IMG/VR virus record: IMGVR_UViG_3300030012_004234
Span: 6,786 to 70,785 of that record
Length of the DNA: 64,000 nt
Source: a virus
Direction: 5' to 3' (one strand)
The position numbers and the translations under genes are program-made. This document shows, piece after piece, positions 1-64,000 of the stretch; within the stretch, counting starts at the first letter, position 1, and each line of letters starts with the position of its first letter. The notes under the pieces are model-generated. The model ran no database searches and was not told the origin of the DNA. It saw nothing but the letters and a program-made list of their open reading frames with translations.

Positions 1-113
1 TTTACATTTTTTATCATGAATGAAGGAATGTTATCAATAAGCATAACGAATCTATTTTGAACTTTAGGTTCGAAAGCTTGAAACATTATATCGTTTGCGT
101 CTAGTATTGCCAT
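1..113 (-). CDS. gp19: Tail tube protein (T4 gp19-like), N-terminal part; runs off the window start
   Basis: Not in the ORF track. Manual translation from ATG at 113 gives MAILDANDIMFQAFEPKVQNRFVMLIDNIPSFMIKNV, open to the edge. The FEPK.QNRF motif and the position directly after the sheath gene fit a tail tube. Confidence 0.8.
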   Translation of the reverse strand, partial: MAILDANDIMFQAFEPKVQNRFVMLIDNIPSFMIKNV

Positions 114-126
114 GTTCTTATTTTAT

Positions 127-134
127 TATAAATA
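127..134 (-). promoter_or_regulatory. Putative late-promoter motif TATTTATA upstream of tail tube
   Basis: TATAAATA on + strand, 13 nt upstream of the ATG at 113. The same octamer recurs before many structural genes. Confidence 0.6.
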
Positions 135-147
135 TCTACTTTTCAAA

Positions 148-1884
148 TTAATTATTAAATGATGCTCCAGTAGGCTCTACTACGAAGTCTAATACTATAA
201 ATTCTGCTGTTCTAGCTGGCTGTACAAATATCTGACCTACTAGTTGATTTCTATCAACAACATCAGCAGTATTATTACTATCATCCATTACTACTCTAAA
301 TGCAAATAAACCTTGTCTTTGAATTACTGATTCTAAGTATGGATTTACTTGTGCTAAGAATTTATTTCTTGTCGCTACTGTATTTTGTTCGAATACTAAT
401 GTATTAGCTACATTTCCAATAAACTCTTTGAGAGCGATTAATAATCTTCTTACATTTACTCTATCTAAAGCAGAAGCTTTAGTCTGTAAAGTCTTTTGAC
501 CAAATACTGCAATACCAGTTCCTGGGAATGTAGCAATTGGGTTTACTTTTGATGAATATAAACTATCTCTTTGTGAGCGAGATAATCTTCTTTCTGCTTG
601 AATTACTCCAGTTAGGCCTCCTCTTACTAATCCTGCAGGTGCAAACCAAGGTGCATTAGCACCATCTGTAAATGCATAAACTCCTGGGATAAAAGTAGAA
701 GCTGGACAGAATACGTTTTGTCCTGTTGCTGAAATAGTTTGTAACCAAGGCCAGTAAGATGCTGCATAAGATGAATTTAACGTATCTGCTTGACCAGTTA
801 CATTAGATACTGTAGCACCATATGTATATAAATCTGCTACGTAAATAGCATCTCCTCTTGACTCACATAAATCTATAATTGCATCTACTACTGTTCCGTG
901 ATGCTGATCTAAAATACCTGGGGCTGAGATTACATTAAATTTATAATCATCAGAATTTCCTAGTAATGTAGTAATTTTATCAGTATAACACCCAACTGTT
1001 AAACCTTGTGTATTAGCAGCTATATTACTAAAGTAGTTAGCAGCTACAACATTGGTTCCTGTAGCACCGTGGAATGATCCTGATTCAGCAATTGGTAGTG
1101 ATTTTGTATAAGATACTCCAGCTGCATCTGTATTAACTGTTACTCCATCGGTACTTAAATAATTTAAAGTTTTTAAATTTACAGCTTTTACTCTTACGTA
1201 ATTAGATCTATTAACAAAGTCTCCTGTAGTAGTAACGTTATCTCCAGTGGCAGAAATAGCTTTTACTTGGTCACCAATTACATTAGAGATATAATTTACT
1301 GAGTTTGGATCTAAACTTAAGTTATTAAAAGTTTCTAAAATTACTTTTTGTTTTAAACTATCATCACCTCTTCTTATTGAAAGTGAAAAAGTTCCTAAAG
1401 CTGTATTAATATTTGATATCTCCCATCTTAGGTTATCAAGTGAACCAGTCATTAATGAACTATCGCTATTTTGTTTTCCTGCGTCAGTAGTTCCAGTTGA
1501 ATTATTATAAATAACTCCTTTTCCTAAAGTTTCTAATTCGAAAGGCTGCACACTTAATTTTTCTGAAGCTGAGATGTGAGTAGCAGTTGCTGCTGTATAA
1601 GATCCAGTAACGACTCTTGCTACTAATAAGGTATTTCCTCCTTGAGAGAAGTAATTTTTCGCTGCTATTGAAGTTAAGTATTCTTGTTTTGCTGATCCTG
1701 AATCAAAAGTATCGCCAAAAACTCTTACGTATTCGTTATATGATGTAACGGTAGTAGGAATTTCAACAGGTCCTTTGACAGTTGGTCCAACTATACAAGC
1801 TCCTACTTCAACTGGAGCTGGGGTAATAAAAGAAATGTCATTCTCTCTTTGAAATACACCTGGTGAGATGATTTGTTCTGCCAT
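148..1884 (-). CDS. gp18: Tail sheath protein
   Basis: N-terminal SPGVFQRENDISF; PWFAPAG, VNPI...GQKTLQ..SALDRVNVRRLL, FEQN, MDDSNNT..VDRN and P..TAEFI motifs of myovirus sheath proteins. Confidence 0.97.
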   Translation of the reverse strand: MAEQIISPGVFQRENDISFITPAPVEVGACIVGPTVKGPVEIPTTVTSYNEYVRVFGDTFDSGSAKQEYLTSIAAKNYFSQGGNTLLVARVVTGSYTAATATHISASEKLSVQPFELETLGKGVIYNNSTGTTDAGKQNSDSSLMTGSLDNLRWEISNINTALGTFSLSIRRGDDSLKQKVILETFNNLSLDPNSVNYISNVIGDQVKAISATGDNVTTTGDFVNRSNYVRVKAVNLKTLNYLSTDGVTVNTDAAGVSYTKSLPIAESGSFHGATGTNVVAANYFSNIAANTQGLTVGCYTDKITTLLGNSDDYKFNVISAPGILDQHHGTVVDAIIDLCESRGDAIYVADLYTYGATVSNVTGQADTLNSSYAASYWPWLQTISATGQNVFCPASTFIPGVYAFTDGANAPWFAPAGLVRGGLTGVIQAERRLSRSQRDSLYSSKVNPIATFPGTGIAVFGQKTLQTKASALDRVNVRRLLIALKEFIGNVANTLVFEQNTVATRNKFLAQVNPYLESVIQRQGLFAFRVVMDDSNNTADVVDRNQLVGQIFVQPARTAEFIVLDFVVEPTGASFNN

Positions 1885-1911
1885 GTTTGCTATTGTTAAT
1901 ATTTAGTCTAT

Positions 1912-1976
1912 TATAAATATATGCGTAAAATGTAAACCAGTTTAGAATAAACGGTTCTTAATTACTTATATAAATA
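1912..1976 (-). promoter_or_regulatory. Two putative late-promoter motifs (TATTTATA) upstream of tail sheath
   Basis: TATAAATA on + strand at 1912-1919 and 1969-1976, within a 117-nt intergenic gap. Confidence 0.6.
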
Positions 1977-2001
1977 TCTAAAAATGAACCTAAAAGTATT
2001 A

Positions 2002-2256
2002 TTATTTAGATTTTTTGGGAATATATTCAAGCGTATTAGGATCAACAGTTCCTTCCCCGTAATCATTTATAAGCTTTTGACCTAAATCTTTCTGTAATTT
2101 AGATACATATTCGTAAAGAGCGAAAAGATCTTTCTTTCTCTTTTGTATAGATAGCTCTAAAAGTCCTATATCTGCTACTTCTTTTTCTATATTAGACTGT
2201 TTTTTCAAATAATCTTTTATAGCATCAGTGTAAGTTTTATTTAATTTTATTGCCAT
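2002..2256 (-). CDS. Hypothetical small coiled-coil protein
   Basis: 84-aa ORF, co-oriented, helical heptad character, ends YGEGTVDP...EYIP. Confidence 0.6.
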   Translation of the reverse strand: MAIKLNKTYTDAIKDYLKKQSNIEKEVADIGLLELSIQKRKKDLFALYEYVSKLQKDLGQKLINDYGEGTVDPNTLEYIPKKSK

Positions 2257-2260
2257 AGTA

Positions 2261-2704
2261 TTATACGTAATCCATTATATTATCACTGCATATGCCGATA
2301 TAATCTTTTAATTCCTCTTTTGGTAATTCCGGCATTACAGTTATTGCGTTCTCACATTTTACTCCTGGGTAAGCCCATATGTACCCTTTTGAAGTTAATG
2401 TTAATTTATCATCCTCATGCCAAAAGTAATTTAAGTATACCCCTCCTCTATCGATTTCAACTAATTTATTCATAGCATCTATATTCTTACAGTGTATCCA
2501 TAAGCTTCTATGAATATTTTGAAACCATTCAAAAGGTATAGCATATTGAGGTTCATCATGACCTAAATAGAACTTATTGTTCTTAAACCAAAAATCTACT
2601 TCTACTTGAAAACCAGTTCTTATAGCATTAGTTATATAAGAAGGTTTATTTTCATTAGAAGGGTCTGGTCCGTTTATATTGCCTCTATGTGAGATTAAAA
2701 TCAT
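2261..2704 (-). CDS. GDPD/PI-PLC-like phosphodiesterase domain protein
   Basis: ISHRGN, GFQVEVD, YLGHD, LWIHCKN and GICSD motifs. Confidence 0.75.
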   Translation of the reverse strand: MILISHRGNINGPDPSNENKPSYITNAIRTGFQVEVDFWFKNNKFYLGHDEPQYAIPFEWFQNIHRSLWIHCKNIDAMNKLVEIDRGGVYLNYFWHEDDKLTLTSKGYIWAYPGVKCENAITVMPELPKEELKDYIGICSDNIMDYV

Positions 2705-4077
2705 TTATAATTTTCTAAGTAATTTTTAAGATCTTCGGGTGTACCTAATCCCCACATTTTTTCTATATTAAAAGTCCTAATTATTTTATTATCTTTTATA
2801 GCTTGATTAAAAACTGGGCAAACATAAAATTCATTATTTACTCTAATATCCTCATCTATCATTTCTTCAGCATACTTAACAAAATCTGATCCTTTTTTCC
2901 AATAATAAAATCCTACTGTGGCAATATCGGAAATAGGCTTTTTCTCTGCTACTTCAGTTACTACTCCTTTATCATTAAGTTTAGCAAAACTCCATTTAGG
3001 GTGTGTAGCTTTAAATGTAACTATTCCTCCATCAGAATCAGTTTCATTCATTTTATACAGAAATTCAGTAGAATCCCATTCAACAAATTGATCTGAGTTC
3101 GCAAAGAATAAAGGGCTATCATTATTTATATATTCTTTTGCTAATAATGCAGTACATGCTGCTCCTTCAGTTACTCCTTGAGTTTCTACTATTTTGCATC
3201 CAGGGGTAATTAGATTAAGTAAAGTATCTAAATTATACTTTTCTCTGTGCTCTTTTTGAACTACATAAATATAATTTGCTTTTATGTTTAAATTATCAGT
3301 TACTACTTGTATCATTGGTCTACCTTTAACATCAATTAAAGGTTTAGGAAATGTATATCCAGCTTGTTCAAACCTACTACCTGCTCCAGCCATAGGAATT
3401 AAAACATTTAAGTTTTCATCTCTCCATGCTGGTTTGGATTGCTTTTCTCCTGAGTCAATACTTTTAATTTTATTCATAATATTTTTTGTTGTTACTTCAG
3501 TAGGATTTTTTACTCTAAGAATATAGGACTTACTTCTCGAAGCTGCTAATAGACCGTAAGGTGAATCTTCTATGATTAAAGTTTCTTCAGGTAAGCAGCT
3601 CATCATAGATATTGCTTTCCAATACATTTCAGGATGAGGTTTACCATTTTTTACATCTTCATTAGAAATAATTAAATCAAGGTACTCTATTAATCCTAAT
3701 TTAGATAATACTGTTAAGCAAGTTCGTCTAATAGAATTACTACAGACAGCTAATTTAAAACCGTCGTTATATAAGTTTACTAATGTATCAATTAATTGCT
3801 CGTTAGGTTCTATAGTACTTAACTTACCTAAAGTTAATTGTTGCTTTCTTTCCCAAACCTGTTTATGTATCTCTGATGGTAGTCCTTTTTCTTTAGTAAG
3901 TAAGTCTAGTTTTTGAAAAGTTTTTAAACCATCATACTTATTTAAATGTTCAGACCAATCTATTTTATATCCAGGATTAACTTCACTTAATGCTTCATTT
4001 AAAGCATCAAAATGCATATTCTTAGCTTGAACTAAAACTCCATCTAAGTCAAATATAATTAATTTAATTGAGGCCAT
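2701..4077 (-). CDS. HAD phosphatase + sugar nucleotidyltransferase fusion
   Basis: N-terminal FDLDGVL...KPHPE...IEDS (HAD); C-terminal IPMAGAGSRF..PKPLI, NSDQ, EVAEK, NNEFYVCP, GLGTPEDL. Confidence 0.9.
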   Translation of the reverse strand: MASIKLIIFDLDGVLVQAKNMHFDALNEALSEVNPGYKIDWSEHLNKYDGLKTFQKLDLLTKEKGLPSEIHKQVWERKQQLTLGKLSTIEPNEQLIDTLVNLYNDGFKLAVCSNSIRRTCLTVLSKLGLIEYLDLIISNEDVKNGKPHPEMYWKAISMMSCLPEETLIIEDSPYGLLAASRSKSYILRVKNPTEVTTKNIMNKIKSIDSGEKQSKPAWRDENLNVLIPMAGAGSRFEQAGYTFPKPLIDVKGRPMIQVVTDNLNIKANYIYVVQKEHREKYNLDTLLNLITPGCKIVETQGVTEGAACTALLAKEYINNDSPLFFANSDQFVEWDSTEFLYKMNETDSDGGIVTFKATHPKWSFAKLNDKGVVTEVAEKKPISDIATVGFYYWKKGSDFVKYAEEMIDEDIRVNNEFYVCPVFNQAIKDNKIIRTFNIEKMWGLGTPEDLKNYLENYK

Positions 4078-4834
4078 TTTCTTTTATATAATCAGTTAAA
4101 TAATGTGCCCAAGTAATATGGCTAATATCAGTTGGATGTCCTTCAGTCATATATTTAGTTTCAGCATACAGTTCTTTTACACCAAACAGTTTATCAAGTA
4201 ACTCTAAAAAATGTGCACTTTCTGGATCATTATTAAACCAATATTCTTTTTTTATCAAATCTCTATATCTACTATTCTTGTAATCGAAAGTATCAAAAGC
4301 ATTAAAGAATAAAATATTAGCATTAATAGATTCTAAGTAAGATTGAAGTGTATAAACGTTTAAAATAAAATCATCAATCCACATACTACTCTCAGGAAGT
4401 TCTTCTCGGAAAAACTGATGGGGTCTCCTTTGACTCTTTAAAAATTTATTTTTTTCTTCTTGAAATTCAAATATACTCTGTCGAAGCATAGAACTCCATC
4501 CTACAACTACTAAAAATTTATCAGTACCTAAATTATATATTGGGTTTTTTAAATCTTCTAATACTGCTATAGTCCTTAAAGTTATTCCTCGATTATCGTC
4601 TCCTAATCTACCTGCATTAAAAGTTTTTAATTTTAAATTTTCTCCTACTACTTTAGGCCATACAGGAGAATTATAAAACTTATATAATATTCTTTTACTT
4701 GTTAAACCATGACTACCAAAGTTTCTAGGAATATCGTACCAAGGTAAATCTTTCTCTGCTTGCCAATCAGGAGTCTGGGCGGGACTATCTCCTTGAGTCC
4801 AACTATCTCCGTTACAAACCAAAATCTTCTCCAT
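4064..4834 (-). CDS. SGNH/GDSL-like protein (DUF6071-like)
   Basis: CNGDSWTQG (block I), VVGWS, C-terminal GHPT..SH..WA. Confidence 0.75.
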   Translation of the reverse strand: MEKILVCNGDSWTQGDSPAQTPDWQAEKDLPWYDIPRNFGSHGLTSKRILYKFYNSPVWPKVVGENLKLKTFNAGRLGDDNRGITLRTIAVLEDLKNPIYNLGTDKFLVVVGWSSMLRQSIFEFQEEKNKFLKSQRRPHQFFREELPESSMWIDDFILNVYTLQSYLESINANILFFNAFDTFDYKNSRYRDLIKKEYWFNNDPESAHFLELLDKLFGVKELYAETKYMTEGHPTDISHITWAHYLTDYIKENGLN

Positions 4835-4837
4835 ACT

Positions 4838-4868
4838 TAAATATACGAAAATTAATTAACTTTTCAAA
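4838..4868 (-). promoter_or_regulatory. Bacteroidota-type sigma70-like promoter (TTTG-N19-TATATTTA)
   Basis: Minus strand reads TTTG aaaagttaattaattttcg TATATTTA. This fits the -33 TTTG / -7 TAnnTTTG consensus with one mismatch and lies in one of the few intergenic gaps of the island. Confidence 0.5.
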
Positions 4869-4874
4869 CAATTT

Positions 4875-5708
4875 TTAATTAAATCTACCTCTGTAATACT
4901 TATGATTAAACTCTTGTTGTTCATTAAACTTATTCAATTCATTATACTGAGCGTACTTATGTAATTTACTAAAACGTTTAAGTTCAGAAAGCATATCTGT
5001 TGTTACCGATACTTTTCCATCTCTTGTATCATCTTTTTCAAGTACTGTAAAATGTCTTTCAATAACATCAACTCCTTGAAAAATAGCTAATTTAGTAGTA
5101 AGTAAATTATCTTCATGAGGGTTAGAATGATCACTATATCCTATTTCGTCTAAATTAAAATAAAATTTATAAAAAGGTATGTTTTGTAAATTAGCTTTCT
5201 CTAAAGGAGTAGGATATACGCAAGTACAACCAAGTAAGCAGAAATCTATATTTAATTCTCTTAGATTCTTTATGGTATGTGATATTTCATCTAAAGTTAA
5301 ACTTGATGCAGAAAAGTATAATTTTTTAAAATTAAAATCTTTTAACTTATTACCATAATCGAAAGCAGGAATAGAATAACCTGATAGTTTAAGATTAGTA
5401 TAACCAAGATCATTAAAATATTCAGCATGTTTAGGAGTAAAAATGGTTGTCATAGATTCAACATTATACTCTTTACATTTTTCTATAAAAAATTTTTCAT
5501 CTTCTTTACTTAATTCTAATCCTTTAAGTCTATGATACTCTCCTTCGAAAGGTCTAAAATTTTCATACTCAGATCTGTTAGTTAACGTGTCTGCTTTTAT
5601 AGTTTGAATTTTTAATATACTACTATGCTCTGAAGCTGATTTAATCATTGCTTCAAGAATTTCCATATCACCATTATGATTTTGACAAAGTTCACTTATT
5701 ATTTTCAT
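4875..5708 (-). CDS. neuB: N-acetylneuraminate/nonulosonate synthase family protein (no C-terminal SAF domain)
   Basis: IISELCQNHNGD, KIQT, CVYPTP, IGYSDHS, VIERHFT and DGKVS motifs. Confidence 0.88.
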   Translation of the reverse strand: MKIISELCQNHNGDMEILEAMIKSASEHSSILKIQTIKADTLTNRSEYENFRPFEGEYHRLKGLELSKEDEKFFIEKCKEYNVESMTTIFTPKHAEYFNDLGYTNLKLSGYSIPAFDYGNKLKDFNFKKLYFSASSLTLDEISHTIKNLRELNIDFCLLGCTCVYPTPLEKANLQNIPFYKFYFNLDEIGYSDHSNPHEDNLLTTKLAIFQGVDVIERHFTVLEKDDTRDGKVSVTTDMLSELKRFSKLHKYAQYNELNKFNEQQEFNHKYYRGRFN

Positions 5709-6559
5709 ATCTTATAATCAGGGTATAATTTATTATGTTCTTTAATAATTAATTTAGTTAAATCTTCATTAGCTTGAGGAGAAGGATGGCCTCCACAGAA
5801 CCACTTACCCCATGGTCTAGTAGACTGTCTATTTTGAGTATTTCCAAATTCGCCATATTCTTTATAATGATTTACTCTAACATGATGGTACCAGCAATCC
5901 TCTAATCTAGGTTTTACCTGTTTATGTGCATCTGGGTATTCTATTTTTAAGTCACTGTCTATATTAAATGACATAAAATTTATTTTATCTTTAATTTTTT
6001 TTATACTATCATCCAAAGAATTAAAAACTATATAGTTCTTGTTATATTTTTCAAGTAATGTACATAAAGCTAAAACGTTATTTGATAATTTATTAGCTTC
6101 ATATTCAAAATTAAATAAATACTTTGCTTCTAACTCTCTATATTTTATATAACCTTCCATATCATCATCAGACCCAAAAAATCTATTCATTAATTTTTTT
6201 ATCTGATCCTCGTTATTTAGTTGAAATGTATGAATATCCCATTCTCTTTCAGTAAAATTCGAATAAACCGTTCTTCTGGTAATACCTGATAGACCTATAA
6301 TAACTAAATCTTTTGAATCGGGGTTTTCTAAAACATAGTTAATTATATTATTTATAATACGGTAATTAGAACTACCAGCCAAAGCTAAATTTACTTCCGG
6401 AATAACTAATTTTTTAGCAAGCAACTTTGACATTCTATGATCTCGACCAGTCCATACTACTTCTCTGTTCTTACCAGGAGTAATAATAGCTTCATATATA
6501 TTAGAACCTTCTATAAAACTGCAGCCTGCTGCTACTATATTTTTATACTTCTTTATCAT
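5705..6559 (-). CDS. SGNH/GDSL-like protein
   Basis: AAGCSFIEG, NLALAGSSN, IIGLS, GGHPSPQAN. Confidence 0.75.
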   Translation of the reverse strand: MIKKYKNIVAAGCSFIEGSNIYEAIITPGKNREVVWTGRDHRMSKLLAKKLVIPEVNLALAGSSNYRIINNIINYVLENPDSKDLVIIGLSGITRRTVYSNFTEREWDIHTFQLNNEDQIKKLMNRFFGSDDDMEGYIKYRELEAKYLFNFEYEANKLSNNVLALCTLLEKYNKNYIVFNSLDDSIKKIKDKINFMSFNIDSDLKIEYPDAHKQVKPRLEDCWYHHVRVNHYKEYGEFGNTQNRQSTRPWGKWFCGGHPSPQANEDLTKLIIKEHNKLYPDYKI

Positions 6560-6560
6560 C

Positions 6561-7088
6561 TTATATATGTTCTTTAGGTTGAACTATATGATATTTTTTA
6601 TCTAAAAGTTTATTATAATAATTTACACACCCGTTACGTCCATCTATAAAGTAATGAACTGGTTTATTAGTATGTTCAATTATTTTTTCAATATTGGTAG
6701 TTACGTTAGAAGGACAGTTAGTATCAGTTAAATGTACTCTATAATCTGGTCCGTCTAAGACTACTAACTCTACGTCTTCAATTTCTTCTATATTATGATT
6801 ATAACTTACGTACCCTAACGTCTTATCTTCCATTTTTATATCTACTAATTTAACTACTTCTTTATATTCAGGAAAAACGTTACTAAATTCATTATACCAT
6901 TCTTCCGAATCTTCATATGCTATTAGTCTACCACCGTAATTAAGTTCTTGTAAGCATTCATATAGGTAATAAGTACTTTCACCTGTTCCATATTCTACAA
7001 CTAGCTTAGGTTTGTTTAATTTTATGAAATCAAAAGCTTTTCTATATTTTAAAAAATCGTAGTAATGAGTATGTAATTGATAAATCAT
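6561..7088 (-). CDS. Class I SAM-dependent methyltransferase
   Basis: VVEYGTGEST, LIAYEDS, LVVLDGP. Confidence 0.75.
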   Translation of the reverse strand: MIYQLHTHYYDFLKYRKAFDFIKLNKPKLVVEYGTGESTYYLYECLQELNYGGRLIAYEDSEEWYNEFSNVFPEYKEVVKLVDIKMEDKTLGYVSYNHNIEEIEDVELVVLDGPDYRVHLTDTNCPSNVTTNIEKIIEHTNKPVHYFIDGRNGCVNYYNKLLDKKYHIVQPKEHI

Positions 7089-7906
7089 AATATTTTTTCT
7101 ATAACTCTTTTATATGCTTTTTCTTGAGCACTTATTCCAGTTCCTCCTATATGAGGGGTAATTAATATACGAGGATCAGAGGTGACTTTTAATTCAGTAG
7201 CTTTAGCGGTATACTCTTCTTTTATAACATCTGTTGCATAACCTAAAACTTTACCTTCACTTATTTCATCTAATAAATCATTTTCGTTTATAACTTCTCC
7301 TCTAGATGTATTTACTATAAATATATTTTTTTTAAATTTATTTATGTATTCTTTATTAATAAAGTCTATATTTCTATCTTCTAAATTAATGTTAATACTT
7401 AAAAAATCAGTTTCATCAAAAAAATCATCATCAGTAAATTGATCATCACTTATTCTTATATTTTTAAAAATTGGTTCGCATATATCATATAACATTTTAC
7501 CTAATCTACCGTATCCTAATATTCCTAAAGTTTTTTCTTTTAATTCATCTATTTTACCTACAACTCTAGGAATAGAAAGCATAAGATATAAATTATGTTC
7601 AGCGGTTGAAGTTATACTTTTTAATATTTCGTCATTTTTAATATCTATAACCGGTATTGATTTTATATCTATATGATTAGTTCCAGTAGATGGAGAAATA
7701 ATACCCTTTAGGTTTAACCCTTCTATATGTTTTTCAGATAAGGTATACCTAAGGTAGTTAGGAGCTGCAAATAAATAATCAATTCCTTTGAATATTTTAA
7801 GTTCTTCTTTTTTTACATTTAATAAGTTTAAAGCTTTAAATTTACCTTTAATAAAATTATTAAAATTAGGAAGGTGTTGATATGGGGTTAAAAATCCTAT
7901 AGTCAT
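7085..7906 (-). CDS. D-isomer-specific 2-hydroxyacid dehydrogenase (SerA-like)
   Basis: STGTNHID, TAEH, GILGYGRLG, VNTSRGEVI, ATDV, ITPHIGG. Confidence 0.9.
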   Translation of the reverse strand: MTIGFLTPYQHLPNFNNFIKGKFKALNLLNVKKEELKIFKGIDYLFAAPNYLRYTLSEKHIEGLNLKGIISPSTGTNHIDIKSIPVIDIKNDEILKSITSTAEHNLYLMLSIPRVVGKIDELKEKTLGILGYGRLGKMLYDICEPIFKNIRISDDQFTDDDFFDETDFLSININLEDRNIDFINKEYINKFKKNIFIVNTSRGEVINENDLLDEISEGKVLGYATDVIKEEYTAKATELKVTSDPRILITPHIGGTGISAQEKAYKRVIEKIL

Positions 7907-9267
7907 GTTTTAAAAAAATTATCAGTTAAAATATACTCTTTATAATTTTTACCAGATTTCCAATATTCGTGTTCACAATTTACAATACAAATACTACTAT
8001 CTTTATTTTTACTAATCGTATAAGAACTAGGTATACAAAATAAAAGTTCAAATATATTTCTTTGAAATGTTTTTATATTGGATTTAAATATTATGCATAT
8101 TCCTTTATTATTATTTAACTTTACTATTTTTTTAGTATCATTTATATTATTGCTTTTTATAACTTTAAAATCAAAACCAGTATAATTAGGGTTTTTAGAA
8201 AGCCTAAACAATTCAAGATACTTTTTTAAATATACTATTTCTTCTTTATCAAAATTATTTTTTAGATAATGGTAATTACTCCTAATTGTATCATTATAAT
8301 TTGAAGATTTTTCTAAAGAAAAATTATCTGATAATAAAGTTCTCGTTACTTTTTTAATATTATGTAAAGAAAGAATTTGATTTACTACTTTACGTTCTCC
8401 TTCTTGTATATGCTTTTTTGTTGTTACTTCATTATCAGTATATATATTAAAACTATTATTAAAGAATATTTTACAAAAATTATTCATAGAAATAAAAGTA
8501 TTAGGTAGATAATAAGTACTAGAATGAAGATTGGTTTGAGCTTCTAAAAGAGTACCGTGCTTTATATTATTAGCTTTTAAAATATACGTATCATGCTGTT
8601 CGTGAGATTTCATGCCTTTATCAAAATACGGCATATTAAAATCATATACAATAGGTATTTTTTTATCTTTTTTAGTATGTGAGCTTACACTATAAGAAGT
8701 AGGTTTATAAAAACTTATTAACTGGTCTACAGTGAGTATAGGGGTAATATAATCATAATACTTAAGATCTATAGTTTCCATATTTTTTTTAGAAATATAA
8801 AAAATTGTATTTTTTAAAGGGTCTCTTAAAAATATACTACTCTGTAATCTTGTTTGACCTGGATGAACTATTATACTAAAGTCTTCTAAACATTTTTCAT
8901 TTTCTAAATCTAAAGTTAACTTTTTATTTCTTTTATTTTTTACACTAATATGAACTGGTAGATCAGTATCCATATTGCAGTCTATCATTTCATGTACAAT
9001 ATTCATTCTTTGCCTTAACGTTTTAAGGTAATCGCCATGATAAGTAAATTCAGTTAATCGTTTGTGAAAGGTGTTATAATCTTCAAAAGAACTAAAAAAT
9101 CCATATCTATCATATAGCCATTGCCCGCTTAAACTTGCTATTTTGTTGTCTAAACAACCTCCATCTTGTAGAGCAGCAGTTATAGGAAATCTGTTAATAT
9201 GAAAAATAAAGTTATGTTCGAAAATATAACTAATAATCTCAGAAGACTTATCTGTCAATTTGTACAT
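7903..9267 (-). CDS. Hypothetical protein (possible ParB/Srx-like motif)
   Basis: 454-aa ORF coupled to both neighbours; the only recognisable hint is IVHPGQTRL. Confidence 0.5.
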   Translation of the reverse strand: MYKLTDKSSEIISYIFEHNFIFHINRFPITAALQDGGCLDNKIASLSGQWLYDRYGFFSSFEDYNTFHKRLTEFTYHGDYLKTLRQRMNIVHEMIDCNMDTDLPVHISVKNKRNKKLTLDLENEKCLEDFSIIVHPGQTRLQSSIFLRDPLKNTIFYISKKNMETIDLKYYDYITPILTVDQLISFYKPTSYSVSSHTKKDKKIPIVYDFNMPYFDKGMKSHEQHDTYILKANNIKHGTLLEAQTNLHSSTYYLPNTFISMNNFCKIFFNNSFNIYTDNEVTTKKHIQEGERKVVNQILSLHNIKKVTRTLLSDNFSLEKSSNYNDTIRSNYHYLKNNFDKEEIVYLKKYLELFRLSKNPNYTGFDFKVIKSNNINDTKKIVKLNNNKGICIIFKSNIKTFQRNIFELLFCIPSSYTISKNKDSSICIVNCEHEYWKSGKNYKEYILTDNFFKT

Positions 9268-10282
9268 TCAAAAGATCTTTTATTAAGTTAGTATTTTTTA
9301 ATTCTAAATCGTAATTAAACTTTATATATTTACTATTATCGGAAAAATGATTAATAGTTCGAAATGAAACAAGATTCTTTTTAAATAATCCTTCTATTTC
9401 TTTAGAGTATTTTAGAAAAAACCAAGAAGATGATGTATCAATTATCTCATACCCTTTTTTGTTTAATCTTTCTACTAGTTCATTTTTAGCTAAGAAAGTT
9501 TTTTCAGTATAGCGATTAAAATAAACTATATTATCCAAAATAAATTCGCAGTACTTTGCTGACATTCCAGAAAGTTCATACATAAATCTAAATTTATTAA
9601 ATATATCTATATTACTTTTATTACTTACTATATAACCAACCCTACACCCAGCAGCTCCGTAACCTTTTGAAAAGGTTCTAATGATAGTCAAATTAGTATA
9701 TGTTTTAATTTTTTTGACTAAGCTTTTTTTATTAGTAAGCTCTATATAAGCTTCATCTATTATAACGTGAATTCCTGTATCTAATAATGTTTTAATTTGA
9801 TCGAAAGTATAATAATCACCTAGAGGAGAGTTTGGGTTAGCTAAAATAATAAACTGTGTATCTTCATCGATTTTATCTAATATCCATCTAAAATTTAATC
9901 CTTTATTAGTATATCTTACTTTTTTTACTTTACATTCATATAATTCAGCGTAAACATTATACATTGGAAAGCAGTAATTAGATGTAATAATATTTTTTCC
10001 TTTTAGATCAAAACATTCAAATAGAGTCTTTATGCCTAGATCGGAACCTGGTGTAAATAATAAATTATATCCTTTAACTCCTAAATATTTAGCTAATTTG
10101 CTTCTTAAATTTTTTATATTAGGATAAAAGAATATATCTTTTTGTTTTATGGAAGTAATAAAGTTATTAAATAAACTATCGGGTAAATTTAAATTTCTTT
10201 CATTTTGAGATAATACAACTTTGTATAAATCTTTATTTTCTAATTTATTTTTTCGTACTATGTTATTTAAATGTTTTTTCAT
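9248..10282 (-). CDS. PLP-dependent aminotransferase class I/II (HisC-like)
   Basis: LSQNE, GSDLGI, ANPNSPLG, IIDEAY, RTFSKGYGAAGCRVGY. Confidence 0.9.
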   Translation of the reverse strand: MKKHLNNIVRKNKLENKDLYKVVLSQNERNLNLPDSLFNNFITSIKQKDIFFYPNIKNLRSKLAKYLGVKGYNLLFTPGSDLGIKTLFECFDLKGKNIITSNYCFPMYNVYAELYECKVKKVRYTNKGLNFRWILDKIDEDTQFIILANPNSPLGDYYTFDQIKTLLDTGIHVIIDEAYIELTNKKSLVKKIKTYTNLTIIRTFSKGYGAAGCRVGYIVSNKSNIDIFNKFRFMYELSGMSAKYCEFILDNIVYFNRYTEKTFLAKNELVERLNKKGYEIIDTSSSWFFLKYSKEIEGLFKKNLVSFRTINHFSDNSKYIKFNYDLELKNTNLIKDLLNVQIDR

Positions 10283-11256
10283 TAAATTAACGATTCGCCT
10301 TTTACTTTTTTACCGTCTATTTCAATTATATTTTCTAAAATTAACTCTTCAGCTTGATTATTTAAATTTTCTTTTATACAATTAGCTAATGCCCAATTAC
10401 CGTCTTCATTGTAATGCCAATCATTTACAAAGGTACCATCAGAATGTAGAGTCCATTTGAACTGGTCATCCATATGTTTTTTTCTAAAAGACTGCAATTC
10501 AGTCATATTTAGTATATTAAGTTTATTAAACATAGTTTCAAAACTTAGTTCTTTTATAAGCTCATTATCAAAAGGTACACTATGGTAATCTTTTAAAGAA
10601 AATTTATACTTATCTTCTTGTTTAGTATCTTTTATTTTAAATGATGTAAAAGGAGATTCTATATATCTAATACTAGCTCCTCTAGCTTCTAAATAATTCT
10701 GTAAATAAAATAATTCGTATAACTGCTCTATTTCAGATATTTCAAAATCGAAAAAATTATTTATAAAATTTATTTTAGCTTCATCTGGTCCTACAAATCC
10801 AAATTTGTCTCCTTTAGCACTCTTTGCTATATTACTAACACTTTCTCTTATTTTATTACCTTTATATAGCATTATAGCTTCTTTTCTTACAGGGCTTGGA
10901 ACCTGCATTACAAAAAGATGATTAGTAAGATCTTCTACTCTGTAGCTATAATTTTTGAATGCTCGTATCACAGCTTCTATTCCTAATCCTCCAAAACCAA
11001 AATTATGAAAAACATCTACTCTTAATAATTTTGCTAACATACCGCCCCATGTTAAATTATCACTAATGTACTTTCCTGAAACATAGCTTTTTTTATACTT
11101 TTCTTTTAGTTGATCAGTCGCTACTTCATATACTTCTTCACCATCAATCACCTGAGGTTGCATTATCTTTTTAACATATGCAGTACCTTGAGTATGAGAG
11201 CATCCTCCAGATATAAGTACTTTTTCTTTAGTTCTTGAATATTTAAAATCTTTCAT
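10282..11256 (-). CDS. SGNH/GDSL-like protein
   Basis: SGGCSHTQG, TWG..LA, NFGFGGLG, DWHYNEDGN..LA. Confidence 0.7.
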   Translation of the reverse strand: MKDFKYSRTKEKVLISGGCSHTQGTAYVKKIMQPQVIDGEEVYEVATDQLKEKYKKSYVSGKYISDNLTWGGMLAKLLRVDVFHNFGFGGLGIEAVIRAFKNYSYRVEDLTNHLFVMQVPSPVRKEAIMLYKGNKIRESVSNIAKSAKGDKFGFVGPDEAKINFINNFFDFEISEIEQLYELFYLQNYLEARGASIRYIESPFTSFKIKDTKQEDKYKFSLKDYHSVPFDNELIKELSFETMFNKLNILNMTELQSFRKKHMDDQFKWTLHSDGTFVNDWHYNEDGNWALANCIKENLNNQAEELILENIIEIDGKKVKGESLI

Positions 11257-11257
11257 A

Positions 11258-12181
11258 TTAATTTTTTATTAACGATAACATAGGAACTAATTCTTTATAA
11301 GAACAGTTTTTACAATGAGAAGTAGGTTTATTAGTTAAGCATCCATTTTTTACATTTAAATAATCCTTAGTTTCTCTTATTTCATCTATAGTATTTTCAA
11401 ATAAATTTCCGAATGGTTCAGCACCAGTATTTAAACAGCACATTTTTACATGTCCTTCAACAGTAGTATAAATTCCATTTTTAACCCAAAAACAATCAGG
11501 AAAGTCCCATTCATCTTTTCCTTTGATATTACCTTTCCAGTTTTCTTTTAAATACTGTATATCTTCTTGTCTATACCCTCCAGGCATAGATTTATCTTCA
11601 GACCAATCTTGAGCTATATTTAATCTTAATTCTTCTAGATTATATACATCAACTATTTCTTTTTGAATAATAGGTATATCGTAAACATTATCAGGATTAA
11701 CAACGTAGTTACAGGTTACTCTACAATTATGTCGATTCATATTTTTAAAATCTTCTAAAAATGAAATCAATTTAGGCCATTTAGCTGGAGATCTATCTCT
11801 TTCGTATGATTCTTTATAACCGTCTATACTAAAGTATAACAAATCAATATATTTCATACAGTTTTCAAACTTTTTACCCATTTTACTATTAGGTCTAACT
11901 GGGTATTGACAGTTAGTTGCTACTATCAAAAAAGCATCGGGAAAATATTCTTTGAACGTTTTACAAATTATATCGAATTGAGGGTGTAACATAGGCTCTC
12001 CCATACCCATCAATTTAGCCTCTTGAATTGGGTGATGCTTTAAACCTTCTAACATAGTTCTAAATTTAGAAATAGGCATATGCTGTAATGCTCCTATCAC
12101 CTCGTGTCTATTACAAAAAGAACACTGCAGGTTACAGTAGTTAGTAGTTTCTAAATATGCATATGTTATAGGTTGCGTCAT
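11258..12181 (-). CDS. Radical SAM / SPASM domain protein
   Basis: CNLQCSFC, GMGEPMLHP, SIDG; C-terminal C...G.VKMCC...FGN...CKNC. Confidence 0.92.
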   Translation of the reverse strand: MTQPITYAYLETTNYCNLQCSFCNRHEVIGALQHMPISKFRTMLEGLKHHPIQEAKLMGMGEPMLHPQFDIICKTFKEYFPDAFLIVATNCQYPVRPNSKMGKKFENCMKYIDLLYFSIDGYKESYERDRSPAKWPKLISFLEDFKNMNRHNCRVTCNYVVNPDNVYDIPIIQKEIVDVYNLEELRLNIAQDWSEDKSMPGGYRQEDIQYLKENWKGNIKGKDEWDFPDCFWVKNGIYTTVEGHVKMCCLNTGAEPFGNLFENTIDEIRETKDYLNVKNGCLTNKPTSHCKNCSYKELVPMLSLIKN

Positions 12182-12831
12182 ACTTCTCTTTTTTTATTCT
12201 TATTAAATAAAAATTGGTGAGGTTGTTTATATAGAATATTAGTTAATCCGAATTCTTTTATAATAAAAGCATGAGCATGATGACCTCCATTAGTCCCTTG
12301 CATTTCGTCGCTTTCTTTACTTTTAAAATAATACTTCCAGCCGTTAGCGTAAATATCAAAAGTTACTGATGTTCCTCCAAAGAAGTAATCAGAGTCTAAT
12401 CTGCAAAGTCCTTTTTCGTATCTTATTTTAGAATGTGTATTTATCTCTAAAGGTTCATGATTTTGAGATTTTTCTAATAAATAATTTAATAAAGATTCAA
12501 CTTCAAATAAAATTCCATTTCTAGTCCATAATACGTAATCATATATAAAATTATTTTTAAGCTCATAATCACTTTTTAATTTATTTACTCTATGAATTAA
12601 ATAAAAAGCCCTCTCAGTATTATTTTTAAATTCAGTAATGTTAGGATCCAAAAACTCCTTACCTTTAAAGTTGCCAAAAGGTTTTTTATCTTCAAAATCA
12701 TCCCAGGTACTAGTAAAGTAATCTATATTTAAATTCTCATGATTTAAATTAGCATAAATTTCATTTAAGGTACGAAACGTTCTTGTTTGCCCCCAAAAGC
12801 AAATTGCAATATTTTTCTTATTTATACTCAT
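12178..12831 (-). CDS. Putative GT-A-like glycan biosynthesis protein (paralog of 19153..19929)
   Basis: IAICFWGQTR, DYFTSTWD, YE..NNFIYDYV..TR; same layout as 19153..19929. Confidence 0.6.
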   Translation of the reverse strand: MSINKKNIAICFWGQTRTFRTLNEIYANLNHENLNIDYFTSTWDDFEDKKPFGNFKGKEFLDPNITEFKNNTERAFYLIHRVNKLKSDYELKNNFIYDYVLWTRNGILFEVESLLNYLLEKSQNHEPLEINTHSKIRYEKGLCRLDSDYFFGGTSVTFDIYANGWKYYFKSKESDEMQGTNGGHHAHAFIIKEFGLTNILYKQPHQFLFNKNKKREV

Positions 12832-13549
12832 TCAAATAATTTTGTAACCATTCAGGAGTACCTAATTCATAAACTTTATCAACATGAGTTATAACTATAT
12901 GTTTACCGTCTTTAATCGCATAGTTATAAACTGGTGCAACGTAAAATTCATTATTAACTCTATCATTAGCTTGTATCATCTCTTCTGCATACTTAACAAA
13001 GTCACACCCTCTATTCCAATAATAATATCCAGCAGTCGCATCATCAGATATTTTTTTCTTTTCTGCTACTTCTTCTACGTATCCTTCACTATTAACCTTG
13101 GCATAGCTCCACTCTTCACTTTTACCTATAAAGCAAGGCATACCTCCATCGTGTAAACTTAATCTACTAAATGTATCGTTAGGATCATAATCTATCATTT
13201 GATCTGAGTTAAAACTTAAAAACGGTGTAGTATTATCTATAAACTCTTTAGCAGTTAATAAAGTACATGCTGCTCCTTGAGTAGTTTCATTAAGTCTAAT
13301 TATTTCAATATTGTCATGTCCTATAATTTCATTAAATAAAGTAAAATCATATTTTAAATAATCAGCCTCTTGACATATTATTATAAATTTAAATTTTTTA
13401 TCAAACTCTATATTTAAATTTTCTACAACTCTTTGAATCATAGGTTTACCATTTACATCTATAAACGGTTTAGAATCCGTATAACCTTGTTCTTGAAATC
13501 TAGAACCTTTACCTGCCATAGGTAAAACTATATTAAAAAACTGTTTCAT
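12818..13549 (-). CDS. Sugar nucleotidyltransferase (dTDP-glucose pyrophosphorylase-like)
   Basis: LPMAGKGSRF..KPFIDV, TQGAACT, NSDQ, NNEFYVAPVYN, LGTPE; paralog of the C-terminal half of 2701..4077. Confidence 0.88.
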   Translation of the reverse strand: MKQFFNIVLPMAGKGSRFQEQGYTDSKPFIDVNGKPMIQRVVENLNIEFDKKFKFIIICQEADYLKYDFTLFNEIIGHDNIEIIRLNETTQGAACTLLTAKEFIDNTTPFLSFNSDQMIDYDPNDTFSRLSLHDGGMPCFIGKSEEWSYAKVNSEGYVEEVAEKKKISDDATAGYYYWNRGCDFVKYAEEMIQANDRVNNEFYVAPVYNYAIKDGKHIVITHVDKVYELGTPEWLQNYLNEYK

Positions 13550-13551
13550 AT

Positions 13552-13860
13552 TTAATTTTTAAAAAATTCATCTGGATGAATAGATCTATCGTCTATAAAT
13601 ATATCTGCATCAAAAGGTTTAAAGTATAGATGGTGATATTTGCAGCCCCAAGATTCTAATTGAGCTTCAGTTATAGGTCTATAGTAATTTTCTCCTCTAC
13701 CACTTTTATTTCCTCTAGCTGTATAAAAAATAATAGTATGACCTTGATCGTAAAGGTCATTAATCTGTTTTATCCTATCACGATAAGGAATCCTGGTAAT
13801 AACAGGGCCCTTTTCTATGCATATAGTATCGTCTATATCTATTACGTATTTTTTACTCAT
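13552..13860 (-). CDS. Small cap-less HAD phosphatase (capsule-biosynthesis type)
   Basis: DIDDTIC, FYTARG, KP..D.FIDDRS. Confidence 0.85.
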   Translation of the reverse strand: MSKKYVIDIDDTICIEKGPVITRIPYRDRIKQINDLYDQGHTIIFYTARGNKSGRGENYYRPITEAQLESWGCKYHHLYFKPFDADIFIDDRSIHPDEFFKN

Positions 13861-14518
13861 TATTATATAAAGTCTTAACTAATTCGAAATCTATTTCCGT
13901 ATCAACATCAACCAATTCTTTATCGTCCCAGTCAACAAGATATGGGTACGGTTCATTATATAAATTAGGAAATAATTCCCAATTTTCCAACATATAATTA
14001 CGTTTATACATAACTAATGAATGTGTAGCTTCCCATAAAAAAGGACCTGATGTTGTTGAAAGTCTGTCATTAGGTTTAAAATTAATAGGTATTTTTTTAT
14101 TATCCCAGAAAAAATTACGTTTCTGTTTTACTGTAATAGCACTTTGATGTGTAGTTGATTTGAACCAATCTACTACTCTTTGTAGTTTATCTACATCCAA
14201 AAAAGGCTGGCAAGGATTATAATTAATTATATATTCTGATTCAACAGCATTTAAATGATCGTACATAATACTATGATGACAGTTTCCTGGTGCTACAGCT
14301 TCATAGTCTCTTAACAAAATATCAATCTTACCTGATGCTTTATCTATTAACTCTTTATCATAAGCTGCTAGATACTTTTCTTCTACATTAGTAAGCTTTT
14401 TTACATTTTCTATAGCGATATCTATAAGAGTATTTTTATCTCCTAAATCTCTAAGATGTTTATCAGGACATCTGCTACTTTGTCTCCTAGCATGAATAAT
14501 TACTGCTATACTTTTCAT
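13853..14518 (-). CDS. neuA: Acylneuraminate cytidylyltransferase family protein
   Basis: IHARRQSSRCPDKHLR, NPCQPFL, DVDTEIDFEL; divergent from canonical ARGGSK. Confidence 0.8.
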   Translation of the reverse strand: MKSIAVIIHARRQSSRCPDKHLRDLGDKNTLIDIAIENVKKLTNVEEKYLAAYDKELIDKASGKIDILLRDYEAVAPGNCHHSIMYDHLNAVESEYIINYNPCQPFLDVDKLQRVVDWFKSTTHQSAITVKQKRNFFWDNKKIPINFKPNDRLSTTSGPFLWEATHSLVMYKRNYMLENWELFPNLYNEPYPYLVDWDDKELVDVDTEIDFELVKTLYNNE

Positions 14519-15159
14519 AACTCTAACCAGAATTTAGTTTTCTTGATTCTATTCCAAAAAGGTTTTTCAAAATCTGAATAATGTTCTTTCCACTTTTGTG
14601 TAAAAACTCTATTTAAAATATGATCATCTCCCTTTAAAAAGGGGTATATCATTCTTTTTAAACCATCTTCTTGCCATACATTATATAAAGGTATTTCCAA
14701 ATTGTATCCTAGATAGTTATTAAACTGTACTGATAATTTACTTAAATCAAAAAATTTAATTTTACATCCATTCCATTCATCATTTAATAAAATATTTTCT
14801 ACAAAAAATTTACCTATATAACTTGCATAATAATTTAAATACGGAGTATAACTATCAAAATTTTCCATATGCTTATGCATATAAGATGACGGTTCAGGTT
14901 CTCCTGCTTCTACATACCAGTCACGAAGTCTTTGAATATACTCACTCTTAGCTCTTTCATATGGATCTCTTATAGGAAAATAAACAGTGACGTTAGGATC
15001 TGAGGTTCCTATAAAGCTATCTATTTGATCCCAGTTATTTTCCTCCTCTAACCTTTCCCAACCTTCGTTTCTTATATGTATTTGTTTGATAGCTTGACTT
15101 CCGTTTTTAGCTAATCCAACTATAACATTATTATCTTTTTTTATATATCTGGTGCTCAT
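14515..15159 (-). CDS. Divergent sulfotransferase-family protein
   Basis: AKNGSQAI (5'-PSB-like) and IRDPYERAKS (3'-PB-like). Confidence 0.6.
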   Translation of the reverse strand: MSTRYIKKDNNVIVGLAKNGSQAIKQIHIRNEGWERLEEENNWDQIDSFIGTSDPNVTVYFPIRDPYERAKSEYIQRLRDWYVEAGEPEPSSYMHKHMENFDSYTPYLNYYASYIGKFFVENILLNDEWNGCKIKFFDLSKLSVQFNNYLGYNLEIPLYNVWQEDGLKRMIYPFLKGDDHILNRVFTQKWKEHYSDFEKPFWNRIKKTKFWLEL

Positions 15160-15959
15160 ACTAAACTATAATTTAATTTCTTTTTATCTAAATTTACTTT
15201 CATTTTTAATTTTTTACCTCCAAAAAATTCAGGAGTTAGTACTTCATAATTTTTTTCCTTAGGAACTTGTAAGAAAATAGGTACATCACTTTTAGTCATA
15301 GCCAATAAAACAGCTCTATGAGTTCCTCTTCTTAACATATGGTACATACTATTATAACATATAGGAAATAATAAACCGTTTTTCTTTATCGACATATACT
15401 GTCTTATATCGAAGTCTTGTTTCCATTTAATACAAGTATGGGTTTCATAATAATCTGTATAAGTAGAAGTATCAGGGTAAAGTAGGTCATATTTTTTTTC
15501 TATTTCTTTCCATTCTTCAGTATCCCATCCTACAGTATCTTCTACTTCTTTAATAAATTTTCTTGCTATAGTAACATCTTCATTATCATGCATATTTGTC
15601 ATATACTTATTAATTAATTTGTACGGTATAGTAAGATATAAGAAACTATCCCAATCTTTACCTAACCCTACCATATCCATTGATATAACATCTGCTTTAG
15701 CCATTACCATCTTATCGTCAAAAGGATTTATATTAAAGTACATAGGATCGAAACCATCCCAGTTAGCTCCTTCTTTGATAGTATCTATGTCTGAATTAAT
15801 AGGTCTTTCATTCCACCCAGATTTTTCTTTATTACCTTTTAATTCTTTGTGTACTTCTAAATATAAGTCTACAACTTTTTGATAAGGAATTATATCAAAA
15901 TGCTTCAAAGATTTAAAACTATCTTTCCAGTATTTTACTCCTGTTAATTTAAAATTCAT
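15156..15959 (-). CDS. Hypothetical protein with ParB/Srx-like C-terminal motif
   Basis: SIKKNGLLFPI...RGTHRAVL...DVPI. Confidence 0.5.
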   Translation of the reverse strand: MNFKLTGVKYWKDSFKSLKHFDIIPYQKVVDLYLEVHKELKGNKEKSGWNERPINSDIDTIKEGANWDGFDPMYFNINPFDDKMVMAKADVISMDMVGLGKDWDSFLYLTIPYKLINKYMTNMHDNEDVTIARKFIKEVEDTVGWDTEEWKEIEKKYDLLYPDTSTYTDYYETHTCIKWKQDFDIRQYMSIKKNGLLFPICYNSMYHMLRRGTHRAVLLAMTKSDVPIFLQVPKEKNYEVLTPEFFGGKKLKMKVNLDKKKLNYSLV

Positions 15960-16599
15960 AATTAAATAATTCTATATCATTTTTATATTTTTCAGCAACA
16001 TAATTTTTAGCTTTTTCAGTATATGCCATTTTATAATTTTTTATTTTACTATACTGCGATATATTAGTTATAGGTAAAGGTCTATACGGTATGAATAACT
16101 TGCTGCAAATAACATGCCACGATTGATTTAAATGCTCGTATGTTCCAAAAAAATCTATATACGGTAGTTTATTTATACCATCATTATACTTACCTTTTAA
16201 AAATTCTACTTGAGAAGGTATATGAATAAACTCATCATACCAATTAGCTCTATCTATAGCTGTATCTAGTTTAGGATTAAAATCTTTTGGAATATTTCTA
16301 ACTGATTTATTATAATGTTTTTCAAATTTTTCTTCTAAATTAAAAACAGTACTATCAAAATCTTCTGAGTTTAACCAAGGTCTATATTTGTATTGAGAAA
16401 ATAATCTATCCCAAGGGTTTCTTATAATAGTAAATACAAAATATTCATTTAGTATTTTTTCATCTAAATCATCATGATGTATTTTGAATCCTTCATATAC
16501 TTCATCTTTATTAAACTTCGCATATAGTTCTCTGCCTATAGATGTCCCAGCGCACTTAGGTATATGTAGAAAGATAAATTTTTTATCGTGATTAACCAT
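15949..16599 (-). CDS. Sulfotransferase family 2 protein
   Basis: FIFLHIPKCAGTSI, FTIIRNPWDRLFS, YKNDIELFNYEF. Confidence 0.92.
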   Translation of the reverse strand: MVNHDKKFIFLHIPKCAGTSIGRELYAKFNKDEVYEGFKIHHDDLDEKILNEYFVFTIIRNPWDRLFSQYKYRPWLNSEDFDSTVFNLEEKFEKHYNKSVRNIPKDFNPKLDTAIDRANWYDEFIHIPSQVEFLKGKYNDGINKLPYIDFFGTYEHLNQSWHVICSKLFIPYRPLPITNISQYSKIKNYKMAYTEKAKNYVAEKYKNDIELFNYEF

Positions 16600-17446
16600 T
16601 TAAGTTTAATTTTTTAGTATATAAATCTAAATCTAAAAGGTAATAATTAGACCAATTATTTAAAGAATTATAATGTTTATCTAAATATTCTAAATCTAGA
16701 TCTTGCCAATCATTTACAAGTACTATAGGAAATATTTTAGCAAAATACTCTGTAACTACATTTCTATGGCAAATAGGTATAACTTTCAAATATAGGCATT
16801 CCCACATTCGATGACAGTCGATACCGTTTCCTTCTGGGCTCAAGCAATACTTGTAATTTTTAAGGTCTTTTATATAAGATTTAAAATCAGTATCTTCAGT
16901 CCATTGTAAACCTTTTTCTTTTCCGGCTTTATAACACTGAGGTCTATAATCATCTCTTAATCCTCCATTTATTTTAAAATTAAAAAATATAAATTCAGAC
17001 TTTTCTTTAGGTAGGCTTTTTAGCTCTTCATTAAAAATACCTATATCTCCCCATGGCCAGTTAGAATTAGCTAACCCTATTGGTAAAGGTATAAGTCTTT
17101 CATGTGTAGTGTTTACATTTTGACTATATATTTTTTTTATATTAGGAATATCAAAATACTTTTTATGAGTTTCGTCGAAGCTTTGATCTGAGTTATGTAG
17201 TATAAGATCAAAAGGATTTTTAAACTTACTTAACTTATCATAAAGGTTTATATCTTTTAAAGCAGGTTTATCTTCATTTATAAGACTACTATTACAGTAT
17301 ATAGTATTAGGATTGTTATAATTATCAAAATCGAAAGATTCTATATCGTAAGATAATGCATTTTTACTCTCAAATTCTTTCTGATCTAATTTAGAAAATC
17401 CTGCAGTTGCAAGTTCTTGTATTTTTTCTCCTGTTATAATTTCCAT
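16592..17446 (-). CDS. Exostosin (GT47)-like protein
   Basis: LHNSD, PLPIGLAN, YKYCLSPEGNGIDCHRMWECLYL..IPI. Confidence 0.8.
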   Translation of the reverse strand: MEIITGEKIQELATAGFSKLDQKEFESKNALSYDIESFDFDNYNNPNTIYCNSSLINEDKPALKDINLYDKLSKFKNPFDLILHNSDQSFDETHKKYFDIPNIKKIYSQNVNTTHERLIPLPIGLANSNWPWGDIGIFNEELKSLPKEKSEFIFFNFKINGGLRDDYRPQCYKAGKEKGLQWTEDTDFKSYIKDLKNYKYCLSPEGNGIDCHRMWECLYLKVIPICHRNVVTEYFAKIFPIVLVNDWQDLDLEYLDKHYNSLNNWSNYYLLDLDLYTKKLNLNG

Positions 17447-17451
17447 AGACT

Positions 17452-18222
17452 TTATTGAAACTTTTCATTTTCTTCTTCTAAAAAATTAAATACATTTAAG
17501 TCTAATCCTTCTTCTTCAACTAAGCTTTTCATAGCCTTAGTATCTTTTGGTAAACACATTCCTCCATATCCGTATCCAAAATCTTTATCTACTCTTAAAT
17601 AATGACCTTCTTCTACTGCATGAAATAAGAATGCATCTTTGATTGCATTATAATTACCTCCAAAATGTTTAGCTAATCTATAAAATGAATTAGCAAAGAT
17701 AATTCTCATAGCTTTGTAAGTATTAGAAAAATACTTCATTAATTCAGCTTCTATGATTTTCAGTTTAACTTTATGTGTAGGCAATATACCGTGAGATTCT
17801 ATAACTTTATTATAAACTTCTTCACTATCGGTTCCTACTACTAGTACACTATTATTATATACGAAGTCTTCAAATGCACACCTTTCTCTCAAAAATTCGG
17901 GTACAAAGCAAAAAGTACGGTTAGGGTATTTCTTTATTAACTTATCTGTTGTTCCAGGTTTTACTGTTGATTTGATAGATATTATACCATTATAATCTAA
18001 CCTATCTAAATCTTCTACGACGCTTAATACAGCGGTTATATCACAATGTCCTTTTTTATCAGATGGTGTACCAACACATATATAGATTATTTCAGTATCT
18101 AATACATCTTCAATTTTAGTATCATGTTTTATATCGTGATATTTTACTTGATGGTTTATTTTTTCAAAACCTTGTTTTATAGCAGTTCCAACTACTCCTT
18201 TTCCTATTATTCCTATAACCAT
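17452..18222 (-). CDS. ugd: UDP-glucose/GDP-mannose dehydrogenase family protein (short form)
   Basis: GKGVVG, CVGTP, IKSTVKPG, PEFLRE, AELMKYFSN, GYGGMCLPKD. Confidence 0.92.
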   Translation of the reverse strand: MVIGIIGKGVVGTAIKQGFEKINHQVKYHDIKHDTKIEDVLDTEIIYICVGTPSDKKGHCDITAVLSVVEDLDRLDYNGIISIKSTVKPGTTDKLIKKYPNRTFCFVPEFLRERCAFEDFVYNNSVLVVGTDSEEVYNKVIESHGILPTHKVKLKIIEAELMKYFSNTYKAMRIIFANSFYRLAKHFGGNYNAIKDAFLFHAVEEGHYLRVDKDFGYGYGGMCLPKDTKAMKSLVEEEGLDLNVFNFLEEENEKFQ

Positions 18223-18223
18223 G

Positions 18224-19156
18224 TTATTTATTATTTAAAAAATTTGCAATATTTTTATAACCTTCTTTTTCGAAGTTTAATTTATTATAAATAGTATTAT
18301 CTAAGTTAATAAAAATTTTAGATATATCAAACTCTTTCTGAATATTAATACTTGTTCCAATACCTAATTCTTCTACTCTTTTCGCTAATTCTATTATTTC
18401 TATAGAATCGTTTTCGTCATAAAGCGATACTACCGGTATAAAGTTTTCCACACAATGAGTTAACATTCCTACTCCTGGTCTGATTAAAAATGTGCAATTG
18501 GTATCTTTATTAATATCAGTAGATGTATTATATAATAAATTATTTTTAATTTCTTCTAAAGCCTTTTTGTAAGTATCTATATAGTTTAAACTTGGTTTAC
18601 CTAAAACTACAGTATCACTTTTACCCCAAATATTTTTTTCTTTTTCTATACATCCCCATCCAAATGCTTTTTTATTTTTATATTCTTTGATATTACCTGT
18701 TTCTACGTATTTATTAGTTAATATTAAGGGATTAAATAAATCTAAACACCTGTAATCTAATTCAGATAGTTCATTATCTCCAAATCTGTTCTTAAAAACA
18801 TCAGCCCATAAAAAAGAACCTGATAGAATTATATCGTCTCTATATTTTAGTAACCCTGCAATATTATCGCTAACTACTATATCGTAATCTAAAGTAGTAG
18901 GTCCATATAAATCTATCCATTTTTTATATTGATCAAAGCATATATCGTTATCTTTTAAAGCTTTATCCCATCTTATATTTGAAAACTTATAAAATATAAA
19001 ATTAGCTTTAAAATTAGGTTCAAATTTATCATATTGATACTTTTCACAGTATATAGTTATATCAAAATTTTTAGATAATGACTCACATATTTTCAAAATT
19101 CTGCTAAAATGCCCTAATCCGTTAGAACAGCTATAAAAACTTATCTTTTTTTTCAT
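18224..19156 (-). CDS. GT-B fold glycosyltransferase (GT28/PseG-like)
   Basis: SNGLGHFSR, DIVVSD, IRPGVG...IPVV, VEELGIG. Confidence 0.7.
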   Translation of the reverse strand: MKKKISFYSCSNGLGHFSRILKICESLSKNFDITIYCEKYQYDKFEPNFKANFIFYKFSNIRWDKALKDNDICFDQYKKWIDLYGPTTLDYDIVVSDNIAGLLKYRDDIILSGSFLWADVFKNRFGDNELSELDYRCLDLFNPLILTNKYVETGNIKEYKNKKAFGWGCIEKEKNIWGKSDTVVLGKPSLNYIDTYKKALEEIKNNLLYNTSTDINKDTNCTFLIRPGVGMLTHCVENFIPVVSLYDENDSIEIIELAKRVEELGIGTSINIQKEFDISKIFINLDNTIYNKLNFEKEGYKNIANFLNNK

Positions 19157-19929
19157 TTAGTATACCACTCTCTAAAATATTTTTCCATCTTCATAAAATC
19201 CTTTTCTTCAAATAAATTTAAATCTTCAGGACATCCTAACTTCAATAATACTTCACTCCATCCTAAATCATTAAAAATAGGAGTAATACCATAATCTCTA
19301 AAAAACTCATGCATTAAAACTCCTGGTCCTAAAGTATGTACGTTTTCTTCAGGTTTTCTCATTTTATATTGTCTATAGTGCATTAAATTTATTAAAAGAT
19401 CCATAGTGTAAGAGTTACCTAAAAATACACAATCGTTAAAGTTTTGCATATTAAACTCCATTTCCATATTACCTCCATGAGTAGTATGAAGTACACCGTC
19501 TGGTATCTTATTAGGAAAATTAAAAAACGATTCTGGATTGAAGACTACATCAGGTCTAGATTTTACTACTAGATCATATGTAAAATTATTTTTTATTTCA
19601 TGTTCTCTTTTTAACATTAGAGATTTTACTAAGCTAAAAAATAGTCCTGACCAGTGATCGTTACAGTAAAATTTTTTATTAGGTGTAGGGTCTAATAGAG
19701 CTTTTTGTGTACCAAATAAACTAGCAAACTCTCGAAATTCTTCTACAGTAACATCTCTTTTAGAATAAGGCTTTGTTACTCCTACTCTATCACTACTATA
19801 TGACCAAGTATGAGCAAAATAATCTACTTGTACACTTTCTCTATTTGCAGTAGACCAAAACCATTTTTGATTATTCCAACCTATTTTCCAACCTCTTAGT
19901 TGGCCTGATAAACATACTGCTATTTTCAT
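19153..19929 (-). CDS. Putative GT-A-like glycan biosynthesis protein
   Basis: MKIAVCLSGQLR, VDYFAHTW, YDLVVKSRPDVVF, FND.VFLG. Confidence 0.65.
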   Translation of the reverse strand: MKIAVCLSGQLRGWKIGWNNQKWFWSTANRESVQVDYFAHTWSYSSDRVGVTKPYSKRDVTVEEFREFASLFGTQKALLDPTPNKKFYCNDHWSGLFFSLVKSLMLKREHEIKNNFTYDLVVKSRPDVVFNPESFFNFPNKIPDGVLHTTHGGNMEMEFNMQNFNDCVFLGNSYTMDLLINLMHYRQYKMRKPEENVHTLGPGVLMHEFFRDYGITPIFNDLGWSEVLLKLGCPEDLNLFEEKDFMKMEKYFREWYTK

Positions 19930-20366
19930 ATTATCTTATCTTTAAGGTTATTTTTAAATTGAAATATTTTAACTCTATGTCTTCTTAAATTTGCATATAA
20001 AGTATTATTAGATCTATAGTTAGATACTATAAAAGGTAAATTCCAACTATTACATAAAATAAGAGATTCGTCTACTTTATTTTTATCATGAGGTCCTGCG
20101 TGAGTTACCTTTTCAAAATAAGCACAGTTATCATTTAAATTAAATTTAGATATATCTGAATCAAAAGATCTTAATGCATCTAAAGAGTTAATAATAAAAT
20201 GACCTAGATAAAATTTTTGAGAATGTATTTCTTTTCTTTTTATTTTAGTATAACATTCTTCTAACGTTCCTAGATATATATCAAACGGTACTGTTATGTA
20301 CTCTTGCCAATCAACGTCTATATGTTCTTTACAAATTATAGTGTATCTATGATTAAAAAATTCCAT
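19926..20366 (-). CDS. Hypothetical protein
   Basis: 146-aa ORF translationally coupled to both neighbours. Confidence 0.55.
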   Translation of the reverse strand: MEFFNHRYTIICKEHIDVDWQEYITVPFDIYLGTLEECYTKIKRKEIHSQKFYLGHFIINSLDALRSFDSDISKFNLNDNCAYFEKVTHAGPHDKNKVDESLILCNSWNLPFIVSNYRSNNTLYANLRRHRVKIFQFKNNLKDKII

Positions 20367-21643
20367 TATTTCAAAATTCTATTAATTAAAACTTCTTTTA
20401 TATTATAGTTTTGTATTAGATCTGAGTTATGTTGTATAACATTTTTCATCTCTTTATACATTTCAAATAACTGTTTATTTGAAAGTTTTGATAGATCTTC
20501 CACTACTTTTAAAACTCCATCAAATCTTTTCCACCCTTGTTTAAAAGTATCATAGCTTTCATCCCACCATTTATCAAAAGTCATAAAACCATGGTCTTTT
20601 AATATCTGTAAGTGATTATACGGTCCGAATTGTATAACTGGGTGTCCGCAGTATATTGGATTAAAAGTAGAACTATGTAAATGACAGCACTTATTAACAA
20701 AAGGAAATGCACACATAACTATACTAAATAAACTATTTTTATAGTGTACTGGTTGAAAGGGTAAATCAGCATTAAATTTACCTACTCCTGATCCAGGGGG
20801 TCCGTGATTATCTTTATCAGTTTGGTCTATATCAAATGGACATTTAGTTTTTAAGGAATCAATATTTTCTTTAGTTATTAATTCTTTATATTTTTCAGGA
20901 GGAAAGGTATAATCAGGATACTCAGGAAAGCTTAATAAAAATTTATCATATAAATTATACTTATTTAAGTAAAGCATAAATAAATTTCGTTCAGGTCTAC
21001 CGGTTCTATTTACTTTTAAGAATGGTTTGATGTTGTTAAAATTATTTTCTTTATATTCTATTTCTTCTTCTACATCTACGACCATAGGTAAGTGTCCTAA
21101 TTTTTTTAATCTTTGAACATCCATAACATTATACATAAATGAAATAACATTAATATGTTCTTTAATATGAGGATTACTTTGTAAAAAGATTTTATGCTCT
21201 GTTTCTGCTACTAAACTATTAGTTACGTAGTAAATTTGTGATGCTGGTAAGTTTAATTTATTAGTTGATTGATAAATATTTTTGAAGAAAGAACTAACTT
21301 GGTCTCCTTCCATAGTATTATCAAGTATCAATTTACACCTTTTAAGTTTAATTTGATGTTGAATAACTAAAGGGATTAAATTAAGATGTTTAGCTGCTAA
21401 GGCATTATTATGATGCAAAACTACGCTATACAGGAAAGGTTTATCCCAATCAAAATCTTCTATTTTTATAGTATCGGAATTTAAAAATCTAGGCATATCG
21501 GAATGAGAAAATAAAGGTCTAGTTATTTTATAACCTCTAGGATCAATCTCATTTATTTCCGGAATATCTTTATATAGTTTTAGTATTTCTATATTAGGAT
21601 TATGAAGGCTTACTTGATTAAAATTATCTACTATACTTACCAT
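20366..21643 (-). CDS. Putative glycosyltransferase (GT10/exostosin-like phage family)
   Basis: FL.VNR..RPER, YKNSLFSIV, PI..GHP.I..G...L..LK..GF.TFDKWWDESYD, HN. Confidence 0.6.
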   Translation of the reverse strand: MVSIVDNFNQVSLHNPNIEILKLYKDIPEINEIDPRGYKITRPLFSHSDMPRFLNSDTIKIEDFDWDKPFLYSVVLHHNNALAAKHLNLIPLVIQHQIKLKRCKLILDNTMEGDQVSSFFKNIYQSTNKLNLPASQIYYVTNSLVAETEHKIFLQSNPHIKEHINVISFMYNVMDVQRLKKLGHLPMVVDVEEEIEYKENNFNNIKPFLKVNRTGRPERNLFMLYLNKYNLYDKFLLSFPEYPDYTFPPEKYKELITKENIDSLKTKCPFDIDQTDKDNHGPPGSGVGKFNADLPFQPVHYKNSLFSIVMCAFPFVNKCCHLHSSTFNPIYCGHPVIQFGPYNHLQILKDHGFMTFDKWWDESYDTFKQGWKRFDGVLKVVEDLSKLSNKQLFEMYKEMKNVIQHNSDLIQNYNIKEVLINRILK

Positions 21644-22373
21644 TTATACCAAACCAGTTTAAATTATTTACTATTATATCTTTAATTTGTACGCAGCATT
21701 CTTTTGTAGGATGTGCAGTATCATCTGTGCAGTTCCAGGTTTTATAATTTATATTAATAATATTTTCATTACTTATCTTACTCTTTTTTGGTAGCTGTTG
21801 ATGAAAATTTATTAACTTATAATTATATCTATTTGATTTAAGGTAACTATCCAAAAAAGCTATATCAGCTAAATGAGTCTTATTTTGATTCTTTTTTAAT
21901 TTATCATCATATTTAATAAGCTTTTCATAATAATTAACAAAAGCTGTCAAAATTTCATTCAAACCTTCTTTATTTTGTAATATTTCATCTCTTATTATAT
22001 CTAACTCTTCTATATCAGTTGTATACATAGAAGAAAGTCTTCTCCATGAACTAAATTTTTCTTCAAAATTACTTCTTACCGGTACATGTCCAGTATCAGC
22101 TGGTGTTATGTTTACACTTCCATCTAAGTATTGTATGCTATATCTTGGAGCCCAAGTTAATCCTATTATTACTAAAGTATCTTTAGGATCTAACTCCTGT
22201 AAATGGTAAAAAGTATTATATAGAATGGTTCGAAAAGACTGTCCATTTTTAGCGGTATTAATTAATTTTAACCTGAGCTCTTCAGCTAACAGTTCAGGCC
22301 ATGTATAACCTTCTTCAATTCTGTCTCCTGCGGTAAAACTACAACCGTTAATATATAAATTTTTATATTTCAT
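21624..22373 (-). CDS. SGNH/GDSL-like protein (DUF6071-like)
   Basis: LYINGCSFTAG, TWPELLA, N.AKNG.S, IIGLT, AHPT. Confidence 0.78.
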   Translation of the reverse strand: MKYKNLYINGCSFTAGDRIEEGYTWPELLAEELRLKLINTAKNGQSFRTILYNTFYHLQELDPKDTLVIIGLTWAPRYSIQYLDGSVNITPADTGHVPVRSNFEEKFSSWRRLSSMYTTDIEELDIIRDEILQNKEGLNEILTAFVNYYEKLIKYDDKLKKNQNKTHLADIAFLDSYLKSNRYNYKLINFHQQLPKKSKISNENIININYKTWNCTDDTAHPTKECCVQIKDIIVNNLNWFGINGKYSR

Positions 22374-23205
22374 TTTTCAAAACTGTACTTAATTCTTTTG
22401 CCCATAACTCATGACCTAACTCAGTAGGATGATAATCTATAAGATCGTCTTGATTATATTCAGATAGATTTAATAAAAACTGAATAAACGATTTTTTTGT
22501 AAAGACTTCTTTATGTATTCTTTTGTATTCATCTATAATATTATTTATATCTAATCTTTTTAATGTACTAGCTTCAGAAGATTTTTGATAGTTAGAAATA
22601 TAACTTTCTATTTCTCTTGCATCAAATAGTTGATGTTTATCAGCATTAAATAATTCTTCTTTACTTTCATAAAAAGCATTAAAAAATAAATGACGTATAT
22701 TTAAGGCTTTTAAAAAATTATGAAGAGTAATATTATTTAGACAATGTCTAGTGATAAATTCTTCTTCATGCCAATGATTTAAAGTATATAACTTATAAAA
22801 AGCATTTAAATCATCACTTTTAGATTCCCAATGATCTAATTCAGCTGGGTATAAGCATTCCCATTCTCCAGTATCTTTTTCATTCCATTTATAAAAAAAA
22901 TCTTTTCTTTCAGGTGATGACCATCCTATTATTACAAATATATCTTTTGTATCATATTTATTTTTTAATTCTAAAATATCGTTAATAGTACCTCTTAATA
23001 TTCTATCATTAGATGCTCCTGCTACTGAGTTATTAATTACTTCTGTTTTTAATAACTTTCCTAACTTACCAGGCCATACTCTTGGTAATCTATATTTTTT
23101 ATTTTTTGGATGATTAACGTGTGCATTATTGGTACCAAATAATTTAGGGTCTACTATATCACCTGCTGTCCAGCTATCACCATTTGTATAAATTAATTTA
23201 GCCAT
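22363..23205 (-). CDS. SGNH/GDSL-like protein (DUF6071-like)
   Basis: YTNGDSWTAG, WPGKL, GASNDRI.R, IIGWSSPER, DYHPTELGHELWA. Confidence 0.8.
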   Translation of the reverse strand: MAKLIYTNGDSWTAGDIVDPKLFGTNNAHVNHPKNKKYRLPRVWPGKLGKLLKTEVINNSVAGASNDRILRGTINDILELKNKYDTKDIFVIIGWSSPERKDFFYKWNEKDTGEWECLYPAELDHWESKSDDLNAFYKLYTLNHWHEEEFITRHCLNNITLHNFLKALNIRHLFFNAFYESKEELFNADKHQLFDAREIESYISNYQKSSEASTLKRLDINNIIDEYKRIHKEVFTKKSFIQFLLNLSEYNQDDLIDYHPTELGHELWAKELSTVLKNEI

Positions 23206-23921
23206 TGTTTAGAGAATTTAATTAAATGGTTATTATTATATGAATGATCTTTGACCTTGTAAGGAGATACTTCTTCAAAATTTGAAGTAAACATTATAGT
23301 ATTATTCATGTTCTGGCTTACTTCCTTTACAAATTTATTATAGTCGTTAAAGAATAAATTAATATTATCGGAATCTAAAACTTTTTCTTGTAAATGAAGT
23401 AAATTGATTTCACCTTTAAATATATGTTGGTACTCTGGGGATAACCGATTAGCACATCCAACCCATGTATAGCTATAAGAATAATCTATTACGTCTTTCA
23501 TTTCCGCAGTTTTAGTTTTTCCGTTAACTATCAATTCGATACTATTTTTATTTTTGATAACTACTACGTCTAGTCCTTTTTCTACTTCTTCTACGGAAGG
23601 ATAAAAATCTATAGACTTAACTTCATCTACATCTGGGTTATCAGTTTTTTTCCACCATTCGAAACTAACTTTGAGCAGTATATTGTTTATTTCATCTTTA
23701 CCTGCTGTAAAAAATAAACCTATATGCTTTCCATTTTTACTAAATAGACCTTGAGTAAAGAAAGGTTCTTTTTTCATACCTTCTAAATAGTAGTCTTTAT
23801 CTGGTGTAAATCTCATCATTAATGTAAAGTCGGTAGTTATTACATCATCAGGAGGATTAAAAACTAATTTATTTTTATTTCCTTTTAAAAATAAGTATGT
23901 ATTTTCTTTATTTATTTTCAT
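23193..23921 (-). CDS. Stand-alone LamG/concanavalin-like domain protein
   Basis: DFTLMMRF, ELIVNG, WVGC...FKGEI, KDHSYNNNH; resembles the inserts in the two GT7 genes. Confidence 0.65.
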   Translation of the reverse strand: MKINKENTYLFLKGNKNKLVFNPPDDVITTDFTLMMRFTPDKDYYLEGMKKEPFFTQGLFSKNGKHIGLFFTAGKDEINNILLKVSFEWWKKTDNPDVDEVKSIDFYPSVEEVEKGLDVVVIKNKNSIELIVNGKTKTAEMKDVIDYSYSYTWVGCANRLSPEYQHIFKGEINLLHLQEKVLDSDNINLFFNDYNKFVKEVSQNMNNTIMFTSNFEEVSPYKVKDHSYNNNHLIKFSKQWLN

Positions 23922-25336
23922 CTACTTAAAGTCAAGCAATATTCGTAAAAATCAGCTAATTCAGGAAATGTCTTACAGAAATCTGTTCCTCTTCTTTCAT
24001 CGTGTGCTCTAAAATAATTACCAAAGTTTTTTCTCTGGTTAGTCATATCTTTTCTACTAGTCATCCAGTCGTACGATCTTTTTATTTTTTGTATTTCAAC
24101 ATCTGAAAATCCTATCAATTTATTATCAAATTTAGGAGTACCTAAAAAGTCTGCATGACTTGCACACCTTAAAACTTCTCTATCCCATTTAGAAGGTAAT
24201 ACTTGTAATGTTTGATGAGAAGGGTATCTTAGGTACGATGAATCTAAAAATACTGCTGAGATCCAATATCTATCAGTAGAAGCATATTCGTTTTTTAGTT
24301 GATATACTCCGTCAATAAGTTTATAGTAGGAAGGTACCGATAAAGAATTGAAGGTTGACATAATAGTAATGTTTAACCTAGGACAAGCAGTAAGTAGCTT
24401 ATTCATATTAGTTAACCATCTATCAAAGATTAAACCATTTCTAATATATTCAGCTTGCTCTCCCCATCCATCAACCGATGTAAATATAATAAATTCATTA
24501 ACTCTTTCTTCGTCTTCTATCTTTTTAATTTTTTCTATAAAATTATCTACTAACCTATCTTCTACTCCTAAGTTAGAATTAATTGCTAAATTTAATTTTT
24601 TATTAGGATTAGGATGTTCTATAATATAATCTAATACTTTCCATGTATCTTTTGACATTAAAGGTTCTCCACCAGTAATTCTAAATGTATGTAAATCTCT
24701 ATATAGATCAGGCCACCATTTCCAAAATGCTTCTACATATGGATTATGCTCTCTATGATGAATAGGCATTTTATTATTATCTTGTAAGTATTTTAAATCG
24801 TTAAATTTATCATCTGTAGGATAAGCACCGTATTTTTTAGCTTCTTTTACCCAAGTAGAAGAGAAAGAAGGACCGCAGTATGAACATTTAAAATTACATG
24901 CATTCGAAAATGCTACCTCAACATAACGAGGATTAAAATCTGTTCTCCAACTAGAATTAACTATTTCATCATAATGCGGTTTAGACCAGGATTCATTAGA
25001 TTTGAAAACTCTATCTGAAAATCCAGTAGAATTATCTTCTACGTTCCAACAATAATCACACTCTGCTGGTCTTTTTCCTTCTAACATTTCTCTTCTTTTT
25101 CTTTTCTTAAAAGAGGTATTATGTAATGCTGATGGATTTCTTTTTAATTCACCTATAGGAATATGATGAGTAGACGGGTGGTGACATGAATGTGTCTGTC
25201 CCATTTGTAGGTGCATAGTTACTTGAGTCCATTTAGCTAGACACATACCACATCCTACTTTATCTAACTTCTTCTTAGTATCTAGATAGTCAGGATTGGT
25301 AAACGAAATTTCATGTGCTTTTTTGCTTGAACTCAT
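23918..25336 (-). CDS. Twitch-domain radical SAM protein
   Basis: N-terminal C.AKW...SCH...C.YCW..E, then CNFKCSYC, GGEPL, SVDG, YIRNG. Confidence 0.88.
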   Translation of the reverse strand: MSSSKKAHEISFTNPDYLDTKKKLDKVGCGMCLAKWTQVTMHLQMGQTHSCHHPSTHHIPIGELKRNPSALHNTSFKKRKRREMLEGKRPAECDYCWNVEDNSTGFSDRVFKSNESWSKPHYDEIVNSSWRTDFNPRYVEVAFSNACNFKCSYCGPSFSSTWVKEAKKYGAYPTDDKFNDLKYLQDNNKMPIHHREHNPYVEAFWKWWPDLYRDLHTFRITGGEPLMSKDTWKVLDYIIEHPNPNKKLNLAINSNLGVEDRLVDNFIEKIKKIEDEERVNEFIIFTSVDGWGEQAEYIRNGLIFDRWLTNMNKLLTACPRLNITIMSTFNSLSVPSYYKLIDGVYQLKNEYASTDRYWISAVFLDSSYLRYPSHQTLQVLPSKWDREVLRCASHADFLGTPKFDNKLIGFSDVEIQKIKRSYDWMTSRKDMTNQRKNFGNYFRAHDERRGTDFCKTFPELADFYEYCLTLSR

Positions 25337-26742
25337 AGTTTAATATTAATCATTTTAGCCCAAGGAGTAAGTTTTTCTTCTCCTATAAACTCATATTTTA
25401 CTTGTTTTATACCGTCTTCTTTATAATCTAACTTACCTTGTTGCATTTTAAGAACGTATCTTCTTTCGTTTGCTGCTGTAGTTTCTCCTTTTGCCCATTT
25501 ACCGTCTACTAGACCTTCGTCTTTATGAGGTAAACATCTCATCTTTCCTTCTACTCTATGAGGTAAAATTGAATTAGGTATTTGTATTTCTTCTTGTTTT
25601 TCAATAGTATTTTTTACTCTATGTATATTTTTAGGATCATTAAAATCTAAATCTATAACTAAATCGTCTTCTGGTATTGTATTATGTAAGTTAGCAACTT
25701 CATCTTCAGAAAGTGCTCTATCCCATCCAAACACTTTAGCTATATCTCCTTTAAAGTAAGAACCTGGGTGGTCGTCAGCAAAAGAAGGAGAATGTCCTAA
25801 ATACATTTTATCTGCTTTATACCTCATTAATCTTCCTTCATAATTTAGAGGGGATGGTGTTCCGTATCCTCCTTTCGAGTCAACCTCTGATCCATTAAGG
25901 TATAAGTGGGAATTCCTATCTATATCATCAAATACAGCTGTAACCCAGCTCCATTGGTTATCATATCTCTTAACCCACATGTAGTTATGTCCTTTGAACA
26001 TATTCCAAAACTGCAAAGATAAAGTTCTAGAATTATTAAATGCAAATCCATAATCATATCCAGGTATTCTTAAAATAGGAAACTCTACGTATTTATTTTG
26101 TTTATCACCTATTAAAAATATATTTTGTTTTTCAGGTTGATTATAAGCTCTACACAACATAGATATAGTATGAGATCTATGAGGTATGTTTCTTATACTT
26201 TTATTAAGTGGTATTTCAACTTTAGCAGTTCCATCAAAATGTAAATATTTTTGATTATTAAATGTAGTTAAAAATGTATCGTTAGTATATCCTTCTTTAT
26301 AACATCTCCAGAATAAATCATCGTCCTCCATTCCCCAATCCCAATAGTCATTAGAATATCCATTAGTTTTTTCAACCTGTTCTTTAGAAAATACGACTGC
26401 ACCACCAAAATATTCATGATATTTAAGTTTATAGTCCATTTGCGATATCTTGGTTGCTATGTGTCTAGGATGATTTTCTGGAAAGGAATAATCTGCTCCT
26501 CCGCCTTCTTCGGGTATCATATCAATATCGTGCCATACTATATAATCGCACCCTTCTTCTAAAGCATGTTTTGCAGCTATATTTTTTGTTGCTCCTCTGT
26601 TAAATAATTTATCATCCGTTTGATGACAAAAATACATTTGAAAATCTATATTCCTATTTTTAAGATACTTACCTACTTTAGGAATGAACTCATGCATATG
26701 TAGTTCTCTGTCTCTATACGGTACACAAACTCCTAGCTTCAT
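25333..26742 (-). CDS. GT7 (beta-1,4-galactosyltransferase-like) with inserted LamG-like domain
   Basis: VPYRDR, FNRG, HDIDMIP, YFGG, NGYSN.YWDWGMEDDD; insert with LYLNG..FKGDIA; C-terminal DGI..VKY. Confidence 0.88.
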   Translation of the reverse strand: MKLGVCVPYRDRELHMHEFIPKVGKYLKNRNIDFQMYFCHQTDDKLFNRGATKNIAAKHALEEGCDYIVWHDIDMIPEEGGGADYSFPENHPRHIATKISQMDYKLKYHEYFGGAVVFSKEQVEKTNGYSNDYWDWGMEDDDLFWRCYKEGYTNDTFLTTFNNQKYLHFDGTAKVEIPLNKSIRNIPHRSHTISMLCRAYNQPEKQNIFLIGDKQNKYVEFPILRIPGYDYGFAFNNSRTLSLQFWNMFKGHNYMWVKRYDNQWSWVTAVFDDIDRNSHLYLNGSEVDSKGGYGTPSPLNYEGRLMRYKADKMYLGHSPSFADDHPGSYFKGDIAKVFGWDRALSEDEVANLHNTIPEDDLVIDLDFNDPKNIHRVKNTIEKQEEIQIPNSILPHRVEGKMRCLPHKDEGLVDGKWAKGETTAANERRYVLKMQQGKLDYKEDGIKQVKYEFIGEEKLTPWAKMINIKL

Positions 26743-28127
26743 AACTTCGCTTTTATATAAATAACCCTTTCTTGCTTTTTATATTCAATTTCTTCAAAAG
26801 ATAAGTTAGATAATCCGTCAGCATCCGTATCGTGATTATCTGTAAGTACTTCATTATTATATCTTAATTGATTCCATCTAGTAGATTTAGACTTCCATTT
26901 ACCTTTTATAAATCCATTATTACTATGAGCTAATTTTCTAATAGAACTCGGTCTTCTATAAGGTAAATACTCTAAATGTTTAAATAATCCTCTGCTTTTA
27001 ATAATTTCACAATTAACTATATTTCCTAAATTACCATTTCCTGATAAGTCTATTAAATTGTAGTCTTGTACAAATTTAGTATCATAAAAAGTTTTAAGAA
27101 AATTACTACTTTTATAATTTTTAAAGTTCTGGGTTAAACTAAAACATTTATTATTATGCAAGTCTACTATCTCTCTTTTTGTAAGACATTTATTAAATGT
27201 AGAAAACTCTTTAATATTACCTTTGAAGAAATCTAATTCTCCTTTTTTACCGCCTAAATAAAAATTAGGCTGCTCATTATAATTAAAAAATGTAGTATCT
27301 ATAGTTAAATTATCAATAAGTTTACTATTAATGTATAAACTAACTTTTCTAGATATTTTATTATAAGTAACTGTTAAATCATGTGTTATAGGTTTAGCAG
27401 GTAAAATCTTAGAATACAAATGATGGTAACCTTGTCTGTTATCAAAAAATTCTACTTGATATCTACTAAAAGATGTATAATTTATAGAAAAATCATATTC
27501 AGGTATATTAAATAAAGTAAATTTATCTATATCTTTTCTATGATTATATACCGGAGCTTCTGGTGTAAATTTAATATTAATTGTAAATGACTCGTTAATA
27601 TCTAGAGTATTTTTACATTTAACATACGCGTCTACTCCATTAAACTTTAAATCCGTACGTGGAGGTAAACTATCTGTTTGAGATACCTGAACTAGAGGTA
27701 TATCGTTTTTTATACATCTGTACCTTAAATCATCATCTTCAAACCCCCATCCCCAGTATACATTTGAAAATCCATTTATTCTTTCAAATAGATCAATAGG
27801 GAATAGGGTAATGCCACCGAAATAATGTTCAAAGGGTAAATTATCAGTAGCAAGATGAATAGGAATATCAGAGTAGGAATAGTCTACTTTTTCAGGAAGC
27901 ATATCAACGTCGTGAAAAACTACATAATCACACCGTCTTTTTACAGCTTCTTTGAATCCTATATTAAGTAATTTACCTCTATTGAATTCCTTATCATCAT
28001 ATTGTTCTACAACAATAATATAATATTCGAAATCTCTATTCGATAAATACTTACTTGTATGGTCTATAAACTTTTCTAACTGCTTTTTCCTATTTCTATA
28101 AGGGACTATAACAGCTAATCTGTCCAT
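26739..28127 (-). CDS. GT7 (beta-1,4-galactosyltransferase-like) with inserted LamG-like domain
   Basis: VPYRNR, FNRGKLLNIGF, FHDVDMLP, NGFSN.YWGWGFEDDD; insert LKFNG..SFTI..LYIN..FKGNI..DLSGNGN; C-terminal DGLSNL. Confidence 0.9.
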   Translation of the reverse strand: MDRLAVIVPYRNRKKQLEKFIDHTSKYLSNRDFEYYIIVVEQYDDKEFNRGKLLNIGFKEAVKRRCDYVVFHDVDMLPEKVDYSYSDIPIHLATDNLPFEHYFGGITLFPIDLFERINGFSNVYWGWGFEDDDLRYRCIKNDIPLVQVSQTDSLPPRTDLKFNGVDAYVKCKNTLDINESFTINIKFTPEAPVYNHRKDIDKFTLFNIPEYDFSINYTSFSRYQVEFFDNRQGYHHLYSKILPAKPITHDLTVTYNKISRKVSLYINSKLIDNLTIDTTFFNYNEQPNFYLGGKKGELDFFKGNIKEFSTFNKCLTKREIVDLHNNKCFSLTQNFKNYKSSNFLKTFYDTKFVQDYNLIDLSGNGNLGNIVNCEIIKSRGLFKHLEYLPYRRPSSIRKLAHSNNGFIKGKWKSKSTRWNQLRYNNEVLTDNHDTDADGLSNLSFEEIEYKKQERVIYIKAKL

Positions 28128-28315
28128 TAGTCTTTCTTAACGTACTTTTCGTAGTACTCAGAAAGATACCATTGCGCTCTTTCGCTCCATTCAGCTTTGT
28201 CAATGTCTTCAAACCAAAAAGCTAAAGCATCAACAGAGGCAGCTATTTTTTCGAGAGCTTTTACTTTTCTCTCTTCTAATAATTCAGCGTCGGTCTTTTT
28301 ATCTCTTCCAGCCAT
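28127..28315 (-). CDS. Small hypothetical protein
   Basis: 62-aa ORF filling the gap; stop overlaps the next start. Confidence 0.6.
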   Translation of the reverse strand: MAGRDKKTDAELLEERKVKALEKIAASVDALAFWFEDIDKAEWSERAQWYLSEYYEKYVKKD

Positions 28316-28319
28316 AATT

Positions 28320-29159
28320 TTAAATTTTAATAATTAATTTAGTTAAATAATTCCAATTTGAGTAATCGTTATAATTAATATAAGAAGTTTCTTTCAATTT
28401 TTCAACTAAAAAGTCACTTTTTTTTATATTTATTTTCCAATCACTATTTTTTATAGCATCATACATAGTTTTATATTCTTCTGAATAAGAATAATCTTTA
28501 TTATTATCTGCTACTTGTTTTATTCTATCAATACAAGTACTATCCCATTTAAAATGGTGTACTTGAGTAAAACACTCTTCTACGGGCAACCTCTTAGGAT
28601 GTTCAGTTCCCCAGCTATTTTTGTTATTTTCGAACAAAGCATAATGCTGCCCCGATGTTATTTTTTGATCTCCTTTAGCTAACGTTACTTTGTTAGGACA
28701 TGCTCCAGACATTGGATACCTAAAGAATCCTCCTAAAGGAAATGTTTCGTAAATATTCGTTTCTCTGTCAACTTTTGGGAATATGCCATCTTTACCTATC
28801 CTATCTAAAAAACCTCCGGTAACAAAAGATTTCCCTTGTCTTTCACAGGATTTGACTATATCTTCAATATCAGTAGGGTATGCTTGTAATTCATCGTCGT
28901 CTGATATTATCCACCAATCGTTAGGTTTTTTAGCTCTAACTGTATTGTATATATCGGTTACTCTTTGCCAGTGGTATTTTTTATCAGTAACTACCCAAAA
29001 AGGTTTAATATTTAATTCTTCTATTTCTTCCAATATACCATCAGTAGTATCTTGTCTATATACTACAACATATACTTTATCTACTTTATCCTCATAATGC
29101 TTTAACATATGAGGTAAAAGATGTGTGTTTTGACCTACTACAGTAATTAAATTAAGCAC
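28320..29159 (-). CDS. Glycosyltransferase family 2-like protein
   Basis: LLPHMLKHY, DWWIISDDDE, GQH, VHHFKW. Confidence 0.75.
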   Translation of the reverse strand: MLNLITVVGQNTHLLPHMLKHYEDKVDKVYVVVYRQDTTDGILEEIEELNIKPFWVVTDKKYHWQRVTDIYNTVRAKKPNDWWIISDDDELQAYPTDIEDIVKSCERQGKSFVTGGFLDRIGKDGIFPKVDRETNIYETFPLGGFFRYPMSGACPNKVTLAKGDQKITSGQHYALFENNKNSWGTEHPKRLPVEECFTQVHHFKWDSTCIDRIKQVADNNKDYSYSEEYKTMYDAIKNSDWKINIKKSDFLVEKLKETSYINYNDYSNWNYLTKLIIKI

Positions 29160-29913
29160 GTTGTAATAAAGTTAATCCGGTTGAACTAGGTTTTGATGGA
29201 TGATTACCAGTATTGAAGAAATTAAACTGTTTCCATTCTGAGTTTATTTCTTTGATAAACTTTGGTGGTCCGTCAAAATATTCAAAATATTCTTTTTCAT
29301 CTTCAGTAATAATCAATTCTTTTTGAAATTTTTCATCAGTATCGTGAATCGAAATTATTCCATTAGGTTTTACTATTTTACTATATAGATCAAAATCATT
29401 TTTAACATCTTCGTAAGAATGACCAGCGTCTATATGTAAAAAGTCTATTTTTATATCTTGTTTAACAAAAAAGTTATAATATGCATTCTCTGTTGTATCT
29501 TTTATAAATCTAGGGACGAATTGATATCTAAAAAAACTATCTTTATCATCATAATTTATTTTTCCTCCTACTCCATTTGCAGCGTCTACTAAATAGGTAG
29601 CTCCAATATCTCCATGATTATAGTCTCTATCTCCTTCAAATATACCTTGATCGTATAAATCAATTCTAGCTTGAGTCATAATTCTAGGTATAAATCCTCC
29701 TCCGCTACCTAAGCATACACAAACTTTAGCTCTTAATAATTGAATAATAGAATAAATTAATAACCCGTCTCCTAAATCGTAATCAGAAGCTCCGTGGGTC
29801 CATCTATATTTTACAGGGATAAAAGTTTTAATATCTTTACCTTTAGTATCCTTGATAAATTTTTCGTCGTTGGTAATAAACTGTCTAATAAATTCTTTAT
29901 CTAAAATTCCCAT
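29152..29913 (-). CDS. Class I SAM methyltransferase (Methyltransf_24-like)
   Basis: VCLGSGGG, IDFLHIDAGHSYEDVKNDF, GIISIHD. Confidence 0.88.
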   Translation of the reverse strand: MGILDKEFIRQFITNDEKFIKDTKGKDIKTFIPVKYRWTHGASDYDLGDGLLIYSIIQLLRAKVCVCLGSGGGFIPRIMTQARIDLYDQGIFEGDRDYNHGDIGATYLVDAANGVGGKINYDDKDSFFRYQFVPRFIKDTTENAYYNFFVKQDIKIDFLHIDAGHSYEDVKNDFDLYSKIVKPNGIISIHDTDEKFQKELIITEDEKEYFEYFDGPPKFIKEINSEWKQFNFFNTGNHPSKPSSTGLTLLQRA

Positions 29914-30782
29914 TACTTATTAACTATACTTGATAAATCTAATTTAGGTAAATTTATGCAATTAAGCAAATGATTTATCTCTAAATCGTAGTTTTGATCT
30001 GCTTTATTATCTTTTATCCAAGACTTTAGCGGTCCATAATGTTTTAAAAATATACCTGATTCTTTCAATTTCCATATTCCTTTATCGTTATCTTTTCCCC
30101 ACTCCCATTTTTCACAGTCCCAATCGGTAGAAATTAAAGGTTGATACTCTATATTTTTTTTATCTAATAGATGTTTTAAAACTAATTGCTCAGCAAAAAT
30201 TAAGTATTGAGGATGAGGTACTTCCATATTAGTAAACTCTTCCATAATTTTTAAACTTAATTCTGCATATTCATTAGTAAACTTATAATCAGGTAAATTT
30301 AAAAATGCAACATTGACTGATTCTGTTTGCCATCTTGCTTTATAAGATAATTTTTTTACATATTCATCTAAAGAAGTTGGATAATATCCTTTTCCTACTT
30401 CTAAATTATGTACGTAGACTTTATCTAAATCTAAATATTGTTTTATAGGTCTGTAAATATGAGTATCATTATCCATCAGTATAACATGTTCTTTTACTGA
30501 GGCTAGTACTTGAAGTTTAGAAGAAGCCCAAAAGACGCTTTTATTTATTTTTCTTGGATTAGGAATAGGAAGTATTTTATGCCAAAAATCTAATACTTTT
30601 AATTTATCTAAAGCATCTATAGTAATATCATCTGCATATAATACACAAGTATCTTCTGGATGATTTCTTCTCCAAAGGTTTACTGATGCTAATAATAGTA
30701 ATACGTTAAGCTTACTATTAGTATAGAAATCGAAAGAATTTTGATTATCTTTTATATTTTCTAAAACCCAAATTATTTTCAA
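29913..30782 (-). CDS. Putative nucleotide-diphospho-sugar transferase (DUF6734-like)
   Basis: FWASSKL, ILMDND (DxD), NVAF, IFAEQ, LKHYG. Confidence 0.6.
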   Translation of the reverse strand: MKIIWVLENIKDNQNSFDFYTNSKLNVLLLLASVNLWRRNHPEDTCVLYADDITIDALDKLKVLDFWHKILPIPNPRKINKSVFWASSKLQVLASVKEHVILMDNDTHIYRPIKQYLDLDKVYVHNLEVGKGYYPTSLDEYVKKLSYKARWQTESVNVAFLNLPDYKFTNEYAELSLKIMEEFTNMEVPHPQYLIFAEQLVLKHLLDKKNIEYQPLISTDWDCEKWEWGKDNDKGIWKLKESGIFLKHYGPLKSWIKDNKADQNYDLEINHLLNCINLPKLDLSSIVNK

Positions 30783-30803
30783 AACTTTTTATTTATATTT
30801 TTT

Positions 30804-31517
30804 TTAACAACTACCTGATGCTATTACTACTCCACTTCCGTTAGTTTGAACAAAATCATTACCAGCTACCTGTATAAATCCAGCTGTGACGGTAGATGAT
30901 AAACTATCGTTAGTTCCTATAGTATCTCCAATTACAGGTATAGTTCCTTCAGCATCTCCATTATAGAAGTAAGTAGTACCAACTGAGCTTGAACAAGCAG
31001 CAGCGCTATCACCACCTACAAGACTACCATTAAACGACGGGAACGTAACAGAACCTGTATCGGCATGAGTAGTTGTAAAGTGAGCGTGATAGTTATTATG
31101 ATCTGCTATTGAAGCATCAGTTAATGTAACTGTATTATTAGTACTTATAGATGATCCGCCTCCTCCAGCAGCTGTTCTCCAAGAATCGAAAGTATGAGGA
31201 TAATTAGCTCTAGCATGTAATGTTATTGAAGCTGCTGATATATCTAAATTTTTAACTGTAATAGTAGAAGTAGATGCTGCTACTGAGTACGGGGCATTTA
31301 CTTGACATGTTCCACCATTGCCAGGTACTACGTTACCATAAAATACAGAAGCTCCTTGGAGTATCTGTATACCGAAATCAGCAGGTCCTTGAGATGGATG
31401 GAAGTCACTAAAAGCAGTACTTTGAGAAATATTGCTTGCTCCTTCATCTATCGCATTAGACCAACTTGGAAAAGTTGATGCTGAAATATCGTTAGTACCG
31501 TATATAAATCTTGCCAT
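30804..31517 (-). CDS. Ser/Thr/Gly-rich virion accessory / fibre-associated protein
   Basis: Composition typical of virion beta-rich proteins; YPHTFDSW repeat-domain-like motif; C-terminal AC...NGSGVVI...C domain. Confidence 0.55.
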   Translation of the reverse strand: MARFIYGTNDISASTFPSWSNAIDEGASNISQSTAFSDFHPSQGPADFGIQILQGASVFYGNVVPGNGGTCQVNAPYSVAASTSTITVKNLDISAASITLHARANYPHTFDSWRTAAGGGGSSISTNNTVTLTDASIADHNNYHAHFTTTHADTGSVTFPSFNGSLVGGDSAAACSSSVGTTYFYNGDAEGTIPVIGDTIGTNDSLSSTVTAGFIQVAGNDFVQTNGSGVVIASGSC

Positions 31518-32069
31518 CTATTTTACAGTTTCTATTTTATCTTCTGAAATAAATGTTGTTAAGTATTCGTAAAGTCTTTTATAACAATATTCATATAAAT
31601 TATCGAATGCTTTCAAATCTATTACAGTTTTTTTTTCTTTTTTAGTTCCTTTTAAAACGGTCTTTTGTTTAATTACATCTCTATATTTTATTACTTCATC
31701 TCCGTTTTCATCGAAGCTAACATAAGGTACTTTTTCAGTAACATCCTCTTCTCCATATTCTGGTATGTCTACTTCTCTTTCTTCAGCGACTTGACTCTTT
31801 ATATATTGAGACAATTCTAACTCTTTACCGTCACTACTAGGAGAATCATAATACATTATTTTATTTTGTACTAATCCCTCCATAGGTTTTACTTCTTCTT
31901 CAAGATATACTCTATTATGTCTAATAGCGTGCTCTCGATCTATCCAATACGTAACTTGAAATCCAAGTTGCGCAGTTACTTTGTTGAAAGAAAATCCTTC
32001 AACTCTTACATATAGTTCTTGAGTCGGGCCTTGACTCGTCTCAAGATCAGCGTTTATAATGAAACCCAT
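31518..32069 (-). CDS. Hypothetical protein (possible fibre assembly helper)
   Basis: 183-aa ORF immediately downstream of the S74 chaperone gene. Confidence 0.5.
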   Translation of the reverse strand: MGFIINADLETSQGPTQELYVRVEGFSFNKVTAQLGFQVTYWIDREHAIRHNRVYLEEEVKPMEGLVQNKIMYYDSPSSDGKELELSQYIKSQVAEEREVDIPEYGEEDVTEKVPYVSFDENGDEVIKYRDVIKQKTVLKGTKKEKKTVIDLKAFDNLYEYCYKRLYEYLTTFISEDKIETVK

Positions 32070-32079
32070 ATATTATAAC

Positions 32080-32640
32080 TTATTTATTTTTTAATTCTTC
32101 TATTTCTCCTTTTAACTCTTTTATTGCATTTACTAAAATAGGTACTACTTTAGCATAATCAACTGTAAGATGAGGATCTTCTCCATTCAATCCATCTACT
32201 TCTTTTACTAATTCTGGAACTATTTCCTGTACTTGCTGTGCAATAAATCCTATATCATGTTTTCTGTCAAGTTTTTCTTTCCAGTCAAACTCTTTAGCTT
32301 CTAAATTTAATATATGATCTAATCCATATTTTGTATCAACGATGTTAGTTTTTAACCTTTCATCAGAAGCTACAGTAGATGAATATGCTACAACATCTGC
32401 ATTCGCATGAAATGTACCGCCATCTGTGAATCTAAAATCTTCGACGTTATCGATTGCTACTTTAATCATAGCATCAGTACCGAAATCTATGTATTCGTCA
32501 TTAGCGGCTGCTCCAACCTTAGCTACTCCTAGTAAATTATTTGAATTTGCGTTTAAATCTCCGGTTAGAAGAACAGAACCGGAAACTGAGTTAAGGGATG
32601 CATCGGACCCCGAAACTATTACTTTTTTCCAATTTGGCAT
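32080..32640 (-). CDS. Short tail-fibre protein with intramolecular chaperone (peptidase S74)
   Basis: DVVAYS..SDERLKTNI, FDW, GFIAQQVQEIVPELV, VDYAKVVPILVNAIKEL plus coiled coil. Confidence 0.92.
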   Translation of the reverse strand: MPNWKKVIVSGSDASLNSVSGSVLLTGDLNANSNNLLGVAKVGAAANDEYIDFGTDAMIKVAIDNVEDFRFTDGGTFHANADVVAYSSTVASDERLKTNIVDTKYGLDHILNLEAKEFDWKEKLDRKHDIGFIAQQVQEIVPELVKEVDGLNGEDPHLTVDYAKVVPILVNAIKELKGEIEELKNK

Positions 32641-32651
32641 AATTTTAAGTT

Positions 32652-32702
32652 TTATGGTTGGTTACTACAATAGCCCACTTCCCCTTACGGGGCCAATAAA
32701 GC
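32652..32702 (-). ncRNA. Candidate structured 5' leader RNA
   Basis: GC-rich island in AT-rich intergenic DNA: UUGG CCCC GUAA GGGG AAGUGGGCUAUUGUAGUAA CCAA. Lies between a TATTTATA motif and the ATG and has no U-tract. Confidence 0.45.
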
Positions 32703-32710
32703 TTTACCAT

Positions 32711-32718
32711 TATAAATA
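32711..32718 (-). promoter_or_regulatory. Putative late-promoter motif TATTTATA
   Basis: Intergenic, upstream of the S74 fibre gene. Confidence 0.6.
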
Positions 32719-32778
32719 GCCATTATAATATAATAAAAAAAGCCTAATAAAACTAATTATCCGATAAAAAAAAGATTA

Positions 32779-33930
32779 TTATACGTAAATATAGATATCC
32801 CCGTTATCTATCCTGATATTACCATAGTGATCTGCTTGAGAACCAGTAGCTATATCAGATGATCCAGAAACGACTCCTGCTACGTAGTAATCAGCTGTTG
32901 CTGTAGTCGAAGAAGCTGCAGCGCTACCTACTGCTAATCTACCGTCGTTAGAATTGAAATCTCCATTCCAAAATAAAGCTGAACCAGAATTAGCTGCTCC
33001 TTCTGAGCCTCCAAAGATTATTCCTGATTCATCTGTTGCTGTAGATGATCCTGAGTTGAGAAGAATAAATTTATCTTGTACATTTAAGTTAGATACTTGA
33101 TTTTCTATAGTATCTCCAGTAACAGTTAAGTTTCCTGTGATAGTAGCATTTCCTGTTACTGTTAATAAAGAACCGTCAAAAGTTAAATTAGCTTCACCGT
33201 TCATAGATGAGCTATTTATAGCAGTTAATACTCTATTATTGAGCCCATTATTAATCATTGAAGTACCTACAGTACCATCATCTATTTGAGATCTTAGAGT
33301 TCTACCAACATATTGATAGACGGTCATATAAACATATTGAGTAGCTGAAGGAGCTTGACCACTATTCCAAGTTAATACTCCAGTCTTATAATCGAATACA
33401 TAGTTATCATCAGTTATAGCATCGGTACTTATACCTCCTGCAGTAGCAGAAGTATCTTTAAATACAACAGCTTTATAACCTGTAGTGCTAGCTTCAGCAT
33501 TTCTAGTACTATGAGCTGCTATTATATATTTAGGAGAAACAAAATTAGTCTGTTGATCTGTTTCTATTAGCTGATCTGATGAAACTGAACCTGAAGGAGA
33601 TGCAGGATCAGATGTAGTAAAATAATAAACTTGTCTATTACCGTTACCAGCTGGTTTTAATTTTTTTCTATAATGATATTTTAGAACTTCTACATTAGGT
33701 GCTAAAGTTGGGTTCACTACACTACCAGAAATAATACCACCATCTTGACTTGAACCACTAAAAGCTAATTGGGAACTACCAGTAGGAATAAGACCATCAT
33801 CTGTAAATATTTCACCTGCTCCGAGGTCAAATACATCCGTGAACGCTTCTTGAGCTAAAGTAAGTTCATCAGTTGTAAACCTCCTACCTTGTAATAATCG
33901 TTCTGATCTGTTGCTTGAATTATATGCCAT
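32779..33930 (-). CDS. Tail fibre / virion structural protein
   Basis: FDYKTGVL..Y.YVG, NNRVLTA..NGEANLTFDG, GNLTVTG..LNVQDKFILLN fibre-type motifs. Confidence 0.7.
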   Translation of the reverse strand: MAYNSSNRSERLLQGRRFTTDELTLAQEAFTDVFDLGAGEIFTDDGLIPTGSSQLAFSGSSQDGGIISGSVVNPTLAPNVEVLKYHYRKKLKPAGNGNRQVYYFTTSDPASPSGSVSSDQLIETDQQTNFVSPKYIIAAHSTRNAEASTTGYKAVVFKDTSATAGGISTDAITDDNYVFDYKTGVLTWNSGQAPSATQYVYMTVYQYVGRTLRSQIDDGTVGTSMINNGLNNRVLTAINSSSMNGEANLTFDGSLLTVTGNATITGNLTVTGDTIENQVSNLNVQDKFILLNSGSSTATDESGIIFGGSEGAANSGSALFWNGDFNSNDGRLAVGSAAASSTTATADYYVAGVVSGSSDIATGSQADHYGNIRIDNGDIYIYV

Positions 33931-33945
33931 TTTTATTCCTCTTTA

Positions 33946-36624
33946 TTACGATACCGATACTGTTATTTGTTCTATTGTTTTTACAGGTTTACCAGTATAT
34001 CTAATTAGTAACCAGATTTTATCGTTAGTTCCATTAATTGTCTGTCCTACAGCATTACTTAATCCTAATGTCAATGTTCCTGATGAATTAGTTAATGATG
34101 AAAAGTCTGCTTGTACGTCTACATTAGCATTAAATGGATTTAATTGATTACTAGCTCCTTGATTGTCTAATGCTCCTCCGTATGAGCTATTTCCTTTTAC
34201 AGCATCAAATATTATAGTTCTTGCATCACCACTATTAGCTGGTAATTGATTTTCAAATATTACACCTATAGCTATTTTATTACTAGTAGTAGTATTAAAG
34301 TCTACTAAATCATCTGATGAATTAGGAGATAAGTCTATAGTCAATGTACCTTGGTTAGAACTTGCTCCAGTTTCGAATTCTCTTAAGTACCATTTGTAAT
34401 GAGAAGCACTAAATCCTCCTGTTGGATAAAAATATCCAAATGATGATTCAGGATTTACTAAATATCCTGGTTTTACTTGCAATCCTTTACCGTCTCCTAA
34501 ACTAAGTTTATCTGTACTAGTCCAAGATGTAGTTAAACCAGTAGGTGAAAGTATTACTCTTCTATATGTTTCATTTGTAAATCTTTCGATCAAAGCAGTT
34601 GATGCAGTTCCTCCTCCAAAATATCCCATCGATCCACTAGCTGCAGGTTGACCAAATGTACCGGCAGTATGAATAGCTACTGTGTTAGTTTTTAAAGTAG
34701 ATTGAGATGATGATCTATTTCTACCTTTTATATCTAAAGTGAAATCTGTGTCAATGAATCCATTTTCTCTAAATGTCTGTCCAGTACCACTTAAAGTATA
34801 CGTTGCATCTATATGAAAGTTATCAGTTCTAAAAGGTACTGATGTTGTACTTCTTACTACTCCTCCTGTACTATAAACTGCATTAGCTGTTTGTATAGTT
34901 CCACCTGATGTTGATAATGTATCAACTCCTGAAGTATTACTTACCGTAACATTAGATGGAGTTGGAGAAGTTATACTTACATCTCCTAAAGTAGTTGATG
35001 AAGCATATAAAGGTTCAAATAAACCACTTGCTGTAGAAGTTAATTTATAAGTTCCACCAGTTATATGAGGTACTCCAGATAATGATCCTGAAGTTAAAGT
35101 TAATGCAGTAACAGAGGTAGACCCTGTACTTAAAGTTTGAGACCCTATATTACTTTCTATATTATCTACTGGTGCCCAGAATATAGTTTCACTTGCAGTG
35201 TTTGTATCAAAATCAGCCTGTGATCCTGTTGCTATCCCAATAGTAGTATTAATAGTATACGTACCTGATGAAGATACACTAGTTAAAGATTGTGCAGTCC
35301 AGTTTACTAAGTTTTTAGAAAATACAGTAGCAAACTTACCATCTTGAAATGCTGCTGGTATTACTGCAGGATTTACTGTGTTAATTTTAGCCAACGTTAC
35401 TCCGCCAGAAGTACCGAAAGCAGATTGAGTTAAAATAGTAGCTGATGAAGAAGCTTCTGATTGTTGATCTGATCCTGTATTTGAGAAAGTCCAACTATGT
35501 GAACCACTTACTTTAAAAGCAGATGCTCCACCACTATCTAATCCTCCTAAACCAAATAGTTGAGAATCAGCAGATGAAGATACTGTTGTAGAGCCTCCAG
35601 CTACAGAAGTATAAGAAATCAACGGAGTAGTAGACTTATATATAGTTTTACCTGGAAATAATGTTCCTCCTACTGCGGCAAAACCTTTTGTAATTAAATA
35701 TTCAACATCATCTATATCTTGATCTTGAGGTACATTACCTGCTATCGAGTCAGTTGAACCTAAACTTTTATTTTCGCTAATAGAACCATATGTTTTAGTA
35801 TTAGCAGTTGGATTGGCAGCTGATGAAGAGAGAAGACCTGCTACAAACCTTAAAATTTCACTTACATGAGTTGTGTTATCGAAGTTATCAAAATAACTTC
35901 CATCTAAATTAGTACCCCATTGGTTAGATGTAGGGTAACCATTTTGAATATTATTAGTAAAGATAGCTGTAGAAGATGTAGCAGCTGTATGCACACTTAA
36001 TGAGCCAGTTACACCTAAGCTACCAGTTATTTGAGCTGAACCTGAAAAAGGAAACGTATCTCCACTACTATTTAATGCAAAAGAAGCTGTTACTGCATGA
36101 GAAGCAGAAACTACTGTTCCATCTATACTTGCTGAATTTACGTATGATGCTGTAAATGCATTTGCTACAGCTCCATCTACTTTACCCCCAGGTACATAAG
36201 AAGATGTTACTGCATGAGAAGCAGAAACTGCTATTGATGCTGTAAATGCGTTTGCTACAGTTCCGTCTACGTTACCACCAGCTACATAAGAAGCTGTATC
36301 AGCATTAGATGAAGAAACTTCTTTAACTGTTTCGTGAGAGGCAGAAACTGCATATGAAGCACTTACTATAGTTAGATCAAAAGAGCTACCATCACCTTTA
36401 GTGAATGTAACTACTTGTGTTGAGCCTGAATTAGATGCTGTTGTTATTAAAGATCCTGTATTGCCGCCGCCTCCTGCATTAACAGCTGCTCCGTTTAAAG
36501 TAATAGATCCAGTAATATCTAGTGAACCAGTTAATACTTCTGATCCGCTTACAACTAAAGAACCAGTTAGTACTCTAGCATTAGATAAATCTCCAGATAT
36601 CTGTTTTCTTGAAATAATTGCCAT
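33946..36624 (-). CDS. Large Ser/Thr/Gly-rich virion structural (fibre-like) protein
   Basis: 892 aa; TGS/SGS and A.TAS/SASHA repeats, FPFSGSAQITGSL. Confidence 0.7.
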   Translation of the reverse strand: MAIISRKQISGDLSNARVLTGSLVVSGSEVLTGSLDITGSITLNGAAVNAGGGGNTGSLITTASNSGSTQVVTFTKGDGSSFDLTIVSASYAVSASHETVKEVSSSNADTASYVAGGNVDGTVANAFTASIAVSASHAVTSSYVPGGKVDGAVANAFTASYVNSASIDGTVVSASHAVTASFALNSSGDTFPFSGSAQITGSLGVTGSLSVHTAATSSTAIFTNNIQNGYPTSNQWGTNLDGSYFDNFDNTTHVSEILRFVAGLLSSSAANPTANTKTYGSISENKSLGSTDSIAGNVPQDQDIDDVEYLITKGFAAVGGTLFPGKTIYKSTTPLISYTSVAGGSTTVSSSADSQLFGLGGLDSGGASAFKVSGSHSWTFSNTGSDQQSEASSSATILTQSAFGTSGGVTLAKINTVNPAVIPAAFQDGKFATVFSKNLVNWTAQSLTSVSSSGTYTINTTIGIATGSQADFDTNTASETIFWAPVDNIESNIGSQTLSTGSTSVTALTLTSGSLSGVPHITGGTYKLTSTASGLFEPLYASSTTLGDVSITSPTPSNVTVSNTSGVDTLSTSGGTIQTANAVYSTGGVVRSTTSVPFRTDNFHIDATYTLSGTGQTFRENGFIDTDFTLDIKGRNRSSSQSTLKTNTVAIHTAGTFGQPAASGSMGYFGGGTASTALIERFTNETYRRVILSPTGLTTSWTSTDKLSLGDGKGLQVKPGYLVNPESSFGYFYPTGGFSASHYKWYLREFETGASSNQGTLTIDLSPNSSDDLVDFNTTTSNKIAIGVIFENQLPANSGDARTIIFDAVKGNSSYGGALDNQGASNQLNPFNANVDVQADFSSLTNSSGTLTLGLSNAVGQTINGTNDKIWLLIRYTGKPVKTIEQITVSVS
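36075..36370 (-). repeat. Degenerate coding repeats (SASHAVTAS / VDGTVANAFTAS)
   Basis: e.g. tgttactgcatgagaagcagaaact occurs near 36088 and 36205; gatgctgtaaatgc.tttgctacag occurs twice. Confidence 0.8.
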
Positions 36625-36625
36625 C

Positions 36626-37042
36626 TTACGCTTCTAATTTTCCTGTTATCATATACTCATCACTAGCACTTATAGTATACCCTAATTGCGTTGCATTAAA
36701 AGTAATAACTACATTAGGTCCACTCTGTGCTACGGATGTTACTGCTTCTTTTTCAACAGCTACTCCATTTATAAATATCGTGAAATCATTGATACTTTGA
36801 GTTGGAAACCCAGTTGGTACAGTAGCTAGTGAAGTTGATACAAAAGTTGCTGTTGCAGAACCAGTATTCACTGTTACAGTCTTACTATTGCTTGTGTGAG
36901 CGTTATTAATTACAGAATATGCTTTTTGTTCACTTGTCATAGTTTCTATAGTTTGTTGTACTAATTTACCAGTAGTAGATACGTTATCGTAAAAACGAAC
37001 TGCTAAGGAAGTACTTCTTGTTGCTGAAAATCTTTTAGCCAT
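36626..37042 (-). CDS. Putative structural protein
   Basis: Beta-rich; F.IFING...LGY.I...DE...GK motif; lies in the structural operon. Confidence 0.55.
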   Translation of the reverse strand: MAKRFSATRSTSLAVRFYDNVSTTGKLVQQTIETMTSEQKAYSVINNAHTSNSKTVTVNTGSATATFVSTSLATVPTGFPTQSINDFTIFINGVAVEKEAVTSVAQSGPNVVITFNATQLGYTISASDEYMITGKLEA

Positions 37043-37902
37043 TATAAATCATTTATATTTACTACACTTTCTAATCCAAATATTACTGCTCCTTTGCTAA
37101 AATATTTAAGATTACCTTGTCTTAAAGTATTAATAGTATCAGGTACTATATGTCCCATTAAGTTTATATCAAATTCAGTCTTAACTGTTCTGTCTTGACC
37201 TTTGACTAACTCAGTAACCATGTTAAAATCATTTATCATAGCTCTAAAACTAAATTTATTTGGATCACCCCAGTATGAATCTGATGCATAATTAATACTT
37301 TCTATCATTTTATTCATTTGTTCTATAAATTGTGTAAATATAATACATGAATAAGTGATATTTACATAATCTGGTACTGCTACAGCGTAATATTCGTCTA
37401 CTGGTGTTCTATTATTTAGTATAGAGAATCTATCATATTGATTTTTCTTAGACCACTTCTTTTTAAACACTCCAAAGTTATGAGGATTGTTAGCATCCAT
37501 CTTATTACCTAAGTTTCTATTCTTAGATATAGTATTTCTTTTTATTAGTATGAGAGGTAGTTGTATTTTCCCCTTTTGATCACGGTAAAACCCGTCGCTT
37601 TGCACGGCTTTCCATCTTTCCGGTGAACCGTATAGGACAGGTACGTTCTTTTGGGATCCATTTTGAATAACAAAAGGCTTAATTACATTATTAAAGTAGT
37701 AAAATATAGCTTCGTCTATGTCTCTTAGACCTAAACTAAAAGGTTTTACAGTATCGTCTTTAACTGATCGTTGATTTTCTCTTTTTTTAAGGTTAGTACT
37801 ATCTGGTTTAGAAGCTTTATACCTTTCTACTTCGTAGGGTTTGATAGTATCTACTCTTTTCTGTCTTTGATTCTTAGGATTTATGTTGATATCGTCTGCC
37901 AT
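37042..37902 (-). CDS. gp15: Tail terminator / sheath stabiliser (T4 gp15-like)
   Basis: VPVLYGSPERW, IQLPLI, PDYVNITY..I..QMNKMIE; follows the neck genes. Confidence 0.7.
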   Translation of the reverse strand: MADDININPKNQRQKRVDTIKPYEVERYKASKPDSTNLKKRENQRSVKDDTVKPFSLGLRDIDEAIFYYFNNVIKPFVIQNGSQKNVPVLYGSPERWKAVQSDGFYRDQKGKIQLPLILIKRNTISKNRNLGNKMDANNPHNFGVFKKKWSKKNQYDRFSILNNRTPVDEYYAVAVPDYVNITYSCIIFTQFIEQMNKMIESINYASDSYWGDPNKFSFRAMINDFNMVTELVKGQDRTVKTEFDINLMGHIVPDTINTLRQGNLKYFSKGAVIFGLESVVNINDL

Positions 37903-37905
37903 ATA

Positions 37906-38406
37906 TTATAAATAAGTAGTTCCTTCAAAATCTATACCTGTTGCTTCTTTTCTAGTCATGTGAGCTGTACATATAATAGATAAGCTGCTTCCAAACTTGT
38001 CTCCATACGAAGTTAAATTGTAAGATTTGTTTCTTCCTACAAATAATTGGTTCTCTGTTACGTTATCTACTTCGTAATAATCTTCTTGCCAGTTAATTAT
38101 ATCTCCAGTTTCTGGAATAACAGAAGAATCTTTTAAGTCTTCTCTTAAAAACGCAAATGATACTTCTCTTTCTAGATCTGGTAATGTTAAATCATTAATA
38201 TCTATTACTTGATCACCTCTAGTTATTAAACAATTAAGTTTAGCCGGTACAAAGTAAGTTTTACTTAATGATTCTCCGTATAAATTAGCTACAGTTTGGT
38301 CTAAGTTAATTTTATAGTAAATAACTTCTTGTTCTATTATATCTTTTAATAGCTCTCTGTTAATATTTACTAATAAGTCAAAATCTCTATTACTTCCGAA
38401 TAACAT
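37906..38406 (-). CDS. gp14: Neck / head-closure protein (T4 gp14-like)
   Basis: V.YYK...NLYGE...K, PETGDII.W...YYEV. Confidence 0.75.
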   Translation of the reverse strand: MLFGSNRDFDLLVNINRELLKDIIEQEVIYYKINLDQTVANLYGESLSKTYFVPAKLNCLITRGDQVIDINDLTLPDLEREVSFAFLREDLKDSSVIPETGDIINWQEDYYEVDNVTENQLFVGRNKSYNLTSYGDKFGSSLSIICTAHMTRKEATGIDFEGTTYL

Positions 38407-38708
38407 TACTTATCTTCTATTGTGTTTTCAGCTATTTCTACATCTTTTATAAAACTATACTTATTCATAGCGTTAGTTTTAAAAGCATTAAAAGCTTCTG
38501 TTGCTTCTTTTTGTGAAATTAGCTTTACTTTAAATGTTTCTCTATACTCTCCATCTCCAGAAGCTAGTGTAACAGTAGTTACACCAGGTAATGCTCTTAA
38601 TAATTCAGCTAAATTACCTACTTTTTCACTTCCATCAAAAATTACCTGTACCATACCTTCGTATGTACTGTAATTAATCTCTTCTTTTAATATATCTAAT
38701 AACTTCAT
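38406..38708 (-). CDS. Small protein with leader MKLLDILKE; ferredoxin-like/AsnC-like body
   Basis: LAELLRALPGVTTVT; sits between the gp13-like and gp14-like genes. Confidence 0.55.
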   Translation of the reverse strand: MKLLDILKEEINYSTYEGMVQVIFDGSEKVGNLAELLRALPGVTTVTLASGDGEYRETFKVKLISQKEATEAFNAFKTNAMNKYSFIKDVEIAENTIEDK

Positions 38709-39922
38709 TAACCAACGTATATAGTCATAGGTACTCCACCTAATGCATCATTTAAAAATTTAGTATTATTAGCTTGATTTTCTAACTGACCTGATATAGA
38801 AGCTGTGTTTAGTATCTCTCTAAGTTCGGTTACGTATGCTTCTTTCTCACTTCTTACATCAGCAAGTAGATCTGCCTGGTTTAAAGTAGCTTCTGCACCA
38901 GGAACTGGTACTGTTTGATACTTTCCTCTTACATACGCTAACATTTCTTTAGCTAAACTAGAGGCATATTTAAATATCCACTGTCTACCTATAGAATTTA
39001 TTTCAGAATATATAGGATTATTAGTAGGAACATTAGATATGTTAGTAATTAAGTTACTATCGTTGTTAGAATAGTAAGATCCACCTGATCCTTGTACTCC
39101 TCCTACTAATTCAGCACTAGAAGTTATATTTAAACCGTCATCTACAAATCTTTTTTCGTTTTCGATGTAGTAATCTATCTTTAACGACCCTGATTCCTTA
39201 GGTATAGGGAATATCCTTAGTTGATTATTGTGTACTTCAAAGCTATATGCCGATCTTCTTATCTGATCGTTAAATTCTATAGCTTGAGTCTTTAAAATAT
39301 CAAAAGATGCAGGCATTAATAAGAAATTTACCCCTGGACTAAATGATCCGAAGTCAAAAGCGTCCATAAGTGATTGAATACCTGTACCTGTACCAGCATA
39401 TGGGTCAAAAAACCTTTGTATTGCTGGTGGTGCTTCATAATATATCTTTCTTATCTCTATTCTACTGTTTACTCCTTGAGAAGTTGCCCATTTTTGTAGA
39501 TCATAGTCTTGAATAGAACTAGTTAAGTCAAGCATACCACTATGAAGTGTAGTTTCACCTCCTACCCCGGCTTCCATACCGTATTGTTTAGATACTCTTA
39601 CACTATTCTGTAGTGAAGGTCTAATTAAAGTAGTATTCACTGCTTCTCCTTGTATACCTCCTTGTAATCCACTAAATGATTGAGCTATTTGTTGTTGATA
39701 TACTTCAGTTCCGTAGGTTGTTACAGCTTCTTCAAAGCAAGCAAAGAAAGACCCCGATTGTAGCTCTACATCCATCATAGGAAACCCTAATTTCCTTGCG
39801 CAGAAGTCAGCTACCTTAGGAGCATCCTTTTGAAATTCTAAATCATCATCATAAAATCCGAAAGGTGTCATTTGACCTGCTATAAAGTTAGCAGAACCGT
39901 CATATATTACTATATTTGCCAT
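38708..39922 (-). CDS. gp13: Neck / head-tail adaptor protein (T4 gp13-like)
   Basis: RKLGFPMMDVEL, WIFKYA..LAKEML..VRGKY..VP.PG...TLN..L, PM.IYVG. Confidence 0.85.
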   Translation of the reverse strand: MANIVIYDGSANFIAGQMTPFGFYDDDLEFQKDAPKVADFCARKLGFPMMDVELQSGSFFACFEEAVTTYGTEVYQQQIAQSFSGLQGGIQGEAVNTTLIRPSLQNSVRVSKQYGMEAGVGGETTLHSGMLDLTSSIQDYDLQKWATSQGVNSRIEIRKIYYEAPPAIQRFFDPYAGTGTGIQSLMDAFDFGSFSPGVNFLLMPASFDILKTQAIEFNDQIRRSAYSFEVHNNQLRIFPIPKESGSLKIDYYIENEKRFVDDGLNITSSAELVGGVQGSGGSYYSNNDSNLITNISNVPTNNPIYSEINSIGRQWIFKYASSLAKEMLAYVRGKYQTVPVPGAEATLNQADLLADVRSEKEAYVTELREILNTASISGQLENQANNTKFLNDALGGVPMTIYVG

Positions 39923-39928
39923 ATTTTA

Positions 39929-40357
39929 TTATTTAGATACTAAAAAGTATTCTACTGTTGATACAAGATCTACTGGTTGAGCTTTTACTTTTACAATATT
40001 ATCGAAACTTCCTGTTGCTACGTCTTGAAAGCTACCTGTTAAAAAGGTATTATCAAACATAAAGCTTCCTGATGCTCCTACTACCATATTATAAGTCTCG
40101 TTCGAAGAAGATAATTGTAATATAACAGAACCTGTAGAATGATTAGTAAATCTAAAATATAGTAAACTACTACTAATAAATTGACCAGCTCCTTCTCCTC
40201 CTGAAAAGTCTACTACATCAGTAAATGAACCTGAAGAAATGTTAAAAGTTCTTTCATCATGGAAACTAGCTGAAGGGATATTAACTTCGAAATCAGTTCC
40301 TCTTTCTTTACCTTCTATTTTAACTCTTTCTCTTATATTGTAATTTAAAGTTGCCAT
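39929..40357 (-). CDS. Putative virion (decoration-type) protein
   Basis: All-beta pattern (YFRFTN...VEYFLVS); own TATTTATA motif at 40372-40379; located near the MCP gene. Confidence 0.55.
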   Translation of the reverse strand: MATLNYNIRERVKIEGKERGTDFEVNIPSASFHDERTFNISSGSFTDVVDFSGGEGAGQFISSSLLYFRFTNHSTGSVILQLSSSNETYNMVVGASGSFMFDNTFLTGSFQDVATGSFDNIVKVKAQPVDLVSTVEYFLVSK

Positions 40358-40371
40358 TATATATCTTTTTT

Positions 40372-40379
40372 TATAAATA
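40372..40379 (-). promoter_or_regulatory. Putative late-promoter motif TATTTATA
   Basis: Immediately after a terminator and 14 nt before the ATG at 40357. Confidence 0.6.
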
Positions 40380-40382
40380 GTT

Positions 40383-40408
40383 AAAAAAAAAGAGGCCCGA
40401 AGGCCTCT
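40383..40408 (-). terminator. Rho-independent terminator with C(UUCG)G loop
   Basis: Minus strand AGAGGCC-TTCG-GGCCTCT followed by a T-run. Confidence 0.92.
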
Positions 40409-40419
40409 CTTAGTTATTC

Positions 40420-40656
40420 TTAACCTTTCTTTTTCAGAATGTGGTATAAGACGAAGGCACCTACTAGTCCTAGTAAACCTTCAGCATTCAATCCACCTAA
40501 TATTCCCATGATATTATCTACCACTGAAATAGCAGGCCAGAACGGAATGTTAGCACCTTTGAATAGTACTTCAAGTACAACCCCCAGTGCAATTAAACTT
40601 ACACCGATTTCTGTTAGTTGATTGGCCCAAGAGCCTATCTTCTTTAAAAAATCCAT
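40420..40656 (-). CDS. Small membrane protein
   Basis: 78 aa, two to three hydrophobic segments, basic C-terminus KKKG; monocistronic between two terminators. Confidence 0.75.
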   Translation of the reverse strand: MDFLKKIGSWANQLTEIGVSLIALGVVLEVLFKGANIPFWPAISVVDNIMGILGGLNAEGLLGLVGAFVLYHILKKKG

Positions 40657-40733
40657 ATTTATTGGTTTTTAGTTAGACAAAAGATAACTGTCCGACTTCA
40701 ATTAAGAAAGGAATTCCATGTTAATAAATAGGC

Positions 40734-40760
40734 AAAAAAAAAGCGGCCCAGAAGGACCGC
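40734..40760 (-). terminator. Rho-independent terminator after major capsid gene
   Basis: Minus strand GCGGTCC-TTCT-GGGCCGC followed by T9. Confidence 0.9.
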
Positions 40761-40789
40761 CTTTCTCTTAAAAAATCTATAGATTAATC

Positions 40790-42388
40790 TTATAAATCAT
40801 TCATATCTGAAATAAAGACTTTTCCGTAGAATTCAGGTCTTATCATCTTCTTAGCATATCTAGTCATGATACCTTTTCTTGGAGTGAAGGTCTCAGGATC
40901 GTATACTAGAGGAGTCATAAGTAATGGTATATACGGTGAGTAAACCGCTCCAGTTTCTAAGAATTGTGAACCTCTATATCCCATAAGAATAATATTCTCA
41001 GTCATATAAGGGTTTTTGTAAACTCTGAATCTGTTAGCTAAGCTTCCTACTCTTTGTACACCAAAGTTGAAATCAGCCTGATCTCCGTCTGTATTAGCTG
41101 CATATCCTGGAATAGATTCTAGAATAGTAGCAACGTTTGGAGAACATACTAAGAAGTTCGCACCACCTCTAAGAGTTTTTTGGTGAATCTTATTAGATAC
41201 TTTTTGGATTTTAGTTCCTAAAGTTTGGAACCACTGTCCTTGAGTATTATAAAATCCTGGACTTAAAGTAGCCCAAGCTGTACCATTCCAAACTTTGTTT
41301 GAAACGACAGACCATCTCTCAGTAGTTACTGCGTCATTAATAAGCATGTCTAGGATCTCAAGATCAATCTCCATTGAGATATACTCACTCAATAAAGAAG
41401 TTAACTCAGCCTCAGCGTCGATGCTGTGGTATGCGTTAAGATCTTGAGCGAATTCTGGAGTCCATTGTGCTTTTAGTTTTCTAGTTTTAGCAACAATTGC
41501 TTCACTAGCTAATCTTACGTCGATAGACGGGATTTTAATAGATGTGTCAACAGCAGCAGTTGAATTTGCTTCGAAGTCACCTCTTGCGTTATCATCTGGT
41601 TGTACGTGATATAATACAGTAGAAGCAGGATTCTTAACTGTTAGGTTAGATGCAGTTACAACGAAAGTAACGTCATCACCAGATACAGTAGTTAATTCTG
41701 GGTTACTAGTAATATCTACAGAAGCAGAAAATAATCTAAATGCTCTAACTGCTTTATAATCAGGTCTTGCACCAGCGGCTTTTCCTGACATATCAGCTGT
41801 AACAGTTCTAAATTCTGATACGATTAGATCATCATTGTATCCAATTGAAGAAGAAACAGCAGATCCAGTAGTAATAGTTTCAGTGTGTGAAGCTGAATTT
41901 ACTGTATATCCGAATTGTCCAGCGCCATAAAGACCACCAGAAACTTCCTCATCAACAGACATTTTGTTAGAAGCAGAAGATACATTACCATACAAGTTAT
42001 CACCAGCTGTTCTTCCTCCTACAGAGTCTCCATATTTGAAGTCTAGGTAGAATACAAGTCCTGAAGGTAAATTCATTGGTTGTACAGAAACGAAATCTTG
42101 AGCAACGATTTGAGCAAATACTTTTCTAACTAAAGGTAGAGCTACACCAGCCCAGTTCTCACCAGCTCCAGCAGTGAAAGTAGCAGACCCTCCGTGACCG
42201 GAAGTGTTTGCTTCAGCAACGATTTGTTTAGCTTGGTTTTCTAAGATAACAGCCATGTTATTTTTGACTCTATTATCTTCGATACCTTCTAACAAACCAG
42301 ATGCTTCCCACTTAGAAGCTAATTTTTCAGAATCCTTTAGCATGCTCTTATAAGTATTTGAGCTCTCTAATAGGTTGTTAATTTCCAT
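40790..42388 (-). CDS. gp23: Major capsid protein (T4 gp23-like)
   Basis: VSVQPMNLPSGLVF, AKTRKLKAQWTPEFAQDLNAYHSIDAEAEL, YSPYIPL, FTPRKGIMTRYA; likely propeptide cleavage at IVAE59|A. Confidence 0.98.
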   Translation of the reverse strand: MEINNLLESSNTYKSMLKDSEKLASKWEASGLLEGIEDNRVKNNMAVILENQAKQIVAEANTSGHGGSATFTAGAGENWAGVALPLVRKVFAQIVAQDFVSVQPMNLPSGLVFYLDFKYGDSVGGRTAGDNLYGNVSSASNKMSVDEEVSGGLYGAGQFGYTVNSASHTETITTGSAVSSSIGYNDDLIVSEFRTVTADMSGKAAGARPDYKAVRAFRLFSASVDITSNPELTTVSGDDVTFVVTASNLTVKNPASTVLYHVQPDDNARGDFEANSTAAVDTSIKIPSIDVRLASEAIVAKTRKLKAQWTPEFAQDLNAYHSIDAEAELTSLLSEYISMEIDLEILDMLINDAVTTERWSVVSNKVWNGTAWATLSPGFYNTQGQWFQTLGTKIQKVSNKIHQKTLRGGANFLVCSPNVATILESIPGYAANTDGDQADFNFGVQRVGSLANRFRVYKNPYMTENIILMGYRGSQFLETGAVYSPYIPLLMTPLVYDPETFTPRKGIMTRYAKKMIRPEFYGKVFISDMNDL

Positions 42389-42413
42389 AATTTCTAAAAA
42401 AATTTAAAATTTG

Positions 42414-43619
42414 TTATTTAATAATACCGGCTAATTTTTGCATTCTTCTAACAGTTTCAGAAACTTCATTAATTACTTCTGGTTTACCAGATGCAGTAGT
42501 TCCTGTTGCTTTAGATGCCATGCCTAGTTTAGTCTTAGCTTCTTTGATATTGTTTTTAGTTTCTTTTTTACTAACAACATTATCTGAAACTGTTTCATAA
42601 ACTAATTTAACCTCTTTTACAGTTTCTGCTTTATCAAAAGCAGCTATAATGTTAACCTTTTGACTTTCAGAAAGGTCGTTTGATTTAAAGATTTTGTTAA
42701 CGTAAAGTAATTTTGAATTTAGAATATTTACTTCATTCAATTCACTTTTAAGAGTTTTGATAGTCTCTAAAGCTTGAGCTAGTTCTGATTTGCTTTCTTC
42801 TAATGCTTGTTCTTCAGCATCTCCGATAACACCTTCAGCTTCTTTCTCAACTTCATTGAAATCCTCTTCACCGTCTTTATCTTCGTTAATATTTACGTCT
42901 ACCTTCTGTCTGTGGTTATCAGCATTAGGTTTAGCATTGAACTCGTCTAATTCTTCTTCACTTACTGAAGATTCAAGTTCTCTAATTAACTCATCAAGAT
43001 CGATTTCTTCCTCGTCCTCACCAGGCATGTCCATTGGTTCTTCTACAGCATCAGGCTCATCACCCATACCTTCGATATCACCAGCATCCATATCCATAGC
43101 AGGCTCTTCGTCAGCGCCCATTTCTTGACTAATAATATCTCTAATTAAGTCTTTGAATTGATCTACACTTAAATCAGAAATATCCTCATCACCTTTAGGC
43201 TCGTCTTCAACCTCCGCTTCGTCCTCAGATTCGTCTGAGTCATCCTCCGCTTCGTTTTTTTCATCGTCAGCATGCATTGCTTCGTCTTTATTGTCTCCGT
43301 GAGCTTCCTCCATATCGTCGTCATGTTTAGCTTCTTCTACTTCTTCAAGAGATTCTTCCATGTTATCTTTCTCCTTCTTAGGAGCTTCTTCCATGTTGTC
43401 TTTCTCTTTCTTAGGAGCCTCTTCCATAGTTTCGTCGTCTTTTTTCTTAGGCGCTTCTTCTATTTTAGAATCTTCCATTTCTTGTAGTTTTGCAGCTAAC
43501 ATATCTTTTAAATGTGGAGTTAGAGTTTCTTCTAATGCTTCCTTAGCGTTAGCAATAGCAGCAGCTCTTACAGACTTAGCTTCAGCAATAGCTTGCTTAA
43601 ATAAATCTTTGTTTGCCAT
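42414..43619 (-). CDS. Prohead scaffolding/core protein (gp22 analogue)
   Basis: Highly acidic, coiled-coil, between protease and MCP; LNEVNILNSKLLY, FDKAETVKEVKL, RMQKLAGI; many [LMVI]xE sites. Confidence 0.85.
   Translation of the reverse strand: MANKDLFKQAIAEAKSVRAAAIANAKEALEETLTPHLKDMLAAKLQEMEDSKIEEAPKKKDDETMEEAPKKEKDNMEEAPKKEKDNMEESLEEVEEAKHDDDMEEAHGDNKDEAMHADDEKNEAEDDSDESEDEAEVEDEPKGDEDISDLSVDQFKDLIRDIISQEMGADEEPAMDMDAGDIEGMGDEPDAVEEPMDMPGEDEEEIDLDELIRELESSVSEEELDEFNAKPNADNHRQKVDVNINEDKDGEEDFNEVEKEAEGVIGDAEEQALEESKSELAQALETIKTLKSELNEVNILNSKLLYVNKIFKSNDLSESQKVNIIAAFDKAETVKEVKLVYETVSDNVVSKKETKNNIKEAKTKLGMASKATGTTASGKPEVINEVSETVRRMQKLAGIIK
43353..43460 (-). repeat. 33-36 bp tandem coding repeat (MEEAPKKEKDN) x3 in scaffold
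   Basis: ttcttccatgtt.tctttctc.ttcttaggagc at 43353 and 43386, with a degenerate third unit from 43419. Confidence 0.9.
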
Positions 43620-43644
43620 TTTTAAAAAAAAATTGTTGTGATTG

Positions 43645-43721
43645 TACGATTATTAAGAATCGTAATAGGGATTATAATTTGTTTGATACAATATATAAGA
43701 TTGTATATTCTTATATAAATA
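43645..43721 (-). promoter_or_regulatory. TATTTATA motif plus two 7-bp hairpins in the scaffold/MCP leader
   Basis: TATAAATA at 43714-43721; inverted repeats ATACAAT/ATTGTAT (43686-43706) and TACGATT/AATCGTA (43645-43664). Confidence 0.55.
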
Positions 43722-43741
43722 TATACTTTTTCTGGAAACCG

Positions 43742-43763
43742 TTATGCTCTTAATATATTGTTA
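43742..43763 (-). repeat. Relic duplicate of the prohead protease 3' end (19/22 nt identical to 44336..44357)
   Basis: AAC AAT ATA TTA AGA GCA TAA (NNILRA*) versus AAC GAT ATT TTG AGA GCA TAA (NDILRA*). Confidence 0.85.
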
Positions 43764-44336
43764 CTCGGGAATTCTCCAATCATCAATATCATCACCTCGT
43801 CTTTCGGTTTGAGGAAATAGATAATCTAAATAATTATCCCATTGATCATCATAATCTTCATATCCGCTTTCTTCTTGATAATAACTAGCTATCAATTTAC
43901 CGATATCAGAAGCAGGTTCATTAAAATAATCGGATACATCTTCAGCATCTTCCCAAGTTGCAGCTGCTTTCATAAAACTAACTATTTCTTCATCTTCAAA
44001 ATCATCAAACCCATTTTGTTGTTGCATTATGTCGTATACTTCACCAGCTAGATTTTCATCTTTAACTTCAGGAAATTTTTTCGCAAAATCATCAAAATCA
44101 AGATCACTTGAGTTTTCATCGTCGTCTCCATTCCGTGGACCAGAAAGGTACACCCATTTTCCGTCAGGAAGTTTTGCATGTTTTTGGCCATAGTTACTAT
44201 TATAAAATTCGGTTCCTTCTGGGAATTCGTCTTTGTTTATTTCACTCCATCGTTTAAATTTATCTTCTGAGATTAATTTGCTTTGAGTAGTAAGTTTGTT
44301 TTCTACTAAAAATTTTCTTAAATTAAAGTTTTTCAT
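43761..44336 (-). CDS. Acidic putative internal head (cargo) protein with MKNFNLRKFLVEN leader
   Basis: Leader shared with 44937..45245 and 53337..53618; D/E- and aromatic-rich body. Confidence 0.7.
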   Translation of the reverse strand: MKNFNLRKFLVENKLTTQSKLISEDKFKRWSEINKDEFPEGTEFYNSNYGQKHAKLPDGKWVYLSGPRNGDDDENSSDLDFDDFAKKFPEVKDENLAGEVYDIMQQQNGFDDFEDEEIVSFMKAAATWEDAEDVSDYFNEPASDIGKLIASYYQEESGYEDYDDQWDNYLDYLFPQTERRGDDIDDWRIPE

Positions 44337-44914
44337 TATGCTCTCAAAATATCGTTAATAATATTGTCTAAATTAAAATACTTAGATACTTTACCTTTAC
44401 CTTCATTTAATGATACCGGGTTCATAAATGCACCATGTGTAGATGGATTAGATACAAAGTCCCAGCATACTAGTTCAAAATCAGGCTGTACTTCTAAATG
44501 TCCTTCGTTTGTTTGTTGGACTGATCCGGTACCTCTAGATGATATACCAATAGTATGACCAGCTTTTATAATTTCTTTTACTATATTACCAGCAGGAGTA
44601 TTTAATAGCTCTACCTTACCCATTAAGTCATCACCATCCCAATATAGTTCTTTTACTATGTGAGAAGCGTTTTTTAACGAGACTACGGGCGTTTCAGGAT
44701 GATCTAACTCTCCAAAAGCATTTCCTTTTTTGACGAACTCTTTCACGTATCTTTCCGCTTCTCTCTTAAGAAGATCTTTACTGTATACTCTACCGTTTTG
44801 ATTCTCTGCTGAAGCTCTTTGCATTACTCCTTCAACTTCAAATACACCAGGTTTGGTTTTTGATTCCTTTAAAGTAGGTTTAAAAGGTGTTACGTCTACT
44901 AATAATTGTGCCAT
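44336..44914 (-). CDS. gp21: Prohead protease (T4 gp21-like)
   Basis: NQNGRVYS, GELDHP, SH, TPAG.I, GISSRGTGS, DFVSNPS..GA. Confidence 0.97.
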   Translation of the reverse strand: MAQLLVDVTPFKPTLKESKTKPGVFEVEGVMQRASAENQNGRVYSKDLLKREAERYVKEFVKKGNAFGELDHPETPVVSLKNASHIVKELYWDGDDLMGKVELLNTPAGNIVKEIIKAGHTIGISSRGTGSVQQTNEGHLEVQPDFELVCWDFVSNPSTHGAFMNPVSLNEGKGKVSKYFNLDNIINDILRA

Positions 44915-44936
44915 ATTATTTTTCTTCTTTTTAGTT

Positions 44937-45245
44937 TTAGTATCTCCAGTATTTACTTAAACCGTATCTTTCTAATTTATCATTACCATGTTCAACATCA
45001 TCTGGTAGAATATAATCATCAATTTCCTCAGCAGATGTATTATTATCAAATATAAAAACATCAGCATTACTTATAATAAGGTCTTGTTCTCTATCAGATA
45101 GTAACTCATCGTAAGCTTCGTAATCAGTCATATCATCATCCTGGTAAACGATTGTAAAAGGTTTATCACTTATTTTTTTAGGCGTAAATTCTTCTTTTAA
45201 TAAGCGATTTTCTGCCAAATATTTTCTTAGATTAAAATTTTTCAT
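44937..45245 (-). CDS. Acidic putative internal head (cargo) protein with MKNFNLRKYLAEN leader
   Basis: Shared leader; about a quarter of residues are D/E by manual count. Confidence 0.7.
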   Translation of the reverse strand: MKNFNLRKYLAENRLLKEEFTPKKISDKPFTIVYQDDDMTDYEAYDELLSDREQDLIISNADVFIFDNNTSAEEIDDYILPDDVEHGNDKLERYGLSKYWRY

Positions 45246-45251
45246 TTTATT

Positions 45252-47591
45252 TTATTTGTTCTTTTTTTCGTTAATACCAAAAATATTCTTCTTAGGACCT
45301 TCTTGGGCAATAGGTAATGATCTAACTGGTTTAATGTTAGGTAAATTTAATCCTCCAGTAAAGGCATTTTTCATAACAGGTCTTAAATCTTTTTTAAATG
45401 CGCTTTCGATAGCTGGAGCTAAAAATCCTCCTACTTTTAATCCTTCATCATTTTTTATTTCTCCTAACTTATCGTAAACTTTCTGTATCTTTTCTCTAGT
45501 TCTTTCGTAAAATGATTCTATATCATTTACTACATTTTGAAGATCGATAACGGATTGTTTCATTCCTGCAAAGCTTTCGTAGTCATCTGCTATTTTAGCT
45601 AGTTGATTAGTAGCTGCTTCTTCAATCATATCATCTTTTAAACTTTTTTTGATAATACCTTTGATAGCTTCTTTAAGTTGTACAGATTGTTTTTCTGTGA
45701 TTCTATATTCTTCAACTTCTGCTTCTGGTTCTACTACTTCATCATCTGCTAAATCTTTTAAGAACTCTAATGCTCTTTTTAATTTAGGATTAGCAAATAA
45801 AGCAGGTTGTTCTTTATCGTCTACTTGGTCTACAAACTTTAAAATAGCTTGAGCCATAGTTTTAGGATTTTTAACGTTAGTATTTATTCTAGTTAAAGTA
45901 GCTGAAGGAATTTCTTCTTCATCAACTCTATCGTAATTAGCATCTACAAATAGATCAAAATGAAATACAGGATCTTTTCCGAAATCTCCATCCATGATAT
46001 CATTTTTATGTGTTTTGATATAATCCTTAATAAGAGAATCTATACCGGGTATCTCTCCATACTTTTCTTTTATCTTACCAATATGAGATGCTAATACTTC
46101 TTTTAATACTTTTCTTGTATCAGCAGCACCGCCTGTATAGTTGCTAGGAGAATCAGTTTTAACTTTACCTTTTCTATCGATATTCATTACTTCATCTTTA
46201 CCCATAGCTTTTTTTATAGCTTTATCTTTTGCAGCCATATAATCATCAGAATCTATATCTCCGTCTCCGTCATGATCTTTACCTTTTCCTTCAGAAGCCA
46301 TATAGATAGGTTCGATAGCTTTTGTAATTTCTTGTGCAATTGCTAGTTCTTCATTCTTATCTTCTTCTTGATATTGTTCTTCTAAGTTTTCTGAAATAGA
46401 ATAAATAGCATCTAGCTCAGATGTACCGTCTTGTTCATCCATCAAGGCCTCAGCTTCTGTAAATAATTCGTTAAATACTCCACGTACTACATCTTCATCA
46501 TGACTAGATGATAATTTACTTTCTAAGAATTTTTTAATATCTGGAAATGTTGCTACGTATTTTTGTTTAAAAGGTATACTTTCTTCTTCGTTCTTTTTTC
46601 TTTTGTGACCGTGATGTGAAGATGTAATAACTTCTAATTCGTTTATAGGTATATTTTTTACTGTCTTACTTCCTTCTTTAAAAAATACATCGTAATGAGT
46701 TACTGTTCCATCTTCTAATAAAGTATGCTCTCCTTCTAAACAAATACCATGTCCATATTTTTCATGTAATACATGATTAGCACAATCGTGCTCAATTTCT
46801 TTCTCTTCGTCTTTTTTATCAATAGTTTCCTTAATATAATTAACTAGATTCTTTTTAAACATTTTTAATGCTTTGTTTCCTTCTTCTTCATCTTCATGTT
46901 TAAAAGCATCAATTGCAGTATTGAGGTCTTGATTAGGTGTGTGATAATTTACATCTTCTAATGAGTTATAAATCTTCATCATATGCTCTACCTCTTCTCC
47001 TGATGCTCCTTTACCAGGATCTACTTCCGGAATAGCCATTGCAGCTCTAATCATTCCTCCGTAATCAAAGTTTTCAGAATATTTATCTCCTGGTTGATAT
47101 GCTTCTTTTAAAGTAGCTTTTTTCATTCCGTTGAAAGTATCAACGTTATTTTTCTTACCTACTGGGACCATCTGATCGTTTTTATTTACTTTATCAGATT
47201 CGTTACCAACTAAGTTTATATAATGAGAAGGATTTTTTTCTAAGTTGTCTTTTGCTTTCTTTTCTGCTTTAAAAAAGTCGTCAGCATTAAGAGTCATATG
47301 AGGCATTAATCCAGCTGCTTGCAACTCAATTCTTATTCCTCTATCTAAAGCATCTAATGAATAAGTTAAGGCAGGTCTTTCATCGTATGATTTTGTTTTA
47401 GTAGGTTTTTTTTCAGCCTTAGCTTCAAAAACTAATCCTCTGTTTTTAAGAATTTGTACTGAATCGTCAAATCCATTGAATTGAGATATAAAATCAGGGA
47501 ACTGTTGTCTCATCTGTCTAACAAATTCTCCTTTAGCCATCTTGCCTTCTTGGACGGCTCTAAATTTTTCAGTTGCTGTTTGTTGTCTCAT
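45252..47591 (-). CDS. Modular prohead-core/internal polyprotein-like protein
   Basis: Unrelated segments joined at LKE|A, IKE|T, KNE|E, ASE|G, KDE|V, LKE|V, VDE|E; includes His-rich and DxDxDG modules; TATTTATA at 47595-47602. Confidence 0.65.
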   Translation of the reverse strand: MRQQTATEKFRAVQEGKMAKGEFVRQMRQQFPDFISQFNGFDDSVQILKNRGLVFEAKAEKKPTKTKSYDERPALTYSLDALDRGIRIELQAAGLMPHMTLNADDFFKAEKKAKDNLEKNPSHYINLVGNESDKVNKNDQMVPVGKKNNVDTFNGMKKATLKEAYQPGDKYSENFDYGGMIRAAMAIPEVDPGKGASGEEVEHMMKIYNSLEDVNYHTPNQDLNTAIDAFKHEDEEEGNKALKMFKKNLVNYIKETIDKKDEEKEIEHDCANHVLHEKYGHGICLEGEHTLLEDGTVTHYDVFFKEGSKTVKNIPINELEVITSSHHGHKRKKNEEESIPFKQKYVATFPDIKKFLESKLSSSHDEDVVRGVFNELFTEAEALMDEQDGTSELDAIYSISENLEEQYQEEDKNEELAIAQEITKAIEPIYMASEGKGKDHDGDGDIDSDDYMAAKDKAIKKAMGKDEVMNIDRKGKVKTDSPSNYTGGAADTRKVLKEVLASHIGKIKEKYGEIPGIDSLIKDYIKTHKNDIMDGDFGKDPVFHFDLFVDANYDRVDEEEIPSATLTRINTNVKNPKTMAQAILKFVDQVDDKEQPALFANPKLKRALEFLKDLADDEVVEPEAEVEEYRITEKQSVQLKEAIKGIIKKSLKDDMIEEAATNQLAKIADDYESFAGMKQSVIDLQNVVNDIESFYERTREKIQKVYDKLGEIKNDEGLKVGGFLAPAIESAFKKDLRPVMKNAFTGGLNLPNIKPVRSLPIAQEGPKKNIFGINEKKNK

Positions 47592-47593
47592 GT

Positions 47594-47824
47594 CTATAAA
47601 TAGTCAAATGCTTTAGTATGATATGGCCTATCTGGACGGCTTATTTTTTTGAAACCTAGACTCTTTGAAACTTTAAGAGCTTTTTTTGCTTTACCAAAAG
47701 CGCCCGGTGTTGCATAATTTTCTCCAGCACCAGGAGTAAAAGAAGCAGATCCGCCAGATACGTTTGCTTCTTGCAATTCAGATAGTACTTCTCTTACTAA
47801 TTGAATTACTTGAGACCTTGTCAT
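47594..47824 (-). CDS. Small head-associated protein carrying a copy of the MCP mature N-terminus motif
   Basis: LQE|ANVSGGSASFTPGAGENYA versus MCP VAE|ANTSGHGGSATFTAGAGENWA. Confidence 0.7.
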   Translation of the reverse strand: MTRSQVIQLVREVLSELQEANVSGGSASFTPGAGENYATPGAFGKAKKALKVSKSLGFKKISRPDRPYHTKAFDYL

Positions 47825-48675
47825 AAGTTTTTTAATTCATTAACAAGATCGTAATATTGCATAAGATTAACTAAATGAGTATCATTTACTTTTTCAGTTT
47901 TAGCTAAAGGAGTAATATTTTTTACTACTTCCTGTAGTTTAATCTTAACAACATCATCTTTTACTTTTGCAATTAATTTATTAACTTCTTTTAAAATATT
48001 ATCAAATTCTTTATTTACTAATTTATAAAGTCTACGATTAGAGTTTACTGATGTAATAAATTCTTTAAGAATATTTTTTTGTTCAGGTAATAAATCTTTA
48101 TACTTATCATTAAATTTTTCTAATAAAATTTTAAATGTAAGCATTTTTAAATCTTTGTCGTATTTACTGTAGTCTTCTATTAAACTGTCTTTAACAGCAT
48201 CTTTTTCCTGAGGATTAGAAGTTAGATGTTCTAAAATAGTAAACTTATTATCAACTAAAAATTGAGGGTCTACTAAATTACTATTATTCTGAGCTTCTAA
48301 TAAGCAGTACAGAGCAGCTAGAGGTTTATAAGCTCTAACTTCCATTCCAAAAAACTCTTCTAAATTATAATGTTTTTTAATTTCAGATATAAGCTCATAT
48401 TTTTGAGCTTTTAAAGTTTTTTGATCTAATTTTCTTGAAACTTCAGTAATAGTGGATAAAACAGCTTCTGCTTTACTCTGTATAAGTTTATTATTTTTAA
48501 TAAGGAACTCATATAGTTTATACTCTTTTGCTAAAGTACTTTTATTACTATAGAATTTTTTAAGTATTTCTATAGCTTTTGAGTCTTTATTGTCTAGGGT
48601 ATCTGCTGCTATTTGTTTAACTAACAGTTCAAATATGAGACCAGTATTACGATACTTCGAATGCTTTATCTTCAT
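47821..48675 (-). CDS. Helical head-morphogenesis protein of unknown function, downstream of portal
   Basis: 284 aa, all-helical, MKIKHSKYRNTGLIFELL; TATTTATA at 48692-48699. Confidence 0.6.
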   Translation of the reverse strand: MKIKHSKYRNTGLIFELLVKQIAADTLDNKDSKAIEILKKFYSNKSTLAKEYKLYEFLIKNNKLIQSKAEAVLSTITEVSRKLDQKTLKAQKYELISEIKKHYNLEEFFGMEVRAYKPLAALYCLLEAQNNSNLVDPQFLVDNKFTILEHLTSNPQEKDAVKDSLIEDYSKYDKDLKMLTFKILLEKFNDKYKDLLPEQKNILKEFITSVNSNRRLYKLVNKEFDNILKEVNKLIAKVKDDVVKIKLQEVVKNITPLAKTEKVNDTHLVNLMQYYDLVNELKNL

Positions 48676-48703
48676 TATATACGTTTACTATTATAAATAT
48701 GTA

Positions 48704-50599
48704 TTATTTACCTAAATCCTTGATATTGTCTTCTTTTAGTAACTCGCTATCGTCATCTTTAGATTTTTTGAAAACAATATCTTTCAACATATCTTTATTT
48801 TGTAGATAAACTTTCTCTGTAGAGTTGGTTTCCATAACATTATCATTGTCGGAAGGGTAGCCTCCTTTCATGCCTTGCTGACCTAAAGGATCTCTTCCTC
48901 CCATAGGGTTATCATTAGTGCCATATATAGAAGCTTTTTCTCTTGGTCTTCCTCCTTCAGGACCTGGCTGTCCCCACTCAGGTGTATCTTCATACCCTGT
49001 AGGAACTTCTCCTGGACCTGCTCCTTTTGGTGTAGAAGTAGATCTTCTACCGTACATTGAAGCAAGATCATGAGGTGTACCGTAAGTAGTACCTGATTTA
49101 GCTGGGTCATTACCTTCTCCTTCTATCTGTCCTATTCTAAATAGTCTTTTAGAATCTTCTCTAACTAAATCTCTCATTTCATTATACTTATCTTCTGACA
49201 TATCAAATATGTTTTCGTATATATAATCAGATGAGAATAATTTAGTATCTTTCATTTGATTAGCAAGATCAACTTTTTCTTTTAAGAGAGCTACTTTTTC
49301 TTGTTCAAATATAATAGACGGAGTAGTAAGTTTAATTTCAAAGTTAGTTAAACTTTCACCGGTAAATCCTTGAGAATATAAGTGAACTAATGCTATTTTA
49401 GTTAACTCTGATTCCATAATTCGTTGAACTCTTTCAACTGTTCTAGCGAATCTTATATCTTCAGCAGCTAAAGTTGCTTTTCCTTGTAAATCTCCTTCAT
49501 ATCCGAAGTATGCTTTTGGAATCTTAAGTGCTGCAAACATTTTTTGTTGCAAATATTGTACGTCAGTTACACCATCGTAATCTAATCCTTTAGTAGTTTC
49601 AATTCTTGTAGATGTATCTCCTCCTCTAACAGGCAGATAATAATCCTCCATCATATTCTGTAGATTAAATTTAAGGTTATATTGTCCTTGATCATCTACA
49701 TAAGGAGTTTTTTTCATTTGGTTGATAGTTTTTTGCATAAACTGCTCAACTTCATTAGGAGGTACGTTTCCTACATTAATATAGAACATTCTTTTTTCAG
49801 GAGATCTCATTATTCTATGAATTAACATAGCATCTTCCATCAAAGTAACTTGTTTAAATATTTTTCTTGCAGGCTCTAAATAAGATCTACCGTAAGGTAG
49901 GTAATGAGTATCTGAGATTAATCTAAAATGAGCTATTTCGTAATTATCAAATTCAACTATTTTATCGTTCTTTTTTCTTTTAGGTAAATATTGAGGATTT
50001 TGTGATGATGCTAAACCATCTGGATCTAATTGAAAAATAACTTTAGCAGGATTATCTGGATCTTCTCCTTCTCTCCTTACCATATGGTATACGGTATAAG
50101 GTAAAACGTTATAAACTCCAAATTTTTCTGAGATTTCTAGTTTTAAAAAGAAATCACCGTACTTACACATATTTCTAGTCCATGACCATAAGTTAAATTC
50201 TATATTTAAGACATCATAAAATAAGTTATAAAGTACTCTTTGTATATTTTCGTCCGAAGATTTTATAGCTAATATTTCATTTTGGTCATTTTTTACTGTA
50301 GCTTCGTCAGAAAGTATGTCAAGTGCAGAAGCAATTAATGGATCTGTATCCATAGCTTCATAATCTGAGTATAGTTGAATCCTAAGTGTCTGATAATTTA
50401 AATTAGGATTAAATATATTTTTATTATTATAGATATATAATCTAGTAAATCTATCTATTAAGGAATTCGTCTGGTATCTACCTGTTCGTTGTATAGTATT
50501 GACATCAGCTATTTTGAGCTCATTGCCACCTACATTCCTTACTACAACATCTGAGGAAAATAGTCTTCGTAGTCTACCAAAAAGTGAAGTATCTGCCAT
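48704..50599 (-). CDS. gp20: Portal protein (T4 gp20-like)
   Basis: YEAMD.DP.IASALDI..DEA, MEDAMLIHRIMRSPEKRMFYINVGN, MMEDYYLP.RGG...IET, ALKIPK; TATTTATA at 50617-50624. Confidence 0.97.
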   Translation of the reverse strand: MADTSLFGRLRRLFSSDVVVRNVGGNELKIADVNTIQRTGRYQTNSLIDRFTRLYIYNNKNIFNPNLNYQTLRIQLYSDYEAMDTDPLIASALDILSDEATVKNDQNEILAIKSSDENIQRVLYNLFYDVLNIEFNLWSWTRNMCKYGDFFLKLEISEKFGVYNVLPYTVYHMVRREGEDPDNPAKVIFQLDPDGLASSQNPQYLPKRKKNDKIVEFDNYEIAHFRLISDTHYLPYGRSYLEPARKIFKQVTLMEDAMLIHRIMRSPEKRMFYINVGNVPPNEVEQFMQKTINQMKKTPYVDDQGQYNLKFNLQNMMEDYYLPVRGGDTSTRIETTKGLDYDGVTDVQYLQQKMFAALKIPKAYFGYEGDLQGKATLAAEDIRFARTVERVQRIMESELTKIALVHLYSQGFTGESLTNFEIKLTTPSIIFEQEKVALLKEKVDLANQMKDTKLFSSDYIYENIFDMSEDKYNEMRDLVREDSKRLFRIGQIEGEGNDPAKSGTTYGTPHDLASMYGRRSTSTPKGAGPGEVPTGYEDTPEWGQPGPEGGRPREKASIYGTNDNPMGGRDPLGQQGMKGGYPSDNDNVMETNSTEKVYLQNKDMLKDIVFKKSKDDDSELLKEDNIKDLGK

Positions 50600-50626
50600 T
50601 AAACGTTTAATTTATATATAAATAGT

Positions 50627-52201
50627 CTATTTTAGTAACCAAGTAATATCTTCAGTACCACCTGGCGTCTTTATAAGATAAGGATTTTCTTTCTTATTTC
50701 CAACTGTTTTTATAACAGCTTGGTTTCTAGCATTCAAATTGCTAAAAGAAGATAATTGAGCTCTAGCTAAATCCATGCCCTGTTGCCTCAATCTTAAAGC
50801 AGTATCTCTAACATATAGAGCTGATGCGCAAGACATAATTAAATCGTCATTATATCTGGTTTGAGCTTGAGCTTTTCCGTTTTTCCATATGAAAACACGC
50901 ATTTCTTGTAATAATCTTTTAGATTGAAACGTAACAGACTTTTCTCTAACGTATTCAATCATTTTTGCTATAACTAAAGGTCGTGTTCTCATAGACATAG
51001 TAAAGCCTGGTACTAGTTTATCTCTTTCATACTTATGCATATAAGATTCAACAGTATCTAATTGATTAGTTGGGCTGTAATATAAGTTTCTATACTCTCT
51101 TTCTAAGATCTGTTCTATAGTAGCCCATCCAATATTAGCATTTTCTACTACTAATAAAGCATCATTATACTCAGATGCTATAGCTACGAGTACATTACCG
51201 AAATCTTTAGGTGCTATTTTACCTTTATATTCAGCTACTTGAACACAATTATCTATATCGAATACATGAAATGCAGAGTAGTCAGTAGAATCTCCTCTAG
51301 CTACGTCTGCACACACCATATATGATTTACTGTAATCAGCAGATTCCCAAATCCATAAATTACCATCAACTCCTCTTCTTTCCATAGGTTCTTTTTCATA
51401 AGTTTGTTCATAGTAAGTCATATCTTCAGGTTCAAATACCGTATCTCCAGAAGCAAGAAAGTCACAATCACATTCTTGACCTGCCATTCTTGGACCTAAA
51501 TCTGCATCTTGTTGTTCTCTCCACTTTTGATCTCTCTCAGGATGAACTGTCCATGGTAATCTTATAGGAATAAAACTATTTTCTTTTACTACTGCTTTTT
51601 CCCATGTAAGATGAAACCAGTTACCTACACCATTAGGAGTAGATAAAGCCATACATTGACCACCTGTAGCTAATGTTTGTTGTGCTGCAGTAAACGTTTC
51701 ATCAATATTATCTATAAACGCCGCCTCATCAATTAGAAGTAATGATACTGCTTCTGATCTTGCTGCATCAGTATTAGAAGACTTAGCTGCTATTCTTGAT
51801 CCATTTTTTAATCTTAATGATAATTTATTTTTTTCTACTGAGGGTAGTTTCAACCATTTAGGAAGCTGGTCATACATAAAGATAACTTTAGTAACTAAGT
51901 TTCTAGCTGTAGCTTGAGTAGTTGCTAATGCTAATACGTTTTTATCTTTATGAAATATCATTAACCAGAGAGAATAAGCTGCTGATAATGTAGATATACC
52001 TAGCTGTCTTGACTTTAAAGTAATGACATATTGATTATCTTTGAATACATGAAGTATTTTTTCTTGAAAAGGGTATAAGTTAAAAAGAATCCTACCTCTA
52101 GTAGGGTGCTGAATATAGCAGTACTTTCTCATAAAGTACGCCGGATCTTTAGCGCACTTAAGATACTCTTGTGCGATTATTTTTTTTATATCTTGTGCCA
52201 T
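50627..52201 (-). CDS. gp17: Large terminase subunit (T4 gp17-like)
   Basis: LKSRQLGIST (Walker A), LLIDEAAF (Walker B), STPNG, QE.DC.F, DVARG, NDDLIM; no intein evident. Confidence 0.97.
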   Translation of the reverse strand: MAQDIKKIIAQEYLKCAKDPAYFMRKYCYIQHPTRGRILFNLYPFQEKILHVFKDNQYVITLKSRQLGISTLSAAYSLWLMIFHKDKNVLALATTQATARNLVTKVIFMYDQLPKWLKLPSVEKNKLSLRLKNGSRIAAKSSNTDAARSEAVSLLLIDEAAFIDNIDETFTAAQQTLATGGQCMALSTPNGVGNWFHLTWEKAVVKENSFIPIRLPWTVHPERDQKWREQQDADLGPRMAGQECDCDFLASGDTVFEPEDMTYYEQTYEKEPMERRGVDGNLWIWESADYSKSYMVCADVARGDSTDYSAFHVFDIDNCVQVAEYKGKIAPKDFGNVLVAIASEYNDALLVVENANIGWATIEQILEREYRNLYYSPTNQLDTVESYMHKYERDKLVPGFTMSMRTRPLVIAKMIEYVREKSVTFQSKRLLQEMRVFIWKNGKAQAQTRYNDDLIMSCASALYVRDTALRLRQQGMDLARAQLSSFSNLNARNQAVIKTVGNKKENPYLIKTPGGTEDITWLLK

Positions 52202-52203
52202 AA

Positions 52204-53337
52204 CTATTTAATTTTTTCAAACTTTCCATCTTTCAACAAATATATATTAGAAGAACGGTAAGCTACAGCTTTAGTCATTGCAATAGCTTCATTATTTTGA
52301 ATACCGAACATTGTTCTATCTCCTCTATAAGCTGCTGTGAGGTAAGGAGTATACTCTCCTTTAGGTATATTTGGTGGAAGAAGTACATGTTCTCCAGATA
52401 ATTCATATTTATTATCTCCTATCTTTTCAAACTCTACTTCACCTTGAATGACTATATTTACATTTTCTTTACTATTAGGTTTCCCATATTCAGGTCCAAA
52501 GATCAAAAGTTTAATAAGTTCTTTATCTTTAATTGGAGCAATAAATCTTGTTTTATTGGGAAGTCCTTCTAGGTTATTATCAACCAGAAATTTTTTGAGG
52601 CCGTTATTAAAAGCTACAACTTCTGGATGATCAGCATAAGCGGTGTATCCGCTCCATCTTATAAAGTCAGATGCAGCTGGTCCTTTACTTCCTGCTTTTT
52701 TATGAGAAATAAATACTACAGGGTTACCTTTTTCGTCTAATAAATTAAAATCAGATTTAGGCATTCCTGATTGAGTTTCTGCAGAACCTATTTTGTATGC
52801 TTTTCCGTTGACTACTACGTCAATAGTACCTCCTTCAACATCTATGAGGCTGTTTAATTTTTTTTTAAGAATGTATAGATTCTCATCTTCTACTACTGTT
52901 CCTGATCCTGCTCCTTTACCTCCAAATTCTGGTGTTTTTAAAAGATCATTTAGTGAAACAGAATTGTTTTCAGAATCTATAAAGAAAGGAAAATTATTAA
53001 CTCTACTGCCTGCTATTTTTCTAATACCGTCTAAATCTCTATTTTTAAATAGATCGGCGTATTCTTCTGAGGCAAATTTTAATTTTACTTCACTACCATC
53101 AGTGTTGTAGAAAGAATCATTCGACTGTACCATATCATAAAACTTAACCAATCTAGGAGCCCCTCTTTTAATAAGTTCAGAAAATTTAAGTACTCTATAT
53201 CCCTTATCTAAAACCTCTATTAGGTCTATTCCAAACATAGACTCAAATAACCTTAAATCATCTTCGTTATTAAGGTCAGGATATCCTTTTTTGGTTCTAT
53301 ATGACCATTCTAATATTACTCTATCTATAAGATTCAT
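52204..53337 (-). CDS. PD-(D/E)xK restriction-endonuclease-like protein with N-terminal leader
   Basis: E.E...PKSDF..(10)..FISHK...F.RWSG; leader MNLIDRVILE.WSYR..KGYPD. Confidence 0.6.
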   Translation of the reverse strand: MNLIDRVILEWSYRTKKGYPDLNNEDDLRLFESMFGIDLIEVLDKGYRVLKFSELIKRGAPRLVKFYDMVQSNDSFYNTDGSEVKLKFASEEYADLFKNRDLDGIRKIAGSRVNNFPFFIDSENNSVSLNDLLKTPEFGGKGAGSGTVVEDENLYILKKKLNSLIDVEGGTIDVVVNGKAYKIGSAETQSGMPKSDFNLLDEKGNPVVFISHKKAGSKGPAASDFIRWSGYTAYADHPEVVAFNNGLKKFLVDNNLEGLPNKTRFIAPIKDKELIKLLIFGPEYGKPNSKENVNIVIQGEVEFEKIGDNKYELSGEHVLLPPNIPKGEYTPYLTAAYRGDRTMFGIQNNEAIAMTKAVAYRSSNIYLLKDGKFEKIK

Positions 53338-53618
53338 TAGTCTCTTTTTAGATCTTGTTCTGGCATATCGATATCATCAGGATTTTTTTCAAAGCTTGTA
53401 TTAGTTAAAGTATATTCAACTTTTCTTACATTTTTACCATCTTTGTCTCTGACATATACCTCTACTCCTGCAATTGCTCCTAATTTAATTAGATCATCAA
53501 GTTGATCTCCTGATATTCCTATACCGGTAGGGGCCATTTCTTCATCTAATTTAGATTCATCCATAGTGGCCACTTTATTTTCAATTAAAAATTTTCTAAG
53601 ATCAAAATTATTTTTCAT
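53337..53618 (-). CDS. Small putative internal head protein with MKNNFDLRKFLIEN leader
   Basis: Shared leader followed by MDE/LDE sites. Confidence 0.7.
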   Translation of the reverse strand: MKNNFDLRKFLIENKVATMDESKLDEEMAPTGIGISGDQLDDLIKLGAIAGVEVYVRDKDGKNVRKVEYTLTNTSFEKNPDDIDMPEQDLKRD

Positions 53619-53628
53619 ATCACTATTT

Positions 53629-54771
53629 TTATGCTTCAGGTTCTTCAGCTGGTTCTTCGAAATCTATAGGCTCATCAGTTAAATCTGCTCCTCCTTCTTC
53701 TCCTCCTTCAGGATCAGGTGCATCTAAATCAGTTCCTGCTCCAGTTCCAGCATCAGCTCCAGGAAAATCTCCTCCTCCACCAGTATCAGCAGAATCTACG
53801 TCTGTTCCTGCTTCTCCTGTTTCTCCGCCAGATGCTAATGGTGCTTGTCTATATAATACTTCTAATTTATCTAATGCTTGTTGGTATTCTGAAATTTTAT
53901 TTAAATAGTATCTTTTACCCATTATTTGAGCTTGAAAACCATCTCCTAACCATTTAAGTATATAATCTTGACCGTTTTTCAAATTTACTCTGAATGATGT
54001 AGGTCTAGGAGAAACCCAATCAATACTTTCAACAAATTCTTTGAAATCTTCAGTTTGAAGTTTAACAATAGCATTCTTTAATGTAGGAAATTTATTAAGC
54101 ATTATATCAGTTGAATCTTCTAATACTGTTTCTTTAGATGCTTTTGGATCTGGTTGTTCTTCAGGTTCAGGTTCTTGTTCGTTTACTAAGTCTGATAGGT
54201 TTTCATTAAGTTCGTATCTTAAATAAGCTCCTACAGTATTATTAAGTTTACTACCTTCATTCAGTACTTCTTCCATTGCTCTTCTTATCTTAAATCTTTC
54301 GTACTGTTCAGGGTGATTTTTTCTAAGGTAAGATTGCATCTTTCTAAAGTTAGTCTTTATTAATTCAAAAAGATCTTTAGCTTCTTGATCCGACTTAACA
54401 GAATCTCTACCCATCAAAGTTTTAATATCTTTCAAAATTTTAGCATACCTATTGTAAAGGTTTTCAAAAGACGGCAGTCTTATTATTGCATGTTTATATG
54501 AATTAGTCTCTTTATTATAAGCTGTGGTATAATAATAAGTCTCATATTCTTTATCTACATAATCTCTAGTAGGATCTCCAGGAGCAGGTCTTCCTTTATA
54601 TTCTACATTTTTTTTCAAAGATGTTTTTATATTATTAGGAATATCTTTCCAAAAAATTACTCTTTTGTCCTCTAGTTCATCATCAAGATCAAAACTTTCT
54701 CTATCATCTTGTTCTATTAGAGCCTCTGTGTAAGCTTCTAAAATTATATTTTTAAGATCCTTTTTTTTCAT
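53629..54771 (-). CDS. Two-domain putative head protein with leader and acidic Gly-rich tail
   Basis: MKKKDLKNIILE|A; LNE|G, LNE|N, VNE|Q linker between domains; low-complexity acidic C-terminus. Confidence 0.6.
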   Translation of the reverse strand: MKKKDLKNIILEAYTEALIEQDDRESFDLDDELEDKRVIFWKDIPNNIKTSLKKNVEYKGRPAPGDPTRDYVDKEYETYYYTTAYNKETNSYKHAIIRLPSFENLYNRYAKILKDIKTLMGRDSVKSDQEAKDLFELIKTNFRKMQSYLRKNHPEQYERFKIRRAMEEVLNEGSKLNNTVGAYLRYELNENLSDLVNEQEPEPEEQPDPKASKETVLEDSTDIMLNKFPTLKNAIVKLQTEDFKEFVESIDWVSPRPTSFRVNLKNGQDYILKWLGDGFQAQIMGKRYYLNKISEYQQALDKLEVLYRQAPLASGGETGEAGTDVDSADTGGGGDFPGADAGTGAGTDLDAPDPEGGEEGGADLTDEPIDFEEPAEEPEA

Positions 54772-57700
54772 TTTTTCCTTCTAATGCTAATTTATCAATA
54801 ATAGGTTGTTTTTCTTCTGAATCTAAATAATGGAATGCTTTAGATAAGTAGTCTTTAGACAATATTAATTTACTTTGCCACCAATTAGGAAAATCAACTT
54901 CTCCATCAAATTGATCATACTTAGCTAATTTTTTATATAACTTAGCTGCAAAAGTTGCTGCTTCATATGCTGTGCTTTTAAGCATACCGGGTTCATCATC
55001 TTGATGACCTATATCAGTATCTTCATCAATATTCTTTCTTCTGGGATACTGAGTAGACATATCTTTTAAGTCTCCTATGACTGATTGCATTGCTCTAGCC
55101 ATTCTTGGGAAATCATCGGCAGGTATTTGGATATACTCTCTACCGTAAGTTATCTGCACCATTAATCCTCTTTTACCTCCAAAGAATCTTTTTATTTGTA
55201 GACCACCTTTATCGTATAGTTCAGTACCTTCTTTAAGTTCTTTCTCTTCCATCGGATAATCTTCATCATCTAAATCATCATACCCATAATCTTCCAATCT
55301 ATCTACTTCACTACCTAATGTAGTATCATATCTATTATTTGAGTAAACCATATTGAATACGCCATAGCCGTCCATTCTTGATAATTCATTAGGAAAGTTC
55401 TGTCTAACTATATCTCTAGCTTCTTCTCCAAGCTCTTCTACTCGTCCAACAATATCTTTTAATCTATCTAAAGCTTCATCTTGATCTGCATTTTCTTGAA
55501 CGTTAGGATCTAATTCTTGACCTCTACCTACATTTGCTACAGCTTTTTCTAAAGCAGCTTCTACTTGTTTTTTCTTTTTAGTGAGTGATTTTAAGTGATC
55601 CATTACTGAATGTTTACCTGGTTCAGAACCTCCTTGGTACATATGGTCACCGCCTTTTTCTTTTCTTAGAGCATTAAGCTCTTTCATTTTATCAACTATT
55701 AATTTATGAACTTTTTGTAATTCAGATACTGAGTATTTTCCTTTTGGTAGTTCTTTATCTTCAATTGCTTCGTTGCGGTCATCTCCAAATCCTCTTAACA
55801 TATCTTTTAAAAGTTCAGCTGCTTTTTTGATCATACCTACATCTTGTCCTACTTCACCGGATTGTAGCATTTTTAAAATATTTAAAAGCTTTATCTTTTC
55901 TTCTTTTCCTATATAATATAAGTCACCCTCTTGTAGTGTAAGGGTATCCTCTTCTGATGATCTAATTACAGCTTTAAGTATTTGTTTTAATTTACTAAAT
56001 TCTTCACCAGTTACTGGGTCTTTATCATACCCTAATCTTGCTACAAAGCTTTTTATAAAATCTATATCACCGTCATCTAAGTAAACTAAATCGCCTTCTT
56101 TAACTAATTTATCGAGATACTTAGCCTGTCCTGCATGACCTTTAGAAGATTTTTTTAAGGACTTACTCATATCTTTTAACTTCTTTTTTTCAGCTTTAGA
56201 TAATTCAGCTGATGCTTCTTTCATAGATGATTTCATCCATGTAGCTAGTATTTGTCTAGCTGTATTTCTATCCAAACCGAATTCAGCTCGTAAATAAGGA
56301 ACAGCACCAAACATGTTAGTTACACCTGAATCCCTTAATTTGTTTAAATATTCGAAGTAATATTCTGGATTATCTATTTCTTCTTCGTTATATTGAGTTA
56401 CTGGAGGTACTTTAGATCTTTGTTTATCTTTTGGATCACTTAATCTAGCTCCTTTTTCTCTAGCAGCTTTTGTTAATCTACCTTTAACCAAGTTACCTGA
56501 AGCGGTAAAATAATGACCGGAAGGTGCTCCTTTAGTTTCATTATTTTTTTTAATATTAATAAGTTTTTGGATTTTACTTATTCGATCTTCTTTAACTTCT
56601 ACCTCATTAAATTTAATAGGTATAAAAATTTCAAATGCTCTTATATCTGTACCCTTCTCACCTTTACCTTGACCTACATCTAATCCTTCCTGTTTCATTA
56701 AGAAGTCTTTTACAAATTCTGTTACATATTTAAGAGCAACTTTAGGTTTAGCAGTTCGATTTAAACCGGTTGGTCCATCAATAGCTACGTATAACGTTGT
56801 ACTATCTTCTTTGAAAGCTCCTTTTTGACCAGTAGGGTATATCCTGAATCCTATATTATCTCGAATCTTAGATAGGTCAGACTTGGCAAAAAAGTTATCG
56901 ATTGCTTTTAATATATTATTTACTCCGGCTTTCTGTCTAGGTGAATATTTTTCAAACTCTGTTCCAATTCTATCCATAAAAGCATATCTGTTAAATAAAA
57001 TAGTAGATTTAGGTTCATAAATTTTATCTGCTTTATTTTTGCCAAAACCAAAAAATTCTTTTACTCCCTGACTAGCATCTTTAATCTTTTCTATATGACC
57101 GTCTAAATAATCAACTCTGTCAACTGGTAGACCCATGCTTGAAACTTGGTCTTTAATAGTAGCAGATACGTATTGAGCATCATTTAAAATTTTTGTAGCA
57201 TAAGAAGAATCTTTTAACGCTCTTATTTCCATTTTAAATAATACATCATGTAATTTAGCAAGTCTTATAACTTCTTCTTTATTTAGTTCTCCATAATTAC
57301 CGTCTACAACATCTTGTATAAACGATTTAGCACCAGGACAAATTTTATAGTATTTAGTTTGATAACCATAAACGTTTACGTTATACTTATCAGCAGCATA
57401 TTCTCCTTCTTTTATATTTTTTTTCCTTCTTTCTTTAGCAATCATTGCTTGTATCTTTTTGATTTTGTCTCTTTCAGGATGCTTTTCTAGTCTTTCAGCT
57501 TCTTTAGCATCTTGAAATTCTTTATCAGACATAGTTTCATTTTTAAATCTATCTCCTCTGTTAGCTGGGTTGCCCATAATATTGTTTAGTACGCTTTTTA
57601 ATTCTCTATTTATAACGTCTTGATGTAGTAAAGGCTTTCCATCAGCTTTGATTCCAACCGGAGCTAATTTTTTATCGAAAACTCCTCCTCCATATTCAAA

Positions 57701-58198
57701 TTGATCTAAAAATAGATAACCATCTTCGATTCTAAATTTATACTCTTCCTCAGAGCCTGTGCTAAAAATTATTTCAATACTGAAAGAATCGGGAGTTATA
57801 TTAACAGCTCTTGCGCTTTTGACACCAAGCCCCATTTCATTTTGTACTTTTGCTACAGCTTTTCCTGTAATTTTTGCTACTTTAGCAGTTTCATTTTGAC
57901 CTAAATCACTTACAGCAGACGATTCAGTATCTCCTTCTAATTCATTTTTTAAATCTTCTGGTTCAACTAAATCTACATCTATGCCTTTATCTACTAATTT
58001 TTCTGCTTTATCACTATTCGAGGTTCTTACTCTTCCTTCTTCAGAAAGCATTTTTTTATATGATTCTTTAAGAATATTTAATTTTGCAGTTTTTTCTTTT
58101 AAATCTTGAACGGAAAGATTTTTATAGGACCCGTCTTTGATGCTTTTTAAAGTAAACTCGCATTTAGCCAATCGGGTTTTTATTTCCTCGTAGGTCAT
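54752..58198 (-). CDS. 1148-aa modular polyprotein-like putative internal head protein
   Basis: About 14 compositionally distinct segments joined at x-[KNQD]-E sites; TATTTATA at 58221-58228. Confidence 0.65.
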   Translation of the reverse strand: MTYEEIKTRLAKCEFTLKSIKDGSYKNLSVQDLKEKTAKLNILKESYKKMLSEEGRVRTSNSDKAEKLVDKGIDVDLVEPEDLKNELEGDTESSAVSDLGQNETAKVAKITGKAVAKVQNEMGLGVKSARAVNITPDSFSIEIIFSTGSEEEYKFRIEDGYLFLDQFEYGGGVFDKKLAPVGIKADGKPLLHQDVINRELKSVLNNIMGNPANRGDRFKNETMSDKEFQDAKEAERLEKHPERDKIKKIQAMIAKERRKKNIKEGEYAADKYNVNVYGYQTKYYKICPGAKSFIQDVVDGNYGELNKEEVIRLAKLHDVLFKMEIRALKDSSYATKILNDAQYVSATIKDQVSSMGLPVDRVDYLDGHIEKIKDASQGVKEFFGFGKNKADKIYEPKSTILFNRYAFMDRIGTEFEKYSPRQKAGVNNILKAIDNFFAKSDLSKIRDNIGFRIYPTGQKGAFKEDSTTLYVAIDGPTGLNRTAKPKVALKYVTEFVKDFLMKQEGLDVGQGKGEKGTDIRAFEIFIPIKFNEVEVKEDRISKIQKLINIKKNNETKGAPSGHYFTASGNLVKGRLTKAAREKGARLSDPKDKQRSKVPPVTQYNEEEIDNPEYYFEYLNKLRDSGVTNMFGAVPYLRAEFGLDRNTARQILATWMKSSMKEASAELSKAEKKKLKDMSKSLKKSSKGHAGQAKYLDKLVKEGDLVYLDDGDIDFIKSFVARLGYDKDPVTGEEFSKLKQILKAVIRSSEEDTLTLQEGDLYYIGKEEKIKLLNILKMLQSGEVGQDVGMIKKAAELLKDMLRGFGDDRNEAIEDKELPKGKYSVSELQKVHKLIVDKMKELNALRKEKGGDHMYQGGSEPGKHSVMDHLKSLTKKKKQVEAALEKAVANVGRGQELDPNVQENADQDEALDRLKDIVGRVEELGEEARDIVRQNFPNELSRMDGYGVFNMVYSNNRYDTTLGSEVDRLEDYGYDDLDDEDYPMEEKELKEGTELYDKGGLQIKRFFGGKRGLMVQITYGREYIQIPADDFPRMARAMQSVIGDLKDMSTQYPRRKNIDEDTDIGHQDDEPGMLKSTAYEAATFAAKLYKKLAKYDQFDGEVDFPNWWQSKLILSKDYLSKAFHYLDSEEKQPIIDKLALEGKNEKKGS

Positions 58199-58234
58199 AG
58201 TTTCTTAGTTTATATACGTATATAAATAAATAGA

Positions 58235-58861
58235 TTAGTCTTCCCAAATAACATTTTTAAACTTTTCCGGGGAAAGCCCAAAAAAATCAGTACGCCATTG
58301 AGTCTGGTCAAAGAAATTTAAATCATACCATAGATCCTTCTTTTTCCATAAAATTTTAGCTATATCATCCCAGTCTTTAGATAGAATAAACTGTTCTATT
58401 TCTAGCTTTTTTTCTACAACTGCATTATAGTCAAACGAATCCCATTCATAATGAAAAACTTCAAATACTGCATCTTCTGATACGTAGTCGATGGAGATGT
58501 CTATACCCCACTTAGGCTTCATTTTTACTAATTTATATAACATAGGATTAGTCACAGCAAACTTTTCTAATTGTAGTTTAGCTGTACCATTAAATCCTTT
58601 TCTTTCAAATATGTCTGAGTGATTAATATGAGCTCCTTCTCTTTTGTCCCATACTATCCAATCTTGTCTTAAACAATCTTCATGTCTTCTTTCTATAGGA
58701 TCGTATCCATTAGGAATTAAATAAGCTTGTTCAGCTTTTGTTAAATGGTAACCATTCTGATCAAATAGATCAACGCAATTAGGGTCACGTAAAATATCTA
58801 CCTCTAAGGTAGGTTCTGTATAATACGCTTGTTTAGAAAAAACTGTGTTTGCTATCTTCAT
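58235..58861 (-). CDS. Hypothetical protein
   Basis: 208-aa globular, aromatic-rich ORF (FDQNGY, KPKWGIDISIDY). Confidence 0.6.
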   Translation of the reverse strand: MKIANTVFSKQAYYTEPTLEVDILRDPNCVDLFDQNGYHLTKAEQAYLIPNGYDPIERRHEDCLRQDWIVWDKREGAHINHSDIFERKGFNGTAKLQLEKFAVTNPMLYKLVKMKPKWGIDISIDYVSEDAVFEVFHYEWDSFDYNAVVEKKLEIEQFILSKDWDDIAKILWKKKDLWYDLNFFDQTQWRTDFFGLSPEKFKNVIWED

Positions 58862-59535
58862 TTCTTTTTACCGCTTTTCATATTAGCACACCAGTGGTAC
58901 ATTTTACCTTTTTCACCACCATATTTCTTAGCTTTAGCTCTTAGACTACTTACTGAGCCTTTACAGCTAGCTCCTGCTTTTTTAACTCTTCCAGGTCTGC
59001 TTTTACCTTTCTTTTTGCCGTCCCTAAAATTTTCAGTATTTATATCTTCTTTCTTCATTCTCTGAGTCTTTCTTTTCGAAGCCTCTTTTCTAGAAGTTAT
59101 ATATTTTAAAGCTGCTTTTAATCTTTTTTTCTTTTCAGGGTCTTTAGTTCTGCCGACTGCTGCTCTAACTCTTTGGTGTATAAGGTTAATAACTTGTGAT
59201 TGTCTTGCATGTGATTTATTTTTGAAAGTTTTTTTACTTAATGTATCAACTACATCCTGTCTAGTACTAAACTTTACTTTTACTGTATCAGATGGATCTT
59301 CATCTGTATATAACCTTCTACTAGAACCTTTAGGCTTTTTTCCTGTACCTTTTTTTGGATCGGCTTCATTTATAGCTTCTCTGATTAATTTAGCTAGTTC
59401 ATTTTTATTAGAAAGATAAGCAGCAATTGCCATTTGACGCTTTTTTTTCTTAGACTTACCTTTGAATTGAGGAGCCTTAGATTTAGTGAAATCGTCTACA
59501 TAATCTCCTGCGTCTGATTTTTTAGTTAAAGGCAT
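58858..59535 (-). CDS. Highly basic three-module protein
   Basis: Modules DF..SKAPQFKGKS..RQMAIAAY | DPKKGTGKKPKGS.RRLYTDE | NFRDGK..HWCANMK, separated by KNE/INE/KKE/NTE. Confidence 0.6.
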   Translation of the reverse strand: MPLTKKSDAGDYVDDFTKSKAPQFKGKSKKKKRQMAIAAYLSNKNELAKLIREAINEADPKKGTGKKPKGSSRRLYTDEDPSDTVKVKFSTRQDVVDTLSKKTFKNKSHARQSQVINLIHQRVRAAVGRTKDPEKKKRLKAALKYITSRKEASKRKTQRMKKEDINTENFRDGKKKGKSRPGRVKKAGASCKGSVSSLRAKAKKYGGEKGKMYHWCANMKSGKKK

Positions 59536-59722
59536 TTCTTTTAATTAACTCTCTTTTTATAATATTCTTTTTTCTACTGTATGAATTACTCTCATACATC
59601 TTTTTTAATTCTTCTGTAGATGTATTATGAGGAGTATAATGCTTCCAAGTAAATTTATTAGTCATTCTGCCTCTGGCATCTCTAACATATTCTTTAGTAC
59701 TTGCTTTTAACTTTGCTGGCAT
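59522..59722 (-). CDS. Small basic hypothetical protein
   Basis: The ORF track starts at 59740, but the ATG at 59722 overlaps the upstream stop (TAATG) and is the likelier start (MPAKLK...). Confidence 0.55.
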   Translation of the reverse strand: MPAKLKASTKEYVRDARGRMTNKFTWKHYTPHNTSTEELKKMYESNSYSRKKNIIKRELIKRNAFN

Positions 59723-61302
59723 TATTTTTGTCCTTTCCAAATTTCACCTCTTCTACATCTAACTACTGCTCCAGAAGCATAAGCTGATGGCCAGGTGTCA
59801 TATTTACGTTTAGCAATTCTAGTACATCTGTCGTCTTTTTCCATTATAACTTCTTTACCTTGTGCTTCATGAATTAAACCTGTGATAAGGTTAGCTATAT
59901 CTTCTTTAGTTAATTCTTTTACTGGTTTATAACCGGATCCGTATGGAGCAGATTTACCATCTTGAGGATTAGCAGTTTCTTGCTTTTTACTTTTTTCAGC
60001 TTCTTTTCTTTTTTCGTACTCTTTTTGAGAACTCTGTTTTAACTGGTCTATCTTCTTATAATAGTCTCTAATTTTAGTATAACGGCTTTCACTCATTCCT
60101 TTATCAAATAAATCTATTTCTAGACCTGCTAAATCAAAATCATATTCATCTGCTATAGCAATGACTAATTCCATTGCAGCTTCTCTTGCGCTAATGTCTC
60201 CATCAATCATTAGATCTTCTACTGCATCTTTGATATAATTCATTACACCTCTACCTTCGTTTATTTTTTTATTTTTTTTCATACCTGTTGTTTTAAAATG
60301 ATCAGCGTAATTTTTTTTGGATATCTCCATACCTTTATCTTCATCCATTTCAGATTGACCATAAGGTGAATTAACCCAAGCATCAGGGTCAACATCATTC
60401 ATATTAATATCTGAGTGTGATGCTTTAGCTTCTGATCCAAACAAATGTTTAAGTATCGATAGTGTATTCATTTTATCTACTCCTCCGACACTAAATGAAT
60501 GAGTTTGATCAGTTTTATGTTTAGCAGGGTCAAATGGAAACTTAAAATCATATATTCTTATTCCGCTTTTTTCTTCTCCAGAACTAACATCTCCGATAGG
60601 GACTATTTCCCATTCATGTTGAACTTTATCAGAAGGATTAGATTTTCTTCTTACTACGAAATCACCTTCATCAGCTATTTTTTCAATTTCAGCTTCTAAG
60701 TCTTTAAATTTCATAACTAGACTACCGTGTCTAGAACCTAGTACATATTCATTCATAAGATCTTCGTTATCTTTTACTGAAGAGTCTACTATATCTATAT
60801 CTTCATTTCTTACATAAACCATAGCATCATAAGTCATAGCTCTAGCTTCAGGCCCAGAAATATAAAATATTACATTTCCTGCACCGTCATTATCAACTAT
60901 ATCAACTTTGTGCCCTCCTACGTCATATACATCGTTCTCTAAAGCACTATCTATTACTGCTACAGCTTTTTTATAGTCTCTTCTTTTTACTTTTATATAT
61001 TCTTTATTACCTTCGTTTACCATCACTTCTTTTTTTACTGTTGCTTTTTTAGTATTTTTAACAACTGTCTTTCCTTTAGCACCTGCTTTCTTTTTCTTTC
61101 TTGCTGTAGCTGCTCTTTGATTTTTTGTTAAAGATTGAGCTTTAGCTTTCGGTAAACATCTATCAGGATTTTTTTTATTCTTAGATGTACCACATGGACC
61201 TGCTATATTACCAGAAGAAGAAATACGTACCCATTTTTCTTTTTTAAACCAGTCTCTTAATGACTCTAAAGTTAATTCGTGTATTTGTTTATTAGTAATC
61301 AT
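59722..61302 (-). CDS. Modular polyprotein-like protein with DUF5872-like terminal modules
   Basis: N-terminal LRDWF.KEKWV..PCG..CLPK and C-terminal WPSAYASG..V.CR; internal modules bounded by VNE|G, MNE|Y, MDE|D, INE|G, MSE|S, KQE|T, VKE|L. Confidence 0.65.
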   Translation of the reverse strand: MITNKQIHELTLESLRDWFKKEKWVRISSSGNIAGPCGTSKNKKNPDRCLPKAKAQSLTKNQRAATARKKKKAGAKGKTVVKNTKKATVKKEVMVNEGNKEYIKVKRRDYKKAVAVIDSALENDVYDVGGHKVDIVDNDGAGNVIFYISGPEARAMTYDAMVYVRNEDIDIVDSSVKDNEDLMNEYVLGSRHGSLVMKFKDLEAEIEKIADEGDFVVRRKSNPSDKVQHEWEIVPIGDVSSGEEKSGIRIYDFKFPFDPAKHKTDQTHSFSVGGVDKMNTLSILKHLFGSEAKASHSDINMNDVDPDAWVNSPYGQSEMDEDKGMEISKKNYADHFKTTGMKKNKKINEGRGVMNYIKDAVEDLMIDGDISAREAAMELVIAIADEYDFDLAGLEIDLFDKGMSESRYTKIRDYYKKIDQLKQSSQKEYEKRKEAEKSKKQETANPQDGKSAPYGSGYKPVKELTKEDIANLITGLIHEAQGKEVIMEKDDRCTRIAKRKYDTWPSAYASGAVVRCRRGEIWKGQK

Positions 61303-61658
61303 ATTTTATCACTATGCATCATTATCATTCTAATAATTACAGTTGCTAAAAGTGCAAAAATAATCCATAGAGCTTTATTGACTCCATCTTTCCAGTTTTT
61401 TAAAGATTCTAATTCTTGCATATGAAGTTGAAAATCTTTTTCATTACCTTGCATTTCTTTACGAAATTCAGTATTTTGATTAGTTCTTACTATAACACCG
61501 TCGTCTGGGTTAAGAAGAGTATATTTCAAATCAGACATATCATCTTTCATTTCTTTTACGTCCTCCATCAATGCTTTAAGTTCTCCGTTAGGCATATGTT
61601 TTTTAATATGCGTTAACTCTCTAAGTACTTTTTCTAATATGTCTCTCTGTGTAGCCAT
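61299..61658 (-). CDS. Coiled-coil protein with C-terminal transmembrane helix (XhlA/holin-like architecture)
   Basis: Heptad repeats then ALWIIFALLATVII; TATTTATA at 61671-61678. Confidence 0.6.
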   Translation of the reverse strand: MATQRDILEKVLRELTHIKKHMPNGELKALMEDVKEMKDDMSDLKYTLLNPDDGVIVRTNQNTEFRKEMQGNEKDFQLHMQELESLKNWKDGVNKALWIIFALLATVIIRMIMMHSDKI

Positions 61659-61681
61659 GAATTTCTTTAATATAAATATCT

Positions 61682-62260
61682 TTATAATTGCTTACGGATA
61701 TGTTCAGAGTAACCTTTTAAATCTTTTAGTATTTTTTCTTTAGTATTTTTTGACATTCCTCCCCAATCTTCGACATCTCCTGCTTCAGTTACAAATGATA
61801 ATTGGTCATTAACTGAGTTAGATACCCAGTTTTCAATATCTTCTAAAAAGCTAACTATATTACCGCTAATCATTTTTCTTTCATACTCTTTATATAGTCC
61901 GGCTTTTCTTAATGAAGCTTCCATCTCTACAGTACAAGGATCAAAACAAAACCCATGAATTTTAAACATCTTCTTAGCTAGATGATGTCCCATAGGGCCT
62001 CCACATTTAGGGCAAGATAGAGGAACTCTTAATGCTTTTTTAGCTCCATCAAGTTTAGTTATATTTTGCTTAATACCATTTTTTATAGTCCAAGTTTTTC
62101 CTCCTTCTTCCCAGATTTCTCCTTCTTGATATCTTGACTTATTTTTTTGATAACCAGATTGTATTTTAGTTTTTTTAGTAAAATCTTTATTTACTATATT
62201 TCTAACTCTCTGAATATCACTTTCTTTAAATTCTTTTTTTAAGAGTGATTCATTACTCAT
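61682..62260 (-). CDS. Zinc-finger-containing hypothetical protein
   Basis: EGEIWEE.GKTWTIKNG, CPKC...CFDPC. Confidence 0.65.
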   Translation of the reverse strand: MSNESLLKKEFKESDIQRVRNIVNKDFTKKTKIQSGYQKNKSRYQEGEIWEEGGKTWTIKNGIKQNITKLDGAKKALRVPLSCPKCGGPMGHHLAKKMFKIHGFCFDPCTVEMEASLRKAGLYKEYERKMISGNIVSFLEDIENWVSNSVNDQLSFVTEAGDVEDWGGMSKNTKEKILKDLKGYSEHIRKQL

Positions 62261-62798
62261 AACCTAATTCTTTTAATTTTTCTATAACGTGATCAACATT
62301 TCCATTTTTACACCTAATTGCTATACCTCCTTTAGATGCCCATTCATTTATATTAGATTTTTTGTCATCTATTAATATACTATTTTCGTTTGAATACCTC
62401 TGTTTATCAGCTGAATATGCAAAAATAGTTTTAGGTTTAGGCTGTAAATTATTTCTTACCCAAAGGTTTTTACCAAGCCTAGACGTATCGTTTCTCGAAG
62501 GAGAAGTTAAAAGATGAGGTTTGTATGGTTTTATAAAATCCCATAATCTTTTTCCTTCAGGCATCCAATCCATACCTACCCAAAACCTTACACCTATTTT
62601 AAAATCTATAAGATGCCAAAACTGTTCTAACCCGTATTGCTTTTCATAAGCTTGAGGACCAGTCCCAGTAAAATGTTCAAACCTTGATTCAAAATCAGTC
62701 AATACTCCATCCATATCACAATATATTTGATAAGGGGGTAACTCTTTTTGTTCCGGAATTGGATATGCTTCTAATAATTTTACTATACTATTCTCCAT
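62253..62798 (-). CDS. HAD-family 5'(3')-nucleotidase-like protein
   Basis: IYCDMDGVLTDF, LTSP, GK..WV, ILIDD, W...GG; leader MENSIVKLLE|A. Confidence 0.85.
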   Translation of the reverse strand: MENSIVKLLEAYPIPEQKELPPYQIYCDMDGVLTDFESRFEHFTGTGPQAYEKQYGLEQFWHLIDFKIGVRFWVGMDWMPEGKRLWDFIKPYKPHLLTSPSRNDTSRLGKNLWVRNNLQPKPKTIFAYSADKQRYSNENSILIDDKKSNINEWASKGGIAIRCKNGNVDHVIEKLKELGYE

Positions 62799-64000
62799 AC
62801 GGTATATTTAATTCAGGTGCTCTTTTTTTCCAAATATCTTTTATAAGTTCTTGCTCTTTAGGAGTTAGCTTTAACTTATCAACTAAGTAGTTATCAATAA
62901 CTTTTTCTAAAGGCTGTCTTGATTTTTTAGCTTGTAAGTATAATCCTTCTAAATTAGCATCTATTTCTTTTTCTAATTTATAATAACCAGGGCCTGGTGA
63001 TTTACTAAGTTTAGCTCTTCTCATACTATCAGATGCTTTTTCTTTACCTTTTTTGACATTAGGTCCTGATTGCATTAGATGAGTTATTTCGTGGCGTATT
63101 ATATTTCTTAACTCCATAGCTATAGTAGACCATCTTTCAGGTAACTCATTTTTATTGATAGCAAACTTAACTACTACTTCAGGTCTTTGTGGATAAGCTG
63201 TTCCTCCTTCTACTGATTTTATGTTGTAATCAAAAATAGCTTGAGCTCTATATTTAAAATCTAAATGAGGGTAGTCAAACTCTTTACCGGGTCCTACTTC
63301 AACTGCAAAGTATCCTTTCCTTTGCTTTTCATCGTGATCTCCTTTCCATGCATTTAAAGTAAATCCGGCAAGTTTAGTTACTAAGCTATCATACTTACCT
63401 TCATTAAGATTACTATTTTCATTTTTTATTCTATCTTCCCAGTTTCTAAAAGTTAAATTACCTTTAGTATATGCTTCTTTTTCTAATTCTAATAATTCAT
63501 CCGATTCATTAGTATTAGTAGTACTTATATTTCCTAACCTTCCTTCAACGTTCTGTATGTGGTGAATCATTTCATGAGTAAACGATCTCATAATGTCTTT
63601 AGGGTGCCTACCTTCTACATATATTACCATTTCTTTTAAATCAGGATTATAGTAAGCGGTTCTACCAAAAAAGTCTGCTGCTTCTTTTATATCTCTTTTT
63701 ACTTTAATATCAGGTAAAGGAAGAATATTCATTTTTTGATCCATCATATATTCAAGTATAGAAGCCATATATGGAGTAAAATCAAAATTAGAATTAGATG
63801 TTTCATCTTTCAATGATACTTTTATATGGTCAGTTTTAAATTCAACATCAACATATTCATCTCCTATTTGATTTTTTATTCTATTGTATAAAGTAATTAA
63901 ATGAGCTCTTTCTGAAGATTTCATAACCGATCTAGGAGCTATTGCAGCCATTCCATGACCTTCTTCTATCTCTTCAGTAAAGAGGTTTTCAATAGTATCT
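62788..64000 (-). CDS. Tandem zincin (HExxH) domain protein; 5' end lies beyond the window
   Basis: HEMIHHIQ...E.EAY and HEITHLMQ...EIDA. The frame stays open upstream of 63951 to the edge (DTIENLFTEEIEEGHG-MAAIAP). Confidence 0.75.
   Translation of the reverse strand, partial: DTIENLFTEEIEEGHGMAAIAPRSVMKSSERAHLITLYNRIKNQIGDEYVDVEFKTDHIKVSLKDETSNSNFDFTPYMASILEYMMDQKMNILPLPDIKVKRDIKEAADFFGRTAYYNPDLKEMVIYVEGRHPKDIMRSFTHEMIHHIQNVEGRLGNISTTNTNESDELLELEKEAYTKGNLTFRNWEDRIKNENSNLNEGKYDSLVTKLAGFTLNAWKGDHDEKQRKGYFAVEVGPGKEFDYPHLDFKYRAQAIFDYNIKSVEGGTAYPQRPEVVVKFAINKNELPERWSTIAMELRNIIRHEITHLMQSGPNVKKGKEKASDSMRRAKLSKSPGPGYYKLEKEIDANLEGLYLQAKKSRQPLEKVIDNYLVDKLKLTPKEQELIKDIWKKRAPELNIPYGE

Follow-up and report, generated by a model that had tools for sequence, protein, structure and literature searches.

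Three otherwise unrelated small genes of a T4-like phage begin with a common peptide leader, M-K-N-(N)-F-[ND]-L-R-K-[FY]-L-x-E-N, which is probably a portable propeptide resembling the capsid targeting sequence (CTS) of phage T4, one that would target its carriers to the prohead core and be cut off after L-x-E. The genes lie in a window of 64,000 nucleotides, the whole stretch of DNA analysed here, from a record of 70,785 bases. This record is a 43%-complete piece of an uncultured T4-like myophage with a genome of roughly 160 kb; the nearest cultured relative is Flavobacterium phage immuto. We refer to the three genes as L191, L102 and L93.

Table. Leader genes and head-related genes of the window (window coordinates).
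Feature	Position	Strand	Properties and basis of the assignment
Major capsid protein, gp23 type	40790..42388	-	Pfam Gp23 3.3e-81
Acidic scaffold-like core protein	42414..43619	-	401 aa, pI 4.24; position, composition, N-terminus
L191, leader gene	43761..44336	-	191 aa, pI 4.16; N-terminus MKNFNLRKFLVENK
Prohead maturation protease, T4 gp21 family	44336..44914	-	Pfam Peptidase_S77 7.3e-33, 114 bits (cut-off 27)
L102, leader gene	44937..45245	-	102 aa, pI 4.33; N-terminus MKNFNLRKYLAENR
Portal protein, gp20 type	48704..50599	-	Pfam Portal_T4 6.3e-72
Large terminase subunit	50627..52201	-	named from annotated homolog in phage immuto and from position
L93, leader gene	53337..53618	-	93 aa, pI 4.57; N-terminus MKNNFDLRKFLIENK
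380-aa acidic protein	53629..54771	-	second N-terminal motif type (class B), MKKKDLKNIILE followed by AY

When all six frames of the window were searched for LRK[FYLIVMW][LIVM].E, the leader turned up at exactly three places, all of them N-termini; a leader profile run against the whole record also gave exactly three, and none of the other listed minus-strand ORFs of the record begins with the leader. The bodies of the three proteins have no mutual similarity by BLASTP (best E 0.079 in a three-sequence database), which together with the scan confirms the claim of the first-pass annotation that unrelated genes share a common leader. The length of 13-14 residues given there has to be revised: the core does span 12-13 aa, but the leader is often bipartite and longer, reaching 24-26 aa in the long form, with a second L-x-E about 12 residues after the first at the end of a second part, N-K-L-T-x-N-S-x-x-L-x-E. 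The full consensus is M-x-N-F-D-L-K-K-F-L-x-E-N-K-L-T-x-N-S-x-x-L-x-E. In L191 the leader comprises residues 1-24 (nt 44336-44265), and its two L-x-E sites end at residues 12 and 24. That of L93 comprises residues 1-13 or extends as far as 26 (nt 53618-53541), its L-x-E sites being at residues 13 and 26. L102 has a short form, MKNFNLRKYLAENRLLKE (nt 45245-45192), whose L-x-E sites are at residues 12 and 18, and this form (..YLAENKLLNE) is also found on five tandem small genes of a 96%-complete relative. The window leaders end in FLVE, YLAE and FLIE.

Behind its leader, L191 continues with a linker that varies and an acidic C-terminal domain that is conserved, and the alignment of its 92 homologs is made up of the leader, an indel-rich region and the conserved domain. 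In the AF2 model of L191, residues 1-25 have a pLDDT below 50 and are detached from the body, with a short helix at residues 6-13; searches of the protein against Pfam, PHROG and PDB folds gave no match. L93 has 10 homologs, and two leader genes take the corresponding slot in phage immuto. The leader genes of immuto are located at about 1.8 kb, at 103.8 kb and at immuto26A_194 and _195.

The window phage has a T4-type head together with a gp21-family protease, as seen from the S77, Gp23 and Portal_T4 matches and, for the scaffold, from position and composition. The protease belongs to Peptidase_S77, since its profile score lies above the curated cut-off and the His and Ser blocks are both there: LDHP and ISSRG align to LNHP and VSSRG of T4. 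It also matches phrog_207 (1.5e-52), T4 gp21 (BLASTP, 4.8e-28) and PDB entry 5jbl_A (6.1e-21), whose crystallised chain has LNAP and VASRG at these places, presumably as inactivating substitutions. In the capsid protein, IVAE/A (the slash marking the cut or its counterpart) is aligned by MAFFT at the T4 gp23 maturation cut FLTE65/A. The scaffold-like gene lies between the protease and capsid genes, and its product, strongly conserved at both ends among 30 orthologs, starts with MANKDLFKQAIAE followed by A (AIAE/A; compare MLKEQLIAE/A of T4 gp22); BLASTP against gp22 gives nothing significant (E 2.4), so that the assignment rests on position and character. L191 and L102 flank the protease gene in a tightly packed block, the start of L191 overlapping the protease stop and L102 lying 22 nt upstream of the protease gene. 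L93 is two genes upstream of the large terminase gene, in a block ending with that gene, and of its two head-module neighbours one is separated from it by 10 nt and the other overlaps it by 1 nt. The class B motif of the 380-aa acidic protein reads MHKLEKLILEAY in relatives.

Codons within the three window leaders vary synonymously (AAC/AAT, TTA/CTA/CTT, TTA/TTG), and the three upstream regions cannot be aligned with each other. In the wider set of leaders, the search pattern itself accounts in part for the invariant F, L, K, F and E, and likewise for the presence of L/I-x-E in 143 of 143 N-terminal instances; residues 12-21, however, are conserved though outside that pattern, Leu12 being coded by six codons and Ser16, another position outside the pattern, by both TCN and AGY. 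Conserved residues with several synonymous codons imply selection at the level of the protein, as had been claimed from the window alone. It is scarcely credible that the conservation serves translation or RNA instead, as a start-proximal codon or structure signal: the leader DNA is indeed A/T-rich, starts with ATG AAA AAT and forms the 5' end of most carrier genes, but such a signal would fit neither the two codon families for Ser nor the unconserved upstream DNA, nor the whole in-frame copies that function inside or at the ends of longer proteins, nor the restriction of the leader to only three genes of the record.

The chance level for the DNA pattern of the leader is 50 matches in 596 Gb of prokaryote genomes; four of these look like true N-terminal leaders, three of them on one 104-kb MAG contig. 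The profile built from the three window leaders gave 47 N-terminal matches followed by a gap to E 1.9, namely 42 in 33 of 80 protease-anchored loci, the three of the window and two in immuto. With a stricter profile, 203 loci (2.08 Mb) yielded 182 matches, of which 165 are N-terminal (within 8 aa of the start Met), 11 C-terminal and six internal; the C-terminal copies, in 11 loci, stand at the extreme C-terminus of one family. The 129 unique complete leader proteins fall into 61 BLAST clusters, and in a library of 1.84 billion proteins 1,627 representatives at 50% identity match the leader at E<=0.001, the first copy being N-terminal in 145 of the best 150.

There are 3-6 leader genes per genome, often far from the head module and some in tandem arrays. 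Loci found from the leader pattern alone have head-module homologs nearby in 77 of 118 cases; from the remaining 41, 18 were chosen to be searched for the protease family, and the search covered 17 records. Each of the 17 is a fragment, with CheckV completeness implying genomes of about 160 kb, and the single 96%-complete record among them does contain the S77 protease. The leader is restricted to a single clade, whose phages have a gp21-type protease, and it is concentrated beside the protease and terminase genes. Two complete or near-complete relatives whose protease is 87-88% identical have no such leader at all, which means that the leader is dispensable or replaceable.

The arrangement of small leader genes in tandem arrays points to local duplication, and the bodies are short, acidic and fast-evolving; the three genes might therefore be regarded as fast-diverging paralogs, in which case the leader would be a remnant of their common ancestor and not portable. 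We consider this very unlikely. The 61 clusters are unlinked by BLAST and include a protein with an HD domain, different leader forms are found swapped on the conserved body of one passenger family, and proteins that are fusions of two leader proteins retain the whole internal leader together with its Met. A relic, moreover, is not expected to stay nearly invariant amid total loss of similarity elsewhere unless selection maintains it for its own function.

The passenger bodies are depleted of the motif with which the leader ends. In 61 representatives, [LI]xE occurs 77 times against 111.4 expected (z -3.75, with none of 1000 shuffles as low), and the depletion was replicated in 67 other representatives (103 against 131.7; z -2.81, 2/1000 shuffles). 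The control motifs [LI]xD, Ex[LI] and [AG]xE show no depletion in the same bodies, nor is [LI]xE depleted in the non-head genes of the window (128 against 106.9 expected) or in the scaffold-like protein (14 against 8.7); for the three window bodies alone, one occurrence against 3.58 expected is not significant (494/5000 shuffles as low). T4 behaves alike, with counts of 0 against 2.76 in the IP bodies and 16 against 5.75 in gp22. Internal and C-terminal leader copies have an [LI]xE at most 12 aa upstream in 54 of 63 cases, compared with a baseline of 14%; these are not independent events, because most of the 63 copies belong to one protein family.

The depletion bears on two further alternatives. 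The leader might stay uncleaved and dock onto a partner outside the prohead, whether a host factor, a chaperone, a membrane, an export machine or a different phage assembly, and the great diversity of the passengers, with their one HD domain, the tandem arrays away from the head genes, the conservation past the first Glu and the C-terminal copies would all be in line with this. We nonetheless regard it as unlikely, given the restriction to the clade with the gp21-type protease, the concentration at the protease and terminase genes and the lack of a hydrophobic stretch in the leader as read from the window sequences; docking elsewhere without cleavage also gives no reason for the specific avoidance of [LI]xE. 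Alternatively, the leader could be a pro-sequence, removed by the protease and with no role in targeting, that is carried by accessory proteins of the core or scaffold analogous to gp67 and gp68, so that the proteins would enter the core via other contacts and leave or be discarded at maturation. The place of L102 and L191 beside the protease, their acidity, which they share with gp67 (pI 4.05) and gp22, and the L-x-E end as the best conserved feature of the leader agree with such a role. It is improbable all the same: discarded T4 core proteins are rich in cut sites, as the gp22 count illustrates, whereas the leader bodies avoid them; similarity to gp67 or gp68 is absent; and a fixed peptide of 12-25 aa on at least 61 unrelated passengers, many encoded far from the head module, would be left unexplained.

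We thus favour the targeting propeptide, which could work as follows. The three leader genes would be made together with the head proteins, and the short amphipathic leader, with its core L-x-x-F-L-x-E, would dock each protein on the assembling scaffold core within the prohead; we propose that the scaffold-like protein may be the docking partner. The gp21-type protease, cutting after the Glu of (L/I)-x-E, would then take the leader off after the first L-x-E (residue 12 or 13) and, in the long form, also after the second, about 12 residues on. Being purged of (L/I)-x-E, the passenger body would survive the protease, stay in the head and most likely reach the host along with the DNA. The exact cut site is uncertain, since the proposed cut is followed by N or G, not by A as at the capsid and scaffold sites, and strong conservation extends past the first Glu (N-K-L-T-x-N-S). 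We found no proteome or fusion data for any leader-bearing phage; a paper on Baltic Flavobacterium phages makes no mention of immuto and touches on proteomics only in its reference list.

More tentatively, the leader could mark an arsenal of great size and fast turnover, packed in the head by marine Bacteroidota T4-like phages and injected with their DNA. The passengers form more than 1,600 clusters at 50% identity, mostly acidic ORFans (the body pI of the 61 cluster representatives has a median of 5.05, and is below 6 in 44 and above 8 in 14 of them), and many could be DNA-mimic-like or enzymatic counter-defence proteins. If this is true, injected effectors could be found in metagenomes by using the tag as a sequence handle, and the natural tag-linked fusions would be polyproteins that are cut apart within the prohead.

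In its proposed way of working the leader is comparable to the cargo-loading peptides of encapsulins, where a short peptide at either terminus suffices to bring diverse cargo into an HK97-fold shell; it binds the shell directly, without a protease step or scaffold core. That peptide is unrelated to the leader in sequence, and the leader is not of its family. The giant phages phiKZ, 201phi2-1 and SPN3US have a gp21-related protease that cuts after Glu, and their propeptides, which have several cut sites, are believed to direct ejection proteins to the inside of the prohead; the paralogs gp53 and gp54 share an identical 15-aa N-terminus (PMC5694885). Unlike in the leader, the giant-phage motifs are A/S/G-x-E, the propeptides are mostly longer than 100 aa and there is no portable short tag.

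Among T4 proteins, gp67 and gp68 are small, are encoded beside the protease between portal and scaffold, as are L102 and L191, and also have an early (L/I)-x-E (MEGLIE, MLLIPE); gp67 is acidic. BLASTP against this family gave a best E of 6.7-7.8, and T4 gp67, gp68 and gp22 are cut into fragments (PMC5694885), while the passenger bodies avoid the motif instead; the leader proteins do not belong to it. Nor are they small basic proteins like IPI-III, with pI values of 4.2-4.6 in the window as against 8.9-9.5, and a BLASTP comparison with the T4 IPs, Alt, gp67 and gp68 gave no match (best E 0.61).

The closest parallel is the T4 CTS. As set out in PMC9026906 and PMC5694885, T4 N-terminal propeptides of 10-19/20 aa target unrelated proteins to the core (the CTS of IPI, IPII, IPIII and Alt being credited there to Mullaney and Black 1996), targeting requires CTS residues 4 and 7 and processing requires residues 8 and 10, Alt undergoes processing at its two ends, and the gp21 cleavage motif is (L/I)-x-E. 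The T4 sites in NC_000866 are MKTYQEFIAE/A in IPII and IPIII, LIAE/A in gp22 and FLTE/A in gp23. Leader and T4 tag MKTYQEFIAE have no alignable similarity and only a hydrophobic-x-x-F-[IL]-x-E spacing in common: counting back from Glu, T4 has Y(P7)..F(P4) I(P3) x E(P1) and the leader L(P7)..F(P4) L(P3) x E(P1). The parallel between the F-L-x-E end and the T4 CTS, drawn in the first-pass annotation, is nevertheless supported at the level of sequence by these same hydrophobic offsets, which are those of the T4 residues that matter, the presence of the protease, a gp23-type capsid protein and a gp20-type portal, and the avoidance of the motif in the bodies. Both peptides are short, sit at the extreme N-terminus of otherwise unrelated proteins, end in (L/I)-x-E and go with a gp21-family protease and several, partly scattered tagged genes per genome; the CTS bodies are free of the cut motif and the leader bodies depleted of it. 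They differ in that the leader in many cases has two parts and a length of about 25 aa, is followed after the proposed cut by N or G where T4 has A, sits on passengers that are mostly acidic and not basic, occurs in natural fusions of two tagged proteins and in a family tagged at both ends, for which Alt offers a precedent, and has as its host clade Bacteroidota phages.

Three genes of the window, in which every gene is on the minus strand, encode small proteins (L191, L102 and L93, named for their lengths) that begin with one short N-terminal leader, followed by bodies, or passengers, that are mutually dissimilar (best BLASTP E 0.079). Both points had been made in the first-pass annotation and both hold: a six-frame scan of the window with LRK[FYLIVMW][LIVM].E returns these three places only, the leader profile likewise matches exactly three places in the whole IMG/VR record (70,785 bases, CheckV completeness 43%), and none of its other listed ORFs carries a further leader start. 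The three genes are placed within a T4-type head module: L102 ends 22 nt ahead of the protease start, the protease stop coincides with the start of L191, and L93 has a head-module gene on either side, one of them 10 nt away and the other overlapping it by 1 nt. Because BLASTP of the scaffold-like protein to T4 gp22 gives E 2.4, its assignment rests on position and composition. The three leader proteins have no matches in Pfam or PHROGs. Elsewhere in the window, some 35 genes follow one another closely over a long stretch of lower G+C (minimum 0.238 at 8001-10000); we used them as the non-head control set.

Coordinates of the genes and motifs discussed, in window numbering.
Feature	Position	Strand	Remarks
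L191 gene, 191 aa	43761-44336	-	ORF starts MKNFNLRKFLVENK
L102 gene, 102 aa	44937-45245	-	ORF starts MKNFNLRKYLAENR
L93 gene, 93 aa	53337-53618	-	ORF starts MKNNFDLRKFLIENK
Major capsid protein	40790-42388	-	Pfam Gp23, 3.3e-81
Acidic scaffold-like protein, 401 aa	42414-43619	-	position and composition
Prohead protease	44336-44914	-	Peptidase_S77 7.3e-33; PDB 5jbl_A 6.1e-21; T4 gp21 4.8e-28
779-aa protein	45252-47591	-	upstream of L102
Portal	48704-50599	-	Portal_T4, 6.3e-72
Large terminase	50627-52201	-	within T4-type head module
1148-aa protein	54752-58198	-
Class B genes	53629-54771, 38406-38708	-	N-terminal motif
Stretches with [AC]TATTTATA[AT]	43620-43760, 48676-48703, 50600-50626, 58199-58234, 61659-61681, 40358-40419, 1885-2001, 32641-32778	-	intergenic; minus is the coding strand
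G+C-rich hairpins, then T-runs	40657-40789 (after capsid gene), 40358-40419
Non-head control genes	1-30800	-	about 35 genes

The leader consensus is M-x-(N)-F-[DN]-L-[KR]-K-F-L-x-E-N-K-L-T-x-N-S-[KR]-x-L-x-E; one L-x-E closes the first half, and another often closes the second (residues 12/24, 12/18 and 13/26 in the window). The invariant F, L, K, F and E are partly due to how the instances were found. Residues 12-21 are conserved though they lie outside the search pattern, Ser16 uses TCN as well as AGY codons and Leu12 six different ones; selection therefore acts on the peptide, as had been proposed from the synonymous codon differences within the window leaders, which we also find. This peptide-level selection, together with the DNA upstream of the three leader-gene starts, which does not align, leads us to reject an RNA or translation signal, a reading to which we give hardly any credence.

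In the protein family of L191 (92 homologs), the alignment consists of the leader, whose form varies inside the family, a linker rich in indels and an acidic domain that is conserved. In the AlphaFold2 model the L191 leader has a pLDDT under 50 and forms a short helix (residues 6-13) that stands apart from the body; Foldseek of this moderate model (mean pLDDT 63.8) against the PDB returned nothing at E<=0.001. That the leader is a docking peptide for something other than the prohead we regard as rather unlikely, given the head-module setting and the cut-motif data below.

The leader is not confined to the window. Of cultured phages, Flavobacterium phage vB_FspM_immuto (160 kb; host Flavobacterium sp. 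LMO8) is the nearest, with a capsid protein 69.8% identical. Relatives of the window protease in IMG/VR number 541, and the 80 best (85-99% identity) served as protease-anchored loci. With a profile from the window's three leaders we obtained 47 N-terminal matches (42 in 33 of these 80 loci, 3 in the window itself, 2 in immuto), then a gap to E 1.9. At least 118 stretches of IMG/VR matched the back-translated DNA pattern; in the first 80 pattern-found loci, 81 of 93 matches sit 1-4 residues past a Met. With a stricter profile, all 203 loci (2.08 Mb) yielded 182 matches: 165 N-terminal, 11 extreme C-terminal and 6 internal, three of the last resembling non-ATG starts and three being fusions. 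Cataloguing the passengers, a check proposed by the first-pass annotation, resolved 129 unique complete proteins into 61 body clusters by BLASTP; among 10 representatives, Pfam reported one HD domain above cut-off and one weak match below it. That the leader is a relic of paralogs is improbable beside so many dissimilar bodies.

From 1.84 billion cluster representatives, a profile of 34-residue N-termini retrieved 1,627 proteins at E<=0.001 (136 at <=1e-10), the first leader copy being N-terminal in 145 of the best 150. The DNA pattern has 50 matches in 596 Gb of prokaryote genomes, just 4 of which resemble a real leader, and we thus reject chance. Among GenBank phages, tblastn of the 25-aa leader found four immuto records only; none of six leader strings occurred in the literature searched, and no leader was seen by eye in the head region of the more distant Microcystis phage Mel-JY01. 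Head-gene homologs of the window lie near 77 of the 118 pattern-found loci, among the matches listed. From the other 41, 18 were submitted to a protease-family search and 17 records searched, all fragments (CheckV completeness 6-36%, plus one of 96%; implied genomes about 160 kb); the 96%-complete record has the S77 protease. The partial record of the window has 3 leader genes and immuto has 4, among them immuto26A_194, immuto26A_195 and genes near 1.8 kb and 103.8 kb. The 96%-complete genome has 6, of which five are small and arranged in tandem; two (near-)complete relatives, G001 and G002, lack the leader. We conclude that the leader is real, under selection and portable, a peptide module of a single clade of T4-like Bacteroidota phages.

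Nor is the peptide strictly an N-terminal signal. In immuto-like phages, the protein directly upstream of the terminase has a leader at its N-terminus and a second at its very C-terminus, which reads ..ALQEG-FDLRKFLAENRK-stop. Two or three copies occur in 63 of the best 150 of the 1,627 library matches; internal copies mostly retain Met, which points to fusion of adjacent tagged genes. Among the library proteins P0103-P0170 and in loci L110, L173 and L200, two or three leader-tagged proteins are naturally fused in frame with the internal start Met kept, and look like polyproteins. An [LI]xE lies within 12 residues upstream of 54 of 63 internal or C-terminal copies (14% in control windows), mostly in the one terminase-upstream family, so that the events are not independent; this fits a module that would be cut out on both sides, and recalls T4 Alt, which is processed at two ends.

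Passengers that share a prohead with an (L/I)-x-E-cutting protease, and have to survive, are expected to avoid the motif. This is what we observe in two passenger sets, as well as enrichment in the window scaffold-like protein and T4 gp22. In the bodies of the 61 representatives the control motifs [LI]xD, Ex[LI], [FYW]xE and [AG]xE occur about as often as expected, and [LI]xK is enriched; in the replicate set, [LI]xD, Ex[LI] and [AG]xE are at expectation, with [LI]xK and [LI]xQ enriched. A mere pro-sequence of core proteins would share the L-x-E end and the protease; we consider it unlikely, since the passenger bodies avoid the cut motif in which T4 gp22 is rich. Cut-motif depletion in cargo is a general computational test, which could predict prohead companions of the protease in other phages.

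Occurrence of [LI]xE; expected counts are from shuffles.
Proteins	Observed	Expected	Outcome
61 cluster representatives, bodies only (8,707 residues)	77	111.4	z -3.75; 0/1000 shuffles as low
67 other single-leader library representatives	103	131.7	z -2.81; 2/1000 shuffles as low
Three window bodies alone	1	3.58	494/5000 as low; not significant
Window non-head genes	128	106.9	not depleted
Window tail genes	23	19.8	not depleted
Window scaffold-like protein	14	8.7	enriched
T4 IP bodies	0	2.76	218/5000 shuffles as low
T4 gp22	16	5.75	enriched

A second N-terminal motif, class B, reads M-(x)-K-L-x-x-[IL]-[IL]-L-E (e.g. MKKKDLKNIILE, MHKLEKLILE); in relatives, the variant MKLxDIILES occurs in the gene immediately downstream of the protease. 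Class B is N-terminal in 58 of 1,069 ORFs of the 80 protease loci (L003-L082), forming 5 BLAST clusters (3 large), and internal once in 304,945 residues. In these loci the slot after the protease holds class B in 36, the leader in 13 and other genes in 28 (mostly the scaffold gene), and is cut off in 3. The spacing in class B, hydrophobic-x-x-hydrophobic-[IL]-x-E, is that of the T4 tag.

The T4 late promoter consensus is TATAAATA; the window has 28 matches to it where 24.8 would be expected, so it shows no enrichment and provides no late-promoter argument. On the coding strand, [AC]TATTTATA[AT] recurs shortly upstream of the scaffold-like, 284-aa, portal and 1148-aa genes and others, and is possibly the late promoter of the clade; it stands directly ahead of none of the three leader genes, which lie within the blocks that follow it.

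The 779-aa protein contains a segment ..EHDCA.HV.HE.YG.G.C.EG.HTL....THYDVFF.. (residues ~258-338; phrog_22379, 1.9e-16) that in relatives (e.g. locus L074, 10615-11247) is the body of a leader-tagged protein of ~130-210 aa after the protease (cluster C3); it is therefore one domain, either free-standing and tagged or embedded in a large untagged head-module protein. The 1148-aa protein has a short stretch 70-88% identical within the 779-aa-homolog region of other loci (e.g. loci L102, L126 and L144), and the two large proteins may have a domain in common. Two GenBank product names in immuto (locus L083, MW353175) look unfounded: immuto26A_194 (4736-5737, 'cob(I)alamin adenosyltransferase') belongs to a leader-tagged ORFan family, one relative of which (L180:3029-4024) had no Pfam match, and immuto26A_204 (12731-13972, 'DNA polymerase phi-like protein') is an ortholog of the acidic scaffold-like protein (MSNKDLLKQAIAE...RWQKLAGIIK).

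As described in parts of PMC9026906 and PMC5694885, capsid targeting tags are shown by experiment in T4 and inferred for T4 relatives and giant phages: the unrelated proteins IPI-III and Alt bear 10-19 aa N-terminal propeptides that direct them to the scaffold core; gp21, cleaving after Glu, removes these propeptides, and Alt is cut at both ends; in the IPIII tag, residues 4 and 7 matter for targeting, 8 and 10 for processing. The T4 GenBank record reads MKTYQEFIAE/A for IPII and IPIII (slash, cut), ..ITE19 for IPI, MLKEQLIAE/A for gp22, ..FLTE65/A for gp23 and ..LLRE10 for gp24. Backward from Glu, the T4 tag is Y-x-x-F-I-x-E and the leader L-x-x-F-L-x-E, which suggests that the leader's best-conserved positions would be the four that matter in T4. 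The gp23 cut aligns with IVAE/A in the window capsid protein, and the scaffold-like protein's start, ..AIAE/A, resembles gp22. The T4 parallel drawn in the first-pass annotation thus stands for the L-x-E end, the F-L-x-E spacing and the gp21-family protease; it fails for homology, none being found between leader proteins and T4 IPs, Alt, gp67 or gp68, and for charge, the passengers being mostly acidic (median body pI 5.05) whereas T4 internal proteins are basic. N or G after the proposed cut, conservation running past it and the leader's absence from some close relatives also count against it; a virion proteome of immuto or a relative was not found in the literature.

We thus suggest, as the best-supported mechanism, that the leader is probably a tag for prohead targeting and cleavage like the capsid targeting sequence of T4. 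If so, the principle reaches Bacteroidota phages of the sea and fresh water, a clade that is abundant and mostly uncultured; a simple sequence rule would list virion-packed, probably injected proteins (~1,600 candidate families), and a second, unrelated tag would be available to load foreign proteins into capsids. The principle itself is already known from T4; new here are the sequence of the leader, its division into two parts, its occurrence in natural fusions, and a cargo set that is acidic and notable for its size.

Follow-up and report, generated by a model that had tools for sequence, protein, structure and literature searches.

The window analysed here, a stretch of 64,000 nucleotides, lies on a 70.8-kb contig from a marine far-T4 phage, for which the closest isolate is Flavobacterium phage immuto (major capsid protein, MCP, 70% identical). 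A complete T4-type head module with an S77 protease is present (Table 1), and its gene order matches that of T4: portal, small basic protein, larger protein, protease, acidic scaffold and MCP. The protease scores 114 bits against PF03420 (cutoff 27) and also matches PDB 5jbl (E 6e-21). Pfam and PHROG gave no match for the scaffold and no T4 gp67, gp68 or gp22 family match for the proteins at the core positions.

Table 1. Features of the head region, by position in the window. A slash marks a predicted cut; cargoes are putative.
Feature	Position	Strand	Basis or remark
100-aa protein, MKLLDILKE9/	38406..38708	-	adjoins neck genes, outside the range of the finding
Major capsid protein, gp23 family	40790..42388	-	Pfam PF07068, E 3e-81
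Acidic scaffold, gp22 position	42414..43619	-	pI 4.2, 30% D+E
Class A leader MKNFNLRKFLVE/N.. + 191-aa acidic cargo	43761..44336	-	leader comparison
Prohead protease, Peptidase S77, T4 gp21 family	44336..44914	-	Pfam PF03420, E 7e-33
Class A leader MKNFNLRKYLAE/N.. + 102-aa acidic cargo	44937..45245	-	leader comparison
779-aa mosaic ORF, gp68 position	45252..47591	-	module comparison
76-aa basic protein, gp67 position	47594..47824	-	66 loci
284-aa protein after portal	47821..48675	-	69 loci; core gene
Portal protein, gp20 family	48704..50599	-	Pfam PF07230, E 6e-72
Terminase large subunit (TerL N domain)	50627..52201	-	Pfam PF03237, E 4e-12
Class C leader + hypervariable cargo	52204..53337	-	syntenic ORF comparison
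Class A leader MKNNFDLRKFLIE/N.. + 93-aa cargo	53337..53618	-	leader comparison
Class B leader, MKKKDLKNIILE12/AYTEALIE20/	53629..54771	-	leader comparison
1148-aa mosaic ORF	54752..58198	-	module comparison
225-aa very basic mosaic ORF, pI 10.5	58858..59535	-	module comparison
526-aa mosaic ORF, ..IHELTLE13/	59722..61302	-	module comparison
NT5C-type 5'-3' deoxyribonucleotidase	62253..62798	-	PHROG 2643, E 5e-21
5'-truncated zincin ORF	62788..64000	-	homologue P0121, zincin matches

The MCP propeptide is predicted to be cut after E59 (..QIVAE/ANTSG..), and the site [IVL][VI]xE, followed by A, Q, G or S, is found in 22/22 N-termini listed. The protease has [LI]xE17 near its N-terminus and LxE171 ahead of a conserved C-terminal tail, and both flanking sites are kept in all orthologues listed. 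The MCP propeptide and both protease ends are cut points in T4 (PMC9026906 and PMC5694885), and the conserved sites were counted for an explanation by cleavable cargo. The scaffold begins ..KQAIAE13/AK.. (AIAE in 22, AIAD in 2 and AIAA in 1 of 25 N-termini listed) and ends with the invariant ..RMQKLAGIIK, a motif found in 30+ loci. The leader of the 76-aa protein reads ..LVREVLSELQE19/ANVSGGSASFTPGAGENYA.., and its predicted mature N-terminus is similar to that of the MCP. The 284-aa protein is collinear and non-mosaic (26/26 orthologues listed measure 284-285 aa and align over their full length) and was left out of the cargo count; it nonetheless has LIFE16, which counts against cleavable cargo. 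The 100-aa protein is a possible processed head protein, with [LIV]xE at residues ~8-14 in 15/16 N-termini listed, the window's included, although the residues after the motif are likewise conserved.

Portable leaders and N-terminal motif enrichment

Leaders were compared across 80 related metagenomic loci. Class A (about 25 aa, consensus M..NF[ND]L[RK]xFLxEN) is found on 36 ORFs with 17 unrelated cargo clusters. Only the first ~25 aa of the 191-aa ORF are common to most relatives, and the 102-aa cargo is unique among the loci (1 HSP). Several synonymous codons encode the invariant class A residues, and the DNA upstream is unrelated, which indicates that the leader is conserved at the protein level. 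Class B (MK.S.LK.IILE/AY) opens the ORF at no fewer than 8 loci and lies inside a fused ORF at 5 (loci L001, L076, L077, L080 and L081); in the window it is followed by inserted modules, the conserved 'GKFPT' module and a tail that is acidic and rich in Gly. Class C is a 41-aa three-helix N-domain, MNLIDRVILEW..GIDLIE41/, which ends in L-x-E and is found on 48 ORFs with 10 unrelated cargo families. In the class C slot, 29 of 42 syntenic ORFs have only residues 1 to 34-46 in common. Two observations, the occurrence of the same leader on unrelated cargoes and the presence of a leader at the N-terminus in one phage but within a fusion in another, were counted for T4-style capsid-targeting leaders together with cleavable polyproteins.

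E10, W11, G18, P20 and D27 of class C are invariant and E41 is nearly so, and a profile search gave 811 cluster representatives, with the domain N-terminal in 150/150 among the matches listed. The AF2 model of the class C ORF (mean pLDDT 84.5) has a low-confidence linker at 41-46, directly past E41, which was counted for cleavable cargo. E10-W11 lies within a predicted helix (pLDDT 70-77) and is absent from more distant homologues retaining the N-domain, and both observations count against cleavable cargo. Microcystis phage Mel-JY01 has the same core gene order, and inspection by eye found no class A-C leader among its 24 head-neighbourhood ORFs listed, which was also counted against cleavable cargo.

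The nine leaders quoted in the original prediction were all present at their minus-strand ORFs (three of class A, one each of classes B and C, the nucleotidase, the 76-aa and 100-aa proteins and the 526-aa ORF). The N-terminal motif was scored as [LIV]xE with E at residues 6-22, and ORFs starting at or beyond 42414 were taken as the head block (n=21). The motif was found in 13/21 head-block ORFs versus 12/56 on the remaining contig (Fisher p=0.002), while the ORFs' own internal motif density predicts 4.9/21 (simulated p=5e-6) and 13.6/56, respectively. The control motifs [LIV]xD, [LIV]xK, Ex[LIV] and [AGS]xE showed no N-terminal difference between the head block and the rest. The complete genome of immuto replicates the enrichment, with 16/21 head-block ORFs versus 49/194 elsewhere (p=6e-6). 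That almost every non-core gene would carry a leader or be a chain of modules was overstated: among the 17 non-core ORFs in 43761-64000, comparison with relatives supports 10 and leaves two ambiguous (a 119-aa ORF and the nucleotidase), and it gives no support for five, namely the ORFs of 284, 208, 66 and 192 aa and the truncated last one.

The original prediction also included an enzyme payload of nuclease, nucleotidase and zinc proteases. The cargo behind the class C leader has a restriction-endonuclease-like domain at ~145-356 (cargo-fold comparison, VIA: MspI Z 6.6, HinP1I 5.8, HhaI 5.5, next match 3.6). The nucleotidase has an N-terminal extension of ~20 aa (MENSIVKLLE10/AYP..), with LxE in most of 12 orthologues listed. 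In P0122 its domain is fused behind a zincin ORF, and the extension may be a linker remaining from fused forms; its membership of the cargo set is doubtful. The zincin ORF is cut 5' by the contig end, and its 98% identical homologue P0121 (607 aa) has an NMNAT-like nucleotidyltransferase first and then two HExxH domains. Residues 52-176 of its AF2 model (mean pLDDT 80) match zincins (Wss1 Z 8.3; SprT, PprI and ArdC also listed). No N-terminal leader is found on the full-length homologue, and the zincin ORF probably lies outside the cargo.

Mosaic proteins and their module edges

Shuffled modules make up four mosaic ORFs of the window (779, 1148, 526 and 225 aa), and modules move between stand-alone leader-bearing ORFs and polyprotein contexts. 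The 779-aa ORF has a conserved N module (1-163, ending ..KKATLKE/) and a conserved C module (642-779, after ..QLKE/), and cassettes are inserted between them with an LKE-type bracketing site on both sides. At this gp68 position [LIVM]xE lies at the N-module end in 38/38 distinct contexts and at the C-module start in 24/25. Minimal orthologues are 258-297 aa without inserts, and cassette insertion extends the protein from 258 to >1000 aa. A Cys/His-rich HDCAxHV module, at ~256-343 of the 779-aa ORF, occurs behind leader A, within 779-like ORFs and at the C-terminus of 1148-like ORFs, and is 50-80% identical across the three contexts. Glu directly precedes it in 12/13 relative contexts listed, with L/I/V/M at P3 in ~9.

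The 1148-aa ORF has at least 10 modules, which relatives have in other orders and other ORFs, with edges at NIKE264, GVKE381, SMKE661, TLQE757, NVQE902, NIDE1059 and LALE1140. It has no class A-C leader and its first site is E35, which counts against cleavable cargo. The N module of the 225-aa ORF is internal in 1148-like ORFs, and its C module is found by itself after MKKSxLxxLxKE-type leaders at other loci. In the 526-aa ORF, conserved N (1-93) and C (434-526) modules surround inserts also found in 1148-like and 779-like ORFs; residues 14-90 match PHROG 23735. Only 7/17 contexts of the widespread DLDVGHQD module have the motif upstream, and many have a Gly-rich linker instead, which likewise counts against cleavable cargo.

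Six window ORFs gave 36 well-supported internal boundaries between modules, and each was scored for a site within 4 aa. [LIVM]xE was near 19/36 edges versus 6.2 expected (0/5000 circular shifts reach 19), and in 38 ORFs of relatives near 179/388 versus 82.3 expected. The controls [LIVM]xD (3), [LIVM]xK (6) and [AGS]xE (5, versus 5.4 expected) were not enriched at the 36 window edges, nor were they in relatives ([AGS]xE 45 versus 63 expected). Edges without the motif (17/36 in the window, 209/388 in relatives) and its low information (65 sites across the six ORFs) count against cleavable cargo.

A short motif in proteins with 14-30% D+E might recur by composition alone, as K/E-rich proteins yield [LIV]xE often. 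This explanation was rejected as having almost no probability, since the observed counts exceed both the own-density and the circular-shift nulls (p=5e-6; 0/5000; 0/2000) and control motifs of equal complexity are flat. Extensive shuffling could also leave recombination scars, with leader DNA as a homology box and the edge motif as an unselected by-product, comparable to the mobile regulatory cassettes of T4-type phages, in whose genomes conserved cassettes have reportedly been described as a route of modular shuffling. Scars are very improbable here: the junction motifs (NIKE, GVKE, SMKE, TLQE, NVQE, NIDE) are alike only at P3 and P1, too little for DNA homology, and the codons and upstream DNA of leader A argue against them as well.

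It is also conceivable, although quite unlikely, that these proteins are no protease substrates. The leaders would then dock the proteins to terminase, portal or membrane, or act in regulation or folding, and each long ORF would encode an ordinary multidomain protein with helical linkers that are rich in hydrophobic-x-Glu by chance. This would suit leader C, a folded mini-domain in which E10 is not universal and whose gene lies directly upstream of TerL, as well as the roughly half of edges without motif and a cleavage predicted from sequence alone. It does not suit an enrichment specific to [LIVM] at P3 and Glu at P1 (absent for Asp, Lys, the reversed motif and [AGS]xE), the same motif conserved at the MCP propeptide and both protease termini, leaders interchangeable between N-termini and fusion interiors, or the duplicated LKE sites that bracket cassettes.

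Known systems and the proposed cargo set

The locus resembles T4 in its S77 protease, acidic scaffold and gp23/gp20 neighbours. As with the gp21-processed T4 internal proteins that bear the capsid targeting sequence (IPI-III and Alt), a short leader with a hydrophobic-x-Glu end is common to unrelated proteins, and hypervariable cargo occupies fixed loci (PMC3012670, PMC9026906 and PMC12373910). Unlike T4, three leader classes exist here instead of one, and class C is a mini-domain of 41 aa. Leaders are found within long ORFs as well, some of the cargo takes the form of cassettes in core proteins, and the host lineage is probably marine Bacteroidota. Cargo homology to T4 internal proteins was not detectable (no Pfam or PHROG matches). 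The original prediction regarded the scale as undescribed, which overlooked phiKZ-like phages: 19 virion proteins of 201phi2-1 are processed after Glu at 29 sites (PMC9026906). Further parallels come from phiKZ, 201phi2-1 and SPN3US, where gp21 homologues process the inner-body and ejection proteins. The cited passages (PMC5694885, PMC9026906) describe many head proteins processed after Glu, often at more than one site, as well as paralogues whose N-termini are conserved, enzymes among the packaged proteins and C-terminal self-processing of the protease. In contrast, those passages give (S/A/G)-x-E as the motif, which is not enriched at edges here, and propeptides mostly >100 aa, and they describe no shuffled module cassettes; the closest complete genome here (~160 kb) is not that of a jumbo phage. 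Literature searches found no mosaic cassette architecture. Gene positions and multiple predicted cleavage sites match the T4 prohead core proteins gp67, gp68 and gp22, whereas no sequence-family match to them was found and size at the gp68 position varies by cassette insertion. Polymorphic toxins and effectors combine a conserved N-terminal delivery domain with a variable C-terminal domain. The likeness is in layout only, a conserved N-terminus with many unrelated C-terminal domains at one locus, and delivery here would use the phage capsid, not a secretion system.

Since the proteins occupy gp67/gp68/gp22 positions, they could instead be expendable core filler, chopped into peptides that exit before DNA packaging with no host delivery, and their variability would reflect weak constraint, not an arms race. 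We regard this as unlikely. A strong acidity like that of the scaffold is common among the ORFs and modules (191-aa pI 4.2, 102-aa pI 4.3, several modules pI 4-5), which fits expelled scaffold better than DNA-associated internal proteins and counts against cargo. Several sites per protein fit degradation, and T4 core proteins are cut to fragments and removed (PMC9026906). However, some cargoes resemble folded enzymes or binding domains (the restriction-endonuclease-like fold, the HDCAxHV module kept in three contexts and very basic modules of pI 9-10.7), and a fixed slot with 10 unrelated cargo families is closer to T-even internal-protein hotspots (PMC12373910) than to neutral filler.

The explanation favoured here, with moderate confidence, is that the head block carries genes for an expanded set of proteins of the prohead interior, which the gp21-type protease processes after Glu. 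Leader-bearing proteins would be delivered into the assembling head through at least three portable N-terminal leaders (classes A, B and C), and the serine protease would then cut after Glu in [LIVM]-x-E. Further cargo would be carried inside conserved core proteins, with cassettes entering at a protease site in the protein at the gp68 position and in two or three other frame proteins; each insertion would regenerate the site on both sides, and cleavage would free many small modules. All computational tests (enrichment, portability and shuffling) agree with this idea of leaders and cleavable polyproteins, the core of the original prediction. Literature searches found no proteomic or biochemical data on the clade, which counts against it. 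By analogy with T4 and phiKZ-type phages, the proteins would bind the scaffold core, be cleaved, be retained in the virion and be ejected into the host. The sequences suggest that a large and exchangeable protein cargo is loaded in the capsid.

Head module and predicted core cut sites

The window is the final 64 kb of one 70,785-base contig, so its last ORF is truncated where the contig stops. It contains a T4-type head module with a gp21 (S77) protease and gp22/gp23, preceded upstream by genes for the tail and neck and by a large sugar/glycosyltransferase cluster, and all of its ORFs lie on the minus strand. The protease scores 114 bits against PF03420 (Pfam cutoff 27), and its residues 16–173 match the T4 gp21 structure 5jbl_A (E 6e-21). 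Within the 5jbl-aligned blocks are the putative catalytic residues, His in GELDHPE and Ser in SSRG. By the major capsid protein (MCP), the closest isolate is Flavobacterium phage vB_FspM_immuto (immuto, 70% identical), followed by Microcystis phage Mel-JY01 (53%), an uncultured 484-kb phage and Rhodothermus phage RM378. With the portal as query, at least 595 related contigs were confirmed in IMG/VR, and 80 loci with portal identity of 72–98% were kept for comparison.

Features of the window
Feature	Coordinates	Strand	Basis
Tail sheath	148-1884	-	
Glycan-biosynthesis module	~2000-30500	-	
Probable tail fibre (892 aa)	33946-36624	-	
Hydrophobic protein (78 aa)	40420-40656	-	
gp23 major capsid protein	40790-42388	-	Pfam
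Scaffold	42414-43619	-	
Class A-led ORFs	43761-44336; 44937-45245; 53337-53618	-	leader pattern
S77 gp21 protease	44336-44914	-	Pfam
779-aa ORF (gp68-position)	45252-47591	-	
76-aa protein (gp67-position)	47594-47824	-	
284-aa ORF	47821-48675	-	
gp20 portal	48704-50599	-	Pfam
Large terminase	50627-52201	-	Pfam
377-aa ORF (class C)	52204-53337	-	
380-aa ORF (class B)	53629-54771	-	
1148-aa ORF	54752-58198	-	
225-aa ORF	58858-59535	-	
526-aa ORF	59722-61302	-	
Nucleotidase	62253-62798	-	PHROG 2643
HExxH ORF	62788-64000	-	structural match

Outside the head block, a glycan-biosynthesis module unusually large for a phage fills the ~28 kb from the tail sheath to the tail-fibre-like genes; its genes code for sugar-nucleotide, glycosyltransferase, radical SAM/SPASM and UDP-glucose dehydrogenase-like proteins. 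The 892-aa protein is Ser/Thr/Gly-rich with repeated ..VSASHAVT.S.., has no Pfam match and is probably a tail fibre. The 78-aa hydrophobic protein, encoded between the capsid and neck genes, is probably membrane-spanning.

Judged from alignments, the sites cut in T4 have conserved counterparts in the head proteins of this phage. The MCP has [IVL][VI]xE followed by A, Q, G or S at about residue 59 in 22/22 N-termini listed, and the scaffold has AIAE13 in 22/25 N-termini listed. All protease orthologues listed carry [LI]xE near residue 17 and LxE at 171, just before a C-terminal tail that is itself conserved; T4 gp21, as described in parts of PMC5694885 and PMC9026906, fragments core proteins, has its own C-terminus processed and carries an N-terminal LIE-9. 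The predicted post-leader start of the 76-aa protein (ANVSGGSASFTPGAGENYA) resembles the predicted mature start of the MCP (ANTSGHGGSATFTAGAGENWA), a likeness kept across 60 distinct orthologues.

Portable leaders at N-termini

The original prediction held that almost every non-core gene around the head genes either begins with a short leader or is a long chain of joined segments, and every leader it quoted was found at its ORF. Across all 77 ORFs of the contig, [LIV]xE with its Glu at residues 6–22 was observed in 13/21 ORFs from the scaffold onward and in 12/56 elsewhere (Fisher p=0.002). When the identical residue window was slid through the interior of each protein, this own-density null expected 4.9 of the 21 head-block ORFs (p=5e-6 for the 13 observed) and 13.6 of the 56 others, where 12 were observed. 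No head-block difference was found at the N-termini of the 77 ORFs for [LIV]xD, [LIV]xK, Ex[LIV] or [AGS]xE. The enrichment recurs in the complete immuto genome, with the motif in 16/21 head-block ORFs versus 49/194 others (p=6e-6).

Three classes of portable N-termini were distinguished. Class A (M..NF[ND]L[RK]xFLxEN..., ~25 aa) was found by pattern in 36 ORFs from 31 of 82 sources (81 loci and the window), and the cargoes, that is, the bodies behind the leader, formed 17 unrelated clusters once the first 25 aa were trimmed. E12 is invariant in 26/26 aligned leaders. The invariant residues are encoded by varied synonymous codons (F by TTT 21 and TTC 5, L by four codons, E by GAA 15 and GAG 11), and the three window copies have unrelated DNA upstream, which indicates that class A is conserved at the protein level. 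Complex prediction for the scaffold with a class A leader gave a score of 0.00, which counts neither way.

Class B (MK.S.LK.IILE followed by AY.E.L.E) is N-terminal in the 380-aa ORF and in eight or more of its orthologues, and is internal in fused ORFs of five related loci (L001, L076, L077, L080 and L081), where a 'GKFPT' module always comes immediately after it. This change from N-terminal to internal position agrees with the expectation that indels between related phages would coincide with the Glu sites. The 380-aa and 1148-aa ORFs overlap by 20 bases (54752-54771) in different frames at an A-rich run, GGAAAAAATGAAAAAAAAGG, and their equivalents are a single fused ORF in immuto-type phages. 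A frameshift product joining them is conceivable; a programmed frameshift was set aside because in the relatives the two are either cleanly fused or separate, neighbouring ORFs.

Class C, a 41-aa mini-domain, leads the 377-aa ORF immediately upstream of the terminase. Among syntenic relatives, 29/42 HSPs end at residues 34–46 and the alignment passes residue 71 in only four; by pattern, 48 ORFs in 48 loci carry the leader before 10 unrelated bodies. The leader has five invariant residues (E10, W11, G18, P20 and D27) and a nearly invariant E41 (L-x-E), and the AF2 model has a low-confidence linker at 41–46. Run against 1.84 billion proteins, a 45-aa leader profile found 811 cluster representatives, and the match begins within residues 1–17 in 150/150 among the matches listed. 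E10 lies inside a predicted helix and is absent from distant homologues that retain the same domain, which counts against the reading of a processed leader. The position just upstream of TerL suggested a small terminase; this was rejected, since only ~41 aa are conserved before the 10 bodies.

The C-terminal tail of the scaffold, ..RMQKLAGIIK, shows no variation in 30+ loci (..RMKKLAGIVK in Mel-JY01), and two immuto ORFs begin with a near copy followed by ITE (MKKQILSEQF[RK]RMQ[KF]LAGIITE). Coordinates listed for the tail and its near copies are 42414-43619 in the window, 4780-5244 in L001 and 25061-25456 in NC_055915. No leader of this kind (RMQKLAGII) was found in the window or the 80 loci, only in immuto, where it may be a fourth leader type that mimics the coat-binding tail of the scaffold.

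Mosaic proteins and module boundaries

The window proteins were compared by BLAST with 930 ORFs from the loci. The modules of the 1148-aa ORF recur in relatives in different order and in different ORFs; the 779-, 526- and 225-aa ORFs have conserved end modules and variable inserts; and all four share modules with one another. The 284-aa ORF after the portal and a 208-aa ORF, on the other hand, are strictly collinear.

Boundaries were defined as internal HSP ends with at least three HSPs, collapsed, which gave 36 in six window ORFs. Nineteen of them lie within 4 aa of [LIVM]xE, compared with 6.2 expected from circular shifts (0/5000 reached 19). None of the control motifs exceeded expectation at these boundaries ([LIVM]xD 3, [LIVM]xK 6, Ex[LIVM] 7). 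In 38 dereplicated mosaic ORFs of relatives, 179 of 388 boundaries are near [LIVM]xE versus 82.3 expected (0/2000), and only weak excess was observed for Ex[LIVM] (97 versus 74.5) and [KRDEQN]xE (127 versus 104). The motif frequency at boundaries is therefore above background in both sets. In contrast, the (S/A/G)-x-E motif of phiKZ-type inner-body proteins is not enriched here: [AGS]xE is near 5/36 boundaries in the window (5.4 expected) and 45/388 in relatives (63 expected). From P6 to P4' around the boundary sites, Leu is favoured at P3 and small residues at P1', with little else.

The N module of the gp68-position proteins ends in ..FNGMKKAxLKE in 38/38 distinct contexts, irrespective of the next segment, and [LIV]KE stands just before their C module in 24/25 contexts. 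In minimal orthologues (258–297 aa) the two modules meet at a single LKE, which indicates that each insert has a copy of the site on either side. For the window, cuts are predicted after E59 of the MCP, E12 and/or ~E25 of leader A, E12 and E20 of leader B, E41 of leader C, and LKE163 and LKE641 of the gp68-position protein. The most mobile cassette, with three different genomic contexts, is the Cys/His-rich module HDCAxHVxHE..GxGxC..HTL..THYDVxF (residues ~256–343 of the 779-aa ORF; PHROGs 22379 and 11470, both of unassigned function), which is possibly metal-binding. It occurs alone behind leader A (L012, L021, L024 and L025), inside ORFs of the 779 type and C-terminally in those of the 1148 type; a Glu precedes it in 12/13 relative contexts listed, with L, I, V or M at P3 in about nine.

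Several observations count against the reading as capsid cargo. About half of the module boundaries, in the window and in relatives, have no nearby site. Only 7/17 contexts of the common DLDVGHQD module show the motif upstream of it, and many others have a Gly-rich linker there. The 1148-aa ORF carries no class A, B or C leader, and many modules are acidic. Mel-JY01 has the same core gene order and scaffold tail motif as the window, and none of the three leaders was seen by eye among its 24 head-neighbourhood ORFs listed. We put processed prohead-internal cargo at somewhat better than even; that the proteins are only expelled core filler appears unlikely, and non-proteolytic or recombination explanations take the share left beside these two.

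Identity of the putative cargo and its possible biological meaning

Most cargo ORFs remained unnamed in Pfam, PHROG and NCBIfam, as did nine alternative cargoes from class C ORFs and one from a class A ORF. For the body of the 377-aa ORF, the VIA wide search alone separated a group formed by MspI (Z 6.6, rmsd 5.5, 160 aligned), HinP1I (Z 5.8, rmsd 4.1, 161) and HhaI (Z 5.5, rmsd 4.0, 143) from the next match (3.6); an Atlas lead also pointed to R-HinP1I, and Foldseek with the 377-aa model against PDB reached only E 0.07, with nothing at or below 0.001. D196, S211, H212 and K213 do not vary among 25 homologues, and we interpret these residues as a candidate D...(S/Q/N)xK catalytic motif of PD-(D/E)xK type. 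The model suggests, with moderate support, a restriction-endonuclease-like fold, which would make the protein a putative nuclease.

Sequence matches identify the nucleotidase as an NT5C 5'-3' deoxyribonucleotidase (PHROG 2643, E 5e-21; YCDMDGVL with DMDGV; Pfam HAD at E 0.009 only). The last ORF is predicted to be a zincin fold, Wss1/SprT-like, and a putative peptidase. Its H126, E127 and H130 (HExxH) are invariant in 28 sequences, it matches Wss1 (5xbn_A) at Z 8.3 (rmsd 2.8, 99 aligned), and nearly all of its top structural matches are HExxH metallo-hydrolases, mostly peptidases, with SprT, PprI and ArdC also listed. No significant profile match was found (DUF6782, E 0.24), and the PDB sequence search stayed at chance level. 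A full-length homologue (P0121, 607 aa) has an NMNAT-like nucleotidyltransferase followed by two HExxH domains and no leader. Another (P0122) has the NT5C domain fused behind the HExxH ORF, by which the N-terminal extension of the nucleotidase may be a former linker. Of the enzymes named in the original prediction (nuclease, nucleotidase and zinc proteases), the latter two are less readily placed as cargo: the NMNAT-like, HExxH and NT5C domains together suggest a trio connected with nucleotides or NAD, possibly in counter-defence.

The capsid-targeting sequence (CTS) and injected internal proteins of T4 are the textbook example of anti-restriction proteins delivered alongside phage DNA; to our knowledge, only a handful of such proteins are characterised. 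Like the T4 CTS proteins, the proteins described here share a short N-terminal leader among unrelated bodies (17 clusters for A, 10 for C), the leader ends in the hydrophobic-x-Glu prohead-protease motif, and the genes lie beside gp21 (S77) and gp22/gp23. The window cargoes are not members of the T4 families, since no match to IPI, IPII, IPIII or Alt was obtained at E≤0.01 in Pfam or PHROG; this weakens the view that any of them is a T4 internal protein, not the view that they may work like one.

The original prediction knew of no description of such an architecture at this scale; portions of PMC5694885 and PMC9026906 already report large-scale head proteolysis and packaged enzymes in 201phi2-1, phiKZ and SPN3US, and portions of PMC3012670 and PMC12373910 report hypervariable leader-tagged injected proteins in T-even phages. 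No description of mosaic head polyproteins and no proteomics of Immutovirus-like phages was found in the literature searched (limited coverage), and the three leader classes, the leaders within fusions and the cassettes inserted at protease sites of conserved core proteins look new.

T4-style prohead targeting with gp21 processing, enlarged and modular, is the best-supported reading of these sequences. In a further-reaching reading, a shared pool of small modules would enter the head behind one or another of at least three portable leaders, or else in the form of cassettes placed at protease sites in conserved core proteins; once freed by the prohead protease, the modules would be co-injected with the DNA. 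Each lineage would then carry its own fast-reshuffled set of host-takeover and anti-defence proteins, including the restriction-endonuclease-like enzyme. As a description of a possibly abundant marine T4-like clade with combinatorial, co-injected capsid cargo, this is less likely than not. If true, the T4 internal-protein principle would be expanded and modular across this clade of at least 595 related contigs, with several types of leader, unrelated cargo families in the hundreds and a cassette mode within polyproteins. Candidate injected proteins of uncultured marine phages could then be picked from sequence, and the leaders would offer new packaging tags for capsid engineering. Flavobacterium phage immuto is a cultured system for testing.

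What the first reader, a model, noticed from the sequence alone, without database searches (positions are those of the whole stretch)
47711..47770. 76-aa protein carries a mimic of the mature major-capsid N-terminus
Seen: E|ANVSG--GSASFTPGAGENYA in the 76-aa ORF aligns with E|ANTSGHGGSATFTAGAGENWA of the MCP (42149-42214), starting exactly at the predicted MCP maturation site (E59; T4 gp23 is cut after E65). The mimic is followed by a basic tail. Inference: a mini-protein that supplies MCP-like N-arms in trans, for example at the portal vertex where MCP neighbours are missing, or that tethers DNA or cargo to the inner wall.
Basis: partly seen in the sequence, partly recalled or inferred. Interest (0 to 1): 0.7.

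Follow-up and report, generated by a model that had tools for sequence, protein, structure and literature searches.

The report
Small head protein copying capsid N-terminus
A tiny, very basic protein encoded next to the portal gene of an abundant marine T4-like phage carries a stretch that copies the start of the mature major capsid protein, and this likeness is kept by selection across a large unannotated gene family, which points to a new way of placing a peptide in a virus head.

Summary
The 76-aa ORF (47594-47824, minus strand) and the gp23-like capsid protein share 16 of 24 residues starting at a hydrophobic-x-Glu site. Family profiles match at 96% probability.

The gene is real:
- It is single-copy and sits in the portal-to-protease head module.
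- Its start overlaps the stop of a conserved 284-aa gene.
- It belongs to a family of at least 300 clusters at 50% identity, with no Pfam or PHROGs match.

The likeness is held at protein level. Codon sharing is no higher for cognate pairs than for non-cognate ones.

In three deep clades the module resembles its own capsid protein best. Three other clades carry a short module with almost no likeness. Sister-pair tests are mixed.

Best reading: a protease-cut, DNA-binding head-interior peptide. Its capsid-like segment docks on whatever holds the capsid protein's N-terminus in the prohead.

No cleavage, packaging or binding was measured. The scan had not reported this family on other DNA.

The parts
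47594..47824 (-). 76-aa gene (stop included): leader helix, cut site, MCP-like segment, Y-[AS]-T-P-x-A-F hallmark, basic tail
   Evidence: ORF. Exact protein seen on 129 contigs. 300 family clusters at E<=0.001. pN/pS 0.35. Pieces of contigs from two metatranscriptome libraries cover it and both gene junctions; this shows presence in RNA libraries, not proven transcription.
47768..47824 (-). Leader, residues 1-19, ending in L-Q-E: predicted propeptide
   Evidence: AF2 models a helix at 3-22 with pLDDT 73-83. P3 is L or M and P1 is E in all 34 homologues. Similar leaders head other head-module proteins in related loci. Cleavage itself is inferred.
47711..47767 (-). MCP-like segment, residues 20-38 (ANVSGGSASFTPGAGENYA)
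   Evidence: BLASTP and hhalign. Modelled as coil with pLDDT about 50.
47597..47710 (-). Residues 39-76: rest of the family hallmark and the lysine/arginine-rich tail with a conserved C-terminal RP-x-RP...DYL end
   Evidence: Alignment A2. Charge and pI. The C-terminal end is clade-specific, whereas the hallmark is found across clades.
40790..42388 (-). Major capsid protein, gp23 family
   Evidence: Pfam PF07068 at 3.3e-81 and PHROG 138.
42149..42214 (-). MCP residues 59-80: predicted maturation site (E59) and first 21 residues of the mature protein; counterpart of the T4 N-fist
   Evidence: Position relative to a Tevenvirinae gp23. N-fist defined in passages of PMC7136217 and PMC9958956.
44336..44914 (-). 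gp21-like prohead serine protease (S77), the presumed processing enzyme
   Evidence: Pfam PF03420 at 7.3e-33 and PHROG 207.
47821..48675 (-). Conserved 284-aa all-helical protein whose stop overlaps the small gene's start (ATGA)
   Evidence: A homologue lies just upstream of the module gene in 90 loci. In a further clade it is directly adjacent in 10 of 22 loci and 280-772 nt away in the rest. AF2 model pLDDT 81 with no Foldseek PDB match at E<=0.001.
48704..50599 (-). gp20-like portal protein
   Evidence: Pfam PF07230 at 6.3e-72.
42414..43619 (-). Acidic 401-aa scaffold-like protein directly upstream of the MCP: candidate shared partner
   Evidence: Position and composition. Many hydrophobic-x-E sites. 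Role inferred from position; no family hit.

Best explanation
The 76-aa gene encodes a small core component of the prohead of a marine T4-like phage related to Flavobacterium phage immuto.

Proposed sequence of events:
1. It is made together with the upstream 284-aa protein and enters the prohead.
2. The gp21-like protease cuts it after E19.
3. This leaves a 57-residue, strongly basic peptide that stays with the DNA.

Its first ~20 residues after the cut copy the first ~20 residues of the mature capsid protein. I read this copy as a docking element. In the prohead it would occupy the same site on the core (scaffold, protease or another core protein) that holds the capsid protein's N-terminal segment. 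The peptide would thus be placed and processed like a capsid subunit.

Shown here:
- the gene, its conservation and its position;
- the likeness and its maintenance at protein level;
- the cut-site motif;
- the basic charge.

Inferred, not shown: cleavage, packaging, retention, and the identity of the docking partner.
For: Head-module context. The gene order is TerL, gp20 portal, 284-aa gene, this gene, a variable gene, S77 protease, scaffold-like gene, gp23 MCP. The same order is seen in phage immuto.

Core gene.
- There is one module gene per genome record, and the MCP N-terminus is the only other hit.
- All 90 loci that hold the 284-aa homologue and the protease carry it. In 71 it is a small protein; in 19 it is part of a 158-543-aa protein.

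Cut site. Hydrophobic-x-E precedes the segment in all 34 small proteins and all 46 MCPs. The leader is 19 aa, within the 10-20 aa of T4 capsid-targeting propeptides (passages of PMC5694885).

Likeness kept by selection, not by DNA exchange.
- Identical residues use the same codon in 173/425 cognate comparisons versus 6437/15736 non-cognate ones (0.407 vs 0.409).
- The two DNA stretches in the window differ at most synonymous sites.
- pN/pS of the segment is 0.36.

Clade-level tracking is shown.

A portable module. It occurs at the N-terminus, inside, or at the C-terminal end of proteins of 50-480 aa.

T4 precedent. gp23 residues 66-105 lie inside the unexpanded head and probably touch the scaffolding core, and length mutations map there (passages of PMC9546572).

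Not a general protease requirement. Other candidate cut sites in the window's head proteins have unrelated residues after the Glu.
Against: - No partner is identified, and no cleavage or packaging has been measured.
- Three clades have a short module that lacks the central 9-10 residues while their MCPs keep a long N-terminus. The full copy is therefore not needed for the family's basic role.
- Fine-scale tracking is weak in the wider test: 9 up, 6 down, 5 zero (sign p 0.30, Wilcoxon 0.09).
- The shuffle tests ignore relatedness and overstate significance.
- The variable residues that track are small polar ones in a glycine-rich stretch. A pocket on a conserved partner does not obviously require that.
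- The window has a different, T4-like short leader on three other head-module proteins. Targeting to the head evidently does not need the MCP-like segment.
Confidence: 0.42

Rival explanations
1. N-fist or N-arm supplied in trans. After cleavage, the peptide's N-terminal segment binds the mature capsid lattice where a neighbouring MCP N-terminus is missing, for example around the portal. The basic tail stays inside on the DNA.
For: - The copied stretch corresponds to the T4 N-fist, which staples four subunits. It is disordered in the five subunits that face the portal (passages of PMC7136217 and PMC9958956).
- The gene lies two genes from the portal gene.
- Selection for sameness without gene conversion fits a peptide that must fit the same lattice site as the MCP segment or pair with it.
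- No second gp23-family (gp24-like) gene exists in two complete related genomes.
Against: - In T4 the N-fist lies on the outer surface after expansion, so a free internal peptide would have to cross the shell.
- The MCP body that would form the site is nearly invariant, whereas the segment is variable.
- Short-module clades do without the central part.
- The module is fused to varied extra domains in other clades, which fits a tag or anchor better than a lattice patch.
Confidence: 0.2
2. A shared substrate determinant. The residues after the Glu make the small protein and the MCP equally good or equally timed substrates of the S77 protease, or make the small protein a competing substrate that paces MCP maturation.
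For: - The likeness starts a few residues before the predicted scissile bond and runs downstream in both proteins.
- Both carry hydrophobic-x-E.
- The protease gene is in the same module.
Against: - Other candidate sites in the scaffold-like protein, the three leader-bearing proteins and the large head proteins have unrelated downstream residues.
- Nothing in the T4 passages I read mentions a requirement for residues downstream of the Glu; that gp21 recognises only a short motif is my recollection, not a call.
- The protease is well conserved (75-88% identity to the window's among the closer loci listed, 47-52% in the deeper clades), while the segment varies freely.
Confidence: 0.15
3. A relic of descent. 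The gene arose by copying the 5' end of the MCP gene, and the two stretches are each conserved for their own reasons, with no functional link.
For: - The similarity covers propeptide end, cut site and mature start in the same order.
- A 122-aa metagenomic protein joins a complete MCP-type propeptide to a small-protein-type body. It is known from a single 592-nt contig and may be an assembly chimera.
Against: - Clade-specific states are shared by the two proteins of the same phage, as in L036, L145/L146 and the L152 group.
- Cognate pairs score above non-cognate ones.
Confidence: 0.12
4. A shared modification site. Both new N-termini carry E-x-N-x-S/T, the form of a bacterial N-glycosylation sequon, or another signal read by one modifying enzyme.
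For: N-x-S/T follows the Glu in most small proteins and most MCPs of the window's clade.
Against: - Several MCPs and small proteins lack the sequon, for example L038, L058 and the L145 clade.
- The Glu is explained by the protease site.
- No enzyme was linked to it here.
- The sequon rule is recalled from memory, not tested.
Confidence: 0.04

Closest known systems
Phage T4 internal proteins IPI-III and Alt with their capsid targeting sequence
   Same: A short N-terminal propeptide ending in hydrophobic-x-Glu, removed by the gp21 protease. The products are small and basic and stay in the head with the DNA. The T4 facts come from passages of PMC5694885 and PMC9958956.
   Different: - In T4 the targeting peptide is removed. 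Here the conserved, MCP-like part lies after the cut and is kept.
- T4 internal proteins are accessory and variable, whereas this gene is single-copy and present in every related locus examined.
- No sequence family match.
- The window has its own T4-like short leader on three other proteins.
Phage T4 prohead core proteins gp67 and gp68
   Same: Small proteins encoded between the portal and protease genes, built into the core and cut by gp21.
   Different: - No similarity: hhalign probability 0.3% to gp67 and 0.1% to gp68 of a Tevenvirinae phage.
- gp67 there is acidic, whereas this peptide is basic.
- That phage shows no copy of the gp23 mature N-terminus in gp20, 21, 22, 24, 67 or 68 (best E 1.1).
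N-fist and N-arm of T4 gp23*
   Same: The copied stretch is the positional counterpart of gp23 residues 66-91, the first residues after the maturation cut.
   Different: That element is part of the capsid protein chain. Here a look-alike sits on a separate 76-aa protein. No structure of this lineage's capsid was found in the literature searches that I ran.
SaPI1 CpmB and phage 80alpha scaffolding protein
   Same: A small protein enters capsid assembly by sharing a binding motif with a regular assembly protein.
   Different: There the scaffold's capsid-binding end is copied, by a parasite element. Here the capsid protein's own end is copied, by the phage itself. I saw only the search listing and abstract of PMC5644958; the motif detail is recalled.
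Encapsulin cargo-loading peptides
   Same: Works like: a short glycine/serine-rich peptide, portable between cargo proteins, that docks inside an HK97-fold shell.
   Different: Encapsulin peptides are not copies of the shell protein and are not generated by a protease. This comparison is recalled, with no call behind it.

Membership tests
T4-type capsid-targeted internal head proteins (CTS proteins) | N-terminal propeptide of about 10-20 residues | tested here: met
   19-residue leader, modelled as a helix. The length range comes from passages of PMC5694885.
T4-type capsid-targeted internal head proteins (CTS proteins) | Propeptide ends in a hydrophobic-x-Glu site for a gp21-type protease encoded by the same phage | tested here: met
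   L-Q-E at residues 17-19; the same pattern in 34 of 34 homologues. The S77 protease gene is at 44336-44914. This is the motif only; cleavage was not measured.
T4-type capsid-targeted internal head proteins (CTS proteins) | Protein is packaged in the head and cut during maturation | not testable with these tools
   Needs prohead and virion mass spectrometry.
T4-type capsid-targeted internal head proteins (CTS proteins) | Sequence relationship to T4 IPs or their PHROG/Pfam families | tested here: not met
   No PHROG or Pfam family at E<=0.1 for the window protein. Seven other members gave only weak hits (E>=0.0046, all below Pfam's cut-offs) to parts outside the module.
T4 prohead core proteins gp67/gp68 | Gene between portal and prohead protease | tested here: met
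   T4-like order.
T4 prohead core proteins gp67/gp68 | Sequence similarity to gp67 or gp68 | tested here: not met
   hhalign probability 0.3% and 0.1%.
Major capsid protein Gp23 family (PF07068) | Match to the Gp23 domain | tested here: not met
   No Pfam hit for the small protein. The shared 26 columns lie at MCP residues 54-81, almost wholly upstream of the Pfam match, which starts at residue 77.
New family defined here (leader, cut site, S/T/G-rich segment, Y-[AS]-T-P-x-A-F, basic tail) | Hallmark motif preceded by a hydrophobic-x-Glu site and followed by a basic stretch | tested here: met
   Window protein and alignment A2. My pattern found the hallmark in 101 of the 150 listed representatives: 83 long form, 18 short form, 49 not matched by the pattern.
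New family defined here (leader, cut site, S/T/G-rich segment, Y-[AS]-T-P-x-A-F, basic tail) | Single copy, just downstream of the 284-aa gene in a gp20-gp21-gp23 head module | tested here: met
   In one clade it is adjacent in 10 of 22 loci and 280-772 nt downstream in the other 12.

The most novel reading that the evidence does not exclude
The peptide is a free-standing copy of the capsid protein's N-terminal staple that co-evolves with it. After the protease cut, its N-terminal segment takes a lattice or core site meant for an MCP N-terminus, while its basic tail holds DNA. Shell and genome would thus be physically linked at defined positions. The same module would be the natural, portable address label by which this large group of marine phages loads or anchors proteins in the head.
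Probability: 0.2. Interest if true: 0.8.

Novelty: new variant of a known kind. Interest (0 to 1): 0.62.

Why it matters
Protease-processed small proteins of phage heads are known from T4. A separate protein that keeps a copy of the capsid protein's own mature N-terminus, under selection and without gene conversion, is not described in the libraries and papers I could search (Pfam, PHROGs, and full-text searches).

The family is large: 300 clusters at 50% identity. The window's exact protein occurs on 129 public contigs. It therefore concerns abundant ocean viruses.

If the copy is a docking signal, it tells us which surface of the prohead reads the capsid protein's N-terminus. That is an open point even in T4, where the segment is invisible in the unexpanded head. 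It would also offer a compact tag for placing peptides in T4-like capsids.

If it is a trans-acting staple, it would be a new way of completing an icosahedral lattice.

Tried and rejected
Complex prediction. MCP (alignment A5) plus small protein (alignment A2) returned 'no answer', score 0.00 in two runs, and the controls were not folded. It says nothing either way. Only this pair was tried; the 284-aa protein, scaffold, protease and portal were not.

Gene conversion as the cause of the likeness was rejected. Codon sharing is equal in cognate and non-cognate comparisons, and there are many synonymous differences in the window.

Homology to T4 gp67/gp68 was rejected. A comparable copy in a Tevenvirinae phage was looked for and not found.

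The 284-aa neighbour gave a confident all-helical AF2 model, but Foldseek against the PDB gave nothing at E<=0.001. The VIA-align libraries were not tried.

The MCP of locus L011 (a long module fused to a larger protein) could not be found, because the record ends before it. The MCP of L010 (a short module next to a long-module sister) could not be found either, because the contig ends.

RNA evidence is weak. Contig pieces from four metatranscriptome libraries lie on the stretch. Two of them (two studies) cover the small gene and its junctions, but DNA carry-over cannot be excluded, so I do not count it as proof of transcription.

Full-text searches for four 7-letter motif strings found 0 papers. 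A search on N-arm mimicry listed 5 papers, none describing this. A search for phage immuto listed no structural or proteomic study among the 8 shown.

Rows dropped before counts:
- Identical motif pairs were collapsed: 39 to 30, 59 to 43, 71 to 51, 71 to 53.
- Loci lacking either gene were left out.
-, 94 took only module genes starting within -12 to 150 nt of the 284-aa gene, so the L152-type pairs were absent there and present.

Full report
WHAT IS THERE

The window (30% G+C) carries a T4-type head module on the minus strand. In transcription order it holds:
- large terminase (50627-52201);
- gp20-like portal (48704-50599);
- a 284-aa protein (47821-48675);
- the 76-aa ORF (47594-47824);
- a 779-aa protein;
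- a 102-aa protein;
- an S77 gp21-like prohead protease (44336-44914);
- a 191-aa protein;
- an acidic 401-aa scaffold-like protein (42414-43619);
- a gp23-family major capsid protein, MCP (40790-42388).

The start of the small gene overlaps the stop of the 284-aa gene (ATGA). Its stop lies two bases before the next start. The closest named relatives by MCP are Flavobacterium phage immuto (70% identity), Microcystis phage Mel-JY01 (53%), an uncultured 484-kb phage (50%) and Rhodothermus phage RM378 (35%).

THE OBSERVATION

BLASTP of the small protein against the MCP gives 16 of 24 identical residues, E 7e-7. It aligns small residues 17-38 with MCP residues 57-80. The shared motifs occur nowhere else in six frames of the window.

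The stretch begins at L-Q-E in the small protein and V-A-E in the MCP. In a Tevenvirinae gp23 the known cut site L-N-E|A lies at a similar distance from the conserved VRR...VQPM block. Passages of PMC9546572 state that 65 residues are removed from T4 gp23.

The part after E19 is 57 aa with pI 10.1 and net charge +7. The maturation site remains a prediction.

A LARGE, UNANNOTATED FAMILY

A word-based search found only 3 close relatives. IMG/VR scans gave 9, then 54, 46 and 19 loci with relatives. An MCP-anchored scan gave 420 relatives, of which 80 were kept.

A profile of 34 homologues searched against 1.84 billion cluster representatives found 300 proteins at E<=0.001 and 50 at E<=1e-10. The window's exact protein is on record from 129 contigs. 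No Pfam or PHROGs family matches the window protein. Seven other varied members gave only weak, below-threshold hits outside the module.

Across the family the constant parts are:
- a helical leader;
- a hydrophobic-x-Glu site;
- a Ser/Thr/Gly-rich segment;
- the hallmark Y-[AS]-T-P-x-A-F;
- a lysine/arginine-rich stretch.

The C-terminal RP-x-RP...DYL end of the window protein is clade-specific. The module stands alone in proteins of 50-85 aa. It also sits at the start, inside or at the C-terminal end of proteins up to 484 aa among those whose motif I read out.

It is single-copy. In the window's record and in five other phage records (one rated 100% complete), the profile finds one module gene each. 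In four of the six records it also finds the MCP N-terminus. The only further hits are two weak leader-only matches.

All 90 loci that hold the 284-aa homologue and the protease have the module gene directly after the 284-aa gene. In one further clade it is adjacent in 10 of 22 loci and 280-772 nt downstream in 12.

The gene is under purifying selection in all three parts (pN/pS 0.32-0.36, with pS near saturation). AF2 models a helix at 3-22 and two short helices in the tail. The MCP-like segment is modelled as low-confidence coil.

IS THE LIKENESS MAINTAINED, AND DOES IT TRACK THE MCP?

At family level the small-protein profile and the MCP N-terminal profile match with 96.2% probability, E 2.6e-9, over 26 columns.

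The likeness is not due to DNA exchange:
- In the window the two stretches differ at most synonymous positions.
- Over 43 unique pairs, identical residues share a codon in 173 of 425 cognate comparisons and in 6437 of 15736 non-cognate ones (0.407 vs 0.409).

Cognate pairs are more alike than re-dealt pairs:
- With 30 pairs, 7, 25 and 3 of 5000 shuffles reached the observed values for three measures.
- With 51 pairs, the mean score was 37.3 against 27.7, and 0 of 5000 shuffles reached it.
These shuffles ignore relatedness and overstate significance.

Swap tests on phylogenetically independent sister pairs are mixed:
- 11 up, 3 down, 3 zero, one-sided p 0.029;
- on a wider set and another tree, 9 up, 6 down, 5 zero, sign p 0.30, Wilcoxon 0.09.
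The positive contrasts are large (up to 36 score units). The negative ones are small (-1 to -9).

At the level of deep clades, the three clades with a long module each resemble their own clade's MCP best among those three (diagonal 64.2, 44.7, 47.0). Each has clade-specific states shared by both proteins. Examples are the L145/L146 pair, the L152 group, and L036, whose small protein and MCP share four otherwise rare residues.

Against this:
- Modules of the L152 group score higher still on the MCPs of a short-module clade (52.0).
- Three clades (immuto-like, L107-like, L135-like) have a short module lacking the central 9-10 residues. Their MCPs keep a long N-terminus, and the scores there are about zero.

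Orthologues do track in part, but coupling is neither strict nor universal.

WHAT THE COPIED SEGMENT IS IN T4

Passages of three T4 papers bear on this:
- gp23 residues 66-105 are disordered and inside the unexpanded head, and probably touch the scaffolding core. Head-length mutations A66D, A94V and G97S map there (PMC9546572).
- After expansion the region moves to the outer surface. It forms an N-arm and a 25-residue N-fist (residues 66-91) that contacts four subunits (PMC9958956).
- The N-fist is disordered in the five subunits that face the portal (PMC7136217).

The window's shared stretch is the positional counterpart of this N-fist. A Tevenvirinae phage shows no such copy in gp20, 21, 22, 24, 67 or 68. 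Its gp67 and gp68 are unrelated to the small family. The feature therefore belongs to this marine lineage.

Two complete related genomes have only one gp23-family gene, so no gp24-like vertex paralogue is detectable.

HOW IT MOST LIKELY WORKS

I commit to the following, at about 0.4.
- The protein is a core component of the prohead, co-translated with the 284-aa protein.
- The protease cuts it after E19 like a T4 capsid-targeted protein.
- The basic 57-residue product stays with the DNA.
- The MCP-like segment lets it sit on the same prohead surface (scaffold, protease or another core protein) that holds the MCP's N-terminal segment.

This reading accounts for the cut-site register, for selection on sameness through a shared and changing partner, and for the portability of the module between proteins.

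The segment is not a general protease requirement. Other candidate sites in the window's head proteins differ after the Glu.

Steps shown: gene, family, position, likeness, selection, motif, charge. Steps inferred: cleavage, packaging, retention, partner.

Rivals:
- a shared substrate determinant for timing of cleavage (0.15);
- a relic of a partial MCP duplication without coupling (0.12);
- a shared modification sequon (0.04).

A 122-aa metagenomic protein that joins a full MCP-type propeptide to a small-protein-type body would support common descent. It rests on one 592-nt contig.

WHAT FAILED OR WAS NOT POSSIBLE

- The single complex prediction (MCP plus small protein) gave no answer and is not evidence either way.
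- Contig pieces from metatranscriptome libraries cover the gene but do not prove transcription.
- Paper supplements were closed.

VERDICT

This is a conserved, single-copy, unannotated family of small head proteins whose post-cleavage start copies the cognate capsid protein's mature N-terminus. The copy is kept by selection at protein level in several deep clades and lost in others.

The mechanism is open. It is a new variant of the known kind 'protease-processed internal or core head protein'. It has an unusual and testable feature.

Noticed in passing
window 47821-48675 (-): A 284-aa all-helical protein is conserved directly upstream of the module gene in every clade, with its stop overlapping the module gene's start in the window. 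The AF2 model is confident (pLDDT 81), but Foldseek finds no PDB match at E<=0.001 and there is no Pfam or PHROGs family. It is a candidate core protein and a possible partner of the small protein.
   Followed up: partly
window 43761-44336, 44937-45245, 53337-53618 (-): Three otherwise unrelated proteins (191, 102 and 93 aa) begin with the same ~12-residue leader ending in hydrophobic-x-E followed by N. It looks like a T4-type capsid targeting sequence (seen; noted earlier by the scan as e1-6183492). It differs from the small protein's leader.
   Followed up: partly
protein P0082, single 592-nt ENA contig: A 122-aa predicted protein joins a complete MCP-type propeptide to a small-protein-type module and tail, with the junction inside the shared stretch. 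It could be a natural recombinant or an assembly chimera.
   Followed up: partly
L009:896-1588, L041:7371-7988, L035:1636-2193, L031:7238-7795 (+): Other head-module proteins of 185-230 aa in related phages start with a leader like that of the small protein (HMM domain E 2e-6 to 2e-3). This leader is therefore also shared between different proteins.
   Followed up: no
window 47756-47770 and 42200-42214 (-), and homologues: The residues around the predicted cut read E-x-N-x-S/T in most small proteins and MCPs of this clade. That is the form of a bacterial N-glycosylation sequon (rule recalled from memory). Several homologues lack it.
   Followed up: no
records NC_055915.1 and PP395634.1: Complete genomes of phages immuto and Mel-JY01 hold a single gp23-family gene, so a gp24-like vertex paralogue is not detectable. 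How their pentons are built is open.
   Followed up: partly
window 47712: A contig from one metatranscriptome library differs from the window here (G to A on the plus strand). This would change residue 38 of the small protein, the last residue of the shared stretch, from Ala to Val (the codon reading is mine).
   Followed up: no
L002:7185-7412 (Mel-JY01): A ribosomal protein S21 gene is annotated inside the head module of Microcystis phage Mel-JY01, between the protease and the scaffold-like gene.
   Followed up: no
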